Virus record (IMG/VR): IMGVR_UViG_3300029288_003518 | Location: 1 to 64,000 of that record | Reading direction: 5' to 3' (one strand) | DNA from: a virus | Taxonomy: Duplodnaviria > Caudoviricetes | DNA: 64,000 nucleotides | Part shown: positions 1-64,000 of the stretch, piece after piece | Layout: each line of letters starts with the position of its first letter | Numbering within the stretch: the first letter of the stretch is position 1 | Program-made: the position numbers and the translations under genes | The notes under the pieces: model-generated | Database searches by the model: none | Told to the model about the DNA's origin: nothing | What the model saw: only the letters and a program-made list of their open reading frames with translations

Positions 1-50
1 AAATAGAAAGGACTGGGTATTAAAAATGAATAAATATGTGACCAGCTCTG

Positions 51-398
51 GTGATCAAAATTCGTTGGGGTAGGCTTTGGGGCACTATGAGCACAGAAAA
101 AGGCTTCAAGAAACAAACCCTATGGGGGGGAGAAGCCGATGATGGTGTTGCTGCGTTAGCTGGAGTAAAACTAAATGTTGTAAGTATTCGCGGGGTTATA
201 AAACCCTGCGATAGCTGCAAGCGTATATCTAGATGTGCTATGTATCAATCGTTTACTAGACACCGATTACGCCATGGAGAGTATAACCAAGGTACTAATA
301 TACTGTTTACTTGCGATATGTATATACCTAATAGTATGCCTGGTGATATAAGAGCTCCAATGATACACGGAAGAACCTCAGGTCAAGATCCCACATAA
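51..398 (+). CDS. hypothetical protein with Cys cluster (true start possibly ATG at 88)
   Basis: ORF track; CDSC...C motif; stop codon abuts the RBS of the next ORF. Confidence 0.6.
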   Translation: MIKIRWGRLWGTMSTEKGFKKQTLWGGEADDGVAALAGVKLNVVSIRGVIKPCDSCKRISRCAMYQSFTRHRLRHGEYNQGTNILFTCDMYIPNSMPGDIRAPMIHGRTSGQDPT

Positions 399-407
399 GG
401 AGTAAAT

Positions 408-572
408 ATGGCTATTTCCAGTCATGAGTTTCAAGGAATGGCTCGGTCAAAAAAGGGCAAGCATAAGACTAGTCCACCTACCGTCAAAGTACCCAAGATA
501 AGTAAAGCTACTAGGGAATTACTAGTACCATATCAATCGCCTCAAAGACGTTCTAATATATCTTTTTCATAG
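408..572 (+). CDS. small basic protein, 54 aa (MAISSHEFQGMARSKKGKHK...)
   Basis: Manual translation; AAGGAG RBS upstream; fills the gap exactly. Confidence 0.7.
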   Translation: MAISSHEFQGMARSKKGKHKTSPPTVKVPKISKATRELLVPYQSPQRRSNISFS

Positions 573-581
573 GAGGAATAC

Positions 582-758
582 ATGTCCAAGAAAAATAATT
601 TGCAGAGTTTGTTTACTCTTATGACTAGCAAAAATAAAAATATAAAGAAGCTGGAGAAGAAGGCTAAACTTACTGTTGCAAGAAGTAAGAGAAGTCCCCG
701 GGGAGAACCAATGTCTAATCCCTTGAGTTACCCAGAGAAGATAAGTTATAATTATTAA
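582..758 (+). CDS. small Lys-rich protein, 58 aa (MSKKNNLQSLF...)
   Basis: Manual translation; AGGAGG RBS. Confidence 0.75.
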   Translation: MSKKNNLQSLFTLMTSKNKNIKKLEKKAKLTVARSKRSPRGEPMSNPLSYPEKISYNY

Positions 759-767
759 GGAGGATAT

Positions 768-965
768 ATGGGATCAGGAGAATTAGGTGTAAGTGAAGCC
801 CCAGCAACTGCAGGTAGCTTTCATTCTATTGGGCCCGGAGGAATACCAATGAAAAAGAAAGTAATGCCAAAAGCTAACCCAAAGAAGCTAACTGCTAATA
901 GAAATTGGAAGAAGAGCTTTTCTAAATTTGGAAGTAAGATATCTGGCGGTAAGAGAGGATCATAA
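768..965 (+). CDS. small Gly/Lys-rich protein
   Basis: ORF track; AAGGAGG RBS. Confidence 0.75.
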   Translation: MGSGELGVSEAPATAGSFHSIGPGGIPMKKKVMPKANPKKLTANRNWKKSFSKFGSKISGGKRGS

Positions 966-1199
966 ATGAAAAAGCAATATATGCCTATAACGGATTTACA
1001 AAAACTAGGATATCTAGTTGAAGAGTGTGGAGAAGTAATGGCTGCAGTTGGTAAGACTATTAGATGGGGATTAGATTCTTCTAATCCGGAGTTACCGGAA
1101 CAAGAAAGAGAAACCAATAGAGACTGGATCTTAAGGGAACTTAAGGATCTTAAGGATGCCATAAAGATTACGGAAGAAGAACTAGAAAGGGATATTTAA
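966..1199 (+). CDS. MazG-like NTP pyrophosphohydrolase
   Basis: EECGEV...ELKDL motif (EExxE...ExxD). Confidence 0.7.
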   Translation: MKKQYMPITDLQKLGYLVEECGEVMAAVGKTIRWGLDSSNPELPEQERETNRDWILRELKDLKDAIKITEEELERDI

Positions 1200-1201
1200 T
1201 T

Positions 1202-2149
1202 ATGAAGAAGTTAGACCCAGAAGTAAAGAAAATGACTTTGAAGCAGAAACAAGAACTTCTCAAGAAAGAAATGGCTATAATAAATAAGAAGTTTAAGAGA
1301 GAAGTAGTTACATTTGGATCAAAGAAAGAGCAAAATAGAATACCATTCAAGAATAAAGATCTCAATGAAAAGACTAGTGGTGGCGTTCCATGTGGAAAGT
1401 TCACTGTTATATGGGGAGACAAGGGATCTTGCAAGACTACTACTTGCTATGAGTTAGTAGCTCAAGCCCAGCAAATGGGAAAGATATGCTTATGGGTAGA
1501 TTTTGAGAGAAGCTATTCTAAGCCTTGGGCGGCTCTTCAAGGAGTTAACCTGGATGATCTAATTTATGCTCCGGCGTTTGAAGACGCAGAATCTGCTATG
1601 GATACTGTGATCAAACTTCTAGAGACTAAAGCTGTAGATATGGTAGTTATTGATTCTATCCAGGGTATGTCTCCTATTGGAGAACAAGAAACTAAGAAGC
1701 ATGTAGAAAAATCAATGGCTGATGATACAATGGCATTGATAGCAAAAAAGTTAAGCCAGTTCTTCAGGAGAAGTTCATTTCAAGTGTGGGAGAGTGACTG
1801 TACATTTATATTAATTGGCCAGACTAGAATCCAACTAGGTAAGTTTATAGCTTTAGCAAAACTAAGTGGAGGACATGCTCTTGAGCATTGGTCATCTATG
1901 ACTATTCATGTTAGTAGAACAGCTAAAGACCAATGGCCTCATATCATGGTAAAGGATCCAGGAGAAGCAAAAGCTCATAAAGAATATACTGGATTCACAG
2001 TTGTTGCTACAGTTGATAAATCTAAAGTAGGCCCTGATGAGGGTAAGAAATCTTATATAGATTTCATGTATGGACAAGGTATGTCTGAAGAAGCAAAAGT
2101 AAAGATAGAAGCTGAATCCGAAGAAGGGCAAAAAGAAGAGGCTGAATAA
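1202..2149 (+). CDS. recA: RecA/UvsX-like recombinase
   Basis: Walker A GDKGSCKTT, VDFERS, Walker B VVIDSI, QTR and SGGHALEH motifs. Confidence 0.9.
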   Translation: MKKLDPEVKKMTLKQKQELLKKEMAIINKKFKREVVTFGSKKEQNRIPFKNKDLNEKTSGGVPCGKFTVIWGDKGSCKTTTCYELVAQAQQMGKICLWVDFERSYSKPWAALQGVNLDDLIYAPAFEDAESAMDTVIKLLETKAVDMVVIDSIQGMSPIGEQETKKHVEKSMADDTMALIAKKLSQFFRRSSFQVWESDCTFILIGQTRIQLGKFIALAKLSGGHALEHWSSMTIHVSRTAKDQWPHIMVKDPGEAKAHKEYTGFTVVATVDKSKVGPDEGKKSYIDFMYGQGMSEEAKVKIEAESEEGQKEEAE

Positions 2150-2328
2150 TGGAAGAAGCAACAAATCTACTTAAGTGTAAATGTGGTAACAAAACTTTCT
2201 ATCACACATGGCTAAATGGATGTGTATGTGATGAGACTACTAATATAATAAGAGTAGTAACAGTAGAACCAGATGAACATTTTTGGTGCGAGAAATGTAA
2301 CAAAGAAGTTAAAAGGGGGGATCTATGA
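2149..2328 (+). CDS. small Zn-ribbon protein, 59 aa
   Basis: Manual translation; CKCG...CEKC; TAATG coupling to recA. Confidence 0.7.
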   Translation: MEEATNLLKCKCGNKTFYHTWLNGCVCDETTNIIRVVTVEPDEHFWCEKCNKEVKRGDL

Positions 2329-2489
2329 TAGATGAATGTGATAACTATCTAGATGGGTTCTGTATTAAAGATTTGGATGCTGGTAGATGTTGGGATTGTA
2401 CAGCGCCAAATAAAGAAGCTAGAGTACGTGAAGCAAAAAAGGGATGGTATATTCCCGGCTGTCCGTATCCAAAGCTCGGCAAGGATTAA
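2325..2489 (+). CDS. small Cys-rich protein, 54 aa
   Basis: Manual translation; ATGA overlap with the previous ORF. Confidence 0.6.
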   Translation: MIDECDNYLDGFCIKDLDAGRCWDCTAPNKEARVREAKKGWYIPGCPYPKLGKD

Positions 2490-2690
2490 ATGGGAATTAA
2501 ATTTGGAGGGATGTTTACGATGAAGAAATTGAACAAGATAATATTCACCTATGAAGATGGAACTTCTAATGCTATAGAAGATCCTCGTGCATGCCTATTA
2601 TTTCAAAGCAGATGTAATTCATCCGGTGTTTTATCTGGGATGGAAGATTATATTGTCGATGTCAAACCAGGAGAGAAAGATGCTGCTTAA
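2490..2690 (+). CDS. hypothetical protein (start possibly 2511 or 2520)
   Basis: ORF track; GGAGG before the internal ATGs. Confidence 0.65.
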   Translation: MGIKFGGMFTMKKLNKIIFTYEDGTSNAIEDPRACLLFQSRCNSSGVLSGMEDYIVDVKPGEKDAA

Positions 2691-2970
2691 CCAATTAAGT
2701 AGGGAAGTAGCTGAATGGAGAAAGAAAAAAGGATTTAAAACTGGATGGGATAATATGCCAGAGAAGCTTATGCTTGTAGTAACAGAGCTGTCAGAGGCTA
2801 TGGAGGCGTATCGACATGATGATAACAAGAACTTTAAGGAGGAGATTGCTGACACTTTTATTCGACTTTGCGATATCTGCGGGAGCGTTGATATTGACAT
2901 CGAAAGCGAGATCCGCAACAAGATGGCGATCAATAAGGACCGGCCCTACAAACATGGGAAGAAATGCTAA
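2680..2970 (+). CDS. MazG-like NTP pyrophosphohydrolase (second copy)
   Basis: KLMLVVTELSEAMEAYR...EEIADTFIRLCD...KMAINKDRPYKHGK; start trimmed to the ATG following AGGAG. Confidence 0.85.
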   Translation: MLLNQLSREVAEWRKKKGFKTGWDNMPEKLMLVVTELSEAMEAYRHDDNKNFKEEIADTFIRLCDICGSVDIDIESEIRNKMAINKDRPYKHGKKC

Positions 2971-3128
2971 GTCATATAGAAGTAAACTCGGTAGATGTAG
3001 TACCGGGGAATTGGTATCAAGTACGCACATTAGTTAATAAAGCCACTGGTGAACATGTTGTAGTCAGAGAAGAATGCTTTTGGCTGGATGAACAATGGAA
3101 TAAAAAACAAGGAGACTGGGATGAATAA
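2964..3128 (+). CDS. hypothetical protein, 54 aa (MLSHIEVNSVDVVPGNWY...)
   Basis: Manual translation; short overlaps with both neighbours. Confidence 0.6.
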   Translation: MLSHIEVNSVDVVPGNWYQVRTLVNKATGEHVVVREECFWLDEQWNKKQGDWDE

Positions 3129-3270
3129 AGTCATGAGATGCTTATATTGTGATGGGCCTTGTAAGGTCAGTGATGATACTGGTAAGCTGATTATGGACTG
3201 TCCCAATTGTGGAGTAAAAGAATTAACCAAGCCTGGTTTTGACAGGATGGAAGCTAAGGAGAAATTATGA
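3121..3270 (+). CDS. small Zn-ribbon protein
   Basis: CLYC...CPNC; AAGGAG RBS. Confidence 0.7.
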   Translation: MNKVMRCLYCDGPCKVSDDTGKLIMDCPNCGVKELTKPGFDRMEAKEKL

Positions 3271-3515
3271 TTACAGTTAGAAATATAAGGAAGATGGAAC
3301 AGGGGAATGTTAAGGCATACTTTGATGCTACAGTCAATGGTGTAGAGATCAAAGGACTTAAACTTGTCCTATCTACAAAAGATGGAAATTTATTCTTGTC
3401 TTTTCCGTCGGAGAAAGGTAAAGACGGTAAATACTATAACATAGTGTTTATTGAAGATGTTAATCTGAAGAAAGAAGTTGAAGACTTCTTAATTGATACA
3501 TATAATAAAGCTTAA
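3267..3515 (+). CDS. spoVG: SpoVG-family nucleic-acid-binding protein
   Basis: VKAYFDATVNG.EIKGLKL...GNLFLSFPS.K.KDGKYYNIV pattern. Confidence 0.8.
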   Translation: MITVRNIRKMEQGNVKAYFDATVNGVEIKGLKLVLSTKDGNLFLSFPSEKGKDGKYYNIVFIEDVNLKKEVEDFLIDTYNKA

Positions 3516-3530
3516 GCTTAGAAAGGAACT

Positions 3531-3866
3531 ATGTTAGAGAAAGATTTTGTACAGATGCTTGGAAAGATGGAAGATGAAGAACATGCTATAATGGGTACAA
3601 AAGGCATGGAGTATACTCAAGGAGATCTGGCCAAAGATAGGTTGGCTAACTTCTATAGATTAGGCGAAGAATTGGATCTTGATCCTAAAATAGTATTATG
3701 GGTATATCTTAAAAAACATCTTGATAGTATAGTATGTTTTATAAAACAGAATAAAGTGTATTCTGATGAATCTATAGAAGGACGCATACATGATGCTCGT
3801 AATTATTTGGCATTGCTTAATGGAATAATTACACAGCAGAAAGTTGCGGATACGAAAGAGAAATAA
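3531..3866 (+). CDS. DUF1599-like / nucleotide-modification-associated helical protein
   Basis: KGxEY...D.LANF...ESIEGRIHDARNYL pattern common in phage proteins. Confidence 0.55.
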   Translation: MLEKDFVQMLGKMEDEEHAIMGTKGMEYTQGDLAKDRLANFYRLGEELDLDPKIVLWVYLKKHLDSIVCFIKQNKVYSDESIEGRIHDARNYLALLNGIITQQKVADTKEK

Positions 3867-3869
3867 CAA

Positions 3870-4226
3870 ATGTTTCCGATATGGTTCTTCTTCTTAATGA
3901 TGGGATTTTTTGCATTCATCCAGATAGAGTTTTGGATGATGTTTCCCAGGAAATTAAGAAATATACTTGTAGCTAATCCAGTTCTAGCATTTATAATAAC
4001 TTTTGTTTCAGGACTAAGCATTATGGCATTTACCGGTATGGCGAGTTTTGTAGGTATGGCTAACGTATGTGCTGATATTGTTTTTACTGCGTGGGTCCTA
4101 ATATACAAACATCAAAATGGGATCAAGGGATTAGCTATTGACTGGTATAGAATGTTTAAGTTTATACCTATATTTCCCAAGTTAGTTGTTTCATACGAAC
4201 TTAATGGAAAGAAATGGGTAGAATAG
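3870..4226 (+). CDS. membrane protein (about 3 TM segments)
   Basis: Long hydrophobic stretches. Confidence 0.7.
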   Translation: MFPIWFFFLMMGFFAFIQIEFWMMFPRKLRNILVANPVLAFIITFVSGLSIMAFTGMASFVGMANVCADIVFTAWVLIYKHQNGIKGLAIDWYRMFKFIPIFPKLVVSYELNGKKWVE

Positions 4227-4229
4227 ATA

Positions 4230-4299
4230 TTCCCGTGGGATGGTTCAACTATAAAAAAACTACACTAAAAACCGAAAATATGGACTGTCCCACTGGGAA
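4230..4299 (+). other. intergenic inverted repeat / RNA stem-loop (about 18-bp stem, 33-nt A-rich loop)
   Basis: TTCCCGTGGGATGGTTCA (4230-4247) pairs with TGGACTGTCCCACTGGGAA (4281-4299) using G-U pairs and one bulge. Confidence 0.55.
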
Positions 4300-4317
4300 G
4301 TTTAATCAGGAGTTAAT

Positions 4318-4479
4318 ATGAATGTTAAAGAAGATTACCAAAAATTAATAGACAAAATATCACCAGGTAGGATAGTTGTCTGGAAAGACGGAACACATAT
4401 TTATGTACCAGATGGTATCACTTGGGAATATTAAGGTGATGAAGATTGGCTGGTTACTATACCCGCGGAGGTAAAATGA
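4318..4479 (+). pseudogene. small ORF interrupted by an in-frame TAA at 4432-4434
   Basis: AGGAG RBS; MNVKEDY...GITWEY*GDEDWLVTIPAEVK*; the read-through frame ends in an ATGA overlap with the next gene. Confidence 0.55.
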
Positions 4480-4814
4480 AGGAGCTAATTAAGGGAGGCA
4501 AAGCAGAGGGAATGGACTGCGAAGCTATAGCGAAGAAGCATAAAGTTCCGGTGGAAGATATTAAGGCTCAGGAGAAAAAGGGAATAGTTATTGAGCACGA
4601 GCATACTCCTGACGATGATATAGCTGCTGAGATATCTAGAGATCACTTGGTAGAGCATCCATTTTATTATGACTATCTCGAAGAGATGGAAAAGGAAATG
4701 GAAAAGGACTACGAAGAAAAAGAGTATGGTAAGAAAGATCGAACCAAACAAGAAGAATCTGAAGATAAAACAGATGCTGACAAAGTAAAAAGACTCAAGA
4801 AATTATTTGGGTAA
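4476..4814 (+). CDS. DUF5661-like protein
   Basis: EHEHT.D..IA.EIS.DHL.E.P.YY..L..ME motif; GGAGG RBS before ATG 4476. Confidence 0.7.
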   Translation: MKELIKGGKAEGMDCEAIAKKHKVPVEDIKAQEKKGIVIEHEHTPDDDIAAEISRDHLVEHPFYYDYLEEMEKEMEKDYEEKEYGKKDRTKQEESEDKTDADKVKRLKKLFG

Positions 4815-4823
4815 GGAGATTTA

Positions 4824-5252
4824 ATGAAAGATGTAGTAATTAAAAAAACAGAGTTACTTGATATATTAAAGAAGAACCTAGCAATGCATAAGGATCTTTA
4901 TGATTCAGCTGCGGCAGCTTTTAGAGAAAAATATATGGCTGAACTCAACAAAATGCTATTAAAGTCTGCTGAATCGAATGATTTTCAAATGTCTGTTAAT
5001 TTACAGAAACCAGAAAATCGAGAAGATGATTACGAAGTAGCTATTAGAATGTTGGAAGTAGAATGTCGGGATGAAGTTACATTAGAAGAACAAGAATTTG
5101 CTAAGTATGTTCTTAATAAATGGCATTGGATTCATACATTCTATTCTTCTTTTTCATCTAATACTGGGTATAGTGGAATATCGGGATATTCCGGTTATTC
5201 AGGAACCCAATATACACCAAGTGATATGAGGAAATATTTTACTGGAGCATAG
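4824..5252 (+). CDS. hypothetical protein with C-terminal TGYSGISGYSGYSG tag
   Basis: ORF track; AAGGAG RBS. Confidence 0.8.
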   Translation: MKDVVIKKTELLDILKKNLAMHKDLYDSAAAAFREKYMAELNKMLLKSAESNDFQMSVNLQKPENREDDYEVAIRMLEVECRDEVTLEEQEFAKYVLNKWHWIHTFYSSFSSNTGYSGISGYSGYSGTQYTPSDMRKYFTGA

Positions 5253-5266
5253 ATAAGGAGCTAACA

Positions 5267-5425
5267 ATGGCATATGGAAAAACACCAGCTGGAAAAGCTA
5301 AACCATCAAACTATCCCTTCGGTCAAACCGGCGGCACAGAAATGACTGCATCTAATAAAACAAAGATGAGCAGCAAACAATTAAAACAATGGGCAAATCT
5401 AAAGCCCAAGAGTAACAAGAAATAA
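5267..5425 (+). CDS. small Lys-rich protein, 52 aa (MAYGKTPAGKAKPS...)
   Basis: Manual translation; TAAGGAG RBS. Confidence 0.75.
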   Translation: MAYGKTPAGKAKPSNYPFGQTGGTEMTASNKTKMSSKQLKQWANLKPKSNKK

Positions 5426-5455
5426 AATCTTAGAAAAAAGGAGGATACAAAAAAC

Positions 5456-5572
5456 ATGATTGACAAGAATGCTAGTGGCAAAGTTAAAGGTGGAAAAGTA
5501 GGTAAAATGTTTCCGTTAGAGTCAAAAGGAGCAAAAGGCAAGATCGGTGGTTCATCTAAGAAAGGTAAATAA
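5456..5572 (+). CDS. small Lys/Gly-rich protein, 38 aa (MIDKNASGKVKGGKVGK...)
   Basis: Manual translation; AAGGAGG RBS. Confidence 0.7.
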   Translation: MIDKNASGKVKGGKVGKMFPLESKGAKGKIGGSSKKGK

Positions 5573-5576
5573 CTAA

Positions 5577-6395
5577 ATGAAAACAGCCCTAGTAACTGGA
5601 GGGACGGGCTTTATAGGTTATAACTTGGCTAATGCATTGCATAGCAAGGGCTATAAAGTAGTCGTTCTAGACAAAGCCTTAAACAATATTAAGCACTTAA
5701 ACCCCAATATAAATTTTATATTAAATGATGTTCGTAAGGTAGACTTCTCTATATCATTCGACGTAGTGTATCACTTAGCCGCCTTAAGATCACTACCGGA
5801 CTCATTTATATATCCTAAGGAGTATATATCTACTAATGTATGGGGTACATATAATATTATAAAGTCGTTCCCCAGTTCTAGGGTTGTTTTTGCTTCATCC
5901 TCAGCAGCCGCAGAATCAAAGAGTGTTTATGGCTTGACTAAGAAATCCGCAGAGCATTTCGTAAACCTACATAATAATGCAGTATCTGTAAGATTCATGA
6001 ATGTATTTGGAGAAAGACAAATAGATCTACAGATGGCAGTACCTGCTTTCTGTTATGCTCTTAAACAAAATAAGAAAGCAATTATTAATGGGGATGGAAA
6101 ACTACAGAGGGACTATACATATGTAACAGATTTGGTCACAGAGTTAATCAGTATAGGCGAGTCTCGGATAAAAGGACAAACAGAGACCGGTTATGGAACT
6201 CCTATAAGTATAATAGATTTGTATAAATTGTTAGCCCGCACGGCTAAAAAGAAAGAGAATTTTAAATTTGGTCCCGTTAGGAAAGGGGACATGAAGTTTA
6301 CCTGTTCTAAGTATAAGATTAAGGAGCCTAAGTATGGATTTATGGAAGGAATAAGACGAACAGTAAGATGGTATTTAGAAGAGGAGAGTTTTTAA
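5577..6395 (+). CDS. NAD-dependent nucleotide-sugar epimerase/dehydratase (extended SDR)
   Basis: TGGTGFIG, HLAA, YGLTK (YxxxK), RFMNVFG, RDYTYV. Confidence 0.9.
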   Translation: MKTALVTGGTGFIGYNLANALHSKGYKVVVLDKALNNIKHLNPNINFILNDVRKVDFSISFDVVYHLAALRSLPDSFIYPKEYISTNVWGTYNIIKSFPSSRVVFASSSAAAESKSVYGLTKKSAEHFVNLHNNAVSVRFMNVFGERQIDLQMAVPAFCYALKQNKKAIINGDGKLQRDYTYVTDLVTELISIGESRIKGQTETGYGTPISIIDLYKLLARTAKKKENFKFGPVRKGDMKFTCSKYKIKEPKYGFMEGIRRTVRWYLEEESF

Positions 6396-6589
6396 TGACA
6401 GTAACTAAAGGAAGAGGTACATATAAAGTAAAAGCCTATATTGAGTATGAGATAGAGGCAGATGATGATATTGAAGCAATAGATAGATTGACAGAGTGTC
6501 TTATTAAAGATCTTGAGGAAGGCGAAGACATAAGAGAAATAGCTGAAGTAGCTGCAGAGAAGATTAGTGATCATGACTTAAAGGACTAA
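6395..6589 (+). CDS. small acidic hypothetical protein
   Basis: ORF track; start trimmed to the TAATG-coupled ATG. Confidence 0.65.
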   Translation: MTVTKGRGTYKVKAYIEYEIEADDDIEAIDRLTECLIKDLEEGEDIREIAEVAAEKISDHDLKD

Positions 6590-6590
6590 A

Positions 6591-6956
6591 ATGCCGCAAG
6601 GTGAATGGGATGGAGAGTCAAATGAACAACCAAGAGAAGAGAATAATCCTACAATAAGCTTTGGGGAAGGTGCTATAACTTGGAGTACAATATTCTCAGA
6701 TACTGGAATGACCATAGGTTCACCAGTTCTTACCATAAGATCACAAGAAACCAATATAAACCCTACCGGTCTTACCCAAACACATTCCCGATACACCACT
6801 CCAATACAGTATACCTTAAACAACCAGAGCTGGAAATATACTTTTGCTTTTGCATTAAGCCTTATATTTGGCCCGTGGTTATGTATATGGTCTAAGCTTA
6901 TGAATAGACCTGCTGGATTCAAGATAACTAATACACATAGAGGATGGGACAGATGA
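6591..6956 (+). CDS. hypothetical protein with one C-terminal TM segment
   Basis: ORF fills the gap; hydrophobic FAFALSLIFGPWLCIW. Confidence 0.55.
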   Translation: MPQGEWDGESNEQPREENNPTISFGEGAITWSTIFSDTGMTIGSPVLTIRSQETNINPTGLTQTHSRYTTPIQYTLNNQSWKYTFAFALSLIFGPWLCIWSKLMNRPAGFKITNTHRGWDR

Positions 6957-7693
6957 GTAAGATAGAGGCTGTTATTGGCGGCAAGGCAAAAGGAATAGCA
7001 GATCAGGTAGCTATTGATCTGGCTCTGGGCTGTAAGAATCAGTGCGTAGGATGTTACGCAAAGAAATCATGCCAGAGGGGGAAACATTATGATAAGGTTA
7101 TTGATAAAGAATTGGATAAAAAGGTGCTTGCACGGAGTCTCCAGCTTGCTAAGGCCAAAGGATTTCAATTGGCACGAGTTGGGAAACACTGTGATCCGGG
7201 AGACCATCTTAACAGTCTTAACGGTGTGCTTGACTGTTGCAACACTGAGCGTTTTAGGTGCATCGTTGTAAGTAAGTCCTTGACATTCAATGAAGAAACT
7301 GCTATACTATTACGAACTGGGAATCATGTTCTTCATATGTCACTAGGGCCATTTTCTTCTATCGCGCCGGCAGAAGAAGAAAGAGTTGATACAGCTAATA
7401 AATATAGAGATAGCGGAGTTAAAACCGCTATCAGATTAACCAGAGACGTTACTCAAATGATCTCGAGCTTAGATATAGACGTCGCGGCAGCGTTCAAATA
7501 TATCGTGACTCCGATGAGATATCAATCAAAAAGTCTTATGGACTTTTATAGTGCACGAGCAAGAGACTTTGAGTTTGTCTCCGGTTATTATCGTCCGAAG
7601 ATAATAAATGATACCTGGAAGAAGTATATGATTAATGTTTGTGGTGAAATTAATAATGAATTGTTCTGCTGTAACTGTCTTGAAAATATATAG
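6944..7693 (+). CDS. radical SAM-family protein
   Basis: GCKNQCVGCYA (CxxxCxxC), DP motif, C-terminal C...CCNC. Confidence 0.75.
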   Translation: MGQMSKIEAVIGGKAKGIADQVAIDLALGCKNQCVGCYAKKSCQRGKHYDKVIDKELDKKVLARSLQLAKAKGFQLARVGKHCDPGDHLNSLNGVLDCCNTERFRCIVVSKSLTFNEETAILLRTGNHVLHMSLGPFSSIAPAEEERVDTANKYRDSGVKTAIRLTRDVTQMISSLDIDVAAAFKYIVTPMRYQSKSLMDFYSARARDFEFVSGYYRPKIINDTWKKYMINVCGEINNELFCCNCLENI

Positions 7694-7708
7694 TTTATAT
7701 GGTATAAT
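7680..7708 (+). promoter_or_regulatory. sigma70-type promoter with extended -10
   Basis: TTGAAA-17 nt-TATAAT with TG at -15/-14. Confidence 0.8.
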
Positions 7709-7719
7709 AGATATAGATT

Positions 7720-7908
7720 ATGAGATATGATGAGCCGAAGAATAATGAATGGATCAAACCAATATATAGAAATTATAAAATGATGTGTTGTGATTGTGGT
7801 CTAGTTCATAATACAGATTTTAGGATATATAAAGGAAAAATACAATTTAGGGTCAGGAGAAATAATAGATCAACAGCACTTGCCAGGAGAGTATATGACA
7901 GAAATTGA
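7720..7908 (+). CDS. small Zn-binding protein
   Basis: CCDCGLVH motif. Confidence 0.7.
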   Translation: MRYDEPKNNEWIKPIYRNYKMMCCDCGLVHNTDFRIYKGKIQFRVRRNNRSTALARRVYDRN

Positions 7909-8212
7909 TCCAATTAGGACAGATTATCCAGAAGTTCATTTGGAAGAAGAGCATGGCTGGGGACAATTTTCACCAGAAGTAGCATGGTATATCTACGACT
8001 TCTTTAGGTTTGAGCTTACACCCTGGGAGAAATTGGTCTTCTATAGCTATTATATAAATGGGTTTACTCTTATGGATATAGCTGCATCTGCTGATTGTAC
8101 ATTTCAGAATATAGGTATAGTAGTAAAAAGAATAGAGAAAAAATTGCATTATAGGTGGAACCATAAGAAAAACTGGAAGGCAAGGACAGATGACTATAAA
8201 TCAAGAGATTAA
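7895..8212 (+). CDS. sigma70 region-4-like HTH protein
   Basis: LTPWEKLVFYSYYINGFTLMDIA...TFQNI...KRIEKKL; AGGAG RBS before ATG 7895. Confidence 0.7.
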   Translation: MTEIDPIRTDYPEVHLEEEHGWGQFSPEVAWYIYDFFRFELTPWEKLVFYSYYINGFTLMDIAASADCTFQNIGIVVKRIEKKLHYRWNHKKNWKARTDDYKSRD

Positions 8213-8726
8213 TAATATAGCTGAAGAAGTAAGGAAAGAAGTAAATGCAGATGTAGATCTTAATATAGGTAAGATAGAGAATCCTGCTGAATGTGTTCCT
8301 TTATTATGCGAAAGAATGGATCGTATATGTGCTATGATGGACTTTCAGGCTACGTTAATTACCTATGCTGAAGATACTCTTGAAGAAGCTAAGTATCAGT
8401 ACAAGAAGAATGATCTACTTGCCCATCATAAATATGATGAGGCTTTTGTAAAATTTAAGCAAGAAGATAGACCTAAACCAAGGGACCAACGTAGAACTGA
8501 TAAAGAATATGAGGCTATGGCGTCTCTTGAATCAAATATAGTATCTAATGAAGCTTTATCATCCGAAAGAGTATATCAAAAAGCTCAACATAGGCTAGAT
8601 GATGAGAAGCATAAATATGAGATTCTTAATAATCATTTCTTAAGTTATAGAAAAGCATGTGATCTTTTATCTAAGGAAATGAGTAAACTAGGTGGCCCCA
8701 GGGAACATATAGGAGGCCAGTTCTAA
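8190..8726 (+). CDS. coiled-coil hypothetical protein (possibly UvsY-like)
   Basis: ORF track; helical heptad character. Confidence 0.6.
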   Translation: MTINQEINNIAEEVRKEVNADVDLNIGKIENPAECVPLLCERMDRICAMMDFQATLITYAEDTLEEAKYQYKKNDLLAHHKYDEAFVKFKQEDRPKPRDQRRTDKEYEAMASLESNIVSNEALSSERVYQKAQHRLDDEKHKYEILNNHFLSYRKACDLLSKEMSKLGGPREHIGGQF

Positions 8727-8727
8727 G

Positions 8728-9051
8728 ATGGAACATAGAGATGCATTAATAGAGAATATATTTTATGGCCCGAGACAATGTGGAAAGACTACTAAACTAT
8801 TAGATATAATTCCTAAAGATAGTTTTTTATTAGTGCATTCTCACAGAGAAGCAGACAGAATAAGAGATAATTATCCAGACAAAGTTAGGAATATAAAAGT
8901 TATATCTTGGGATCAATATAAATATTGGTCTGGAACTCGTGGAAGAGTTTATATAGATAATGCAGATTGGTTTTTAACAGAATTGCTTATGGATAAAGGT
9001 TTTGACCTTCAGGGCATAACATTAACTACTGACAAGGAATGGGATAAATAA
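8728..9051 (+). CDS. short P-loop-containing protein
   Basis: GPRQCGKTT Walker A; VYIDN Walker-B-like. Confidence 0.6.
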   Translation: MEHRDALIENIFYGPRQCGKTTKLLDIIPKDSFLLVHSHREADRIRDNYPDKVRNIKVISWDQYKYWSGTRGRVYIDNADWFLTELLMDKGFDLQGITLTTDKEWDK

Positions 9052-9272
9052 TGGATTACTGCGTTTGCTCTCTCCCCATAAGGATGTACCAGAAATTAGG
9101 CCAAGGAAAAGTATTTATTTGTAGTACATGCAATTTACAAGTAGATTCTAAATCCAAGATGCTTGACAGAAAAATAGATAAGATCAAGTTGAAAGATGCT
9201 ACTCGTAATGAGGTAATACTCCAGGATAAGATCAATGAGATATCTGATCTTCTTAAAGTCTTATCTGGATAG
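9051..9272 (+). CDS. small Zn-ribbon protein
   Basis: CVC...CSTC. Confidence 0.65.
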   Translation: MDYCVCSLPIRMYQKLGQGKVFICSTCNLQVDSKSKMLDRKIDKIKLKDATRNEVILQDKINEISDLLKVLSG

Positions 9273-9287
9273 CCAGGAGAATCAAAC

Positions 9288-9743
9288 ATGGAATGGTTAG
9301 CCTGCAGGGTAACTACAGGTCAAGAGTATTTAATCCGCGGGAAGATAAAAGCTATAGCTCCTGATGCTGAAGTACTGATACCAAGAAAGTACTTTAAAGA
9401 GTTAAAACAGGGTGTAGTAAAGACTAAGTCAGAAAGGATGCTTCCGGGGTACCTTTTAATAGGATCACAATCTGACATTGGGAAGGCCCTAGAGAAAGGA
9501 TTTATAAAGGTAGTAGGAAAGGTTACTGAGGAGGAAGTTGCCTTACTACGGGCCCAGGAAGGCCTAAAAGAGGATGATTTAGGGGTAGGTATCAAAGTCC
9601 TTGTACTTGATGGACCTTTTCAGGGTTGTAAGGGTACAATAGAGAAAGATTCTGGCACAGGAGTTATGGATTGTAAGCTTCTTTTCCATAGTATGGAAGT
9701 CAACGCTTCAGTTAAATCTGAGCTGTTGAGCTCAATTAAATGA
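9288..9743 (+). CDS. NusG-paralog transcription antiterminator (NGN + KOW)
   Basis: W...RVTTGQE, MLPGYLLI, KOW motif G.KVLVLDGPFQG.KGTI. Confidence 0.85.
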   Translation: MEWLACRVTTGQEYLIRGKIKAIAPDAEVLIPRKYFKELKQGVVKTKSERMLPGYLLIGSQSDIGKALEKGFIKVVGKVTEEEVALLRAQEGLKEDDLGVGIKVLVLDGPFQGCKGTIEKDSGTGVMDCKLLFHSMEVNASVKSELLSSIK

Positions 9744-10603
9744 AGGGTATAATACTAGCAGGCGGAAGAGCCACAAGACTATATCCTATAACTAAGTGTA
9801 TATGTAAACAGATGCTTCCCATTTACGACAAGCCAATGATTTATTATCCATTATCTATGCTTATGTTGGCCGGGATAAAAGAGATTCTGGTTATATCTAC
9901 ATTTAAGGATATACCAAGATTTGAAGATTTACTTGGGGATGGATCTGATCTAGGTATAGATATATCATATGCTGTGCAGCAAGAACCCAATGGTATAGCC
10001 TATAGTATACTTATAGGAGAAGAGTTTATAGGCCAGGATAGTGTTTGTTTAGCGCTAGGAGATAACATATTCTACGGAGATCAATTAGTAACTTTCTTAC
10101 AAGAAGCTTCTAAGATACAAGACGGTGCTTTAATCCTCGGATATGCGGTCAAGGATCCTCAAAGATATGGTGTAATAGAATGTGATAAGGACTTGAATGT
10201 ACTTTCACTTGAAGAAAAACCATCTCAACCAAAGTCAAACTGGGTTACTTGCGGTATGTACTTCTATGATAATACTGCTGTAAATAGAGCTAAGAATCTT
10301 GTTCCTTCTGCCCGCGGAGAATTAGAAATCAATGACCTCAATAAAGAGTATCTCAAGGAGGGTAAACTTAAGGTTAAATTGTTTGGCCGCGGTAATGCCT
10401 GGCTGGATACCGGTACATATGAGTCATTAATAGATGCTTCTGTTTTTATTAAGACGATAGAAGAACGGCAGGGATTAAAGATAGGATGTATTGAAGAGGT
10501 TGCATATAGGATGCAATATATTGATAAAGAACAACTTATTAAGTTAGCGGACAATATCCATACTAGTTATGGAGATTACTTGAAAGGATTACTTAATGGA
10601 TAG
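9740..10603 (+). CDS. rmlA: glucose-1-phosphate thymidylyltransferase
   Basis: GIILAGGRATRLYPIT...KQMLPIYDKPMIYYP, LGDNIFYG, PSARGELEI, WLDTGT. Confidence 0.96.
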   Translation: MKGIILAGGRATRLYPITKCICKQMLPIYDKPMIYYPLSMLMLAGIKEILVISTFKDIPRFEDLLGDGSDLGIDISYAVQQEPNGIAYSILIGEEFIGQDSVCLALGDNIFYGDQLVTFLQEASKIQDGALILGYAVKDPQRYGVIECDKDLNVLSLEEKPSQPKSNWVTCGMYFYDNTAVNRAKNLVPSARGELEINDLNKEYLKEGKLKVKLFGRGNAWLDTGTYESLIDASVFIKTIEERQGLKIGCIEEVAYRMQYIDKEQLIKLADNIHTSYGDYLKGLLNG

Positions 10604-11567
10604 CAGAAGTATTCTTGTTACGGGAGGAGCTGGGTTTATAGGAAGTGCTTTCATGCGACTTCTTGTAAAAGAATATGAAGGAAATAGTAATCTTATACTA
10701 ATAGATAAGCTAACTTATGCTGGAGACTTGGAACGACTAAAAGAAATAGAAGGAAGTTATCTGTTTTATAAAACAGATATATGTGATAAGAAAGCTATAG
10801 ACAGGATATTTTCTAAGCATAAACCTTATAGTGTATTTCATTTTGCTGCGGAGAGTCACGTAGACAGAAGTATTAATGACTCTAGCCCATTTATAGAAAC
10901 TAATATTAAGGGTACACAAATTCTTCTTGATGCTAGCAGGAAATTTAATGTTGGTAGATTTATATTGATCAGTACTGATGAAATATATGGAGAGATATAT
11001 AATGGAAAGGTTACTGAGGATGGTTTAATCAGACCTGGTAATCCATACTCCGCATCCAAGGCTGCTGCAGATCTCCTAACCCAAGCATATATAAAGACTT
11101 ATAACTTCCCAGCTATAATAATAAGACCATCAAATAACTACGGTCCATGGCAATATCCCGAGAAACTTGTCCCATTATCTATCGCTAGGATATTTAATGG
11201 AGAGAACATTAAACTCTATGGAAATGGAGTTCAGATAAGAGAGTGGTTATATGTTGATGATTGTGTACAAGGAATATTAAAGATAGCCTCAAAGGGCCTT
11301 TTAGGTAGGAGATATAACTTGGGTAGCGGAATAGAAAGTACCAATAGGGATATAGCTAGGTTATTGTTAAATACTCTGCAAGTTAATCCTGATAGGTGGG
11401 AGTTTATTGATGATCGTCCGGGACATGACGTACGTTATTGTTTAGATTCGAGTAAAGTAACTACTGAACTTAAATGGAGACCCAAGATTAATCTTGAGAA
11501 AGGTATTAAATTAACTGTTAATTGGGCTCTTGAAAACCGTGATTGGCTTATTAGTAAAACTTCTTAA
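10596..11567 (+). CDS. rmlB: dTDP-glucose 4,6-dehydratase
   Basis: TGGAGFIGS, DKLTYAG, AAESHVDRSI, STDE, YSASKAA, DRPGHDVRY. Confidence 0.96.
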   Translation: MDSRSILVTGGAGFIGSAFMRLLVKEYEGNSNLILIDKLTYAGDLERLKEIEGSYLFYKTDICDKKAIDRIFSKHKPYSVFHFAAESHVDRSINDSSPFIETNIKGTQILLDASRKFNVGRFILISTDEIYGEIYNGKVTEDGLIRPGNPYSASKAAADLLTQAYIKTYNFPAIIIRPSNNYGPWQYPEKLVPLSIARIFNGENIKLYGNGVQIREWLYVDDCVQGILKIASKGLLGRRYNLGSGIESTNRDIARLLLNTLQVNPDRWEFIDDRPGHDVRYCLDSSKVTTELKWRPKINLEKGIKLTVNWALENRDWLISKTS

Positions 11568-12331
11568 GATATCTCTACCAAATCCTTCAACTTATCTCTT
11601 ATCTTCAACATCTTCCGCCGCACATACATCCTATCCATACCGGTAATCCTTGCCATAGAATAATCTGATAATGCTTTACCATTACTCTCATACTTTAAAT
11701 ATAGAAGATATCTTTCGGATTCTTCCAGCCGGCTAAAGAGATCACCACTTGTAATACCTCTAGTCCATCTAAGATCTATCTCATTGAAGTTAACACCTGC
11801 ATCTCCATCCTTCCCTGAACCATTAACCTCATCTTTATATTCAACATTATAGACACAGTAGAGAGCGTCTTTAGCGCGGGTAGAGCAAAGAGTCTTAAGT
11901 CTATATCGGACATTAACTTGCATAAAGTGAGTGAAGGATATTCTGGGCTTTGTACTCTTATGATCTGCTATCATTGGTACATACCGGTAAAGCTGCTCAA
12001 GAAAGTAGCACACTAGCTCATCATATAGATCTTGTTGTGTGCAGTCTTTGAAGAGATTCCTCAGATAACCTACCATATGCTTAGCCGCAGCCAGAACAGA
12101 GAAACCATTAGCTCTATCTTTATCTGACATAAATAGTCTAAGGAAGGTTATCGTATCCTTATTACTGAAGTCAACCGGCCTAAAAGAGCATAGCAAGAGA
12201 ACATACTTCTTGAAATAAGGATCAAACTCCTTTAAGATTTGCGCTTTAAGCTCTTCAGTAGGAGAACTACGGTAAGTATCAACCAGATTATTAATAAATA
12301 CATCATCGTTGTAGTCTTTAGTTTTATCCAT
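11564..12331 (-). CDS. phage sigma70-like factor
   Basis: Region-2-like QDLYDE...SFTHFM and region-4 HTH ERYLLYLKY...SDYSMARITGMDRMYVRR. Confidence 0.7.
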   Translation of the reverse strand: MDKTKDYNDDVFINNLVDTYRSSPTEELKAQILKEFDPYFKKYVLLLCSFRPVDFSNKDTITFLRLFMSDKDRANGFSVLAAAKHMVGYLRNLFKDCTQQDLYDELVCYFLEQLYRYVPMIADHKSTKPRISFTHFMQVNVRYRLKTLCSTRAKDALYCVYNVEYKDEVNGSGKDGDAGVNFNEIDLRWTRGITSGDLFSRLEESERYLLYLKYESNGKALSDYSMARITGMDRMYVRRKMLKIRDKLKDLVEIS

Positions 12332-12743
12332 TGGTTTTCCTGTGAATATAGACTTCGCATCTAGGATCAGCTTTGTCTACCCCTTTAAAATTTAGAATCA
12401 ACCTATTCACAATCCACCAGTTATCGTCCTCAAGAACCCCCGTATCCACAAGCAGATCCATAATACTTTCAGCCTTATTGGTAAGATCTGTTCCCCTTCG
12501 GTCTGGAGCATAAAAATCTAACTCTATATAGTCAATATCAGGTACTAACTGTGGCTTATTTAAGGCCAATTGCTCAGATGCTATTTTATGCCAGGAGGCA
12601 TATGCCTTTGACGGAATATTCATTAGCTTTCCGTGGCGCACAAATAAGCACCTGGAATTCTTCTTAGAAGGGATACGACCCTTTACTAACAATCTTACCA
12701 AAACTCTTTCCTGTCTTGCCTGTTCTACTTGCTTCTGTGACAT
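12324..12743 (-). CDS. RusA-like Holliday junction resolvase
   Basis: PSKKNS, DLTNKAESIMDLLV..GVLEDDN, PRCEV. Confidence 0.85.
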   Translation of the reverse strand: MSQKQVEQARQERVLVRLLVKGRIPSKKNSRCLFVRHGKLMNIPSKAYASWHKIASEQLALNKPQLVPDIDYIELDFYAPDRRGTDLTNKAESIMDLLVDTGVLEDDNWWIVNRLILNFKGVDKADPRCEVYIHRKTNG

Positions 12744-12897
12744 GAGGTCCTTGTTTTATAACTGGGTTTGTATACCATTTGAAGTTAGCCCGTTTATAGG
12801 GCTCGGTCTTCAAGAAAGCGAACGCATTAGACTTTCGCGGTTCCGTCTGGTATAATTCTGGGTTCTTGCTCTTGAGTTTGTTTATTTTGTCCAGCAT
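12664..12897 (-). CDS. possible small basic protein overlapping both neighbours
   Basis: AAGGA RBS and fills the gap, but overlaps both flanking genes by 70-80 nt. Confidence 0.35.
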   Translation of the reverse strand: MLDKINKLKSKNPELYQTEPRKSNAFAFLKTEPYKRANFKWYTNPVIKQGPHVTEASRTGKTGKSFGKIVSKGSYPF

Positions 12898-13720
12898 TTG
12901 TCCTTAACAGGTTAATATATTTTTCAACACATTCGGGTATAACATCATTAATATCCCTTACTGGGAACCCTGACTCTTCCAACTTATCTGTAGATAGGAT
13001 CAGGTTAGTTCTGATTAACTTAAGTTCCCGGGGTTCAGTAATGGCATAGTTATGAGTAGGAACATACTTCCTGTATTCCTCTAGTAATGTCCTAAACCTA
13101 AGTCCGCCATAGTTTACTACGTTATAGATTCCCTCCGCGTCATTCTTAATCAAATACTTCATAGCATCAAGAAAATCAGGTATATAAGTAATAGAGTTAG
13201 GTATATCGATTACATTCTTAAATCCTATCAGCTTATCCAATAGATTCCTTGGATGAGGTTTGAAGTCAAGAGGTAGGAGTATCCTCAACTGAAGTATATT
13301 ACCTGAACTCTTTATTGAGGATAAAGCTGCCTCAGTATATATCTTTGTCCGTGAATAGAAGAGATCAAAGAAATTCGGGCCCTCCGTCTCTTCAATGGGC
13401 ATATTCCTCTTATAGTCATATTCATAGATCAGCCCAGTAGAAATATGTACTAGTTTAACATGGTTTCTTACCGCGGCCTCGGCTAAAAGAATAGGAACTA
13501 AAACATTAGAGGTTAAACTCTTTGTTTTGTCCGCCTCACAACCATCAACATTTTTTCCGTAATGACCAACGCAATTAATAATTACTTGAGGATGGTTCAC
13601 ATCAATCTCTTTCTGTATATCCTCATAAGTAATTATTCTGACATTGGATACCGGACAATTGAAATACTCAGATATTCTTTGTCCAAGCCATCCATTTCCA
13701 AATACGAGTAGTTCATGCAT
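12827..13720 (-). CDS. RmlD-superfamily NDP-4-keto-6-deoxyglucose reductase, NRS/ER-like (probably a bifunctional 3,5-epimerase/4-reductase)
   Basis: FGNGWLG, NVDGCE, FYSRTK, LQLRILLP, PRNLLDKL, PNSITY. Confidence 0.8.
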   Translation of the reverse strand: MHELLVFGNGWLGQRISEYFNCPVSNVRIITYEDIQKEIDVNHPQVIINCVGHYGKNVDGCEADKTKSLTSNVLVPILLAEAAVRNHVKLVHISTGLIYEYDYKRNMPIEETEGPNFFDLFYSRTKIYTEAALSSIKSSGNILQLRILLPLDFKPHPRNLLDKLIGFKNVIDIPNSITYIPDFLDAMKYLIKNDAEGIYNVVNYGGLRFRTLLEEYRKYVPTHNYAITEPRELKLIRTNLILSTDKLEESGFPVRDINDVIPECVEKYINLLRTNAGQNKQTQEQEPRIIPDGTAKV

Positions 13721-13724
13721 TAGA

Positions 13725-14057
13725 TTAAACTAACTCTGCTGCTTGGGTTCCAACTGTAGAAGCTGGTGCCGGCTCGACAAGCTTAATTTCATCGACTGGC
13801 TTAGCTTCAGGCTTATTTTTAGTGACATCCTGTATGATGCCATCTTTGGTGATCATATAATCACGATGAGCATCGAGATTCATTTCTTTTATAACCTCGT
13901 CCCACCATTTCTTAATTACGCCATCCACCTCATTGCGCATATTAAGTAACTTATTTACCCTTACCATGCTCGATCCAATATTTAATTCTAATTCCTGCGC
14001 AGCATTCAATGTATTATCATACTGTGCCTTACGTGCATCACTTAGCTTCCACTCCAT
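13725..14057 (-). CDS. hypothetical protein
   Basis: ORF track; AGGAGG RBS. Confidence 0.75.
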   Translation of the reverse strand: MEWKLSDARKAQYDNTLNAAQELELNIGSSMVRVNKLLNMRNEVDGVIKKWWDEVIKEMNLDAHRDYMITKDGIIQDVTKNKPEAKPVDEIKLVEPAPASTVGTQAAELV

Positions 14058-14070
14058 TTGTAGTTCCTCC

Positions 14071-14328
14071 TTATTTCGGTTTTATCGTATACTCTAGGCA
14101 GTGATAAATTGTCCTGCCGGCATATACACCATCATTATCATTGTACCTAATATCGTCGCTGCCATAGTATTCCCTAAATTTGGGAAGGAAATTACCCTTA
14201 GGCACAATACACACTCCGAACCAATGACATGTACGGCATGGGACATATCTTCCCTTAATTATTCTTATGTCTACCGTCTGAGTTATAAATCCAGCAGGTG
14301 TACCTTGTTGCGTCATTGTGTTCTCCAT
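14071..14328 (-). CDS. hypothetical Cys-containing protein, probably leaderless
   Basis: ORF track; ATG 8 nt after a -10 box. Confidence 0.65.
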   Translation of the reverse strand: MENTMTQQGTPAGFITQTVDIRIIKGRYVPCRTCHWFGVCIVPKGNFLPKFREYYGSDDIRYNDNDGVYAGRTIYHCLEYTIKPK

Positions 14329-14336
14329 CTAATTAT

Positions 14337-14365
14337 ATTATATCATACAATTGTTATTTTTTCAA
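14337..14365 (-). promoter_or_regulatory. sigma70-type promoter with extended -10
   Basis: TTGAAA-17 nt-TATAAT with TG at -15/-14 on the - strand. Confidence 0.8.
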
Positions 14366-14423
14366 AGGATCATTTATACTGTCCGGAGCTGTATCGGAAC
14401 CATTATCAATAACACTTATGTCC

Positions 14424-14726
14424 CTATCGGTTCCTATCGGTTCTGGAAAAGTATAGAGTTACGATCGCAGTTGCCGAGGAAACAAAAGCTCCCAGCAATA
14501 ACATTATGATATCCTTAACCAACACAAATACTTCTTTGTTTGCCGCGGAAGTTAAAGCTATGTTAAGACATTTATCGACGGACCAACAAAGAGTTCCTAT
14601 AACTAATATTGTAGTCATAAATCTAGCGCTAGTAATCTTTCCCAGGAATCTATTTAGAATACAAGTTAGATTCTCAGCTGCTTTTCCCATGTGAAACCTC
14701 CATCTATGTTTTCCGCCCGTCTCCAA
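14424..14726 (-). CDS. 2-TM membrane protein (holin-like topology); C-terminus apparently truncated by a 10-bp duplication
   Basis: Two hydrophobic segments; CCTATCGGTT x2 at 14423-14442. Confidence 0.6.
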   Translation of the reverse strand: METGGKHRWRFHMGKAAENLTCILNRFLGKITSARFMTTILVIGTLCWSVDKCLNIALTSAANKEVFVLVKDIIMLLLGAFVSSATAIVTLYFSRTDRNR

Positions 14727-14735
14727 TTGTAGAAC

Positions 14736-15071
14736 CTATTTCCCCCTGATCGTTAAATATATCTTCCAATTGTCATATTGATAACCATATCCCATTGTAT
14801 TGCATTCTAGTAAGATCTTCCTATGGGGTTCGCTTGTACCCAATACGTCAAATATAATCCTGTCCTGCCACCAATCAGAATATCCTATAAAAGCTACTGC
14901 CTCCCTACAACCATCCAGATAACACTCATCGGCGTGGTATAGGTTCCCCCTATGAGTCATCGCTAAACAATGCATGCTACAATGTAGTCCTAGTCCATGA
15001 TCCCAGTTCTGTACGTTGCCAACTCCGTTTAAAGACCTAAACTTATTAATCAGGTCTGGTATCATATCCAC
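14736..15071 (-). CDS. CAP/SCP-like domain protein
   Basis: LINKFRSLNG...W...L...HC..M...H...S..HRKILL pattern. Confidence 0.6.
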   Translation of the reverse strand: MDMIPDLINKFRSLNGVGNVQNWDHGLGLHCSMHCLAMTHRGNLYHADECYLDGCREAVAFIGYSDWWQDRIIFDVLGTSEPHRKILLECNTMGYGYQYDNWKIYLTIRGK

Positions 15072-15088
15072 CTCACTCTGTGAACTAC

Positions 15089-15286
15089 TTAGCCACCTAT
15101 ACTCTCAACAATCCATCTTTTTGCTTGAGCCTCTGGGCTATCAAGAAATGTTTTTATTTCCTGTTTGGTTCCCCACCAAACCTGCACTGGTTTAGGTGCT
15201 ATAGGAACATTACTATGGTTAAATACACCACAGCCCGGAAGAAGTATCGTAAAAGCAAGAACACATACTATAAATATTTTTTTCAT
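15089..15286 (-). CDS. small lipoprotein
   Basis: MKK + hydrophobic stretch + LPGC lipobox. Confidence 0.7.
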   Translation of the reverse strand: MKKIFIVCVLAFTILLPGCGVFNHSNVPIAPKPVQVWWGTKQEIKTFLDSPEAQAKRWIVESIGG

Positions 15287-15295
15287 TTCATCTCC

Positions 15296-15511
15296 CTAAT
15301 TATCTTGAGCGTTGTTCTTTAACAGCTGAGTCAAATAAACAATCCTATTTTCGATATCAACCACTCTTTTAGCTTTCTTCTTATCAGCATCTCCGGCCAA
15401 AAGAGAACTTCTCTCCCGCTGGATATTTTCTAGCTCATTCTTCCACCGTTCTATACGTTTCTGTATAGGAAGAATGCCAAATAACTTATCAAGAAATCCA
15501 CCCCATCCCAT
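15296..15511 (-). CDS. hypothetical coiled-coil protein
   Basis: AAGGAGGT RBS. Confidence 0.7.
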   Translation of the reverse strand: MGWGGFLDKLFGILPIQKRIERWKNELENIQRERSSLLAGDADKKKAKRVVDIENRIVYLTQLLKNNAQDN

Positions 15512-15521
15512 ATTTACCTCC

Positions 15522-15689
15522 TTAAACAGTTGTTTTAAAACCTGTGAGTATAGCCACGGTTGCTAAGTCAGCTATTTGAAGACCACCAAATACAGTAGCC
15601 CATACCGGTAACAGGGTTGTTCCATAAGTAAGAACCGCAGATAATCCGCATCCTACAAATATAATAATAGCCTTTGTCCAAACTTTCAT
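15522..15689 (-). CDS. small 2-TM protein, 55 aa (holin-like)
   Basis: Manual translation MKVWTKAIIIFVGCGLSAVL...; AAGGAG RBS. Confidence 0.65.
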   Translation of the reverse strand: MKVWTKAIIIFVGCGLSAVLTYGTTLLPVWATVFGGLQIADLATVAILTGFKTTV

Positions 15690-15705
15690 GTTTTCTCCTT
15701 TTTTA

Positions 15706-15888
15706 TTAGTCTTTAAACACCCACTTAGGTGGTCTCTTGAAGATAATACGCAGGATAGTCTCTATTCTACCGTGCCAGGTTAAGTCACAGAGACATGTCC
15801 ACATCCATCGCATAGCGATATTATCTTCTCCACCCTCAAAAATGAATATACCTATCTCTCTATTTTCTTTCATATCTACCATCTCCAC
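15706..15888 (-). CDS. hypothetical protein
   Basis: ORF track. Confidence 0.5.
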   Translation of the reverse strand: MEMVDMKENREIGIFIFEGGEDNIAMRWMWTCLCDLTWHGRIETILRIIFKRPPKWVFKD

Positions 15889-15992
15889 TATGACTATTCA
15901 GCCATCTCAATGCCGGTAGCATCCATTTGGGTTGATTAAAATCCATCCATAGGGCCCACCATATAGAGTGAAACGGTTTAAGTAAGTCCATT

Positions 15993-16250
15993 TTAGCAGT
16001 CCTCTGATCCTTCGAACTCAGCCCTTTTCTTTAGTTCTGCGTAGGCTGTAGCCCTTGTATGATCTGGTCCGGGAATTGACATGGGCACAACCTTAATATA
16101 CCCAGCCTCATCCTTGTCCCTGGCTTCCTTATCTTTATATAGCGCGATCCTAACTACGGTAGCCATATAAAGAGTATTTGAATGATTACCTATAATCTTC
16201 CAGTAGTTACCTTTCTTATTACCATACTCATAATCTTTCTTAAGTGCCAT
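15993..16250 (-). CDS. small tail-fibre-associated protein
   Basis: Directly after the fibre gene; AGGAGG RBS; ...AYAELKK..EFEGSEDC C-terminus. Confidence 0.6.
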   Translation of the reverse strand: MALKKDYEYGNKKGNYWKIIGNHSNTLYMATVVRIALYKDKEARDKDEAGYIKVVPMSIPGPDHTRATAYAELKKRAEFEGSEDC

Positions 16251-16263
16251 TGTATTGCCTCCT

Positions 16264-19200
16264 TTATTTTTCTAGTTCTGATATTTTAGATTCTAATACA
16301 CCTATCTTAGAACTAAGTTCCTTTACTGCATTAACTAATGCGCCAATAATACCCCTGTCAGATAAACCCAGATAACCATCCCTGTTTTTATCGACCGCTT
16401 CTGGAATAAGTCTCTGTATTTCTTGAGCTGAAAATCCCGCATAAGTATGGTCTATTCCTATATCAATACCAGATTCTTTATTCCACTTATATAATATAGG
16501 ATTGATTTGTAATACTTCTTTGAGACCATATTTTAAGTTACCTTGAATATCTTTTAATCTAGTATCTGAAGAAGTTGCTACAGTGCCATCAGCAGCAAAA
16601 CTAGTAGTTCCGGCTCCATAATAAGGAAGTTTAAGAACGCCTAAAGATGTTAATGCAAACCAATTTGTTGCATTATATGCTAATTCAAATACATTATTTC
16701 CTATAGTTGGACCTATACCAGCTCGCCATAACATAGCATTCGTAGAACTCTTCCAGTCTATCGTTCCACCATAATTATCATAGCTCAACATTTCTATCTG
16801 TGGAAAGGAAGCTTCCATCCGAGCACAAACTCCTGAAGTGTCTTTTACGTGTAACCTAACTGAAGGAGTACAATTAACTCCAATATATCCACTACTAAGA
16901 ATTGATAATCTTGCTGTTCCCGATCGAGTAGATGCATCAGCAGCAGTATATAAGTTTATAGACGTTGCTGCATTAGTCTCTCCAAATCCCCCACCTATAA
17001 CTAATTCATTATGACTAGCATCCCAGTTCATAGCCCCTACTAGGGTTATACCCTCTGGTTCTGAAGAACTTGAGTATTGAGGTATAACTATTTGACCATT
17101 TTTACTAGTTGAATCTGCTGTAGTAGTAGTAATAGTAATTTGAGGGATAGATCCCACAAAAATAGACGTAGCGCTTCCAGAGTAACCTGAGACTCCAGAT
17201 CCACTATATCCAGAAATGCCACTATATCCAGAGTATCCGGAGTAGCCAGAGGTTCCACTGTATCCTGAGATTCCAGAATATCCAGAATAACCAGATATAC
17301 CACTATACCCGCTGTACCCTGAAATACCACTATACCCAGAGTATCCACTATATCCCGATACACCTGAACCCGAGTAGCCAGAATAACCGGATATACCGCT
17401 ATATCCAGAGTAACCAGAGTATCCGGAATAACCCGAGTACCCGGAGTAGCCGCTATATCCTGAGTAATCTCCGGGTGACCAAGCAAAATCATATATTGTA
17501 GTTCCCTCAACCGCTATAGCTGCATCATAGTATGCAACAGCATCGGCAACATCCTGATAGATGGTCAACTCTACTTGGGTAGCATTAGCGTCTATTAGTC
17601 TGGTTGCCGATATCCTTTCATAAGTACCACTTCCACTGTGGCCTGGTCCGTATGTGTCTCCTACTCCATCATTTATCTTTATGTTACAGCTGGTTACATT
17701 TGTATTGATCCATACTGAGAATGTAACATTCTTACCCTTCCAATAATTTATACCCTTTTTGGTGTGGATCGTTTGCTGCGTTAGAGTATTGGCACCAACG
17801 CGAGTCCTCTTGCAACTATAAGTACCATATTTTACAGTTATTGAGTCTCTTTCAATTATAGAATTCACTCCACTGGATACCCATGAAGCTGGATCAGAAG
17901 TTGTCCCATTTGGCCATTTCTCAAAATCTCCATTATCTAATTCATTAGGAAGATATCGGAGCCCAGAGATACCACTATATCCTGAATAACCTGAGAATCC
18001 TGAATATCCAGATATGCCAGAGTATCCGGAATATCCTGAGGTGCCAGAGTAACCGGAGTAGCCAGAGATTCCCGAGTAACCTGAGTACCCAGATTTACCA
18101 GAGTATCCAGAGTAACCTGAAATTCCGGAATATCCAGAATACCCACTGATACCACTATACCCAGAGTATCCACTATATCCCGATACACCTGAACCCGAGT
18201 AGCCAGAATAACCGGATATACCGCTATATCCAGAGTAACCTGAGATACCACTATATCCTGAATAACCGGATATACCAGAACCTGAGTAACCTGATATACC
18301 TGATCCACTATATCCAGAGTATCCGCTAATTCCACTATATCCGCTATATCCCGATATTCCTGAATAACCGCTATAGCCAGAATACCCCGATATTCCAGAT
18401 CCACTGTATCCTGATACTCCCGATCCAGAATACCCAGAGTATCCAGATATACCAGAGTAACCGGAGTAGCCAGAGATTCCGCTATATCCCGAGTAACCAG
18501 AAATACCAGATCCTGAGTAGCCCGACACGCCAGATCCAGAGTATCCACTATAACCTGAAATGCCAGAATAACCGCTATAGCCAGATTTACCGGAGTAACC
18601 AGAATAACCAGAATAGCCAGAAATACCAGAACCAGAATAACCCGAAATACCAGAACCGCTATACCCGGAGTAACCAGAGATTCCGGAGTAACCACTATAT
18701 CCTGAAATACCACTGTATCCAGAGTAACCGGAGATGCCTGAGCCTGAATATCCTGAAACTCCAGAACCCGAGTAACCGGAATAGCCAGAGATACCTGAAT
18801 AACCGGAATATCCAGATATTCCGCTGTAACCTGAATATCCTGATGTACCTGATCCGGAATATCCCGATACACCTGATCCTGAATATCCAGAATATCCGCT
18901 AATGCCAGAGTAACCGCTGTAACCAGAGATTCCGCTATATCCTGAGTAACCAGAATATCCAGAAATACCAGAACCCGAGTATCCTGAAATTCCTGATCCG
19001 CTATATCCTGAGTATCCAGATATACCAGAATAACCAGAGTAACCACTAATTCCGCTGTATCCAGAATATCCAGAAATACCAGAGCCGGAATATCCTGATA
19101 CGCCTGACCCACTATAACCTGAGTATCCCGAAATACCAGAGTACCCCGAGTAACCTGAATAACCCGAGATTCCACTATAGCCAGAGTAACCTGAGAGGCC

Positions 19201-22200
19201 AGATCCAGAATATCCTGAGACTCCTGAGCCGCTATATCCTGAATACCCACTGATACCGGAGTAGCCGGAATATCCACTGATTCCAGAATATCCGCTGTAT
19301 CCCGAAACACCAGATCCCGAATAACCCGAAACACCAGAACCCGAATAACCGGAGTAACCACTTATGCCCGAATAACCAGAGTATCCCGACATCCCGCTAT
19401 ACCCAGAATATCCTGAGTAACCAGATATACCTGATCCGGAGTATCCAGAGACACCAGACCCACTATATCCCGAGTAACCGCTAATACCGGAATATCCACT
19501 ATAACCAGATATACCACTATACCCGGAGTATCCTGATATACCGGAGCCGGAGTAACCGGAGACACCAGACCCGGAATATCCAGAGTAACCCGATATACCT
19601 GAGTATCCACTATATCCTGAGTAACCTGAGATTCCGCTGTAACCGGAATAACCAGAGATTCCTGAACCAGAGTATCCAGATATGCCGGATCCCGAATAAC
19701 CTGAGTAACCTGAAATTCCGGAATAGCCTGAGTAACCAGAATAACCACTAATTCCTGAATAACCGGAGTATCCTGAATAACCACTAATACCGGATCCCGA
19801 GTATCCCGAAATACCAGAGTACCCCGAGTAACCTGAATAACCCGAGATTCCACTATAGCCAGAGTAACCTGAGAGGCCAGATCCAGAATATCCTGAGACT
19901 CCTGAGCCGCTGTAACCGGAGTAGCCACTTATACCACTGTATCCAGAGTACCCAGATATACCGCTGTATCCTGAATATCCAGAGACGCCAGAACCAGAGT
20001 ATCCCGAATATCCGCTTATTCCTGAATAACCGCTATAGCCAGATTTACCGGAGTATCCAGAATAACCAGAATAGCCAGAAACACCAGATCCAGAATACCC
20101 GGACACCCCCGAACCGCTGTATCCTGAAATTCCAGAGTATCCAGAGTAACCACTATATCCGGAAATACCGGAGTAGCCGGAGTATCCGGAAACTCCCGAG
20201 CCACTATACCCAGAAATTCCGCTATATCCAGAATATCCAGAGATTCCAGAGTATCCCGAGATTCCCGAGTATCCACTGTATCCGGAATATCCACTAGTGC
20301 CTGAGTATCCAGAGTAACCTGAGATACCAGAATATCCGGAGTATCCAGATATACCACTATATCCCGAGTAGCCTGAATAACCAGAGATTCCTGAATATCC
20401 TGAGTAACCACTGATTCCAGAGTAACCTGAATAACCGGAGTAACCTGAGATACCGGATTCACCCTGGGGTCCTGGAGCACCGGCCAAATTAACATCCCAA
20501 GAACTAAACTCTCCAGTACCGGTTACTGTAACTACAGATACGGCTAAGGCTCCATTATCTTTATTATATGTGGTTACTGAACCTTCTATTTTATGTAAAT
20601 TATCATTAGAAACAATTATTGATTGCCCCGGGGTATAAGAGAGACCAGTCCCTATTGTAATACTTAGGGATGCCCCAACTGAACCCAGGTCGACTGTATT
20701 GGAGGATGTTGTTGCATAAATATCTCCAGGGATACCACTGTATCCGGATTTTCCGCTATATCCGCTATAGCCAGAAATTCCTGAGTAGCCAGAATAACCG
20801 GAAACTCCTGATCCACTATATCCTGAGTATCCACTGATACCGGAGTACCCACTGTATCCTGATATGCCAGAGTAGCCGCTATAACCAGAAATACCTGAGT
20901 ATCCTGAATAACCAGATATACCTGAGTATCCTGAGTATCCTGAAATCCCTGAGTAACCGGAATATCCTGAGATACCTGAACCGCTGTATCCACTGTAACC
21001 AGAGTATCCAGAGATACCTGAATATCCGGAGTATCCAGATTTACCCGAATAACCAGAATATCCAGAGTAACCTGAGACTCCAGATCCAGAGTAACCTGAG
21101 ATTCCGGAACCAGAGTATCCACTATATCCTGAGTAACCAGATATTCCCGAGTAACCGGAATAGCCGGATGTTCCCGAGTATCCTGAATATCCCGAAATAC
21201 CTGAGCCAGAATATCCAGATACACCAGACCCAGAATATCCACTATATCCGCTAATACCAGAATATCCCGAGTAACCGGAGATGCCGGAATAACCACTGTA
21301 ACCTGAATATCCCGAAATTCCGGAACCTGAATAACCAGAAATACCTGACCCACTGTAACCCGAATATCCGCTAATTCCTGAGTAACCTGAATAGCCTGAT
21401 TTCCCGCTGTATCCGGAGTATCCCGAATAACCAGATATTCCAGAACCTGAATAACCTGATATTCCGGAGTATCCGCTGTAACCTGAGATTCCTGATCCAC
21501 TATATCCGGAATAACCGGATATACCTGAGTAACCTGAGTATCCGCTTATTCCAGAGTAACCAGAGTATCCTGATACACCTGATCCCGAGTAACCGCTATA
21601 CCCTGAGTATCCACTATAACCTGAATATCCGGAGATACCTGAGTAACCAGAATAACCCGAGTATCCGGATATACCAGAGTAACCACTGTATCCAGATAAT
21701 CCTGCTCCACTATATCCAGAGTAACCGGACAAGCCAGATCCAGAGTATCCACTGTAACCTGAATACCCACTAATTCCCGAGTAACCGGAATAGCCCGAGA
21801 TACCACTGTAGCTACTATAGCCTGAATATCCAGAGGCTCCTATGGGTACATAAAATTGAATTAATATTTTATTGAAGGAAGGATCTACTATGCCATTACC
21901 ATCCTGGCCTACAATCCTTAGCCATACATCTGCTTGCGCGCCGGTAACAAGAATAGCCCAGACCCCTATCTTTACGCCAGTGCCAGTTCCCACATCTAGT
22001 TTTCCGGCCGCGGCAGTATCGGCCGCCTGGAAGGTAGTATTATCCGTGGAATATTGTAAGTTTATACTTGAACCTGCAAAACCAGAAATTGCCTGGTTAA
22101 CTATGATTCTGTATTTAGATGCAGGAGTTAAATCTAATTTAATCCTATTAGCTGTTGATCCGTCAAATTCTGTTACAGCCGCAGGCATGTTTGACCATAT

Positions 22201-23310
22201 AGTAGCCGAGGTAATTAAATCCCATTCAACTGTAGTAGTTGTGGAATTTATTGATACACCAGTACCGCTATATCCAGAGAATCCTGAGTAACCAGAATAA
22301 CCAGCTCCTGAAGAGCCAGAGTATCCGCTAATACCGGATCCTGAATATCCACTATATCCTGAATAGCCGGAGATCCCCGATCCAGAATAACCAGAGTATC
22401 CAGAATATCCGGATGCACTGGAATATCCAGAATAACCACTATAACTTGAATAGCCTGAAATACCAGAGTATCCGCTGTATCCTGAATAACCCGAGTATCC
22501 ACTTCTTCCACTATACCCAGATGAACCTGCTCCAGAGTATCCCGAAACACCTGAACCACTATATCCGCTATAACCCGAATATCCGGAATATCCCGAGATA
22601 CCAGAGTAGCTTGAATAACCAGAAATACCACTATACCCAGAGTAACCAGATATACCTGAGTATCCTGAGTATCCTGAAATCCCTGAGTAACCGGAATATC
22701 CTGAGTGTCCAGAATACCCGCTGTATCCACTTATTCCGGAACCCGAATATCCACTGTAACCTGAGTATCCTGAGAATGGAGTCCCCACACTAACCCACTT
22801 AGTACCATTAAAATAATATAGCTCATTAACATTTTTGTTAACAAGAATCCATCCATCTTCTGGTGTTTCAAAACTCCAGCTAGACGTGGCGGTAGAATAT
22901 GTAGCTATATTTTCATTGTAGAATTCCCAAGCACCAGATCCAGGAGAAAGAACTAAGTATCTATCTCCATTACTAGGTGATATCGGCGGGGTAGTTTGAT
23001 AATTTAAAGCGGGGTCTTTCCAGGAAAAATTCATAACCAAGGAAGAACCAGAATACCCAGAGTATCCGGATTTTCCATCTACACCTATTACACCATCCTT
23101 ACCAGAATAGCCAGAATAACCGCTACGACCGACACCTCCGGCCTCAACGTTTGTAATCCTGGTTTCGTGATTTGTTAGTATAGATTGGTGAGTAATGATC
23201 TCTCTATCATGATCATTATAATCAGCAGCATTTGCAACATCCGTTCTTCCGGGAATGTCGCGACTGGTATCCTGAGTATTGGGGGTATAGTTCGGATATG
23301 CACCTGGCAT
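16264..23310 (-). CDS. giant tail-fibre-like protein with (Ser-Gly-Tyr/Ile)n repeat blocks, DUF2793-like N-terminal domain, CBM-like domain and C-terminal S74 chaperone
   Basis: ATG 23310 follows AGGAG; QTTPP.SPSNGDRYLV...GAW...P..GW (DUF2793-like); NGDFEKW (CBM-like); SDTRLKDI...GFSAQEI...LVNAVKEL (peptidase S74 intramolecular chaperone). Confidence 0.88.
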   Translation of the reverse strand: MPGAYPNYTPNTQDTSRDIPGRTDVANAADYNDHDREIITHQSILTNHETRITNVEAGGVGRSGYSGYSGKDGVIGVDGKSGYSGYSGSSLVMNFSWKDPALNYQTTPPISPSNGDRYLVLSPGSGAWEFYNENIATYSTATSSWSFETPEDGWILVNKNVNELYYFNGTKWVSVGTPFSGYSGYSGYSGSGISGYSGYSGHSGYSGYSGISGYSGYSGISGYSGYSGISGYSSYSGISGYSGYSGYSGYSGSGVSGYSGAGSSGYSGRSGYSGYSGYSGYSGISGYSSYSGYSGYSSASGYSGYSGYSGSGISGYSGYSGYSGSGISGYSGSSGAGYSGYSGFSGYSGTGVSINSTTTTVEWDLITSATIWSNMPAAVTEFDGSTANRIKLDLTPASKYRIIVNQAISGFAGSSINLQYSTDNTTFQAADTAAAGKLDVGTGTGVKIGVWAILVTGAQADVWLRIVGQDGNGIVDPSFNKILIQFYVPIGASGYSGYSSYSGISGYSGYSGISGYSGYSGYSGSGLSGYSGYSGAGLSGYSGYSGISGYSGYSGYSGISGYSGYSGYSGYSGYSGSGVSGYSGYSGISGYSGYSGISGYSGYSGSGISGYSGYSGISGYSGSGISGYSGYSGYSGKSGYSGYSGISGYSGYSGSGISGYSGSGISGYSGYSGYSGISGYSGYSGISGYSGYSGSGVSGYSGSGISGYSGYSGTSGYSGYSGISGYSGYSGYSGSGISGYSGSGVSGYSGYSGYSGKSGYSGYSGISGYSGYSGYSGSGISGYSGYSGISGYSGYSGISGYSGYSGISGYSGYSGISGYSGYSGISGYSGYSGSGVSGYSGYSGISGYSGYSGKSGYSGIPGDIYATTSSNTVDLGSVGASLSITIGTGLSYTPGQSIIVSNDNLHKIEGSVTTYNKDNGALAVSVVTVTGTGEFSSWDVNLAGAPGPQGESGISGYSGYSGYSGISGYSGYSGISGYSGYSGYSGISGYSGYSGISGYSGYSGTSGYSGYSGYSGISGYSGISGYSGYSGISGYSGSGVSGYSGYSGISGYSGYSGYSGISGYSGSGVSGYSGSGVSGYSGYSGYSGKSGYSGYSGISGYSGYSGSGVSGYSGYSGISGYSGYSGISGYSGYSGSGVSGYSGSGLSGYSGYSGISGYSGYSGYSGISGYSGSGISGYSGYSGYSGISGYSGYSGYSGISGYSGYSGSGISGYSGSGISGYSGYSGISGYSGYSGYSGISGYSGYSGSGVSGYSGSGISGYSGYSGISGYSGYSGISGYSGYSGSGVSGYSGSGISGYSGYSGYSGMSGYSGYSGISGYSGYSGSGVSGYSGSGVSGYSGYSGISGYSGYSGISGYSGYSGSGVSGYSGSGLSGYSGYSGISGYSGYSGYSGISGYSGYSGSGVSGYSGSGISGYSGYSGISGYSGYSGISGYSGYSGSGISGYSGSGISGYSGYSGYSGISGYSGYSGISGYSGYSGSGVSGYSGSGTSGYSGYSGISGYSGYSGISGYSGYSGSGVSGYSGSGISGYSGYSGISGYSGYSGISGYSGYSGSGISGYSGSGISGYSGYSGYSGKSGYSGYSGISGYSGYSGSGVSGYSGSGISGYSGYSGISGYSGYSGISGYSGYSGSGVSGYSGSGISGYSGYSGYSGISGYSGYSGISGYSGYSGSGISGYSGSGISGYSGYSGISGYSGYSGISGYSGYSGSGVSGYSGYSGYSGISGYSGYSGISGYSGYSGKSGYSGYSGISGYSGYSGTSGYSGYSGISGYSGFSGYSGYSGISGLRYLPNELDNGDFEKWPNGTTSDPASWVSSGVNSIIERDSITVKYGTYSCKRTRVGANTLTQQTIHTKKGINYWKGKNVTFSVWINTNVTSCNIKINDGVGDTYGPGHSGSGTYERISATRLIDANATQVELTIYQDVADAVAYYDAAIAVEGTTIYDFAWSPGDYSGYSGYSGYSGYSGYSGYSGYSGISGYSGYSGSGVSGYSGYSGYSGISGYSGYSGISGYSGYSGISGYSGTSGYSGYSGYSGISGYSGSGVSGYSGSATSIFVGSIPQITITTTTADSTSKNGQIVIPQYSSSSEPEGITLVGAMNWDASHNELVIGGGFGETNAATSINLYTAADASTRSGTARLSILSSGYIGVNCTPSVRLHVKDTSGVCARMEASFPQIEMLSYDNYGGTIDWKSSTNAMLWRAGIGPTIGNNVFELAYNATNWFALTSLGVLKLPYYGAGTTSFAADGTVATSSDTRLKDIQGNLKYGLKEVLQINPILYKWNKESGIDIGIDHTYAGFSAQEIQRLIPEAVDKNRDGYLGLSDRGIIGALVNAVKELSSKIGVLESKISELEK
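17175..23130 (-). repeat. low-complexity coding repeats (SGY/SGI/SGSG) in four large blocks (about 17175-17470, 17965-20460, 20730-21840, 22260-22775) plus a short block near 23040-23130
   Basis: Visible in the translation; codons are synonymously diversified. Confidence 0.95.
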
Positions 23311-23380
23311 GACTGTTCTCCTATGATTTAGGGTAGTCCTGTCCACAAATTAAGTCTATCCCCCCCTGCTTGCTCGGATA

Positions 23381-23857
23381 TTATAATTTTATAATGGACT
23401 GCGGTAATCTAATTATTTTAATTATTTCTTCTGGTTTAAAGAATATATCATTGTTGCATTCTATAACTTCCCATATATCAAATTGTTTCTCTCTTAAGTA
23501 TTTCCTGTCTTTAAGAATATTAACATTTTCTTTATGCCCAAAGATATTAGGATCGGATGGGCCAAAGATAGCATAACCCGGTTTATGTATAAGACTGCAG
23601 AAATGCTGGAAGAAATTATCAACACTTATCCATGTATCCGCAGCTGCAACTAATTCCCTGAGGCTATCTAGAGTAAGGTCTAACTTTATATCATTAACTC
23701 CCTCAATAGGCTTCTCCCCGGATCTTCCAATCTGAATAACAAAAAAACCTTCATTCTTTAATAGGGATACCAACTCTCCCCAATATGGATAGTTTTTGGG
23801 ATTGACTTTTCCATTTCTCATCGGCCGGCTATAAGGAGATATAATTATGTTTTTCAT
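23381..23857 (-). CDS. GT9 (heptosyltransferase-like) C-terminal half
   Basis: PKNYPYW..LV..L, ISVDNFFQH, AIFGPSDP..FGH; ATGA-coupled start at 23857. Confidence 0.75.
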   Translation of the reverse strand: MKNIIISPYSRPMRNGKVNPKNYPYWGELVSLLKNEGFFVIQIGRSGEKPIEGVNDIKLDLTLDSLRELVAAADTWISVDNFFQHFCSLIHKPGYAIFGPSDPNIFGHKENVNILKDRKYLREKQFDIWEVIECNNDIFFKPEEIIKIIRLPQSIIKL

Positions 23858-24873
23858 AGGTACATCCCCCTGTAGGCATCGGCAAGTGACTTCTTCCAAT
23901 TTCGATCCCACATCCATTTGTATACACTATGATCATCACTCTTAGTAACCATATAAGCTTCGGCAATACTGATTTGTTTTATATCTGTATCTTCTTTAAA
24001 TACCTCAGGATAGCAATGGGCAAGTATCAAGTCCTTGTATCTCAGCTTTATTTCCGGTAAGATAGATTTGAATACAAGGTGATCTCCGAGTCCGGAATCA
24101 AGGACTATTAATTTCACATGATGAGGAACTATCCCCCATTCCTGTAACTTCTTGGAGAATATTATCTCATCATTAGCCCACAACTGTCCATCTGTTTCGC
24201 TTCTTATCCCGCCGGAAGAGAGACGCAAATGCCATGTTACAGCTGATGGATCAATAAGTAATTTCCATCCAGCCCTCTTCATTTCATAGGTAAATATCGT
24301 TTCCTCTCTATGTCCTATCTTAGAGAGTTCCATGCAATAGCCATTCCTGGCAGCTTCCTTACTATATATAAATGTAGAATACAAATGATCAACTTCTTTT
24401 GTCCCATCAAATTTAAACCACTGTTCATTGAGGCCGCAATAGATATCCTCGATCTTATTAGAGGCCAGCCTATTGCTGACTATAGGTTGCTTGGGGTCAA
24501 GAACTAATCCTGCCACCGCGCCAACACCGGGAGCTACATTCTTAACTAGCTTCTCTAGAACATCATGCTCCATAACATTATCATCATCTATCCTCCAGAT
24601 CCATTCCGTATTTGCCTCCTGAATAGATCTCTGATGATTAGCTACCTGTCCTTTTCTTTCACCAAATTGAATAGTCCAGCTTATTCCCCGGGCCTGGATA
24701 AACTTAAATATATTCTCATATAAAGGATCTTGTCTTAAGTCCTTCTGCTCACCATCATCATATATTATTATATGCTTAGGTCTATACGTTTGTAGAGCGA
24801 TAGAAATTAAACAGTTAGGCAAGGTAGTAAAATATCTATCCCTTGTAGAAATTACAGCAGTTACTTCGATCAT
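23854..24873 (-). CDS. GT2 glycosyltransferase fused to a GT9 N-terminal segment
   Basis: IYDDG, RIDDD; C-terminal SGLGDHLVFKSILPEIK. Confidence 0.85.
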   Translation of the reverse strand: MIEVTAVISTRDRYFTTLPNCLISIALQTYRPKHIIIYDDGEQKDLRQDPLYENIFKFIQARGISWTIQFGERKGQVANHQRSIQEANTEWIWRIDDDNVMEHDVLEKLVKNVAPGVGAVAGLVLDPKQPIVSNRLASNKIEDIYCGLNEQWFKFDGTKEVDHLYSTFIYSKEAARNGYCMELSKIGHREETIFTYEMKRAGWKLLIDPSAVTWHLRLSSGGIRSETDGQLWANDEIIFSKKLQEWGIVPHHVKLIVLDSGLGDHLVFKSILPEIKLRYKDLILAHCYPEVFKEDTDIKQISIAEAYMVTKSDDHSVYKWMWDRNWKKSLADAYRGMYL

Positions 24874-26909
24874 TTAACTTCCTTTATCATGTGCTTAAAT
24901 TTGTCTTTATTATCTAATACATACCGCGGAAAAGATTCGTCAAGAGGAGCAATAGAATAAGTTTCTTCTTCTCTACCAAATACATCCTTACCTTCATTAA
25001 CTAATCTCTCTATCCTCGCGCGATCTAAAATATCAGGCCTATTAAATTCCTGATGAGCATATGCCTTTATCTTTTCCATAATGGCATCAATTCCCCCCTG
25101 GAAACTAAAATGCCATCCCGCATCAGGGATGCTAGGTAAACTATCTATATGATGATATTGGAGAGACCCCGGAGAGTACCTGACGGAACAAGGAGTCATT
25201 GCATACTGCCTAAAGAATGATACCGGGACAATAAGGCTTTCTTGCCACTTACCACCCGGACTCAAGCTTTGACTAGAAATATAATTTAAGAAATAGAAAC
25301 ATGAACTTAATTCCAACTTACATAAGCCCATATGACGCCTATAGTTTCTGACAGTCTTAGCATTGGTTATCTCATCAGCATCCCCTAGTATAAGTATATC
25401 ATATTCTCTAACATTATTCAAGCCTTTTGTTATAGAATCTCTTTGGAATCTTTCTCTACTCCAAGATGAATCATAAGCCCCGGGGATATATTCAGGCCAT
25501 TCAGATACTACAATATGTTTGATCTTAGGAAGAAACTTTGAAAATCTTTGTTTATTCTCATTAAAATAAAGAGGTTTTGGTTTTCCCTGGTGTGTTTCAG
25601 TTCCTTCCACCAGGACGAAGTAATCCACTTCCTTATCTAACTCGTTTAATCTTATCTCTAATTGGTCCAGCTCATTACAAAAAGGGAAACAATCATAGAC
25701 ATAAGGTTTATCTATATACCATATATTATTCCAATTAGTAAGGACTAGATGGCCAAACTCATCCCCCAGGGCCCTTGCCACTGCTTCCCATAATACATCA
25801 TGACCGGCTAGGAGTCCGCCACTCTTTACTTTTGGCCACCAATCTTGTACATCCTGCCTAACGCATTCATAAGTGTGCTCGGCATCTATAAACACAAAAT
25901 CAAAGTATTTGTCTTCAAAATGGGTACTGGCTTCATGAGAGCTCATACATAGAACCTGAGGATGTAGATCGAATCTTCTCATTGTATCCAGAAATGCCAC
26001 CTTAACATCATCCTTCTTAAAGTAATCCTCCAAGCCTATACCACTGACAAAGGGATCAACCGCCACCACAGTTATGTTCTTTGCCTTGATTATATCGGCT
26101 ACACTAGCTAGTGACCTGCCCTTAAAACAACCTAATTCCGCGACAACCCCATTTACCGGTACCCTATTCTTAAAGAAGTCCCTATAGGTGTCTATATCGT
26201 GTTCAGCAAAAAAACCTTCTGGGTATAATGGATATCTCTTTTTAACGATCTCGGTATTTCTTACCAGCAGTTCATTAACTCCCCCGACATCCCGAAGCGT
26301 TACTTCCCCCTTGTGGAATATAGGAAAACCTCCTAACATAAAATTAGGGGCATAATATTGGTAGGTAGAGTTAGGTACCTGTACTAACTTATAACCAGCA
26401 TCCGTTGCCCTAAAACAGTAATCGACATCTTCTCCGAACCCTGGATTAAATATCTCATCTAATAATCCCAATTCTTCGAATAGTCTCCTCCTAACAGCAA
26501 CACAGAAGAAGATGAGGAACTTTCTACCAGTACTTTCCCAGTCTATCATCATTGGTCCAGTAATACCGACCTTGGGATCCTCAAAAGGTTTTAATAGCAT
26601 TTCTATCCAGTTGTTTATCCCCTGGTCCAAAAGCACTGTATCATTACTAAGTAGGATTATATATTCCCCCGTTGCCACCTTAATACCGTCATTTGTCCCT
26701 ATGGTGAATCCGGTAGGCTTATCACTCCATACTAGCTTAAAGTGCTCACCTAGTGACTCTACGTAGGCCCTAGTGCCATCAGTACAGCCGTTGGCTGATA
26801 CTATAACCTCTACATCTTTTAGGTCTGTAAACTTAATAATGCTCTCAATGCAGGGCTTAAGCAAATCCTCGCAATGATTATAACTAGGGATAACTATCGA
26901 TATCTTCAT
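24870..26909 (-). CDS. tri-domain GT2 + SAM methyltransferase + GT17-like glycosyltransferase
   Basis: SIVIPSYN/LSNDT/GEDVD; ELGCFKGRS/FIDAEHTY/LAGHD; YDCFPFCNELDQLEIRL/ERFQRD/DADEI/GWHFS. Confidence 0.88.
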   Translation of the reverse strand: MKISIVIPSYNHCEDLLKPCIESIIKFTDLKDVEVIVSANGCTDGTRAYVESLGEHFKLVWSDKPTGFTIGTNDGIKVATGEYIILLSNDTVLLDQGINNWIEMLLKPFEDPKVGITGPMMIDWESTGRKFLIFFCVAVRRRLFEELGLLDEIFNPGFGEDVDYCFRATDAGYKLVQVPNSTYQYYAPNFMLGGFPIFHKGEVTLRDVGGVNELLVRNTEIVKKRYPLYPEGFFAEHDIDTYRDFFKNRVPVNGVVAELGCFKGRSLASVADIIKAKNITVVAVDPFVSGIGLEDYFKKDDVKVAFLDTMRRFDLHPQVLCMSSHEASTHFEDKYFDFVFIDAEHTYECVRQDVQDWWPKVKSGGLLAGHDVLWEAVARALGDEFGHLVLTNWNNIWYIDKPYVYDCFPFCNELDQLEIRLNELDKEVDYFVLVEGTETHQGKPKPLYFNENKQRFSKFLPKIKHIVVSEWPEYIPGAYDSSWSRERFQRDSITKGLNNVREYDILILGDADEITNAKTVRNYRRHMGLCKLELSSCFYFLNYISSQSLSPGGKWQESLIVPVSFFRQYAMTPCSVRYSPGSLQYHHIDSLPSIPDAGWHFSFQGGIDAIMEKIKAYAHQEFNRPDILDRARIERLVNEGKDVFGREEETYSIAPLDESFPRYVLDNKDKFKHMIKEVK

Positions 26910-27856
26910 TACTTTCCTTTATTTGCTATTGCTGAATAATAGTCTATGGCCAGCTTAAGGCCCATATCCAGAGGGACTTTGGGATCCCATCCTATTTTTC
27001 TAAGCTTTGTGGAATCTATATACTGTTTCTCAATCTCTTTGAAATGTTTTGATTTCTGGAATAATTTAATATCCTTAACCGGATCCTTCCCCATCAGCTC
27101 ACATATATCAGTAATAAGATCTATCATTGAGCAATGCTCTGTCCCCCCGCAACAATAAACTTCACCACTCTTACCGTTTCTTGATGCAGTAACAAACGCG
27201 TTTGCTACATCAGTAATAAATACAAATTCTCTTATATAATCCGAGGCTCCCTCAAAAAGAAGTGCGGGTTCTCCCTGGGCAAGTCTCATAATGGTATTAG
27301 GTATGATCCTTGAAAGATTCGGATCACCAGGACCGTATACATTAGAAGAGGCTATAACTTTGGTAGGAACACCATAATTATGAAAATAGCTTAATGTGAT
27401 CATCTGCTGACATGCCTTGGATGTCTCATAGGTATATAAAGGATTCAGTGGGGTCTTCTCTGTATACGGAATTGGAGCATGTCCGAAAGCTTTATCACTT
27501 GTTGACACTACTATGCTTTTTACGGTATCACCGGAGTTCCTACAGGCTTCAAGGAGAGACACGGTTCCCATAACATTAATGTCATAGGTTGTATAGGGAT
27601 CGTTAGCGCAAGTCCTCACTATTGCTTGTGCGGCGCAATGAAAGACTTCCTCGATCTCATAATCCGCTATGACTCTTCTTACAAAATCATAATCCCTTAT
27701 ATCCCCCTTGACAAAGATATCCGGACTATGTATCTTATCCCTTCTCCTATTCTCATCTCTTTCGATACCAACTACTACATCTCCACCTGATTTCAGAAGT
27801 CCAGTTATTGCTCCACCAAGAAAACCCGTGTGACCAGTAACTAATGTGTTCTTCAT
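26909..27856 (-). CDS. NDP-sugar 4,6-dehydratase (RfbG/Gmd-like SDR)
   Basis: TGHTGFLG, HCAAQAIV, TSDKA, YETSK, NVYGPGD. Confidence 0.85.
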   Translation of the reverse strand: MKNTLVTGHTGFLGGAITGLLKSGGDVVVGIERDENRRRDKIHSPDIFVKGDIRDYDFVRRVIADYEIEEVFHCAAQAIVRTCANDPYTTYDINVMGTVSLLEACRNSGDTVKSIVVSTSDKAFGHAPIPYTEKTPLNPLYTYETSKACQQMITLSYFHNYGVPTKVIASSNVYGPGDPNLSRIIPNTIMRLAQGEPALLFEGASDYIREFVFITDVANAFVTASRNGKSGEVYCCGGTEHCSMIDLITDICELMGKDPVKDIKLFQKSKHFKEIEKQYIDSTKLRKIGWDPKVPLDMGLKLAIDYYSAIANKGK

Positions 27857-27859
27857 TGA

Positions 27860-28399
27860 TTAATCCCTTCCTCGTAATATATCATGACATTTCTTACATA
27901 AAGTTTTCCCGTTATTAATATTCCACAGTTCTGCACATGCTAAGGCAGCTTCAAGAGTTTTAATCCCATATTCCTTAAGTATAATATAAAACCTTTTTAT
28001 ATGATGTGCCTCTAGATAAACGGTTTTACCATTACCACCAGTTTCTCCACATTCTTGGCAAGTGAAGTTATCTTTAGTAAAAACATCAGATCTCCATTGC
28101 CTATATTCAAAAGAATGTCTTATCTGATCATTTAATGGAGTTATCCCACCCTTCCAGTTTGGATGGTTTTCCCCGCAATTATCAATCATCCATTCTTCTG
28201 TGTGTTTAAAACAACCTGTTTTTCCTTTATTCCAGGGAGCCATTCCCTTTTTGAATTCTGTGTGCAGAGAATTATGCTTACCCTCTCTAATTTTACTCCA
28301 TAATGATTTAGTCTTCTGAGAAAATGATTTACCCTTATTCCACGATGGCACACCTTTCTTAAATTTTCCTTCTTTATCCTGCCATTTGCGTGTTCTCAT
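27860..28399 (-). mobile_element. free-standing HNH homing endonuclease with NUMOD-type repeats
   Basis: PSWNKG/PWNKG repeats, NHPNWKGG, CQECG...EAHHIK...NGKTLCKKCH. Confidence 0.85.
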
Positions 28400-28400
28400 T

Positions 28401-29489
28401 CTATCTCCTTATATTATCTGTTCTATTACGATGATTCATTATATCCATTAATTGGCTAACTACAGAGTCATCTAAATTATCTACAACCATTGGCTGGAGT
28501 TTTTCGAGATAATAATCAAACTTATTTCTATCTGTCAGTAGCTCCATTACCTTATTTTTTATTTCATCTTGCGTTGATTCATTAGTTATCGAACTCTTGT
28601 TATTAGTCATCTCTGCTGCTACACCCTTAACTTGAGGATGTGCAACAAACATACTATCTCTATATAATAGCGGTAAAATTCCGCTGAATAGGGATTCCTG
28701 AATAGATCCGGCAAACATCACCGGTATTGTAACCGAACACTTATGGAGTTCCCTAGTGTACTCAGGAAAGGACAGAGAAGGATGCATAGTTACCTTATCC
28801 AACTCCTTAAGTTTATCATACACCCCTAACTTCATTACACGTGGAAAGTTCTCTGGATTGAACTCATGACATGAAAATATGGATAAAGAAGATCCTGTTT
28901 CTTTACAGGCATCTACTGTGGCGAATAAGTGCCTAGCTGCAGATTCACTATAACCTAATGGTACATTAGAAGCAAATGCTTCCTTAGCTACCCAGCCGAC
29001 CCTCTTGTTATCAAACTTGCTTTTGCCCATTCCTTTTCCGAACGGTTGGGCAAGAAGAAAACATCTATCTTTGAAATTTATAGGGAAGGGAATAGTCGGA
29101 AGGTCATCCCTGGTCCATCTGGCAACATAGTCATTGTCCTTGAAGAATCCATCCCTCATTACTTCACCCTTCCAGCCGATCACTCCCCAGACATATTTAT
29201 CGGCATTGATATAGTGGGATTCTTCTTGTCTGGTAAGCCAGGAAGTAAATATAGCTACATCAAAATGGGCCTTACACAACTTTCTTTTCTCATATGCCTG
29301 TATCATCAACACATTGTCAGGGACTTGACAATCTCCCCAAGAACATAATTCCATATCAGGGGCCATAACAATCCTATGCCCATAATCCTTTAAACATCGG
29401 GCAAGACTAAGAGCCCATCTTCCCTCTCCCTTACTAGAAGAATCTAGTCCGTTTCTTACCTGCCCACATAAGCCTATAAACACGTCCAT
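28401..29489 (-). CDS. putative divergent GT-B glycosyltransferase
   Basis: Size, operon context, GEGRW N-terminal loop, ESLFSGILP motif. Confidence 0.5.
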   Translation of the reverse strand: MDVFIGLCGQVRNGLDSSSKGEGRWALSLARCLKDYGHRIVMAPDMELCSWGDCQVPDNVLMIQAYEKRKLCKAHFDVAIFTSWLTRQEESHYINADKYVWGVIGWKGEVMRDGFFKDNDYVARWTRDDLPTIPFPINFKDRCFLLAQPFGKGMGKSKFDNKRVGWVAKEAFASNVPLGYSESAARHLFATVDACKETGSSLSIFSCHEFNPENFPRVMKLGVYDKLKELDKVTMHPSLSFPEYTRELHKCSVTIPVMFAGSIQESLFSGILPLLYRDSMFVAHPQVKGVAAEMTNNKSSITNESTQDEIKNKVMELLTDRNKFDYYLEKLQPMVVDNLDDSVVSQLMDIMNHRNRTDNIRR

Positions 29490-30340
29490 TAGTATTTCTC
29501 TTCTGGGTGTAACTTTTCAAAGTAGTATTTCCAGTATGCCCGAAGCTCATTCATTAATCTCTGCGGAGGTTCATCGGGAGTATCCTTGACCTTATACAGA
29601 TAGTCCTTAATCTCCTTATTCATATTACCCTTAACCATTATAGCATTAAAATCGCTGAATACTTTAACATCTGGATATACCTTTAAAACTAAATTCCTAA
29701 GCTCATGCCACTCTGATGGTTTATATCCTTCAGTGGCGCCGGTTAACCAAACCCCCGCGATCCACCAGTTACGGCAAGCATTACGATAGCTGTCCTCGTC
29801 GGACTTAACATGGTAATATGTTTCTTGCCGGCGGATAGTCCTGCCATTCTTATACCCAACCAGACACTGGTGAAGATCTACCATATATCTCATTGTCGGC
29901 TGGTACAAATAAAAGATCTGCCTATAGTAGTCTACCGGACCATTGTCGCTTACTATGGTTCCCTTATTATCTACTTCTATTGGATGACATTTGAATTCAA
30001 CACAGGAATAAGTTCTACCATTGTCAGAATTATTAATTATGTCTCTCAGGGATTTTAATAACTGTTCACTCGGGAGTTCATCATCATCACAGAGGAGAAC
30101 CCACCCTTCACCTATATACTTTAGGTATTCATTATATTGATTAGCGAAGCTATCATCCCACTGTCTCTGTGTTACAAATATCTTTTCAGAATATCTCTCG
30201 AGCCACTCCTTACTGCCGTCAACACTGTAACCGTCAACCACCACAATCCTATCGACATAGTTCACCACCTTGGGTATATTACGTTTTAAATTCTCTATCC
30301 GGTTCTGTGTTACACAAACAAAAGTAATCTTATCTGACAT
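29489..30340 (-). CDS. GT2-like glycosyltransferase
   Basis: VVDGYSVDGS, W.DSFANQYN, LCDDDE; paralog of 32500-33393. Confidence 0.82.
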   Translation of the reverse strand: MSDKITFVCVTQNRIENLKRNIPKVVNYVDRIVVVDGYSVDGSKEWLERYSEKIFVTQRQWDDSFANQYNEYLKYIGEGWVLLCDDDELPSEQLLKSLRDIINNSDNGRTYSCVEFKCHPIEVDNKGTIVSDNGPVDYYRQIFYLYQPTMRYMVDLHQCLVGYKNGRTIRRQETYYHVKSDEDSYRNACRNWWIAGVWLTGATEGYKPSEWHELRNLVLKVYPDVKVFSDFNAIMVKGNMNKEIKDYLYKVKDTPDEPPQRLMNELRAYWKYYFEKLHPEEKY

Positions 30341-30352
30341 AGATCTCCTATA

Positions 30353-30922
30353 TTATAAATCAATCCACCAATCGAATATCCCCCCATGACACTCAAAACC
30401 TTTTTGGGTGAAGTATGGCTTACCGATCTTGGAAGAAAACTCCTCTACGGCCTGGCGCACGCCTGGACAAGAAGGGTTATCAAAATCATGCCCACTCAAT
30501 ACCCCACCTTTCTTTATCTTATTATACCATATATTTATATCTTTTTCAACATATTTATAATCATGATTTGCATCTATGTAAACAAAGTCTAACTCTTTAT
30601 CCCTAAACATCTTACATGCGTTCTCGGAAGTATCCCTTATAAACTGGACATTTGGCCTATTCTGGAATATTCCACTTATCCATATATATATCTCAGTCCA
30701 GTCTTCTCTTGACCGGCCGCCAAATTCATCGTAGGGATCAATCATATAATACATCCGAGGTTTAAGATTTCGCAAGCAATATTCCGCTGTTTCCCCAAGA
30801 TAGATACCTATCTCTGCCCCACAAATATCACTCCCAAGTTTCTCCTGGATGTGTAGATAAGCTGGGCGCATAATGAAGCCCTTAGTATTAATGTCTCTAA
30901 GATATAATGATTTATCTATCAT
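30353..30922 (-). CDS. class I SAM methyltransferase (Methyltransf_24-like)
   Basis: AEIGIYLG, DFVYIDANHDY, GGVLSGHD. Confidence 0.88.
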   Translation of the reverse strand: MIDKSLYLRDINTKGFIMRPAYLHIQEKLGSDICGAEIGIYLGETAEYCLRNLKPRMYYMIDPYDEFGGRSREDWTEIYIWISGIFQNRPNVQFIRDTSENACKMFRDKELDFVYIDANHDYKYVEKDINIWYNKIKKGGVLSGHDFDNPSCPGVRQAVEEFSSKIGKPYFTQKGFECHGGIFDWWIDL

Positions 30923-31902
30923 AGGTTAAAATCCTTGATTACTTGATCTCTCCATTTAGAATGACCATATTTTTCTCCAAACTTCCAGTCTATGGGTTTA
31001 TCCCTTGGGTATAACTTCTCCAGCTGATCGCTCAAGAAAACACCGTTATACCATTGTGGGTACATTTTTTCTCTCTGGTTTGCATCGTTGACTCCTCGCC
31101 AGATATCTTCCCTTCTTCTGTGGCGCAATGAATCATACGTTCCCTTGTCCAGACCAAACATAATCGGGGGATTATTGTCGTGATCAGTAAACCTTGCAGC
31201 ACTAACATATTCCGGGTTAGGTTCACCACTATTACCTTTACCGTCGAGAGATGGTAACCACATCTCATTAAATATTGTTCCTTCTACCATAACGGAGAAA
31301 TATCCTTTTCCAAAAACACTGCCAACAAAACCCGTATCGGAAGCCGTAGTCTGTACATTCTCGTCCCAGTTTCCAACTTCTTCGTACACGCTTCTTCGAA
31401 TACCTATATGTAGAGTTGTTCCGGATCCTCTGGTTAGGGCCACCTTGCTCCCCCCTGGCGAAATATAAACACCGGGTCCATCTGCAATTCTGGGAGTTAC
31501 ATTTACTACCCCAACATAGGGAAGGTCCAGGGCTGCTTTCATATTCTTAAGAAAGCTAGAAGTCATATAGGTATCAGTATTAAACTCCAGTAAGTATTCT
31601 GAGCTGGAGGCGTCCTTGCATCGGTTCATTGCTTTAGCAAGCCCCACATTCCCGCCAAGGTTGAAGATCATTGTGCTTACTCTATCCTTGAGGGAATCAA
31701 ATAAAATCTTCTGGCTTTCCCTGGAACTGCCATCATCGTGCAGAACAATCTCTACTGGCATATCAGCGTAATTATGGATACTATCTACACACTTAATTGC
31801 GTACCGTGGCCTTCCCAATTCGGGAAGCAATATAGAGAAATAAGGAGGGAAGAAGTGGTCTATACTAAGCTTTTTATTTAACTCCGCTCTATCTGCTATC
31901 AA
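30919..31902 (-). CDS. GT2 glycosyltransferase
   Basis: HDDGS, NVGLAKAMN, FNTD. Confidence 0.8.
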   Translation of the reverse strand: MIADRAELNKKLSIDHFFPPYFSILLPELGRPRYAIKCVDSIHNYADMPVEIVLHDDGSSRESQKILFDSLKDRVSTMIFNLGGNVGLAKAMNRCKDASSSEYLLEFNTDTYMTSSFLKNMKAALDLPYVGVVNVTPRIADGPGVYISPGGSKVALTRGSGTTLHIGIRRSVYEEVGNWDENVQTTASDTGFVGSVFGKGYFSVMVEGTIFNEMWLPSLDGKGNSGEPNPEYVSAARFTDHDNNPPIMFGLDKGTYDSLRHRRREDIWRGVNDANQREKMYPQWYNGVFLSDQLEKLYPRDKPIDWKFGEKYGHSKWRDQVIKDFNL

Positions 31903-32507
31903 TTATCCTCCTTTATAATATATCCTATTCCGTATCCAGAATTATCATGTAAAGGGGAAAAGAAGTCCCTCTTGGGTCCTTTAAAATCATCCCACCATCC
32001 ACCGCATTTTCTATCACCTGTACCACCTTCTTGCTTCATATTAAGATCATGCACGCCTATAATTCCACCAGTTCTCACTAACGGAGAATACATTTTATAG
32101 TCTAGATCACATCCACCGTAGGTGTGGTCTCCGTCGATGAATAATACGTCTATAGGTTTACCACCTAACTCGCTAACAAGCCTATCCCTTGTGGACTTAA
32201 GATGGCTATCCCCATCAATAAGCCTTACGGAGCACTCCGCAGAATTAAGGTCCCAACCAAACTTTTTCCAAATACACCAATCCATGTCTATTCCAACAAC
32301 TAAACCATCACTACTTGTAATTAGAGTACTAAGTATTTTAAGAGTTCCTCCAGCATAAACTCCTATCTCAACAATAACCTTGGGATTAATTCTCCTGCAG
32401 GTTTCCCAAAACCAAGTTATTTCTTTATAATCTTGACTAGAATTATATCTACATTTTAAATCCAATATAACTTCTTCTTGAGTCATTACCCCTCCCCCGC
32501 TATGCAT
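31899..32507 (-). CDS. class I SAM methyltransferase (Methyltransf_24-like)
   Basis: VEIGVYAGGT, IDVLFIDGDHTY, GGIIGVHD. Confidence 0.88.
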   Translation of the reverse strand: MHSGGGVMTQEEVILDLKCRYNSSQDYKEITWFWETCRRINPKVIVEIGVYAGGTLKILSTLITSSDGLVVGIDMDWCIWKKFGWDLNSAECSVRLIDGDSHLKSTRDRLVSELGGKPIDVLFIDGDHTYGGCDLDYKMYSPLVRTGGIIGVHDLNMKQEGGTGDRKCGGWWDDFKGPKRDFFSPLHDNSGYGIGYIIKEDN

Positions 32508-33393
32508 GCAATACTACAGGTTTCCTATTAGCATCATATTCCACATCCTTATTACTAAGTCCGGATATATTTTCTTCCGGATGCAGAAACATAAAGTAAG
32601 ACACAAACCAAGACCGGGCCTCGGGATTCTCATCTTCTTTATGTTCAATAAACCATTGTTTGAACGAGGAATATATATTTCCTTTTTGCATATATTCCAA
32701 AAATTGATAAAAGTATACAAATCCAGCGTCAGAGGCCATCTTCTTAAAGACTAGCCAGTTTGGATCATCATTCCTATTATTGGCAACAGCACAGGTGGTC
32801 CAGTAGTTCCTACATGCTCTAATAAACTGGTCTGCCCAAGGCTTAATGTGGTAATACTGATATTCAGTTTTCATACATCTATCTTTTGCCCCAGGGCGGT
32901 AAAGAGCAACGTGGGTATGCCCGGTATATTTCATCCCGGGGGTAGATTTAAAGTATAGTCTATTATAATAGTTGGATAATGAATCATAGATACCACCCTC
33001 AAGATCTGTCTGTATATCGTGCGCTCTAAAAGCAACACCATCGCACCCGTGGTCCTCTGCTTCCTTAGCCAAATATCTTAGCTTAAAGAGGGCTGGTGTC
33101 TCAAGTAATTCATCACAGTCCAGAACCAGCGCCCACCCACCATTAACAAGATCAAGATATTTATTGCGCTGCTCTGGGGGGTTATCTTTCCAGGGATGAA
33201 CATAGCACTCAACCTTAAGATCCTTACACTCCTGAGAATTGAAGAACTCTACCGAACCATCGGTAGAGCCCCCATCTATAATTATTGTCCTGTCTACATG
33301 AGGGCAGTGATTTCTTACCCAGATCCTGCTCTCGTCCAGCCTATTGAATGAGACCATACAGAGGGTTACTTTGATATTAGGTTGTGCCCCCAT
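32500..33393 (-). CDS. GT2-like glycosyltransferase
   Basis: IIDGGSTDGS, QRN, LDCDE. Confidence 0.82.
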   Translation of the reverse strand: MGAQPNIKVTLCMVSFNRLDESRIWVRNHCPHVDRTIIIDGGSTDGSVEFFNSQECKDLKVECYVHPWKDNPPEQRNKYLDLVNGGWALVLDCDELLETPALFKLRYLAKEAEDHGCDGVAFRAHDIQTDLEGGIYDSLSNYYNRLYFKSTPGMKYTGHTHVALYRPGAKDRCMKTEYQYYHIKPWADQFIRACRNYWTTCAVANNRNDDPNWLVFKKMASDAGFVYFYQFLEYMQKGNIYSSFKQWFIEHKEDENPEARSWFVSYFMFLHPEENISGLSNKDVEYDANRKPVVLHA

Positions 33394-34575
33394 TTATACC
33401 TTTCTAGATAAAATATACTCTTTTATCTTTCCGGCCATATACAAAAGATCATCGTTGTTTAGCCCTTGCCAGACACCAATAAACAATGAATCTCTCATCA
33501 GTTTATCTGCCACGGGATAGTCTTTCTCATATTGTTTAAATGGTGTATGTCTAGTTATGTTACCAGCAAAGAAAGGCCTTGTCCTTATGTTATTGGCTTC
33601 GAGGTATTCACTAAACTCATTCCTATTCATTCTGGTATCTTTGAATGTTAATATCAATCCAAACCAGCTGGGCTTAGCGTGATTCACTATCTTGATATCA
33701 ATGAAATGATTTTGTACTGGCTTAAGAGCCTTCTTGAGGAAGTTATAGTTTTCTATCCTTCTCTTAGAAAAACCATCTAATTTCTTAAGCTGTTCTCTCC
33801 CGAAGGCCGCATTAGCTTCCGGTAATTTCATATTAAACCCAAGAGTTTGATAAGTGTAATGCTTGTAATACTTTACTCCACCAATCTCTCCGGAGTATTT
33901 TGTCTTATTGTCTCCAAGGTATTGATCATCCCAATTATGGATCTTACCCCAATCTCTAAGTGATCTTAGCTCTAGCGCCAGGTCCTTGTCGTTAGTTGTT
34001 ATCATCCCACCACCGCCAAGAGCAGTAATCTGATGGGCTGGATAGAAAGAGAAAGTTCCCAGCTTACCAAAACTTCCTACGTACTTAGTACCGATTTTTG
34101 ATCCAACTGCTTCGCAGCAGTCTTCTATAATAGCTACCCCAAGTTTATCAGCTTTAGCCATAATTCTGTTCATATCCACAGGACTCCCCATCGTATGCGC
34201 AAAAATAGCAGCCTTAACATTTGGGAGCTGATCAATAACCATATCTACATTTATGTTATGCGTGTTAATATCATAATCTACCAGCACTGGTTCAAGACCG
34301 CAATGAAGTATTGGCGCAAGAGTTGCGGGAAAGCCACAGGAGCTAGATAGAACCTTACTTCCTTTTGGAAGATTAAGGGCCTTTAAAGATAAGAGATTCG
34401 CGCTACTCCCAGAGTTTACACATATCGCATATTTAGTTCCAATAAACTTAGCAAACTCCTTCTCAAATTCTTCATTCTCATTTCCACTGGCGAGCCAGTA
34501 ACCGCTCATAATCCTATTTACTGCAGCAATCTCTTCTTTACCAAAGTCTACTTTAGCAAAATCTAACATTCTCAT
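33394..34575 (-). CDS. DegT-family PLP/PMP enzyme with active-site His (RfbH/ColD-like 3-dehydratase)
   Basis: NSGSSANLL, EDCCEA.GS, FSFYPAHQIT, RDWG, RPFFAGNI. Confidence 0.85.
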   Translation of the reverse strand: MRMLDFAKVDFGKEEIAAVNRIMSGYWLASGNENEEFEKEFAKFIGTKYAICVNSGSSANLLSLKALNLPKGSKVLSSSCGFPATLAPILHCGLEPVLVDYDINTHNINVDMVIDQLPNVKAAIFAHTMGSPVDMNRIMAKADKLGVAIIEDCCEAVGSKIGTKYVGSFGKLGTFSFYPAHQITALGGGGMITTNDKDLALELRSLRDWGKIHNWDDQYLGDNKTKYSGEIGGVKYYKHYTYQTLGFNMKLPEANAAFGREQLKKLDGFSKRRIENYNFLKKALKPVQNHFIDIKIVNHAKPSWFGLILTFKDTRMNRNEFSEYLEANNIRTRPFFAGNITRHTPFKQYEKDYPVADKLMRDSLFIGVWQGLNNDDLLYMAGKIKEYILSRKV

Positions 34576-34602
34576 ATTTCTAATCTCCCTTTCATAAAGT
34601 TA

Positions 34603-34998
34603 TTATACAAATCCTCTTATCTTAGCTGGAACACCAAAAGCTATTACATTTGGAGGGATGTTCTCTTTTACAAAACTGAAGGCTCCCACTACCGAGTTCT
34701 CCCCCACGGTTACTCCAGGCATTACAACGGAATGGGTCCCTATCTTGCAGTTCTTCTTTAATACTACCGGACCATGAGTATTATCTATTGTTGAATTCGA
34801 ATAGATAGAACAATGTGAACCAATCTGGACATAGTCCTCAATTGTAACCCCATAACTGGCATTGATATACGTAAACTGTCCAATGTCTATCTTAGTTCCT
34901 AACTTAAAATTCTTCTTATATTGGATTATCCAGTTATATTTATTGGGACGGTTTTCTGTAAGTGGAGGTTTCTCCCAGTGCTTAAATCTTTCTTCCAT
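34603..34998 (-). CDS. hexapeptide-repeat acetyltransferase
   Basis: Left-handed beta-helix repeats; PGVTVGENSVVGA; GVPAK. Confidence 0.88.
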   Translation of the reverse strand: MEERFKHWEKPPLTENRPNKYNWIIQYKKNFKLGTKIDIGQFTYINASYGVTIEDYVQIGSHCSIYSNSTIDNTHGPVVLKKNCKIGTHSVVMPGVTVGENSVVGAFSFVKENIPPNVIAFGVPAKIRGFV

Positions 34999-44560: not shown

Positions 44561-44589
44561 TTGAATAAATGCCCGTTCTATGGTATACT
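44561..44589 (+). promoter_or_regulatory. divergent promoter for the Cas4-like nuclease
   Basis: TTGAAT-17 nt-TATACT with extended TG. Confidence 0.75.
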
Positions 44590-44634
44590 GTATTTAGATG
44601 AAGAATAACTTATACTATACAAAAGGAGAGGTGA

Positions 44635-45498
44635 ATGCAAATTTTACAGGTAGTTGACAAATATTTGGAGAATCCATATGAAATTCATGTGGATGTCGGC
44701 AAGGGTTATCATTACCCATCTAGTGCATCATGCGTAATTAAGAATGAGTATAACGAAGAAGTCGTCGTCGGTAAATGCCTGCGTGACGCTTACTGGAAAT
44801 CTAAGAGCGTAAAACCTTCCAACCCCATGACAGCAAGGGGGGCAAGGATCTGTGCGTATGGAAAAGCAATTGAAAGATTTGAAATAGAACAATATAAACA
44901 GATTGGTATATGGCGAGGGAACAATGTAAAATTTATTGATCCTAGATATGCAATATCCGGAGAATCCGACTGTATTATCTTCGACAAGGATATTAAAGGA
45001 TTAAGGGGTGTAGAAGTTAAATCCGGGTATGATTATAAATTTAGGTCTGAAGTACTTGGTACTCCCACTAAACCGGGAAAACCCAAATATGAGCATGTGC
45101 TTCAAACGATGTTTTATATTGACTATTTTAAAATACCCTTCAATATAGTGTATATCGATCGAGGAAATGCTGCCAGGGGAGAATACGAAATAACTCTTAA
45201 CACTGACGGAACCCCTAATATAAACGGCCAGAAGCTTAATAATGGATTATCTATCCCGAGATGTGTATCTAGGTTTAAACAGCTCGATGAACATCTTAGT
45301 GATGGTACAATACCCAGAAGAGACTTTCAGTTAAAATATTCAAAAGAAAAACTTGATATCCTTAACAATACCAGGCGTTTAAGAAAAATACAGAAAGAGG
45401 AATTTGAGAAGAACAGGGACCTGGATCTGGGAGATTGGCAGTGTAGTTACTGTGATTACAAGGATTATTGCTGGAGCAAGGAAGGTAAAAATGAATAA
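44635..45498 (+). CDS. Cas4-like PD-(D/E)XK exonuclease
   Basis: YPSSASC...CLR, SGESD, EVKS, QTMFY, CSYCDYKDYC. Confidence 0.82.
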   Translation: MQILQVVDKYLENPYEIHVDVGKGYHYPSSASCVIKNEYNEEVVVGKCLRDAYWKSKSVKPSNPMTARGARICAYGKAIERFEIEQYKQIGIWRGNNVKFIDPRYAISGESDCIIFDKDIKGLRGVEVKSGYDYKFRSEVLGTPTKPGKPKYEHVLQTMFYIDYFKIPFNIVYIDRGNAARGEYEITLNTDGTPNINGQKLNNGLSIPRCVSRFKQLDEHLSDGTIPRRDFQLKYSKEKLDILNNTRRLRKIQKEEFEKNRDLDLGDWQCSYCDYKDYCWSKEGKNE

Positions 45499-45694
45499 AA
45501 TATCATCCCTTATTAAGTCAATATGGACAGAGTTAGATTCTGTAATAGAGCTATTTGCCTACCTTGCTATAGCTTATGGGATCATGAGATTATTTAATTT
45601 AACCTATATACAGTCTATCTCTATTGTGTTTATCTATTTTGTGCTTAATCTACTCAGGTTACTTGTGGAGGCATTGAGAAACAAATACCGGTAG
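45491..45694 (+). CDS. small 2-TM membrane protein
   Basis: Hydrophobic; start trimmed to ATG 45491. Confidence 0.65.
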   Translation: MNKISSLIKSIWTELDSVIELFAYLAIAYGIMRLFNLTYIQSISIVFIYFVLNLLRLLVEALRNKYR

Positions 45695-45717
45695 TACCCA
45701 ACGTATCACTACCAAAG

Positions 45718-45759
45718 AAATAGGGGACATCACGTAAATGTGGTGCCCCCTATTTTTTA
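45718..45759. terminator. probable bidirectional intrinsic terminator between convergent genes
   Basis: AAATAGGGGACATCAC...GTGGTGCCCCCTATTTTTT hairpin flanked by A and T tracts. Confidence 0.75.
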
Positions 45760-45771
45760 TTGGCCTACCTG

Positions 45772-46035
45772 TTACAACTTGCCTATTGCATCTTTGATCA
45801 TCCCTACCTGTGCCTTAAGCTTGTTTACCGCGATCTCTAAAGTAGTGACATTGAATGCAGTATCATCAAGAATCCTTAACCACAGGTTATCCCAATCCGT
45901 TAGTGTACTCTGGGTAACATAGTGGACAAGATCGGTAGATAGGCTAGCTTCCGCTGCCGTATTATAACTGATCATATAGTCTACGTAGTCTCCACTTGCC
46001 AAGGCCCCGGTTGGACTAATAGGAGGAAGAGGCAT
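45772..46035 (-). CDS. putative small virion protein
   Basis: Last gene of the structural run; AGGAG RBS. Confidence 0.65.
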   Translation of the reverse strand: MPLPPISPTGALASGDYVDYMISYNTAAEASLSTDLVHYVTQSTLTDWDNLWLRILDDTAFNVTTLEIAVNKLKAQVGMIKDAIGKL

Positions 46036-46036
46036 C

Positions 46037-46264
46037 TTATCTACTCCTTAATTCTATGATTAAATTATTTATTGTTAAGGTTAAACTTTCAACATCCGCA
46101 GTTAATATATTTAGTCTCCCGGCCAGAGAATTCAACTGGCTCTGCAGGGCAACTTGAATAGTATTAACATTAGACATCTGAGCTAGCTTTGCCATATCAC
46201 CCTGAATACTAGCGAGCTTATTATATATCTGTGTCAATTGTGCCTGATAGTCTAGGTTAGCCAT
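46037..46264 (-). CDS. coiled-coil putative virion protein
   Basis: Heptad pattern. Confidence 0.65.
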   Translation of the reverse strand: MANLDYQAQLTQIYNKLASIQGDMAKLAQMSNVNTIQVALQSQLNSLAGRLNILTADVESLTLTINNLIIELRSR

Positions 46265-46274
46265 TTTTCCTTTC

Positions 46275-47483
46275 CTATGTAGTAGTTGTGTAAGTAATAG
46301 ATATTGACTTGAATAACGGGCTCTTGGTATCTCCGTCGCCCTGAGTCAATTCTACCATTACCCAAAGAGTGTTAAGTCCAAATACACTTAAGTCCAGCGG
46401 AGCAGTCTTGGTGATAGAAGCATTGCTTGAATTCCAGATCGGTAAATTATTATTAAACTCAGACTCTGAAGTATAGATATTAACCTTATAAGTAATGTTG
46501 TCGTAGGCCGGATCGGTCCTTAGAGATGTTATAAGATTGATTAACCCAGTCTCATATTCAGGGAGCTTAAATCTGAACCCAATCTTCCCCGATGCCCTAT
46601 ACTCCACCTTCTCTATCCCCAACTCTTTAGCCCCATACACGAATGTTTTATAGTCATCTTCCATCTTACTGCTTCTCTGCCTCAGATATAGCTTTATCTT
46701 AGTAGGCTGTATATTATTAAAAGAGTACATTATGGATCTAGTATTGTTTTCCCCATCCGCCGGAAACGAAGGAAGCACGAGATCCTGTGACACTAAGGTA
46801 TCATATGTAATCACCTGAACATCTTCCACTCCCTCCGGATATGGTTTGATGTGTAGTTTATTTACATAAGGGTTACTCATAGATGGCAATGTCACCACAA
46901 GAAGGCACCTTGAACTGGTCTTTGTCGAGTCCCTGTTATACCTAACCTTTCTTTCCCAAACTGTTTCATCCTGGCCATCAAATGCCCTATTTGGACTAGT
47001 CTCCTCTAACTTTACACTCCCAGTCTCATCTATAGGAGTAACCTCTACCTTTAAGTCGGGAGCTACAATAGATCTACCATCGGTAATATTTATAGTATAG
47101 ACCTTGGAAAAACTATTATTAACCGGTAGGGTCACAACCCCAAACTCATCATTAACAACGCACTTATCTACTTCTACTATATTGGTAGGATATACTACCT
47201 GGTTCGGCATATAGAAATCTTCGTAGAATATCTTGTAGTTAGATGCAGATTGTTCATAGGAGGTTATTAGACCGCTCACAGCGTATACACGAGAACTAAT
47301 GGCCTCTACCTCATGCCTTATTCTAGATTCAAGATCATTAACATCAACAACAATGTTAGAAGCTTCAGAAAATATAGTATTCAAATCATAGAGTATATCC
47401 TCTAGATTCTTATTCATATCCTCTGAAGATGTGTTCCCCCTCCACTCAGGGAGTACGGGTGAAAAGATAGGTATCAATGCCAT
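46275..47483 (-). CDS. putative virion structural protein
   Basis: Shared N-terminal module; discoidin-like AFDGQDETVW motif. Confidence 0.7.
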   Translation of the reverse strand: MALIPIFSPVLPEWRGNTSSEDMNKNLEDILYDLNTIFSEASNIVVDVNDLESRIRHEVEAISSRVYAVSGLITSYEQSASNYKIFYEDFYMPNQVVYPTNIVEVDKCVVNDEFGVVTLPVNNSFSKVYTINITDGRSIVAPDLKVEVTPIDETGSVKLEETSPNRAFDGQDETVWERKVRYNRDSTKTSSRCLLVVTLPSMSNPYVNKLHIKPYPEGVEDVQVITYDTLVSQDLVLPSFPADGENNTRSIMYSFNNIQPTKIKLYLRQRSSKMEDDYKTFVYGAKELGIEKVEYRASGKIGFRFKLPEYETGLINLITSLRTDPAYDNITYKVNIYTSESEFNNNLPIWNSSNASITKTAPLDLSVFGLNTLWVMVELTQGDGDTKSPLFKSISITYTTTT

Positions 47484-47495
47484 TTTACGTTCTCC

Positions 47496-47804
47496 TTATT
47501 CTAGAATTTGCACTGGGTCTGCCTGAGCATAAATTCTATTTTCTATTTTAGATTCCATATCGTAAACTGCCATCTTGAGATCATATAAGCTATATAGACT
47601 ACCAGATGGCAATAAATATCCAGAAGCAAGGACATCTATGCTGTCCTTAATTCCCTCTATCTCATTGAATATAGTACTTAGATCGGTAGCAACCTCAGAG
47701 AATGACTCCCTGGCTTTCTTCGATTCAGTAGGCCCATAGTAACGATGGTTCACCTTAGATGTAGTAACTATTTTATTAAAGGGGCTTATGTAAGACATCT
47801 TCAC
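47496..47804 (-). CDS. putative virion structural protein
   Basis: Shared N-terminal module. Confidence 0.65.
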   Translation of the reverse strand: MKMSYISPFNKIVTTSKVNHRYYGPTESKKARESFSEVATDLSTIFNEIEGIKDSIDVLASGYLLPSGSLYSLYDLKMAVYDMESKIENRIYAQADPVQILE

Positions 47805-50800
47805 CTCTCTATTGTGTTATTGTGAGCGCCTAATTTATTAATTTGCAACTTTAGTTCATTGATTTCCCGCTGCTGTTCCTGTACTGCCCTAACTAGAACC
47901 GCAGTTAATTGCCCGTAGCTTAATCCCAATTCCCCTTCCGAACCACTGACTATTTCAGGGATTATCTTCCGCATATCCTGAGCAATGAAACCAACTTGTT
48001 TTTTATTACTTTCGTCCTGTTTGTGTACATAATAAACTGGCCTTAACTTTTCTATTTCCTTTATTCCGTACTTAAAATCATAGTCTATATCTTTCTTATA
48101 TGCTAAGTCAGATCCAGCTATCCAGTCCCCGGTCCCATCGCAATAAGCTCCTCCGTTTAAATGAATTAAATGGGATGGAGATGTGAGAGTTAACCCAACA
48201 TAACCGCTTGGATCAACGAGTATCCTAGATTTACCCTGAACCTGATCGTATATTTCAAACACACTAGTACCTGAAGCTATTCCTCTACCTATCCGAGTTT
48301 TGATGCCAGCAGTTCCAGACCCTGCTCCGGTATTTTTAAAGTCAATACTAGCTCCAGCATCCCAATCTCCCTCTAATGTAATAACTGGGAATCCATTGTG
48401 GAAACGCGCTATATAATCAGTCCCACCCTCTACGTCTAACGTAACCGAGGGGACAGCAGTCCCAACTCCAAGTCTTTGTGATGTATCTATAGTCATGGCT
48501 ATATGATCGCCATTGGTCCCAAATTGTAAAGCATTCTGGGAACGCAAGCATATGGAACTGGCGAGCTCACCTGTAAATACCGTATCCCCACCAGAACCCA
48601 AATGGCCAAAACCAAAATATCCCCTCTTGGTAATACCATCAGTTCCCCCGGTAAAGGTCATATAGGCGCCTATATCATCAGCACTTTGCCACCGATTAAT
48701 ATCAAAATGACCCAGGGTTAATCTCGCATAACCCGATTCACAGGCTATAATCTGATTAAATGGGGCCCCACCACCACTAAAACTATCGGAGTCACAGAAT
48801 ATTGAGTTATTAAGTGTCTCATCCAGATACCAAAGTGTTATGGTCGTAGGAGTGGCGTCATATAACCCATTGCCGAAGAAATAATTGTATTTAGCATACT
48901 TCAGTTTTATCCCATAGTTATAATGCCCCAGCTCAATTGCATTCCCTGTGATGAAGTTTCTACTATTATATTCTCCCGCATCACCCAGCATCTCAAGAGC
49001 ACAATCTCCCCCACAACCAAGTGCCCAGAAGTTCTTACTTATAGTTATTCCGTTGACATACTTATTCAGTAATATCTTTCTCAGGTTATTAAAGTAATTA
49101 TTTTCTATGGTTGTTACATATCCCTGGAAGGGAGCGTCATTGTCTAGATCTCCAAGGTGAGCTATATTGTTCCCTCCAAGAATAATAATATCTTGTGCCA
49201 ATGTCGCATCAACAGCTTCAGTTTTGCCTATAAAAGAACAATCATGTATCTTTAAGGTGGTATTGGTAGTAAAAACAAAAGGAAGGGTGCCATCTGTAGT
49301 ATCCTTAAGCTGCAAGTTGGATATCTCCAATAGACCTTTTCCTTTTGTAACTATCTTAGCGATACTACCCGCATATCTTAGATCTATAGCCGAAGGAGCT
49401 GTTGGAGCGGTGAAACTAGAACCATTTAACCAAGTTGAATCTCCTCCTCCACCCATCCCGACTAAACGTATTGTGGGTTGCTGAGGGTAGACTCCATTGA
49501 TGCTTAATTGCTTTCCATCATTCGCAAGAGCTATCTGGCTATCAACTCTATAGGTCCCCTTGGGGAACAGTACAGTTCCACCGCCAGAGTTATACGCGGC
49601 AGTAATAGCCGCCAATACTGCGGTTGAATCATCAGTGGTCCCATTCCCGAGTGCTCCGTAGGCCCTCACATCAAAACTGGGAGACTTGGAAACAACATCA
49701 GATACCGTAAGTACACCACTGCAGCTTATTTTTGCAACAGATGATATTGGATTTCCAGAGTAGAAATTATAAGACACGGGGACAGAAGTACTAGTTGGGT
49801 TTCCATCAACATCGATGCCTATATATCCACCTAATCTCTCTACTGAGTTGGTTTGCCCGGCCCAACTTAAATAACCTAAGGTATCTCCGTTTTGAATATC
49901 ATTGGTAGACCTAGATTTATACCACTGGATCCCTTGGGAATACTGGTCGTTGGTAGAGACTGATATATTAAGAGAAGCATTGGATAAATCAACAGATCCA
50001 GTAAAGATTGGATTCAATGTTGGAGCGGCCCCTAAATCAGCATAGGAAAGATTTGCCCCATTAACTTTATAATGAGATCCAGGGGTAATATTTACATCCC
50101 CATTAACATCAATTATTCCACTGCTGCTTATTTTCATTATCTGGGTAATTGGTGTCCCAGAGTAGAAAGTAAAAGATGTTGGAATTGAACTTGCTGTCGG
50201 AGTACCATCTATATCAATACTGAGATATCCACCTATCCGAGATATAGCGCTAGTCTGACCCGCAAAAGACAAATAGCCCAGATTGTCTCCTAATACCGTG
50301 TCTCCGGTACCACGAGACTTATACCATTGGATCCCCCTACTCCACTCATCATTACTCGTAACTGTTAAATTAAGACTTTCGTTAGTTATGGCAACAGCAC
50401 CATTTACCTCTAGTTTAACCCCGGGTACTGTGGTACCAATACCAACCCTCTGGGCTGTATCAATAGTCATAGCTATAAAGTCACCATTGGTTCCAAAATG
50501 CATCGGTCCATAAGACTTTAGGGCTATAGAATCTACTAACTCTCCTGTAAATATGGTGTCTGCTCCGCTACCGGTATGACCAAAACCAACCATCCCCCTG
50601 GGAGTATTACCTATTGATCCACCAAGGAAATTTATTTTACCACCAATATCATTGGTAGTCTGTATTTTTTTGCACCACCAATCGGTAAAAGCTGTAATAC
50701 TACCGGTTGCGGTAATACTATTAGGAACCTCTAATCCATCATCAGCATCTCTTCCCCCGAAAATATAATTACCCTCACAAGTAACAATTGTATCATTCTG

Positions 50801-53002
50801 ATGAATAATCCAATTATTTGTAGAATTAGTTATATTCCAGAATGCTCCGGTTACACCCGGAGTAACATCTCCTATCCAATTACCAATGAAGAACCCATCA
50901 TTATGATAGTTTAATTTAACTCCATTAGTATAATAGAGCATCTCAATTGTGTTACCACAACAATAAGTCCCACCATTTGTTCCCGCGGTATTTACACCAT
51001 CAGCTTCAATGGCTGCTAAACCACCACATCCGAGAGTCCACCAGCAGTGTACTATCTGTACGGCATTTGCGTAACACTTTAAATAAACACCCCTCTGGAT
51101 TCTGGAGAAATAAACATTATTTATAACAGTTATATATCCCTGAAATGGGGCATCATCATATAGATCACCTAAATGTGTAATATTAAATCCACCACATATA
51201 ATAGCATCCTGGGTAGGTTGGACTAAAGAATTTGCCTCTGTCTTTCCTATAATTGAACAATCATGTATATTTAACTGAGAATTAGTTGTTTGTATAAATG
51301 GAGTAGTACCATCTGTACTGTCTATTAACTGCAAGTTAGCTATCTCGACAAGACCCTTTCCGTGGGTCATTAATTTAGCTTCATAAGGACCACCAACATA
51401 TCTTAGATCCAAAACAGAAGGAGCTTGCGGAAGTGGGTAAACGTGACCATCCAACCAGGTAGAGTCACCACCCCCCCCAACACCAATAAACCGGAATGTT
51501 GGCTGTTGAGGATAAATACCATCTATATGGAATTGTTTCCCATCGTTTGGAAGGCGTATCTGACTATCTATTCTATATGTTCCCTTCGGGAATAAAATGG
51601 TTCCGCCACCAGTATTATAGCACGCCGTAATAGCTGCCAACACTGCAGTTGAGTCATCGGTAGCCCCATTGCCCAGAGCCCCAAAAGCCCTTACGTCAAA
51701 CCATGGGGAAGTAGTAATAATCCCCGAAGCACTGATTGTTGCACTTAAGTTTAAATTCCCCGTAAGATAATTATCAGTAATAGAACCATTGCCTAGGGTA
51801 ACGGTATTACTTCCGTGTCCAACCGCGGCATACCCAATAACTATCTCATTCGTATCCCCATCAGCTTTGGCCATAGTGCTCATGCCAAGATATACTGAAT
51901 TCTCTGAGGTTACATTGGGATTTACGAACCCAGATATATATCTACCGGAGTTCACTCCTATTGCCGTATTTCTATTTCCTATAGTAATATTCGATAAAGA
52001 ATAATAGCCAATAGCAGTATTATCGCTTCCGGTCGTATCCCAGTAGAGAGAAGCTACCCCAAGAGCAGAACAGGTATTAGCTGTTGAGCTCGTGATAAGC
52101 GCATTCATCCCTATAGCAGTATTAGAAAAACCAGTGGTATTGTCGTGTAAAGCCGCTACTCCGACAGCGGTATTGGAATACCCCTCGGTATTTAAATAAA
52201 GAGACTCTTCTCCACAGGCTGTATTATAACTTCCGCTCGTGTTTAACCAAAGCGAGCAATACCCCGCGGCCGTATTGAAAAACCCCGTAGTATTAGAATA
52301 TAAAGAATTAGTTCCTAAGGCACTATTGGCATATCCCTCAGTGTTGGATAAAAGAGAGTTTTGTCCAAAAGCAGAATTATCATATCCGATAGTATTGAAC
52401 CTAAGAGCCGACACTCCAAACGCTGAGCTTCCATATCCTGCGGTATTACTAAAGAGAGACCCTACGCCAAAAGCTGAATTATAGCTTCCGCTAACATTGC
52501 CCCAGAATGATTGATACCCTAAGGCAGAGTTATCAATCCCTGTTCCAACCGAGTTTCCGGCTCCACCAAAATAATAATTATTTAGCGCGGTTTGAGCAAA
52601 TCCGAAAGTTAGATCATTGTATTTATATAATCCACCATTAACAACATTAAGACTATTAGTGGTTGTTGTCCCATTAACCTGCAAGGCAGTACTCGGTACC
52701 ATAGTACCAATTCCTAATTTATCAGTAAGGACTGTAGGATAAATTGATCCAGTCGAAGGGAATCGCGTAAATGGTGACAGGGGATGCTCCTGAAAAGTTC
52801 CCCAACCATTGGCATCTGAGGTCAGTACATAACCAGAGGGTACTGGACCACCTATTTTAATATGATCAAAATAACCAGAGGCAAAGACACCAGAGGCATA
52901 TATGTCGGAGGATAGGTGCCACCGCTGTATGCTTTTTTCCTTGAGATCACCATTTCCCTTAAGAAAGGAAACTGAAAAATTATCTATTTTACTCGCAGGC
53001 AT
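47801..53002 (-). CDS. tail spike/fibre: YadA-head-like repeats, two duplicated pectate-lyase-3-like beta-helix domains, C-terminal S74 chaperone
   Basis: 14-aa N[ST]AxG..SL..NT.G repeats; DVRA[FY]GALGNG.TDDSTAV...FPKGTYR twice; SDLAYKKDI...GFIAQD...LVRAVQEQ. Confidence 0.88.
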   Translation of the reverse strand: MPASKIDNFSVSFLKGNGDLKEKSIQRWHLSSDIYASGVFASGYFDHIKIGGPVPSGYVLTSDANGWGTFQEHPLSPFTRFPSTGSIYPTVLTDKLGIGTMVPSTALQVNGTTTTNSLNVVNGGLYKYNDLTFGFAQTALNNYYFGGAGNSVGTGIDNSALGYQSFWGNVSGSYNSAFGVGSLFSNTAGYGSSAFGVSALRFNTIGYDNSAFGQNSLLSNTEGYANSALGTNSLYSNTTGFFNTAAGYCSLWLNTSGSYNTACGEESLYLNTEGYSNTAVGVAALHDNTTGFSNTAIGMNALITSSTANTCSALGVASLYWDTTGSDNTAIGYYSLSNITIGNRNTAIGVNSGRYISGFVNPNVTSENSVYLGMSTMAKADGDTNEIVIGYAAVGHGSNTVTLGNGSITDNYLTGNLNLSATISASGIITTSPWFDVRAFGALGNGATDDSTAVLAAITACYNTGGGTILFPKGTYRIDSQIRLPNDGKQFHIDGIYPQQPTFRFIGVGGGGDSTWLDGHVYPLPQAPSVLDLRYVGGPYEAKLMTHGKGLVEIANLQLIDSTDGTTPFIQTTNSQLNIHDCSIIGKTEANSLVQPTQDAIICGGFNITHLGDLYDDAPFQGYITVINNVYFSRIQRGVYLKCYANAVQIVHCWWTLGCGGLAAIEADGVNTAGTNGGTYCCGNTIEMLYYTNGVKLNYHNDGFFIGNWIGDVTPGVTGAFWNITNSTNNWIIHQNDTIVTCEGNYIFGGRDADDGLEVPNSITATGSITAFTDWWCKKIQTTNDIGGKINFLGGSIGNTPRGMVGFGHTGSGADTIFTGELVDSIALKSYGPMHFGTNGDFIAMTIDTAQRVGIGTTVPGVKLEVNGAVAITNESLNLTVTSNDEWSRGIQWYKSRGTGDTVLGDNLGYLSFAGQTSAISRIGGYLSIDIDGTPTASSIPTSFTFYSGTPITQIMKISSSGIIDVNGDVNITPGSHYKVNGANLSYADLGAAPTLNPIFTGSVDLSNASLNISVSTNDQYSQGIQWYKSRSTNDIQNGDTLGYLSWAGQTNSVERLGGYIGIDVDGNPTSTSVPVSYNFYSGNPISSVAKISCSGVLTVSDVVSKSPSFDVRAYGALGNGTTDDSTAVLAAITAAYNSGGGTVLFPKGTYRVDSQIALANDGKQLSINGVYPQQPTIRLVGMGGGGDSTWLNGSSFTAPTAPSAIDLRYAGSIAKIVTKGKGLLEISNLQLKDTTDGTLPFVFTTNTTLKIHDCSFIGKTEAVDATLAQDIIILGGNNIAHLGDLDNDAPFQGYVTTIENNYFNNLRKILLNKYVNGITISKNFWALGCGGDCALEMLGDAGEYNSRNFITGNAIELGHYNYGIKLKYAKYNYFFGNGLYDATPTTITLWYLDETLNNSIFCDSDSFSGGGAPFNQIIACESGYARLTLGHFDINRWQSADDIGAYMTFTGGTDGITKRGYFGFGHLGSGGDTVFTGELASSICLRSQNALQFGTNGDHIAMTIDTSQRLGVGTAVPSVTLDVEGGTDYIARFHNGFPVITLEGDWDAGASIDFKNTGAGSGTAGIKTRIGRGIASGTSVFEIYDQVQGKSRILVDPSGYVGLTLTSPSHLIHLNGGAYCDGTGDWIAGSDLAYKKDIDYDFKYGIKEIEKLRPVYYVHKQDESNKKQVGFIAQDMRKIIPEIVSGSEGELGLSYGQLTAVLVRAVQEQQREINELKLQINKLGAHNNTIER

Positions 53003-53005
53003 ATT

Positions 53006-53407
53006 CTAATATCCCAATTTTTTATGCTTCATTAAGTATAATCTAACGCGATCAATTATATCGGTTGATTCCTCAACAAACCCCAGACAGACATTACACG
53101 CATGGCACAGGAGCCCACGCACTATTCCCGTTTCATGGTCATGATCTACGGACAATCTTTTAATATTACCAGTCCTGTAGTCTGTAACAGATTCTGGTCT
53201 CTTACATATTGCACAACATCCACCCTGGTCAACAAAGATTTTATTATAATCGTCTATAGTTATCCCATACATTACACGCAAGTCTCTCGATACTCTTCCG
53301 GACCTTACCCTATCCTTATTCTTAGCAACATACGCTGCGTGGGTAGCAGTAGCTCTAGCCCTATTTTTCCTATGCCACTCTTTCATATATTTGGGATTAT
53401 CGGACAT
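53006..53407 (-). mobile_element. free-standing endonuclease VII-like homing endonuclease
   Basis: YGIT..DY....QGGCCAIC...LSVDHDHETGIVRGLLCHACN..LG. Confidence 0.88.
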
Positions 53408-53408
53408 C

Positions 53409-55745
53409 TTAGTAACCCAACTTCACGGTATACGACCTAAGAGTCGCCGTAGACGTAGGTGAAGAGTTATCTTCCCGAGTGAAAACCGCCTTAAGATATA
53501 TTTTATTTGTTGCTGTAGTTATAAACTTATATGAGAGAACATACGTCTCCGCACCGTGAGCGCACAACATATCATCATTAGAATTCGACCACCTTGAGGT
53601 CTGCGGTCTATAGTTTACTATTATCTCCTTGTTACCATCACCATCATAATCAACTATAGCATATTTAAGATGGTCCGTAATCAGAGTGTTATACTTCAAT
53701 TCAAACCAGCTAGTCTCTTGAAGTTTCTCGGCATAGGCAAATTGAGCATACACAAGTTGGTATAAATATTTGTTCCCATTCACGGAATAGAATCTATCAT
53801 TGGCTGACTCGGGCTCTGCGGTTGTAGTAATCTTATGCCAACCGGCTGTCAACCTTACTCTGTCCATAGAAGATATATCCAAATCAATCCCATTGGTAGT
53901 AACAATAGTATACTGTCCAGCATCAAGTTCTGCCTGGTTGAACCTAACATGGTTTATATCTATTCCATCCGAATTTAATATATAAACCTGGGTAGTATAT
54001 ACCGTTGGTTCCGAAATTTCATTATCATACTGATAGTCTATATATACAGTATTAGATGGAGCCAGGGGATCGGAGGATATATTTCCACCAGTTTGCCTAG
54101 TAATAACCTTTGTAGAATAATTTACAGTATAGTCTCCCGGTGTAGTAGCCCAGTAGCTAGGGTTCTGCCCGGCATCACTCTTCACCCTGACTGATCCCCT
54201 TATTAGGCCTTCACCGTCAACTGGAGTGAAATTTGGATAAGTAAGGGTAATAGTAGAGCTATTCCCAAAAACATACTTCTCGTCATAAATAGCCCTTCTC
54301 TGTACGGTATATGTCGGTGTTACCTGCCAGTTATCTTTTCCTCGGTAGAGGGTAACAGTGTTCTTAACCGGCTCATATGGAAACTGGTATATCTTATAGA
54401 AGTTTATCCCATAATAGTTTTCCAGTGGGGTACCATAAGTTACAGAATCCCACTCTATCTCCGGTACATTATTAAAGAATGCTATATGCTTAAAATCAAC
54501 AACCTGTTGTTCAGTTGGCGCAGGATCATTAACGGGACTTATTACTGCCCAATTATATAAAGTTGGGTCATCCGTGGATGGATCACCTAAAGATAGATAA
54601 TAATTTATTTTATTACCCAGCTGAACATCTTGATCAACAACCAGAGATGCCTTATCAATGGTAAGTGATTCTCCCCCAGGGTCAGATATAGTATAGGCTG
54701 TAGAATATAAAACAGAGGAAGTGTCATATCCCATTTTAAATATCTCGATATGTTTAAAACCTATTACATACCTATATGCTGGGTTCCCATCCAGAGTAGT
54801 CTGCTCATCTTCTATCAGCTTTTGTACTGAGAATTTAAGATATCTCACCCTTGTCTCATCAAAGTTCCATACAGCTATCTTTCCGTTGGAAACTTCCTTG
54901 GCCTGGACTCCATAACCCAAAGGAAGGGTAACAAAGTTTATATTATCTAGAGAATATAGTGGTGTTACATACATAACCTTAGAGGACTGTCCTTTTATCT
55001 CAATTCTGGTAATATATAATCCATCGGGGTCATTGGGAGAAATATCAATAATAAAAGAAACTACAAGCTCACCTGGCGTATTAGTAATTATTTCCTGGGT
55101 CCATGAAACACTAACATCAGAAAAAGCATAGCCAAATTTACTTTGAGGGAATAAGGTATTTGATAGTATACTAGCAGTATATTTCGCTTCTGCTAGTATG
55201 GGCCAATTAACTTTGTCAAAATAATGAGACATATCTATCTTGGCAATACCACTCTGGCTCTCTCTTAACGTAACTATCCCAGCATCGGTGTTAATCTCAC
55301 AGCTCGTATGCTCAATATCTATTTTTGATCTATCTATAAAGCTATCATGTACAGAGTATACATATCCCTCGGTATCCGAAGCCGTAAGAACAAGGTCTGT
55401 TAGTTGATCTTCAAGGCTGCTAATTTTGTGTAACAGTTTACGCCTCTCTGTATCGTAATAATCAAAATCTTTTAGCACCACAGTAAACTGATCAACCAGT
55501 TCTTCGTAGAGATTATTGAGATCATCATATAACTGTGAGAGATTATCATTATAGACATCTACGTCAAAAACCTTCCTGTATGATAATTTATTGTTTCTGA
55601 AGAATGGGTATCCCACACTATGAGTAGCGTAGAATTCTCCTAATTTAGAAGTAACATACTCAACCGTGGGTATAAAACCATCTTTCATGCCATCCTCTAC
55701 AATAGTATTAAGGGCTTTTGTAACCTGACGCGAAGATATACTCAT
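53409..55745 (-). CDS. large putative virion structural protein
   Basis: Beta-rich and acidic; shared N-terminal module. Confidence 0.7.
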   Translation of the reverse strand: MSISSRQVTKALNTIVEDGMKDGFIPTVEYVTSKLGEFYATHSVGYPFFRNNKLSYRKVFDVDVYNDNLSQLYDDLNNLYEELVDQFTVVLKDFDYYDTERRKLLHKISSLEDQLTDLVLTASDTEGYVYSVHDSFIDRSKIDIEHTSCEINTDAGIVTLRESQSGIAKIDMSHYFDKVNWPILAEAKYTASILSNTLFPQSKFGYAFSDVSVSWTQEIITNTPGELVVSFIIDISPNDPDGLYITRIEIKGQSSKVMYVTPLYSLDNINFVTLPLGYGVQAKEVSNGKIAVWNFDETRVRYLKFSVQKLIEDEQTTLDGNPAYRYVIGFKHIEIFKMGYDTSSVLYSTAYTISDPGGESLTIDKASLVVDQDVQLGNKINYYLSLGDPSTDDPTLYNWAVISPVNDPAPTEQQVVDFKHIAFFNNVPEIEWDSVTYGTPLENYYGINFYKIYQFPYEPVKNTVTLYRGKDNWQVTPTYTVQRRAIYDEKYVFGNSSTITLTYPNFTPVDGEGLIRGSVRVKSDAGQNPSYWATTPGDYTVNYSTKVITRQTGGNISSDPLAPSNTVYIDYQYDNEISEPTVYTTQVYILNSDGIDINHVRFNQAELDAGQYTIVTTNGIDLDISSMDRVRLTAGWHKITTTAEPESANDRFYSVNGNKYLYQLVYAQFAYAEKLQETSWFELKYNTLITDHLKYAIVDYDGDGNKEIIVNYRPQTSRWSNSNDDMLCAHGAETYVLSYKFITTATNKIYLKAVFTREDNSSPTSTATLRSYTVKLGY

Positions 55746-55746
55746 T

Positions 55747-57996
55747 TTACAATCCTCCTAAGGGGTAGATCTGAAGAGCGTACTTGGCTAGAACTGGAGT
55801 ATAGCTCTCAGCATCAGAAATATCTGTAGGTCTAGACAGGGCAGCCTTAAACCTAATTGAATATACCGCGTCTCCTACGTCAATATAGGCCAGTGGATTC
55901 TTCCTCTCCGCACTTGGAACATCAGAATTAACATTGATTATTTCTGGTACAGAATTTGTTCCATCCTCAGATACAGTCGTTCTATGACTAGTGGGCGAGA
56001 TCCGGTTCCACGATGTCCCATTATCTATAGATATATAATATTTTATCCAATCATTCTCAGTATTTATTCTCGATGGATCTTCATAGAAGACCTTGGGAAT
56101 AGTCTCATCCACCTGAAGGGCTACCTTAGAAATTGGTTTAGGACTAAGGAATGGTTTGGATACAATTTCACTCGCTTCTGAAAATTTATAAGAATATATA
56201 TTGATATCTCTAATCCCTATAGCAAACCTAGATCTATCATTCTTAATTGCTGTCCAGCTCCTGGATATTCTGGCCGGGCTAACAGATGTCTCGGTCTTTT
56301 TAGTAGAGGAGAAGAATGACAACCCCAAAGCAACGAGAAATAGAGCTCCACCGGTAGCAATATTTAATGGGCTAACAAGTGCTGCCCCAAGAGCTGCGGT
56401 ACCAGCTGCCGCTGTCCACCCAGCTGCAGTTAAGAGGTTATTGCTGGTTTCTCCAGTAGTTACACTCCCAGGCTCGAGAGACATTGCATCAAAACCAAGA
56501 AGATGGCCTGTAAGGTATGGCATTTCTACTGTCTTCCTTACAGTGTAACTATCAGTAGAAGTTTTCTTGCTCAATCCCCAAAACTTAGTTGTAGTAGTAT
56601 TAGTAGTGACTGTTTGTTCTATCTCCACCATCAGAACTTCATAATCCTTCAGATAGGATCTGGTCTGCCTAAGATCAAATTTAATAACCCTGGTTGTCCT
56701 GGGCGCGAAACACCATACCCCCTGGCCTCCATACTTAAACTGATCGGGCGATAGGGTGTCTTTTATCTCAGATGAATTAAGTTCGCTATTGGCCTGGCTA
56801 GTTAAGGTAGTCTCATATTCGTGGTCATCGAATCCGTCTAATTCTGAGAAAACCTTTCCATCAGCAGAAGTTTGTATAGATAGAACTTCCAGATATAGAT
56901 CCTGTCCGAAATTGTTTGGATTAAGACTAATCCAGTTTATACTTTCATTTTGCGCCAGATGGACAATAAAACTACACCCAAGATATGTTGACGATGAAGT
57001 CTCTGTAACCGGAATATAATTTTCAATTAAACTCCCGCGCTGATCGGTTGTTACAGTCCCCCCTGTAGTGCTAACATTAACAGAATTAACCTCATTAGCA
57101 ACTAACTCATTGAACTCAGCCACACTAATCTGCTTACCGGTATATTTATCCTTATATCCAACTATTGGATTGGTATTTAGCTCTACCTCCCAGAATGTAT
57201 CCGCATTATTATCAAACATGGAAAGTCTTTTAGGCATATTCTCTTCTTCACTCGCACCATGTTCATATAGTCTTGTTCCATCAGAGGAATAGGTAACATG
57301 CCAAGTTCCTCCCTCCGGCCTGGGTTCATTCTTTATACCAAAATAAAGTCCCTCATAACCCCCATACTCCCCTGTCGGATCCCACTCTGGGATAGATTCC
57401 TTAATACCCGTTACTGTCGTTACTAGACTACTCCTATCTATATTGCCAGTCCTCTTGAGAGTTATGACCCCTTGGCTCGAAACCAATTCAGCGGAATCAA
57501 CTCCCGGAGTTATCTTACTAAAATCTATCTTAGAATTATCTACAAAATCATCGACTGCATAGATTGATTGAGTCTTAGACCCAGAAGAATAGAACGAATA
57601 ATCTACAGTATCTGAAGAAAGCTTGATAACTTTGTTAAGCAGCATCTGCCTATCCATCTCGCTATAGTTAAAATCTTTCACTAATACAGATGATAACGAA
57701 TCTGTCTCTGTATATGCCACGTGAATATCGTTTACAAGCTCTGTCATTGTATCATTATACCCAGATGACCTGGCTGGTGATTCTTTCTTAATCAACCTTT
57801 TCTTAAGTGTTGGTTTCCCGAGGTTGGAAAAGAAATCCTTAAAAGCCTTAAATAGGGCAGAGAATAGAGAATTCTCTGTTTGCATATCCTTGGAGGTATC
57901 AACATCCTTTCTCTTCTGCTCTATAATAGCCAGAAGATTATTGGCTTTCTCTATATTCATCTTGGTATCATTTAATCTTAAATATTCATTTGACAT
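55747..57996 (-). CDS. large putative virion protein with an internal hydrophobic Ala/Gly segment
   Basis: Shared N-terminal module; MFDNNADTFWE; AAGWTAAAGTAALGAALV...LFLVALGL. Confidence 0.7.
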   Translation of the reverse strand: MSNEYLRLNDTKMNIEKANNLLAIIEQKRKDVDTSKDMQTENSLFSALFKAFKDFFSNLGKPTLKKRLIKKESPARSSGYNDTMTELVNDIHVAYTETDSLSSVLVKDFNYSEMDRQMLLNKVIKLSSDTVDYSFYSSGSKTQSIYAVDDFVDNSKIDFSKITPGVDSAELVSSQGVITLKRTGNIDRSSLVTTVTGIKESIPEWDPTGEYGGYEGLYFGIKNEPRPEGGTWHVTYSSDGTRLYEHGASEEENMPKRLSMFDNNADTFWEVELNTNPIVGYKDKYTGKQISVAEFNELVANEVNSVNVSTTGGTVTTDQRGSLIENYIPVTETSSSTYLGCSFIVHLAQNESINWISLNPNNFGQDLYLEVLSIQTSADGKVFSELDGFDDHEYETTLTSQANSELNSSEIKDTLSPDQFKYGGQGVWCFAPRTTRVIKFDLRQTRSYLKDYEVLMVEIEQTVTTNTTTTKFWGLSKKTSTDSYTVRKTVEMPYLTGHLLGFDAMSLEPGSVTTGETSNNLLTAAGWTAAAGTAALGAALVSPLNIATGGALFLVALGLSFFSSTKKTETSVSPARISRSWTAIKNDRSRFAIGIRDINIYSYKFSEASEIVSKPFLSPKPISKVALQVDETIPKVFYEDPSRINTENDWIKYYISIDNGTSWNRISPTSHRTTVSEDGTNSVPEIINVNSDVPSAERKNPLAYIDVGDAVYSIRFKAALSRPTDISDAESYTPVLAKYALQIYPLGGL

Positions 57997-60306
57997 TTAT
58001 ATTGTCCTCAGCTTTAGAGTAAAGTCATTCAGGATGGGGGTAACAGATACATTCCCTCTATTATTATTTCTAAGAAGGGACCTAAATTGTATAAAATCAT
58101 TTAAGTATTGATATTTTGCCTTTACCTCTTTACTCGCCAGTGGAGTATTGAAGTACAAAGATTTTCCGCTATGTATATACTCATAATATGGATAGGTTAC
58201 CTCATCATATGCGGTTAATGCAGGCCTAACATTAGAATAATAATCAGTTTGATTAATTGAATCAAAACCATCCACAGTAACTTTTAAAACATCATAATAT
58301 TCTCCAGCTGCTATCCCATGAGATGTACCGGCGGTTATATTCAACCACCTACCATCTTCTTCCGCAAAATCAGGAGATGATTTTCCGGCCTTAGTAGTAT
58401 CATTAATAATAGAATAATCTATGTATGGAAAATGCTCTAATTCTACCTTGTACTGTCTGGATCCTACTCCGGAATATTGTTCAGTAGAATCAAGCAAGAC
58501 ATCACTAGAGAAATTAACAATTACCCCACTCGGGATAACATCTGTAGTCCCTATTGGCAAATATGTTACAGTATAAGCCGATGTTGCCATATACCATCCG
58601 GAAGATACTACGATAGACCCATCCGTAGGGTCAAATACATAATCTGAAGACGGGATTATATTATCATTTCTATATAGGCTATCTACATACCCGCTACAGG
58701 GAAATCTTATATGGCCAGTTTGGGTATTGGAATCCACATCCAGTCTTTCTTTATATATATATCCCCCCGATGGGAGGATATTCTTCCATTCACCAGACCT
58801 TGTAGCTACCTGATATTCTATACTCGTACCAGATGGGACAACTTCGGATACATCCAGCCGGGCCTCTAATACCGCCCCATTAGGAGTGTACATCGGGCTA
58901 ATATATTCCCCACTCTCCATATACCATATCTTCCTGATATCTATATTATATGCCCCATATGCATACTCATATTTTCTAACCTCCACTAGTTCATCCGTTG
59001 CGTCTGACTTCTTTCCATATAGATCAAGTTTTAGTGGATCAACAACATTGGATGACCCAGTCTTGGTCATCTCAGCTGTTGCAGCATCGAAATAAGTCTC
59101 AGATAGGGATTGTGTTTGGTCGTAGTTATCCATTTTACCGATAGCTTTTACCCTATCTTCATAACTCTGGGTAGCATCAACATAAGCTTTCCATCCAGTA
59201 ATATAGTCAATCATATCTTGGGTGGCCTGTATCGGGGCAGTAGTTTCCGTAGTAATAGAGTATTCTCTATCAACAATTTGCTGCCATAGCTGCGCATTAT
59301 TAATTATTCTCTTTGGTATCTTATAGGTATTAATACTGGGATTTCTTTGGTTAATTACTATCTTTATTTGTTTAATTATAACTTCACTAAAATTAAACTC
59401 CATAATAGAGGTAGATTCTGTGGGGGCAACATTTAAATCTATCCAGGGCCCACCTACGGTCTGGCTATAGAATATCTTCATAATACTCAGAGGATAATTG
59501 GTGAACGGGTTATACCTTATGTTGTTTATTAAGTCGGGCCTAAAGAGTGTTATTACTATTTCACATATTGCACCAAACTGACTTTCTCCTGCATACGTCT
59601 GTCTTATCGGTTCATCAGTAAGGATAACCTCTCCCCAGAATGTTTCAGAATCACCATCTATAGCTAATTCTTTCCTATGGGATTCATCCTCTATTGTTCC
59701 CTTTATCCCACCACCGTAATGATATATATCTATATCCGCCATCGCCAGACCGCTTATACTAAGAGCAGAATGATCTAACCCTATTGGAAGCTTAACAGCA
59801 TTAGTCTCAGAATCTATCTGGGCAGCAAATATCCTGTCAGTAGATAGGTTATCCGATTTATAGAATGAGTTAAACTTTACGTCGGTTATCCCACTCTTGT
59901 TCTCTTTTATAACCTTATGAACTACTATATCGTTTTCTATCTTAGATAAGGCAACCTTAATATCCCTAAGTACAGAATCATTCAATAACCTATGAACCTT
60001 GAGGGTTTTATTAATATTATTATTCTGTTTAAAAAGCGCCCCCAGATCAACATAGGCCTCATCCATGGTATTATTATAGTCCTTAGAAACTATTTTACCA
60101 TATTTAGTAGCCTTCCTTAACTGGATCAGCGGATTACCAAGCGGTTTCTCTAACTGGGCAATCAAAGTCTGAAGCTGAGTCTTTAGATCTGCATCATCGG
60201 GAGTTTGATCAGTAGAATCATACCGGCTCTTAAGGACAGCCAGCAGCCTATCCTGTTGGGTCTTAGGTATTAGATTATAATAAGATTCAAGATAACTTTG
60301 CCTCAT
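57997..60306 (-). CDS. large putative virion structural protein
   Basis: Shared N-terminal module; AIDGDSETFW. Confidence 0.7.
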   Translation of the reverse strand: MRQSYLESYYNLIPKTQQDRLLAVLKSRYDSTDQTPDDADLKTQLQTLIAQLEKPLGNPLIQLRKATKYGKIVSKDYNNTMDEAYVDLGALFKQNNNINKTLKVHRLLNDSVLRDIKVALSKIENDIVVHKVIKENKSGITDVKFNSFYKSDNLSTDRIFAAQIDSETNAVKLPIGLDHSALSISGLAMADIDIYHYGGGIKGTIEDESHRKELAIDGDSETFWGEVILTDEPIRQTYAGESQFGAICEIVITLFRPDLINNIRYNPFTNYPLSIMKIFYSQTVGGPWIDLNVAPTESTSIMEFNFSEVIIKQIKIVINQRNPSINTYKIPKRIINNAQLWQQIVDREYSITTETTAPIQATQDMIDYITGWKAYVDATQSYEDRVKAIGKMDNYDQTQSLSETYFDAATAEMTKTGSSNVVDPLKLDLYGKKSDATDELVEVRKYEYAYGAYNIDIRKIWYMESGEYISPMYTPNGAVLEARLDVSEVVPSGTSIEYQVATRSGEWKNILPSGGYIYKERLDVDSNTQTGHIRFPCSGYVDSLYRNDNIIPSSDYVFDPTDGSIVVSSGWYMATSAYTVTYLPIGTTDVIPSGVIVNFSSDVLLDSTEQYSGVGSRQYKVELEHFPYIDYSIINDTTKAGKSSPDFAEEDGRWLNITAGTSHGIAAGEYYDVLKVTVDGFDSINQTDYYSNVRPALTAYDEVTYPYYEYIHSGKSLYFNTPLASKEVKAKYQYLNDFIQFRSLLRNNNRGNVSVTPILNDFTLKLRTI

Positions 60307-60323
60307 CTATGATCCTCGCATTT

Positions 60324-62384
60324 TTAAACATACTCTATGATTGGGAAAGATCCTAAAGCCATATGTTTCGTAACTTTTTGTTTAACCTCGTCCTCACCAA
60401 ATGATCCACCATTTGACTTAAGTACTCTCTTGGGAACCCTAACCACAAGCACTCCGTTAGAGGGGACAGCTTGACCATCGAAATATCCTATATCCCAGAA
60501 GAACTCCGATTCTGGTTGTATTAGCTTAACTTTTTCTATTTCCTGAATTCCTATTTTACTCAATCCCCCTCCCCTAGTCCTAACATCCGTAACATCCAGA
60601 TCGCTGACCTTACAATGGGGGCCCAGAGATACTGACCCTAACCTAAAATCAAATACTCCAGAAGGAACACCCGTGAAGTTATGGTACAACACTTCATTAC
60701 TTATAACGGTAGGTTCTCCATATCCGCCCGGACCATCATCGATAATCGAATAAGGCCTTATGAATATATGTGCTATACTACCCGAAGCATAAAGATCATA
60801 ATTGTGAGAAGGGGTAGGATTTAGATCTAAATCGAAATAAGGATATGGAGGAGTTGTTGGATATATCCCCCCACTTCCAACAAACCCGGTATAATCACAG
60901 AACTCTTCCTCATACATATACGTAGATATTATGTCGTCCTTATGAGTTAATAATTGGGCTAATTTTACGGTGCCATTATATATGTCCCAATCAAGAACTC
61001 CTGTCGGGGGAACCATAACATCGTTTACAAACACCGCAAGGTATCCGGTAGGAGCAAACCCCGGGTCAATAGTATTATTCAACACGGAACTTGGGTCTAT
61101 AAATAGTGGAGTTCTCTGTAACTGTATAGTCTGTTGGTCTAGGAGCTCTACTCTTTCATTAGCTGATTGTTTATATGGAGGACCCCAAGTTAAATCCCAC
61201 ATCTGGTACGCATATTCAGGTATGGCATACTCAAAAAGTATACTGCCTGAGTATCCAGAAGGGACAACTTCTCCCACGGAATTCATTCTCCTTCTGAATC
61301 TACCATTTCTAACCCTGACATACCAATCATCAGTAGATATTACATGTTCTGGCTTCTTAAGATATATAGCGCTATAAGAATTCGGCATTAAATAATAGAA
61401 TGATCTCTTTGCCGTGAAGTATGCTTCATCACCTGTTTTGAAATAACCGTCCCCATTAACCTCTAAAACCATACCATATATTCCGGTTATTGTTATTCCT
61501 CTCGTAAAATTGTGTGGAGACACGCTCCATGAATCGGTCGTGGCACTTTGAAGATATGTATCTGTATTAGCACCATACCTGTCTGAGCTTCTTTTTACAG
61601 TGAATGTACTTGGGCCAGTTGCCTTAAGTGTGTATTTTACTATTACTCCTGGAGCATATTCAGCAACATTATTTGTTACATCGGTCCTTATTATAACCGG
61701 TCCGTTTTCAAGAGACGTACCTATGCTGTTAACTAATGGAGTAAGTGTTGGAACGGGGGGAACTATTGCGGAATACATCCCATTGCTATCTGGACCCCAT
61801 AATGAATATTCGTAACAACTAGTAAAAGGGTTACCTAGTTTCAATAGTGGTTCAGCATTAAGGTTCTCAGTCCATCCAGGGTTAACCTGTGTACCGTCAA
61901 CCAGACACCTATTATATTTAACTTTATATTGAGTATATGTATTATTGTAGAAATCCGTTAATACATCAACTCTATAAACATTGGCCGCTATTCTTTCTAT
62001 GGTTACTGTATAATTAACATCCTTCAGGATATTCCCATTCTGGTCGGTGATATATACCTGCTTACCAGGATTCTCTCCATAAGTAAAATGGTAGAATCTA
62101 CAGCGATGCCTATAGAATAATGGAGTTTCGGTAATATCATTTGTACTAGTAGTAGTGACATTGGTTATAAGGAAATCGGTTACGGTTAGGGCTGGCATAT
62201 GTCCGCCATTATCCACATATGAATGTATAATGCTCCTATCTGAACTGGCAACATTTTCTTCCCATTTATGGGAAAAATCCATCAATGATATATTCTTCTC
62301 CGGGTCAATATCGGGGATATCAACAACCGCAAGACCAAAACCAGATGGATCTACATATTTTCCTACTCTAAAGGTTAATGACAT
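60324..62384 (-). CDS. large putative virion (baseplate-like) protein
   Basis: Beta-rich; C-terminal DVRTRGGG...WDIG..DG motif; structural context. Confidence 0.65.
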   Translation of the reverse strand: MSLTFRVGKYVDPSGFGLAVVDIPDIDPEKNISLMDFSHKWEENVASSDRSIIHSYVDNGGHMPALTVTDFLITNVTTTSTNDITETPLFYRHRCRFYHFTYGENPGKQVYITDQNGNILKDVNYTVTIERIAANVYRVDVLTDFYNNTYTQYKVKYNRCLVDGTQVNPGWTENLNAEPLLKLGNPFTSCYEYSLWGPDSNGMYSAIVPPVPTLTPLVNSIGTSLENGPVIIRTDVTNNVAEYAPGVIVKYTLKATGPSTFTVKRSSDRYGANTDTYLQSATTDSWSVSPHNFTRGITITGIYGMVLEVNGDGYFKTGDEAYFTAKRSFYYLMPNSYSAIYLKKPEHVISTDDWYVRVRNGRFRRRMNSVGEVVPSGYSGSILFEYAIPEYAYQMWDLTWGPPYKQSANERVELLDQQTIQLQRTPLFIDPSSVLNNTIDPGFAPTGYLAVFVNDVMVPPTGVLDWDIYNGTVKLAQLLTHKDDIISTYMYEEEFCDYTGFVGSGGIYPTTPPYPYFDLDLNPTPSHNYDLYASGSIAHIFIRPYSIIDDGPGGYGEPTVISNEVLYHNFTGVPSGVFDFRLGSVSLGPHCKVSDLDVTDVRTRGGGLSKIGIQEIEKVKLIQPESEFFWDIGYFDGQAVPSNGVLVVRVPKRVLKSNGGSFGEDEVKQKVTKHMALGSFPIIEYV

Positions 62385-62397
62385 CTGTTATCTCCAT

Positions 62398-62715
62398 TTA
62401 CGGGGCATAATATGCATAACCACTATTATTTAATTTCAGGCTGCTTCCGTGAGCCACATTATTGTCTACCTTAGTCATATCTAAACTACTGTTCGTAATC
62501 TTGATGGCGGGTATACTATAATCTACTATTTTGTCTCCAGTTATAGTATTAGCAATTATCTGGGAGACAGAAATATAACCATCCAATAAACTAAATGGAA
62601 TTTGTACTCCGTATGTCCCATTGTGGGTATGAGCATTAATGGCATCTTTAAAAGCATTCATTTTAGCTGACGCCAATCTCTCATAAACCGCGAAGGGTAC
62701 TGTATAAATCGACAT
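62398..62715 (-). CDS. putative small virion protein
   Basis: HTHNG motif and ITGDKI repeats typical of fibre or baseplate proteins. Confidence 0.65.
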   Translation of the reverse strand: MSIYTVPFAVYERLASAKMNAFKDAINAHTHNGTYGVQIPFSLLDGYISVSQIIANTITGDKIVDYSIPAIKITNSSLDMTKVDNNVAHGSSLKLNNSGYAYYAP

Positions 62716-62726
62716 ATTAATTCCTC

Positions 62727-63632
62727 CTAAGTTAAGTAATCTAGTGTATCCAAAAGAGAGAGATCTAAGGTAAATGGGTCTGCGCTCATATAGAACTGTG
62801 CAGCCCTTACCGTATCATTTATACCAGAAGCATCAAGATAATAGGCTTTTATTTGAGAAATACCAGCTTTCCTATCATTCGTAATATAACGAATGTGTGC
62901 TTCGCCTCTCGTACTGGTTGTTTCCACTATCTCGATTGCCTGTCCGCTAGCGTCCAGAGTTAATATTGTACCATCATGCGGACTTATATATCCCAGTTCT
63001 GACCAATATCCAATTGCTCCTAACGCTGACTCCAAACTCTCTATTTGGAATACCACACTTTTGTCGGGAACCCTATCAAAATCAGAATCATAAAGGGTAG
63101 CTGTCACCTGATATCCTTGATATCCATCTGCTCTAACTGAATTCTGAGACGCCGAGAGATACATTGATGCGGGTTCGGTAGTCTGGGAGAAACGTACAAA
63201 CCCACCAGCAACCTCTGCTCTTATGGGGTTATAATCTATACTATCCATGGTATAGTACCCACTAGGCCCAGACTCGTACTCTATAAAAACATTCTCCGGG
63301 AGTACTCCGTTGAATACTAATTTCCCACTAGAATCAGGATGTAAAGCAAATTCTCGAGCAGTACGATCATACTGACCATTATCAAGTAAATGAAAGAAAC
63401 CAAAACCAACTTTATTATATTTACCTAATCCACTGGTCTGACCCCATGGCTGGGTTGGTGTAGTGGTTTCATATCCAGATGCTGTAACAATAACCGGAGC
63501 ATTCTGCTTAACAGCATTAAGTAGAGTATAAAAAGACACTCCGCTGGGAGCCATTTCCCACGCCTTCTGGGAGTATAGATAATATTCATTATATTTAAAA
63601 CCTGAAGGATCTACAAGATTAAGGGTTGTCAT
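62727..63632 (-). CDS. putative virion protein with Ig-like (Big_1-type) segment, rich in SG motifs
   Basis: ADG...VTATLYD...VPDKSVVF...TSTRGEA pattern. Confidence 0.65.
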   Translation of the reverse strand: MTTLNLVDPSGFKYNEYYLYSQKAWEMAPSGVSFYTLLNAVKQNAPVIVTASGYETTTPTQPWGQTSGLGKYNKVGFGFFHLLDNGQYDRTAREFALHPDSSGKLVFNGVLPENVFIEYESGPSGYYTMDSIDYNPIRAEVAGGFVRFSQTTEPASMYLSASQNSVRADGYQGYQVTATLYDSDFDRVPDKSVVFQIESLESALGAIGYWSELGYISPHDGTILTLDASGQAIEIVETTSTRGEAHIRYITNDRKAGISQIKAYYLDASGINDTVRAAQFYMSADPFTLDLSLLDTLDYLT

Positions 63633-64000
63633 TTATGCTCCTATAACTCCAGATGGATATGCTGAGTAGAAATAACCGGTATGTATTGGAAGATACCAAG
63701 AAAATCCAGATATCGTTGGATTCCACACTTCTACCGGATCACCCACCCAAAGATCGTCACTATCACCTATGCCTCCGCATTGCCATTTATCGTATATTCC
63801 ACTTGCCTTAGGATCCCATATATGAGGGAGAAAATCATACCCATTGGTCTTTTCGTCTACCCCATCCCAATAACTCTCATCACAAATTATGTTTCCAAAG
63901 AATATGGGATTATGATCATACACTTCATTAGCGTAATCCACAAGTTTGGTCCCTATGGCATGTCCTTCAGAATTAAGTAAATTACTTGGGTAACTTGGGT
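63633..64000 (-). CDS. putative virion protein, 5'-truncated by the window edge
   Basis: Frame stays open upstream of GTG 63941 to the edge (PSYPSNLLNSEGHAIGTKL). Confidence 0.65.
   Translation of the reverse strand, partial: PSYPSNLLNSEGHAIGTKLVDYANEVYDHNPIFFGNIICDESYWDGVDEKTNGYDFLPHIWDPKASGIYDKWQCGGIGDSDDLWVGDPVEVWNPTISGFSWYLPIHTGYFYSAYPSGVIGA

What the first reader, a model, noticed from the sequence alone, without database searches (positions are those of the whole stretch)
45772..64000. A [P/A/S]-Ser-Gly-[Y/I/V/F] motif recurs through unrelated virion proteins, a putative glycosylation sequon
Manual counts: 62727-63632 has 9 SG and no GS in 301 aa (PSGF, PSGV, ASGY, TSGL, SSGK, ESGP, PSGY, ASGQ, ASGI). 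57997-60306 has 11 SG, mostly clustered (PSGT, PSGG, CSGY, SSGW, PSGV). 60324-62384 has PSGF, PSGYSGS, ASGS and PSGV. The spike begins YASGVFASGY...PSGY. 47496-47804 has ASGYLLPSGS, and the last ORF has ASGI, ISGF and PSGV. By contrast, I find only 2 SG in the 818-aa primase-helicase. The SG-over-GS asymmetry argues against a composition effect. Inference: sequons evolved independently in surface loops so that much of the virion, not just the fibre, is glycosylated. Some structural ORFs (53409, 55747) are not enriched.
Basis: partly seen in the sequence, partly recalled or inferred. Interest (0 to 1): 0.85.

Follow-up and report, generated by a model that had tools for sequence, protein, structure and literature searches.

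The report
Ala/Pro-Ser-Gly tag on phage tail proteins
The outer tail (baseplate and fibre) proteins of this uncultured 114-kb phage and its relatives carry the tripeptide Ala/Pro-Ser-Gly about seven times more often than chance, at conserved loop positions and only in lineages that also encode glycosyltransferases, so it is most plausibly a sugar-attachment tag, although no chemistry shows this.

Summary
All the counts check. Per-protein shuffles of 45772-64000 give 19 copies of [PAS]SG[YIVF] against 1.9 expected. The non-structural genes of the window have none.

The whole SG excess comes from one tripeptide, [A/P]-S-G. PSG and ASG are the two most over-represented tripeptides in the structural proteins. 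The excess lies mainly in the distal baseplate/fibre module (41 observed, 5.9 expected), not across the whole virion. Only Ser is enriched between [A/P] and Gly, and codon use shows selection on the protein, not the DNA. Sites are conserved: 76% against 23% for average tripeptides.

Two folds carry the tag, in loops or at loop-to-strand junctions. Four distant phages show the same tag, mostly in proteins with no BLAST match here. Every evaluable tag-positive genome (seven) has GT4 glycosyltransferases. The four glycosyltransferase-free relatives lack a Ser-specific excess. Two GT4-bearing relatives also lack it, and no single gene tracks the tag.

An O-glycosylation sequon is the best reading (about 0.45) but is chemically unproven. 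A purely structural turn motif is the main rival.

Other agents of this scan reported similar lineage-specific tags (SGS, DGY, DS[DE]) in other phage genomes.

The parts
62727..63632 (-). 301-aa protein made of two Ig-like domains. It is the densest tag carrier in the window, with 6 [A/P]SG and 9 SG against 0 GS. Tag codons: 63600-63608, 63540-63548, 63474-63482, 63258-63266, 62943-62951, 62823-62831.
   Evidence: Searches give the counts and coordinates. In a 41-member family alignment, five SG sites keep Ser and Gly in at least 88% of members, with A/P/S swapping before Ser. The AlphaFold model has pLDDT 84.6, and most tags lie in inter-strand loops. Foldseek matches Ig-like sandwich domains.
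60324..62384 (-). 686-aa distal tail protein with 4 [A/P]SG (PSGF13, PSGY375, ASGS533, PSGV574).
   Evidence: All 4 sites are conserved in the G001 ortholog. It matches phrog_28704.
57997..60306 (-). 769-aa virion structural protein with 11 SG and 3 [A/P]SG (PSGT491, PSGG512, PSGV592).
   Evidence: It matches phrog_20243 (virion structural protein). All 3 sites are conserved in G001. Distant homologs occur in 0305phi8-36 (gp171) and the Moorella phage.
47801..53002 (-). 1733-aa tail spike/fibre with 6 [A/P]SG. Three lie in the first 57 residues (ASGV36, ASGY41, PSGY55).
47496..47804 (-). 102-aa protein with ASGY60 and PSGS66.
   Evidence: One of the two sites is conserved in G001.
46275..47483 (-). 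402-aa virion structural protein (phrog_19670) with 1 [A/P]SG.
63633..64000 (-). C-terminal end of a 433-aa virion protein (63633-64934 in the genome) with 2 [A/P]SG (ASGI, PSGV).
   Evidence: Both sites are conserved in G001.
53409..57996 (-). Two large virion proteins (778 and 749 aa) that carry no tag, and neither do their orthologs in two relatives. They serve as an internal negative control.
   Evidence: 0 [A/P]SG in this phage, in G001 and in the ENA relative.
23854..40104 (-). Sugar island and candidate source of the modifying enzymes: 8 proteins with GT2 domains (one fused to a methyltransferase and a GT17-like domain), 2 GT4 proteins, 2 further methyltransferases, an epimerase/dehydratase, 2 DegT aminotransferases and a hexapeptide acyltransferase.
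   Evidence: Pfam. The island's start is syntenic in the ENA relative and in G002.
16264..23346 (-). 2360-aa fibre of [Y/I/V]-S-G triplet repeats (516 SG), directly downstream of the sugar island. It shares the S-G-hydrophobic core with the tag, but not the A/P before Ser.
   Evidence: [AP]SG is under-represented here, 2 observed against 6.8 expected.

Best explanation
[A/P]-Ser-Gly, usually followed by a hydrophobic residue, is a short linear tag on the distal baseplate and fibre proteins of this phage lineage. It sits mostly in loops or where a loop enters a beta-strand.

The most likely function is an acceptor site (sequon). Phage-encoded, cytoplasmic glycosyltransferases from the sugar island at 23.9-40.1 kb would attach a sugar to the Ser hydroxyl before or during tail assembly. 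The outward-facing tail apparatus would then carry a phage-made glycan coat. The neighbouring poly-[Y/I/V]SG fibre would be a second, repeat-type acceptor.

Shown here: the statistical reality of the tag, its Ser specificity, its conservation, its restriction to one module, its recurrence in distant phages, and its co-occurrence with glycosyltransferase genes.

Inferred only: that the Ser is modified, that the modification is a sugar, and which enzyme does it.
For: 1. Enrichment. [AP]SG is 41 observed against 5.9 expected in the distal tail module (P about 5e-21). It is 1 against 5.6 in non-structural proteins. PSG and ASG are the top two tripeptides. The shuffle z is 10-13.
2. Ser specificity. 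[AP]DG is 11 against 9.8 and [AP]NG is 10 against 9.4. In 0305phi8-36 the generic turn words [AP]NG, [AP]EG and [AP]DG are enriched instead, and [AP]SG is 0 against 4.2.
3. Protein-level selection. Ser codons at the tag are 66% TCN, the same as overall.
4. Purifying selection. 35 of 46 sites are shared with G001, against 23% for average tripeptides. Ser and Gly are 79-100% conserved at most sites in two families of about 40 members.
5. Diverse carriers. The tag occurs on different folds, an Ig-like sandwich and a propeller-like domain, with no extended flanking similarity.
6. Recurrence. G012, G017, G020 and G034 (major capsid protein about 32% identical) show the same Ser-specific excess: 15 against 1.6, 29 against 4.3, 25 against 3.5 and 16 against 2.9. 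It lies beside the baseplate wedge gene where that gene was found (G012, G017, G020), mostly in proteins with no BLAST match to this phage.
7. Gene co-occurrence. All seven evaluable tag-positive genomes have GT4 genes. G003, G009, 0305phi8-36 and MTATph1 have no GT2 or GT4 and no Ser-specific excess.
8. Precedent. The soluble glycosyltransferase SgtA of Clostridioides difficile adds O-GlcNAc to Thr in Gly-Pro-Thr repeats of BclA3, and to Ser when Thr is replaced. That is a Pro-Thr/Ser-Gly context (PMC7157674).
Against: - There is no chemical evidence of any modification.
- [A/P]-S-G matches the classical type I turn preference: Pro at i+1, Ser/Asp/Asn at i+2, Gly at i+3 (from memory of Hutchinson and Thornton 1994). 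The modelled sites are mostly loops and turns.
- High positional conservation is what a structural residue would also show.
- G008 and G022 carry the GT4 pair but show only about a 2-fold, non-Ser-specific excess.
- No gene detectable by BLAST is shared by all tag-positive genomes and absent from all tag-negative ones.
- The fibre next to the island has Y/I/V before Ser-Gly, and few [AP]SG.
- Tag-positive distant phages have no poly-SG fibre.
- The scaffold-like protein, which should not be in the mature virion, has two conserved VDASG sites.
- The depletion in non-structural proteins is marginal (P 0.025) and is not repeated in G001.
- The island could instead modify DNA or host surface glycans (papers listed).
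- The positive genomes form only two lineages, so the association rests on about two independent contrasts.
Confidence: 0.45

Rival explanations
1. The tag is a purely structural motif with no modification. [A/P]-S-G would be a lineage-specific way of building type I turns or strand N-caps in the beta-rich distal tail proteins, kept by ordinary folding constraints.
For: Most motifs lie in loops or at loop-to-strand junctions in both models. Flanks are hydrophobic and strand-like. Sites are positionally conserved. The sequence fits known turn statistics. Background [AP]SG in 62 unrelated phage loci is already 1.34 times expectation. Several tag-negative relatives show about a 2-fold excess.
Against: Turn statistics favour Asp, Asn and Gly at least as much as Ser, yet only Ser is enriched here. 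Homologous modules of 0305phi8-36, MTATph1, G003 and G009 do not use it. The same word recurs on different folds and on proteins with no detectable homology in distant phages. It is nearly absent from non-structural proteins of the same genome. Avoidance of deamidation-prone Asn-Gly is not seen: NG O/E is 0.93 and DG is 1.00.
Confidence: 0.3
2. The tag is recognised by some other trans-acting factor. This could be a different Ser modification (phosphorylation, acylation, or radical-SAM chemistry from the radical SAM genes inside the tail operon), or a non-covalent partner such as an assembly chaperone or a decoration protein.
For: Radical SAM genes sit inside or next to the structural module in this phage (64935-68187), in G001 and in the ENA relative, which has five copies. 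G012, G017 and G020 also have radical SAM genes. Ser specificity and lineage specificity call for a trans-acting reader, but they do not say which one.
Against: The SPASM enzyme is closest to PapB/SCIFF-type thioether maturases, which act on Cys, and it has a Cys-rich 176-aa neighbour as its likely substrate. Radical SAM genes also occur in tag-negative G008 and G003. No kinase or acyltransferase co-varies with the tag.
Confidence: 0.17
3. The excess is a chance or compositional artefact, or a DNA-level motif.
For: The motif was chosen after looking at the data. Only 2 of the 12 ORFs in the window are individually significant for SG.
Against: Shuffle z is 10-13. The two tripeptides rank 1 and 2 of all tripeptides, in this phage and independently in G001. 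The excess is replicated in six further genomes. Both Ser codon families are used in the genome-wide proportion. The reversed motif is not enriched.
Confidence: 0.01

Closest known systems
SgtA/BclA3 of Clostridioides difficile, and the BclA collagen-like glycoproteins of Bacillus spores
   Same: A soluble glycosyltransferase, encoded next to its substrate gene, adds O-GlcNAc to the hydroxy residue of Gly-Pro-Thr triplets. The local context is therefore Pro-Thr-Gly. Ser is accepted in place of Thr (PMC7157674). The acceptor sits on an outward-facing fibrous surface protein. The island here also encodes DegT, dehydratase, acyltransferase and methyltransferase enzymes. By memory, these resemble the enzymes that make the anthrose-type capping sugars of BclA.
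   Different: Here the word is mostly isolated, in loops of globular beta-domains, not in long collagen-like repeats. Ala is as common as Pro before Ser. Thr is rare at the site. The carriers are phage tail proteins.
Virion glycosylation of mycobacteriophages by phage-encoded glycosyltransferases (Freeman et al. 2023, Cell Host Microbe; cited in PMC12582341; the paper itself could not be read)
   Same: Phage-encoded glycosyltransferases modify the phage's own structural proteins in the cytoplasm.
   Different: By memory, the targets there are capsid and tail-tube subunits, via C-terminal regions. Here the candidates are distal baseplate and fibre proteins, carrying a defined tripeptide at dozens of internal loop sites. 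The phage lineage is unrelated, and there is no chemical evidence.
GtfA/GtfB O-GlcNAcylation of serine-rich repeat adhesins in Gram-positive bacteria
   Same: A pair of GT-B fold proteins initiates Ser O-glycosylation of a surface fibre in the cytoplasm. Here a GT4 pair (38740-40104 and 37583-38740) is conserved directly downstream of the primase-helicase gene in many related phages.
   Different: Sequence similarity to Gtf1 is marginal (PDB 4pqg, E 0.003), and MshA- and PimB-type GT4 enzymes score better. The GT4 pair is also present in the tag-negative genomes G008 and G022.
Eukaryotic proteoglycan xylosyltransferase sequon (Ser-Gly)
   Same: Ser followed by Gly is the core acceptor for O-glycosylation (from memory).
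   Different: That sequon needs flanking acidic residues and a GT14-type enzyme in the Golgi. Here Asp directly before Ser-Gly is depleted (1 observed, 7.3 expected). No related enzyme was sought or seen.
Type I beta-turn with G1 bulge (structural motif)
   Same: Pro or Ala at i+1, Ser at i+2 and Gly at i+3, placed between beta-strands.
   Different: Generic turns use Asp, Asn, Thr or Gly as readily as Ser, and they occur in all proteins and all lineages. The excess here is specific to Ser, to one module and to certain lineages.

Membership tests
Phage virion O-glycosylation system | The phage encodes glycosyltransferases. | tested here: met
   8 proteins with GT2 domains, 2 GT4 proteins and sugar-nucleotide enzymes at 23854-40104. 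The island's start is syntenic in relatives.
Phage virion O-glycosylation system | Structural proteins carry a covalently bound glycan, shown by mass spectrometry or glycan staining. | not testable with these tools
   This needs purified virions or co-expression. No such data exist for this uncultured phage.
Phage virion O-glycosylation system | Presence of the acceptor motif co-varies with presence of the glycosyltransferases across relatives. | tested here: inconclusive
   7 of 7 evaluable tag-positive genomes have GT4. The 4 genomes with neither GT2 nor GT4 lack a Ser-specific excess. But G008 and G022 have GT4 without a clear tag, no single ortholog tracks the tag, and there are only about two independent lineages.
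SgtA/BclA-type repeat O-glycosylation | The acceptor is the hydroxy residue in a Pro-[Thr/Ser]-Gly context. | tested here: met
   29 PSG and 33 ASG in the structural proteins. Ser is conserved at 79-100% at most sites. The precedent is in PMC7157674.
SgtA/BclA-type repeat O-glycosylation | The acceptor lies in long collagen-like Gly-X-Y repeats. | tested here: not met
   The tags are isolated, in loops of Ig-like and propeller-like domains. Only the separate fibre at 16264-23346 is repeat-like, and its register is broken by SG inserts.
SgtA/BclA-type repeat O-glycosylation | An SgtA-like GT-A enzyme is encoded next to the substrate gene. | not tested
   GT2 (GT-A) genes are present, but no SgtA sequence was available for comparison. 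The island is about 5.7 kb from the nearest tagged gene.
Generic type I beta-turn motif | The motif is located in turns between strands. | tested here: met
   Secondary structure of two AlphaFold models (pLDDT about 84): most motifs lie in inter-strand loops or directly precede a strand, and one lies at a strand start.
Generic type I beta-turn motif | The central residue is interchangeable with Asp, Asn, Thr or Gly, and the motif is not specific to a lineage or module. | tested here: not met
   Only Ser is enriched. Ser is rarely replaced in the family alignments. The excess is absent from homologous modules of 0305phi8-36, MTATph1, G003 and G009.
Radical SAM (RiPP-like) modification of the tag | The enzyme class acts on Ser/Gly motifs and co-varies with the tag. 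| tested here: not met
   The closest families are PapB/SCIFF thioether maturases, which need Cys. Radical SAM genes are also present in tag-negative G008 and G003.

The most novel reading that the evidence does not exclude
A broad group of large uncultured phages uses a three-residue sequon, [Ala/Pro]-Ser-Gly, to direct phage-encoded cytoplasmic O-glycosylation onto dozens of conserved loop sites of the distal baseplate and fibre proteins. This would give the adsorption apparatus a self-made glycan coat. It would be one instance of a general and so far undescribed principle, in which different phage lineages use different short tags. Other agents of this scan reported SGS, DGY, LS[AGS] and DS[DE] tags in other genomes (unverified).
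Probability: 0.4. Interest if true: 0.8.

Novelty: new variant of a known kind. Interest (0 to 1): 0.66.

Why it matters
Phage virion glycosylation is known experimentally only from a few mycobacteriophages. As far as I know, no defined acceptor sequon has been described for any phage.

A three-residue tag that marks the outward-facing tail proteins would make the question directly testable. The test is to express one 301-aa or 327-aa protein with candidate glycosyltransferases and look for a mass shift at six known serines.

If the tag is a sequon, several things follow:
- Glycosylated virions could be predicted from sequence alone.
- It could explain why large phages carry sugar islands.
- It would bear on adsorption, protease and immune resistance, and phage engineering.

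If the tag turns out to be purely structural, it is still an unusually sharp, lineage-specific rule of protein sequence that needs an explanation.

Tried and rejected
- **DNA-level motif or Asn-to-Ser mutational relic.** Rejected: Ser codons at the tag are 66% TCN, as in the genome overall, and all Gly, Ala and Pro codons are used.
- **Avoidance of deamidation-prone Asn-Gly or Asp-Gly.** Rejected: NG O/E is 0.93 and DG is 1.00.
- **Inherited repeat domain.** Rejected: there is no information beyond positions -2 to +2 around the tag, and the carriers have different folds.
- **Radical SAM enzymes as the tag's reader.** Made unlikely.
- **Avoidance of the tag in non-virion proteins as a sequon signature.** Only marginal (P 0.025) and not repeated in G001, so it is not used as evidence.
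- **A single co-varying gene.** None was found by BLAST at 1e-5. DegT is absent from tag-positive G012 and from the partial G002 record.
- **Poly-SG fibre as an obligatory partner.** Not so: there is none in G012, G017, G020 or G034.
- **Close relatives in the GenBank phage collection.** None by DNA. By protein, only 22-25% identity.
- **G001 as a glycosyltransferase-free relative.** Not usable: the contig ends at the primase-helicase gene, just before the island's position.
- **Walking along metagenome contigs.** IMG/VR records were used instead.
- **Freeman et al. 2023.** The paper could not be read.


Full report
**What the window is.** The 64-kb window is the left part of a single 113,821-bp phage contig.

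- Genes at 45.7-107.7 kb on the minus strand form the structural module. PHROG matches identify the large terminase, portal, prohead protease, scaffold-like protein, major capsid protein, sheath, tube, a gp25-like protein and a baseplate wedge. A run of 'virion structural' and spike/fibre proteins fills 45.7-70.6 kb.
- Downstream of the primase-helicase gene (41196-43652) lies a 16-kb sugar island at 23854-40104. It has 8 proteins with GT2 domains (one fused to a methyltransferase and a GT17-like domain), 2 GT4 proteins, 2 further methyltransferases, an epimerase/dehydratase, 2 DegT aminotransferases and a hexapeptide acyltransferase.
- Next comes a 2360-aa fibre made of [Y/I/V]-S-G triplets, with 516 SG.
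- The nearest cultured relatives are very distant: Bacillus phage 0305phi8-36 and Moorella phage MTATph1, at 22-25% protein identity.

**Checking the observation.** Only two ORFs are individually significant for SG: 62727-63632 and 57997-60306. Pooled per-protein shuffles of the 12 ORFs in 45772-64000 give:

| Word | Observed | Expected | z |
|---|---|---|---|
| SG | 60 | 42.5 | 3.0 |
| GS | 35 | 42.5 | -1.3 |
| [AP]SG | 25 | 4.2 | 10.5 |
| Reversed motif (control) | 1 | 1.9 | -0.6 |

Non-structural ORFs of the window have 1 [AP]SG (3.7 expected) and no [PAS]SG[YIVF] (1.4 expected).

Across the whole structural module, SG is the most over-represented of 387 dipeptides (172 observed, 119 expected). 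The excess comes entirely from one context. A precedes SG 33 times (about 8-11 expected, depending on the estimate) and P 29 times (about 5-7 expected). SG after any other residue is at expectation (110 observed, 106 expected). PSG (z 10.8) and ASG (z 8.8) are the top two of all tripeptides, and SGV is third.

**Anatomy of the tag.**

- *Ser-specific.* [AP]DG is 11 against 9.8, [AP]NG 10 against 9.4 and [AP]TG 14 against 12.4.
- *Selected at the protein level.* Ser codons at the tag are 66% TCN, exactly as overall, and all Gly, Ala and Pro codons are used.
- *Weak flanks.* Val is common two residues before A/P (16 observed, 3.8 expected), and hydrophobic residues follow Gly. There is no longer similarity, so the sites are not copies of one domain.
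- *Module-specific*:

| Gene set | Observed | Expected |
|---|---|---|
| Distal baseplate/fibre module (45.7-72.2 kb) | 41 | 5.9 (P about 5e-21) |
| Tail core | 8 | 4.3 |
| Head genes | 6 | 1.9 |
| Non-structural genes | 1 | 5.6 |

- *Untagged controls.* The two big proteins at 53409 and 55747 have none, and neither do their orthologs in two relatives.
- *Structural setting.* AlphaFold models of two carriers have pLDDT 84.6 and 84.4. One is a pair of Ig-like sandwiches. The other is a helical N-terminal part plus a propeller-like beta domain. In both, most tags lie in loops or directly precede a beta-strand.

**Conservation.** The syntenic relative G001 (IMG/VR, 75 kb, about 55% identity) keeps 35 of this phage's 46 comparable [AP]SG sites. 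Average tripeptides are kept 23% of the time. Most changes are at the residue before Ser, from A to S, G or C.

In a 41-member family of the 301-aa protein, five SG sites keep Ser and Gly in at least 88% of members, while A, P and S interchange before them. In a 38-member family of the 327-aa protein, [AP]SG occurs 223 times against 6.9 expected. The tag is therefore under strong purifying selection site by site. It is not a drifting 'shield'.

**Is this just what phage tail proteins look like?** No.

- T4 structural proteins: 8 [AP]SG against 6.8 expected.
- The homologous 0305phi8-36 module: 0 against 4.2. It uses PNG, [AP]EG and [AP]DG instead.
- MTATph1: 13 against 6.0, but 7 are in one protein, and [AP]DG (18 against 5.3) is stronger.
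- All ORFs of 62 IMG/VR loci around primase-helicase homologs: 170 against 127, or 1.34-fold.

**Relatives and the glycosyltransferase test.**

*Close relatives.* These show the same excess in the distal module:

| Record | [AP]SG observed | Expected |
|---|---|---|
| G001 | 44 | 5.5 |
| ENA contig (82 kb) | 38 | 4.2 |
| G002 (locus around the primase-helicase) | 9 | 2.0 |

The ENA contig and G002 have the start of the sugar island in the same place. G001 ends just before that position, so it is uninformative.

*Distant relatives.* A profile scan with the primase-helicase gave 80 IMG/VR loci. Nine records were then read whole and a tenth (G034) for its first 120 kb.

- Four distant phages have the same Ser-specific excess. 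ASG, PSG, SGV, SGI and SGY are among the top tripeptides in G017, G020 and G034; in G012 the top ones are SGI and SGV. The excess lies mostly in proteins with no BLAST match to this phage.

| Genome | [AP]SG observed | Expected |
|---|---|---|
| G012 | 15 | 1.6 |
| G017 | 29 | 4.3 |
| G020 | 25 | 3.5 |
| G034 | 16 | 2.9 |

  In G012, G017 and G020 the major capsid protein is about 32% identical to this phage's, and the excess lies next to the baseplate wedge gene. Neither gene was found in the 120 kb of G034 that was read.
- All four have GT4 homologs.
- Closer relatives (capsid 46-50% identical) lack a clear excess. G003 and G009 are complete genomes with no GT2 and no GT4: 8 against 5.2 and 11 against 5.3. 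G008 and G022 do carry the GT4 pair: 13 against 6.1 and 12 against 5.4, and the excess is not Ser-specific.
- In summary, a tag-positive genome always has GT4 (7 of 7 evaluable). The four genomes with neither GT2 nor GT4 lack a Ser-specific excess. GT4 alone is not sufficient.
- The positive genomes form two lineages, so this amounts to about two independent contrasts.
- No BLAST-detectable gene is shared by all positives and absent from all negatives. DegT is not required.

**Rivals.**

- *Radical SAM genes.* They sit inside the tail operons of this clade. The SPASM enzyme is PapB/SCIFF-like, a Cys-thioether maturase, and it has a Cys-rich neighbour as its likely substrate. Radical SAM genes also occur in tag-negative genomes. 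They are unlikely readers of the tag.
- *Structural motif.* This is the serious rival. [A/P]-S-G fits type I turn preferences, most modelled sites are loops or turns, and conservation is positional. Against it stand the Ser specificity, the lineage and module specificity, and the recurrence on unrelated folds and proteins.
- *Chance, composition, DNA motifs and deamidation avoidance.* All are excluded.

**Comparison with what is known.** The best biochemical precedent is SgtA of Clostridioides difficile. It is a soluble GT-A enzyme encoded next to bclA3. It adds O-GlcNAc to Thr of Gly-Pro-Thr triplets, and to Ser when Thr is replaced, which is a Pro-Thr/Ser-Gly context (PMC7157674).

Phage-encoded glycosylation of virions is known from mycobacteriophages (Freeman et al. 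2023, cited in PMC12582341; the paper itself could not be read).

The GT4 pair recalls GtfA/GtfB, but the sequence evidence is generic GT4 only. Neither a defined tripeptide sequon nor a tag on distal tail proteins is, to my knowledge, described for any phage.

Other agents of this scan have reported comparable lineage-specific tags in other phage genomes, again without chemistry: SGS, [ST]GS, DGY, LS[AGS] and DS[DE]. These are leads, not support.

**Verdict.** A structural turn motif (about 0.3) and another trans-acting reader (about 0.17) remain open.

Noticed in passing
window:37583-40104 (-); loci L042, L048, L062, L069-L071, L076, L087: A pair of GT4 glycosyltransferase genes sits directly downstream of the primase-helicase gene, both here and in many distantly related large phages (26-37% helicase identity). 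This is a conserved gene arrangement of unknown function.
   Followed up: partly
genome 64935-68187 (just beyond the window); L008:271-8563; L004:10548-13643: Radical SAM genes are embedded in the tail operon across the clade. The ENA relative has five copies, one interrupted by an intein with a LAGLIDADG domain. Here the set is a B12-type radical SAM (64935-66272), a Cys-rich 176-aa protein (66284-66814) and a PapB/SCIFF-like SPASM maturase (66829-68187).
   Followed up: partly
window:16264-23346 (-): A 2360-aa fibre built of [Y/I/V]-S-G triplets with frequent two-residue SG inserts. It alternates with globular domains and ends in what looks, by eye, like an S74-type chaperone region. [AP]SG is under-represented in it (2 observed, 6.8 expected).
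   Followed up: partly
G027 (IMGVR_UViG_3300008516_000204, loci L122-L127): A complete 106-kb phage whose top tripeptides are TGP, PTG and GPT, which suggests a collagen-like Gly-Pro-Thr repeat protein. It also has two large GT2-containing ORFs. This is a BclA/SgtA-like pairing in a phage.
   Followed up: no
G022 (IMGVR_UViG_3300030616_000016, loci L110-L121): Genome-wide excess of the Cys-Gly words FCG, YCG, CGS and NCG (z 5-8), unexplained.
   Followed up: no
window:53006-53407 (-): An endonuclease VII-like gene lies inside the structural module, between the spike gene and a large virion protein gene.
   Followed up: no
genome 96894-97676 (L013:14174-14956): The scaffold-like protein (weak PHROG match, E 1e-6) carries two conserved VDASG sites. 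This is odd if the tag marks only proteins of the mature virion surface.
   Followed up: partly
L004:152-3883 (G001); proteins P0078, P0085, P0087: The primase-helicase of several relatives is about 1240 aa long because of an intein with a LAGLIDADG domain. The copy in this window (818 aa) has no intein.
   Followed up: no
window:4824-5252 (+): A small 142-aa early-region protein has 4 SG against 0.5 expected.
   Followed up: no
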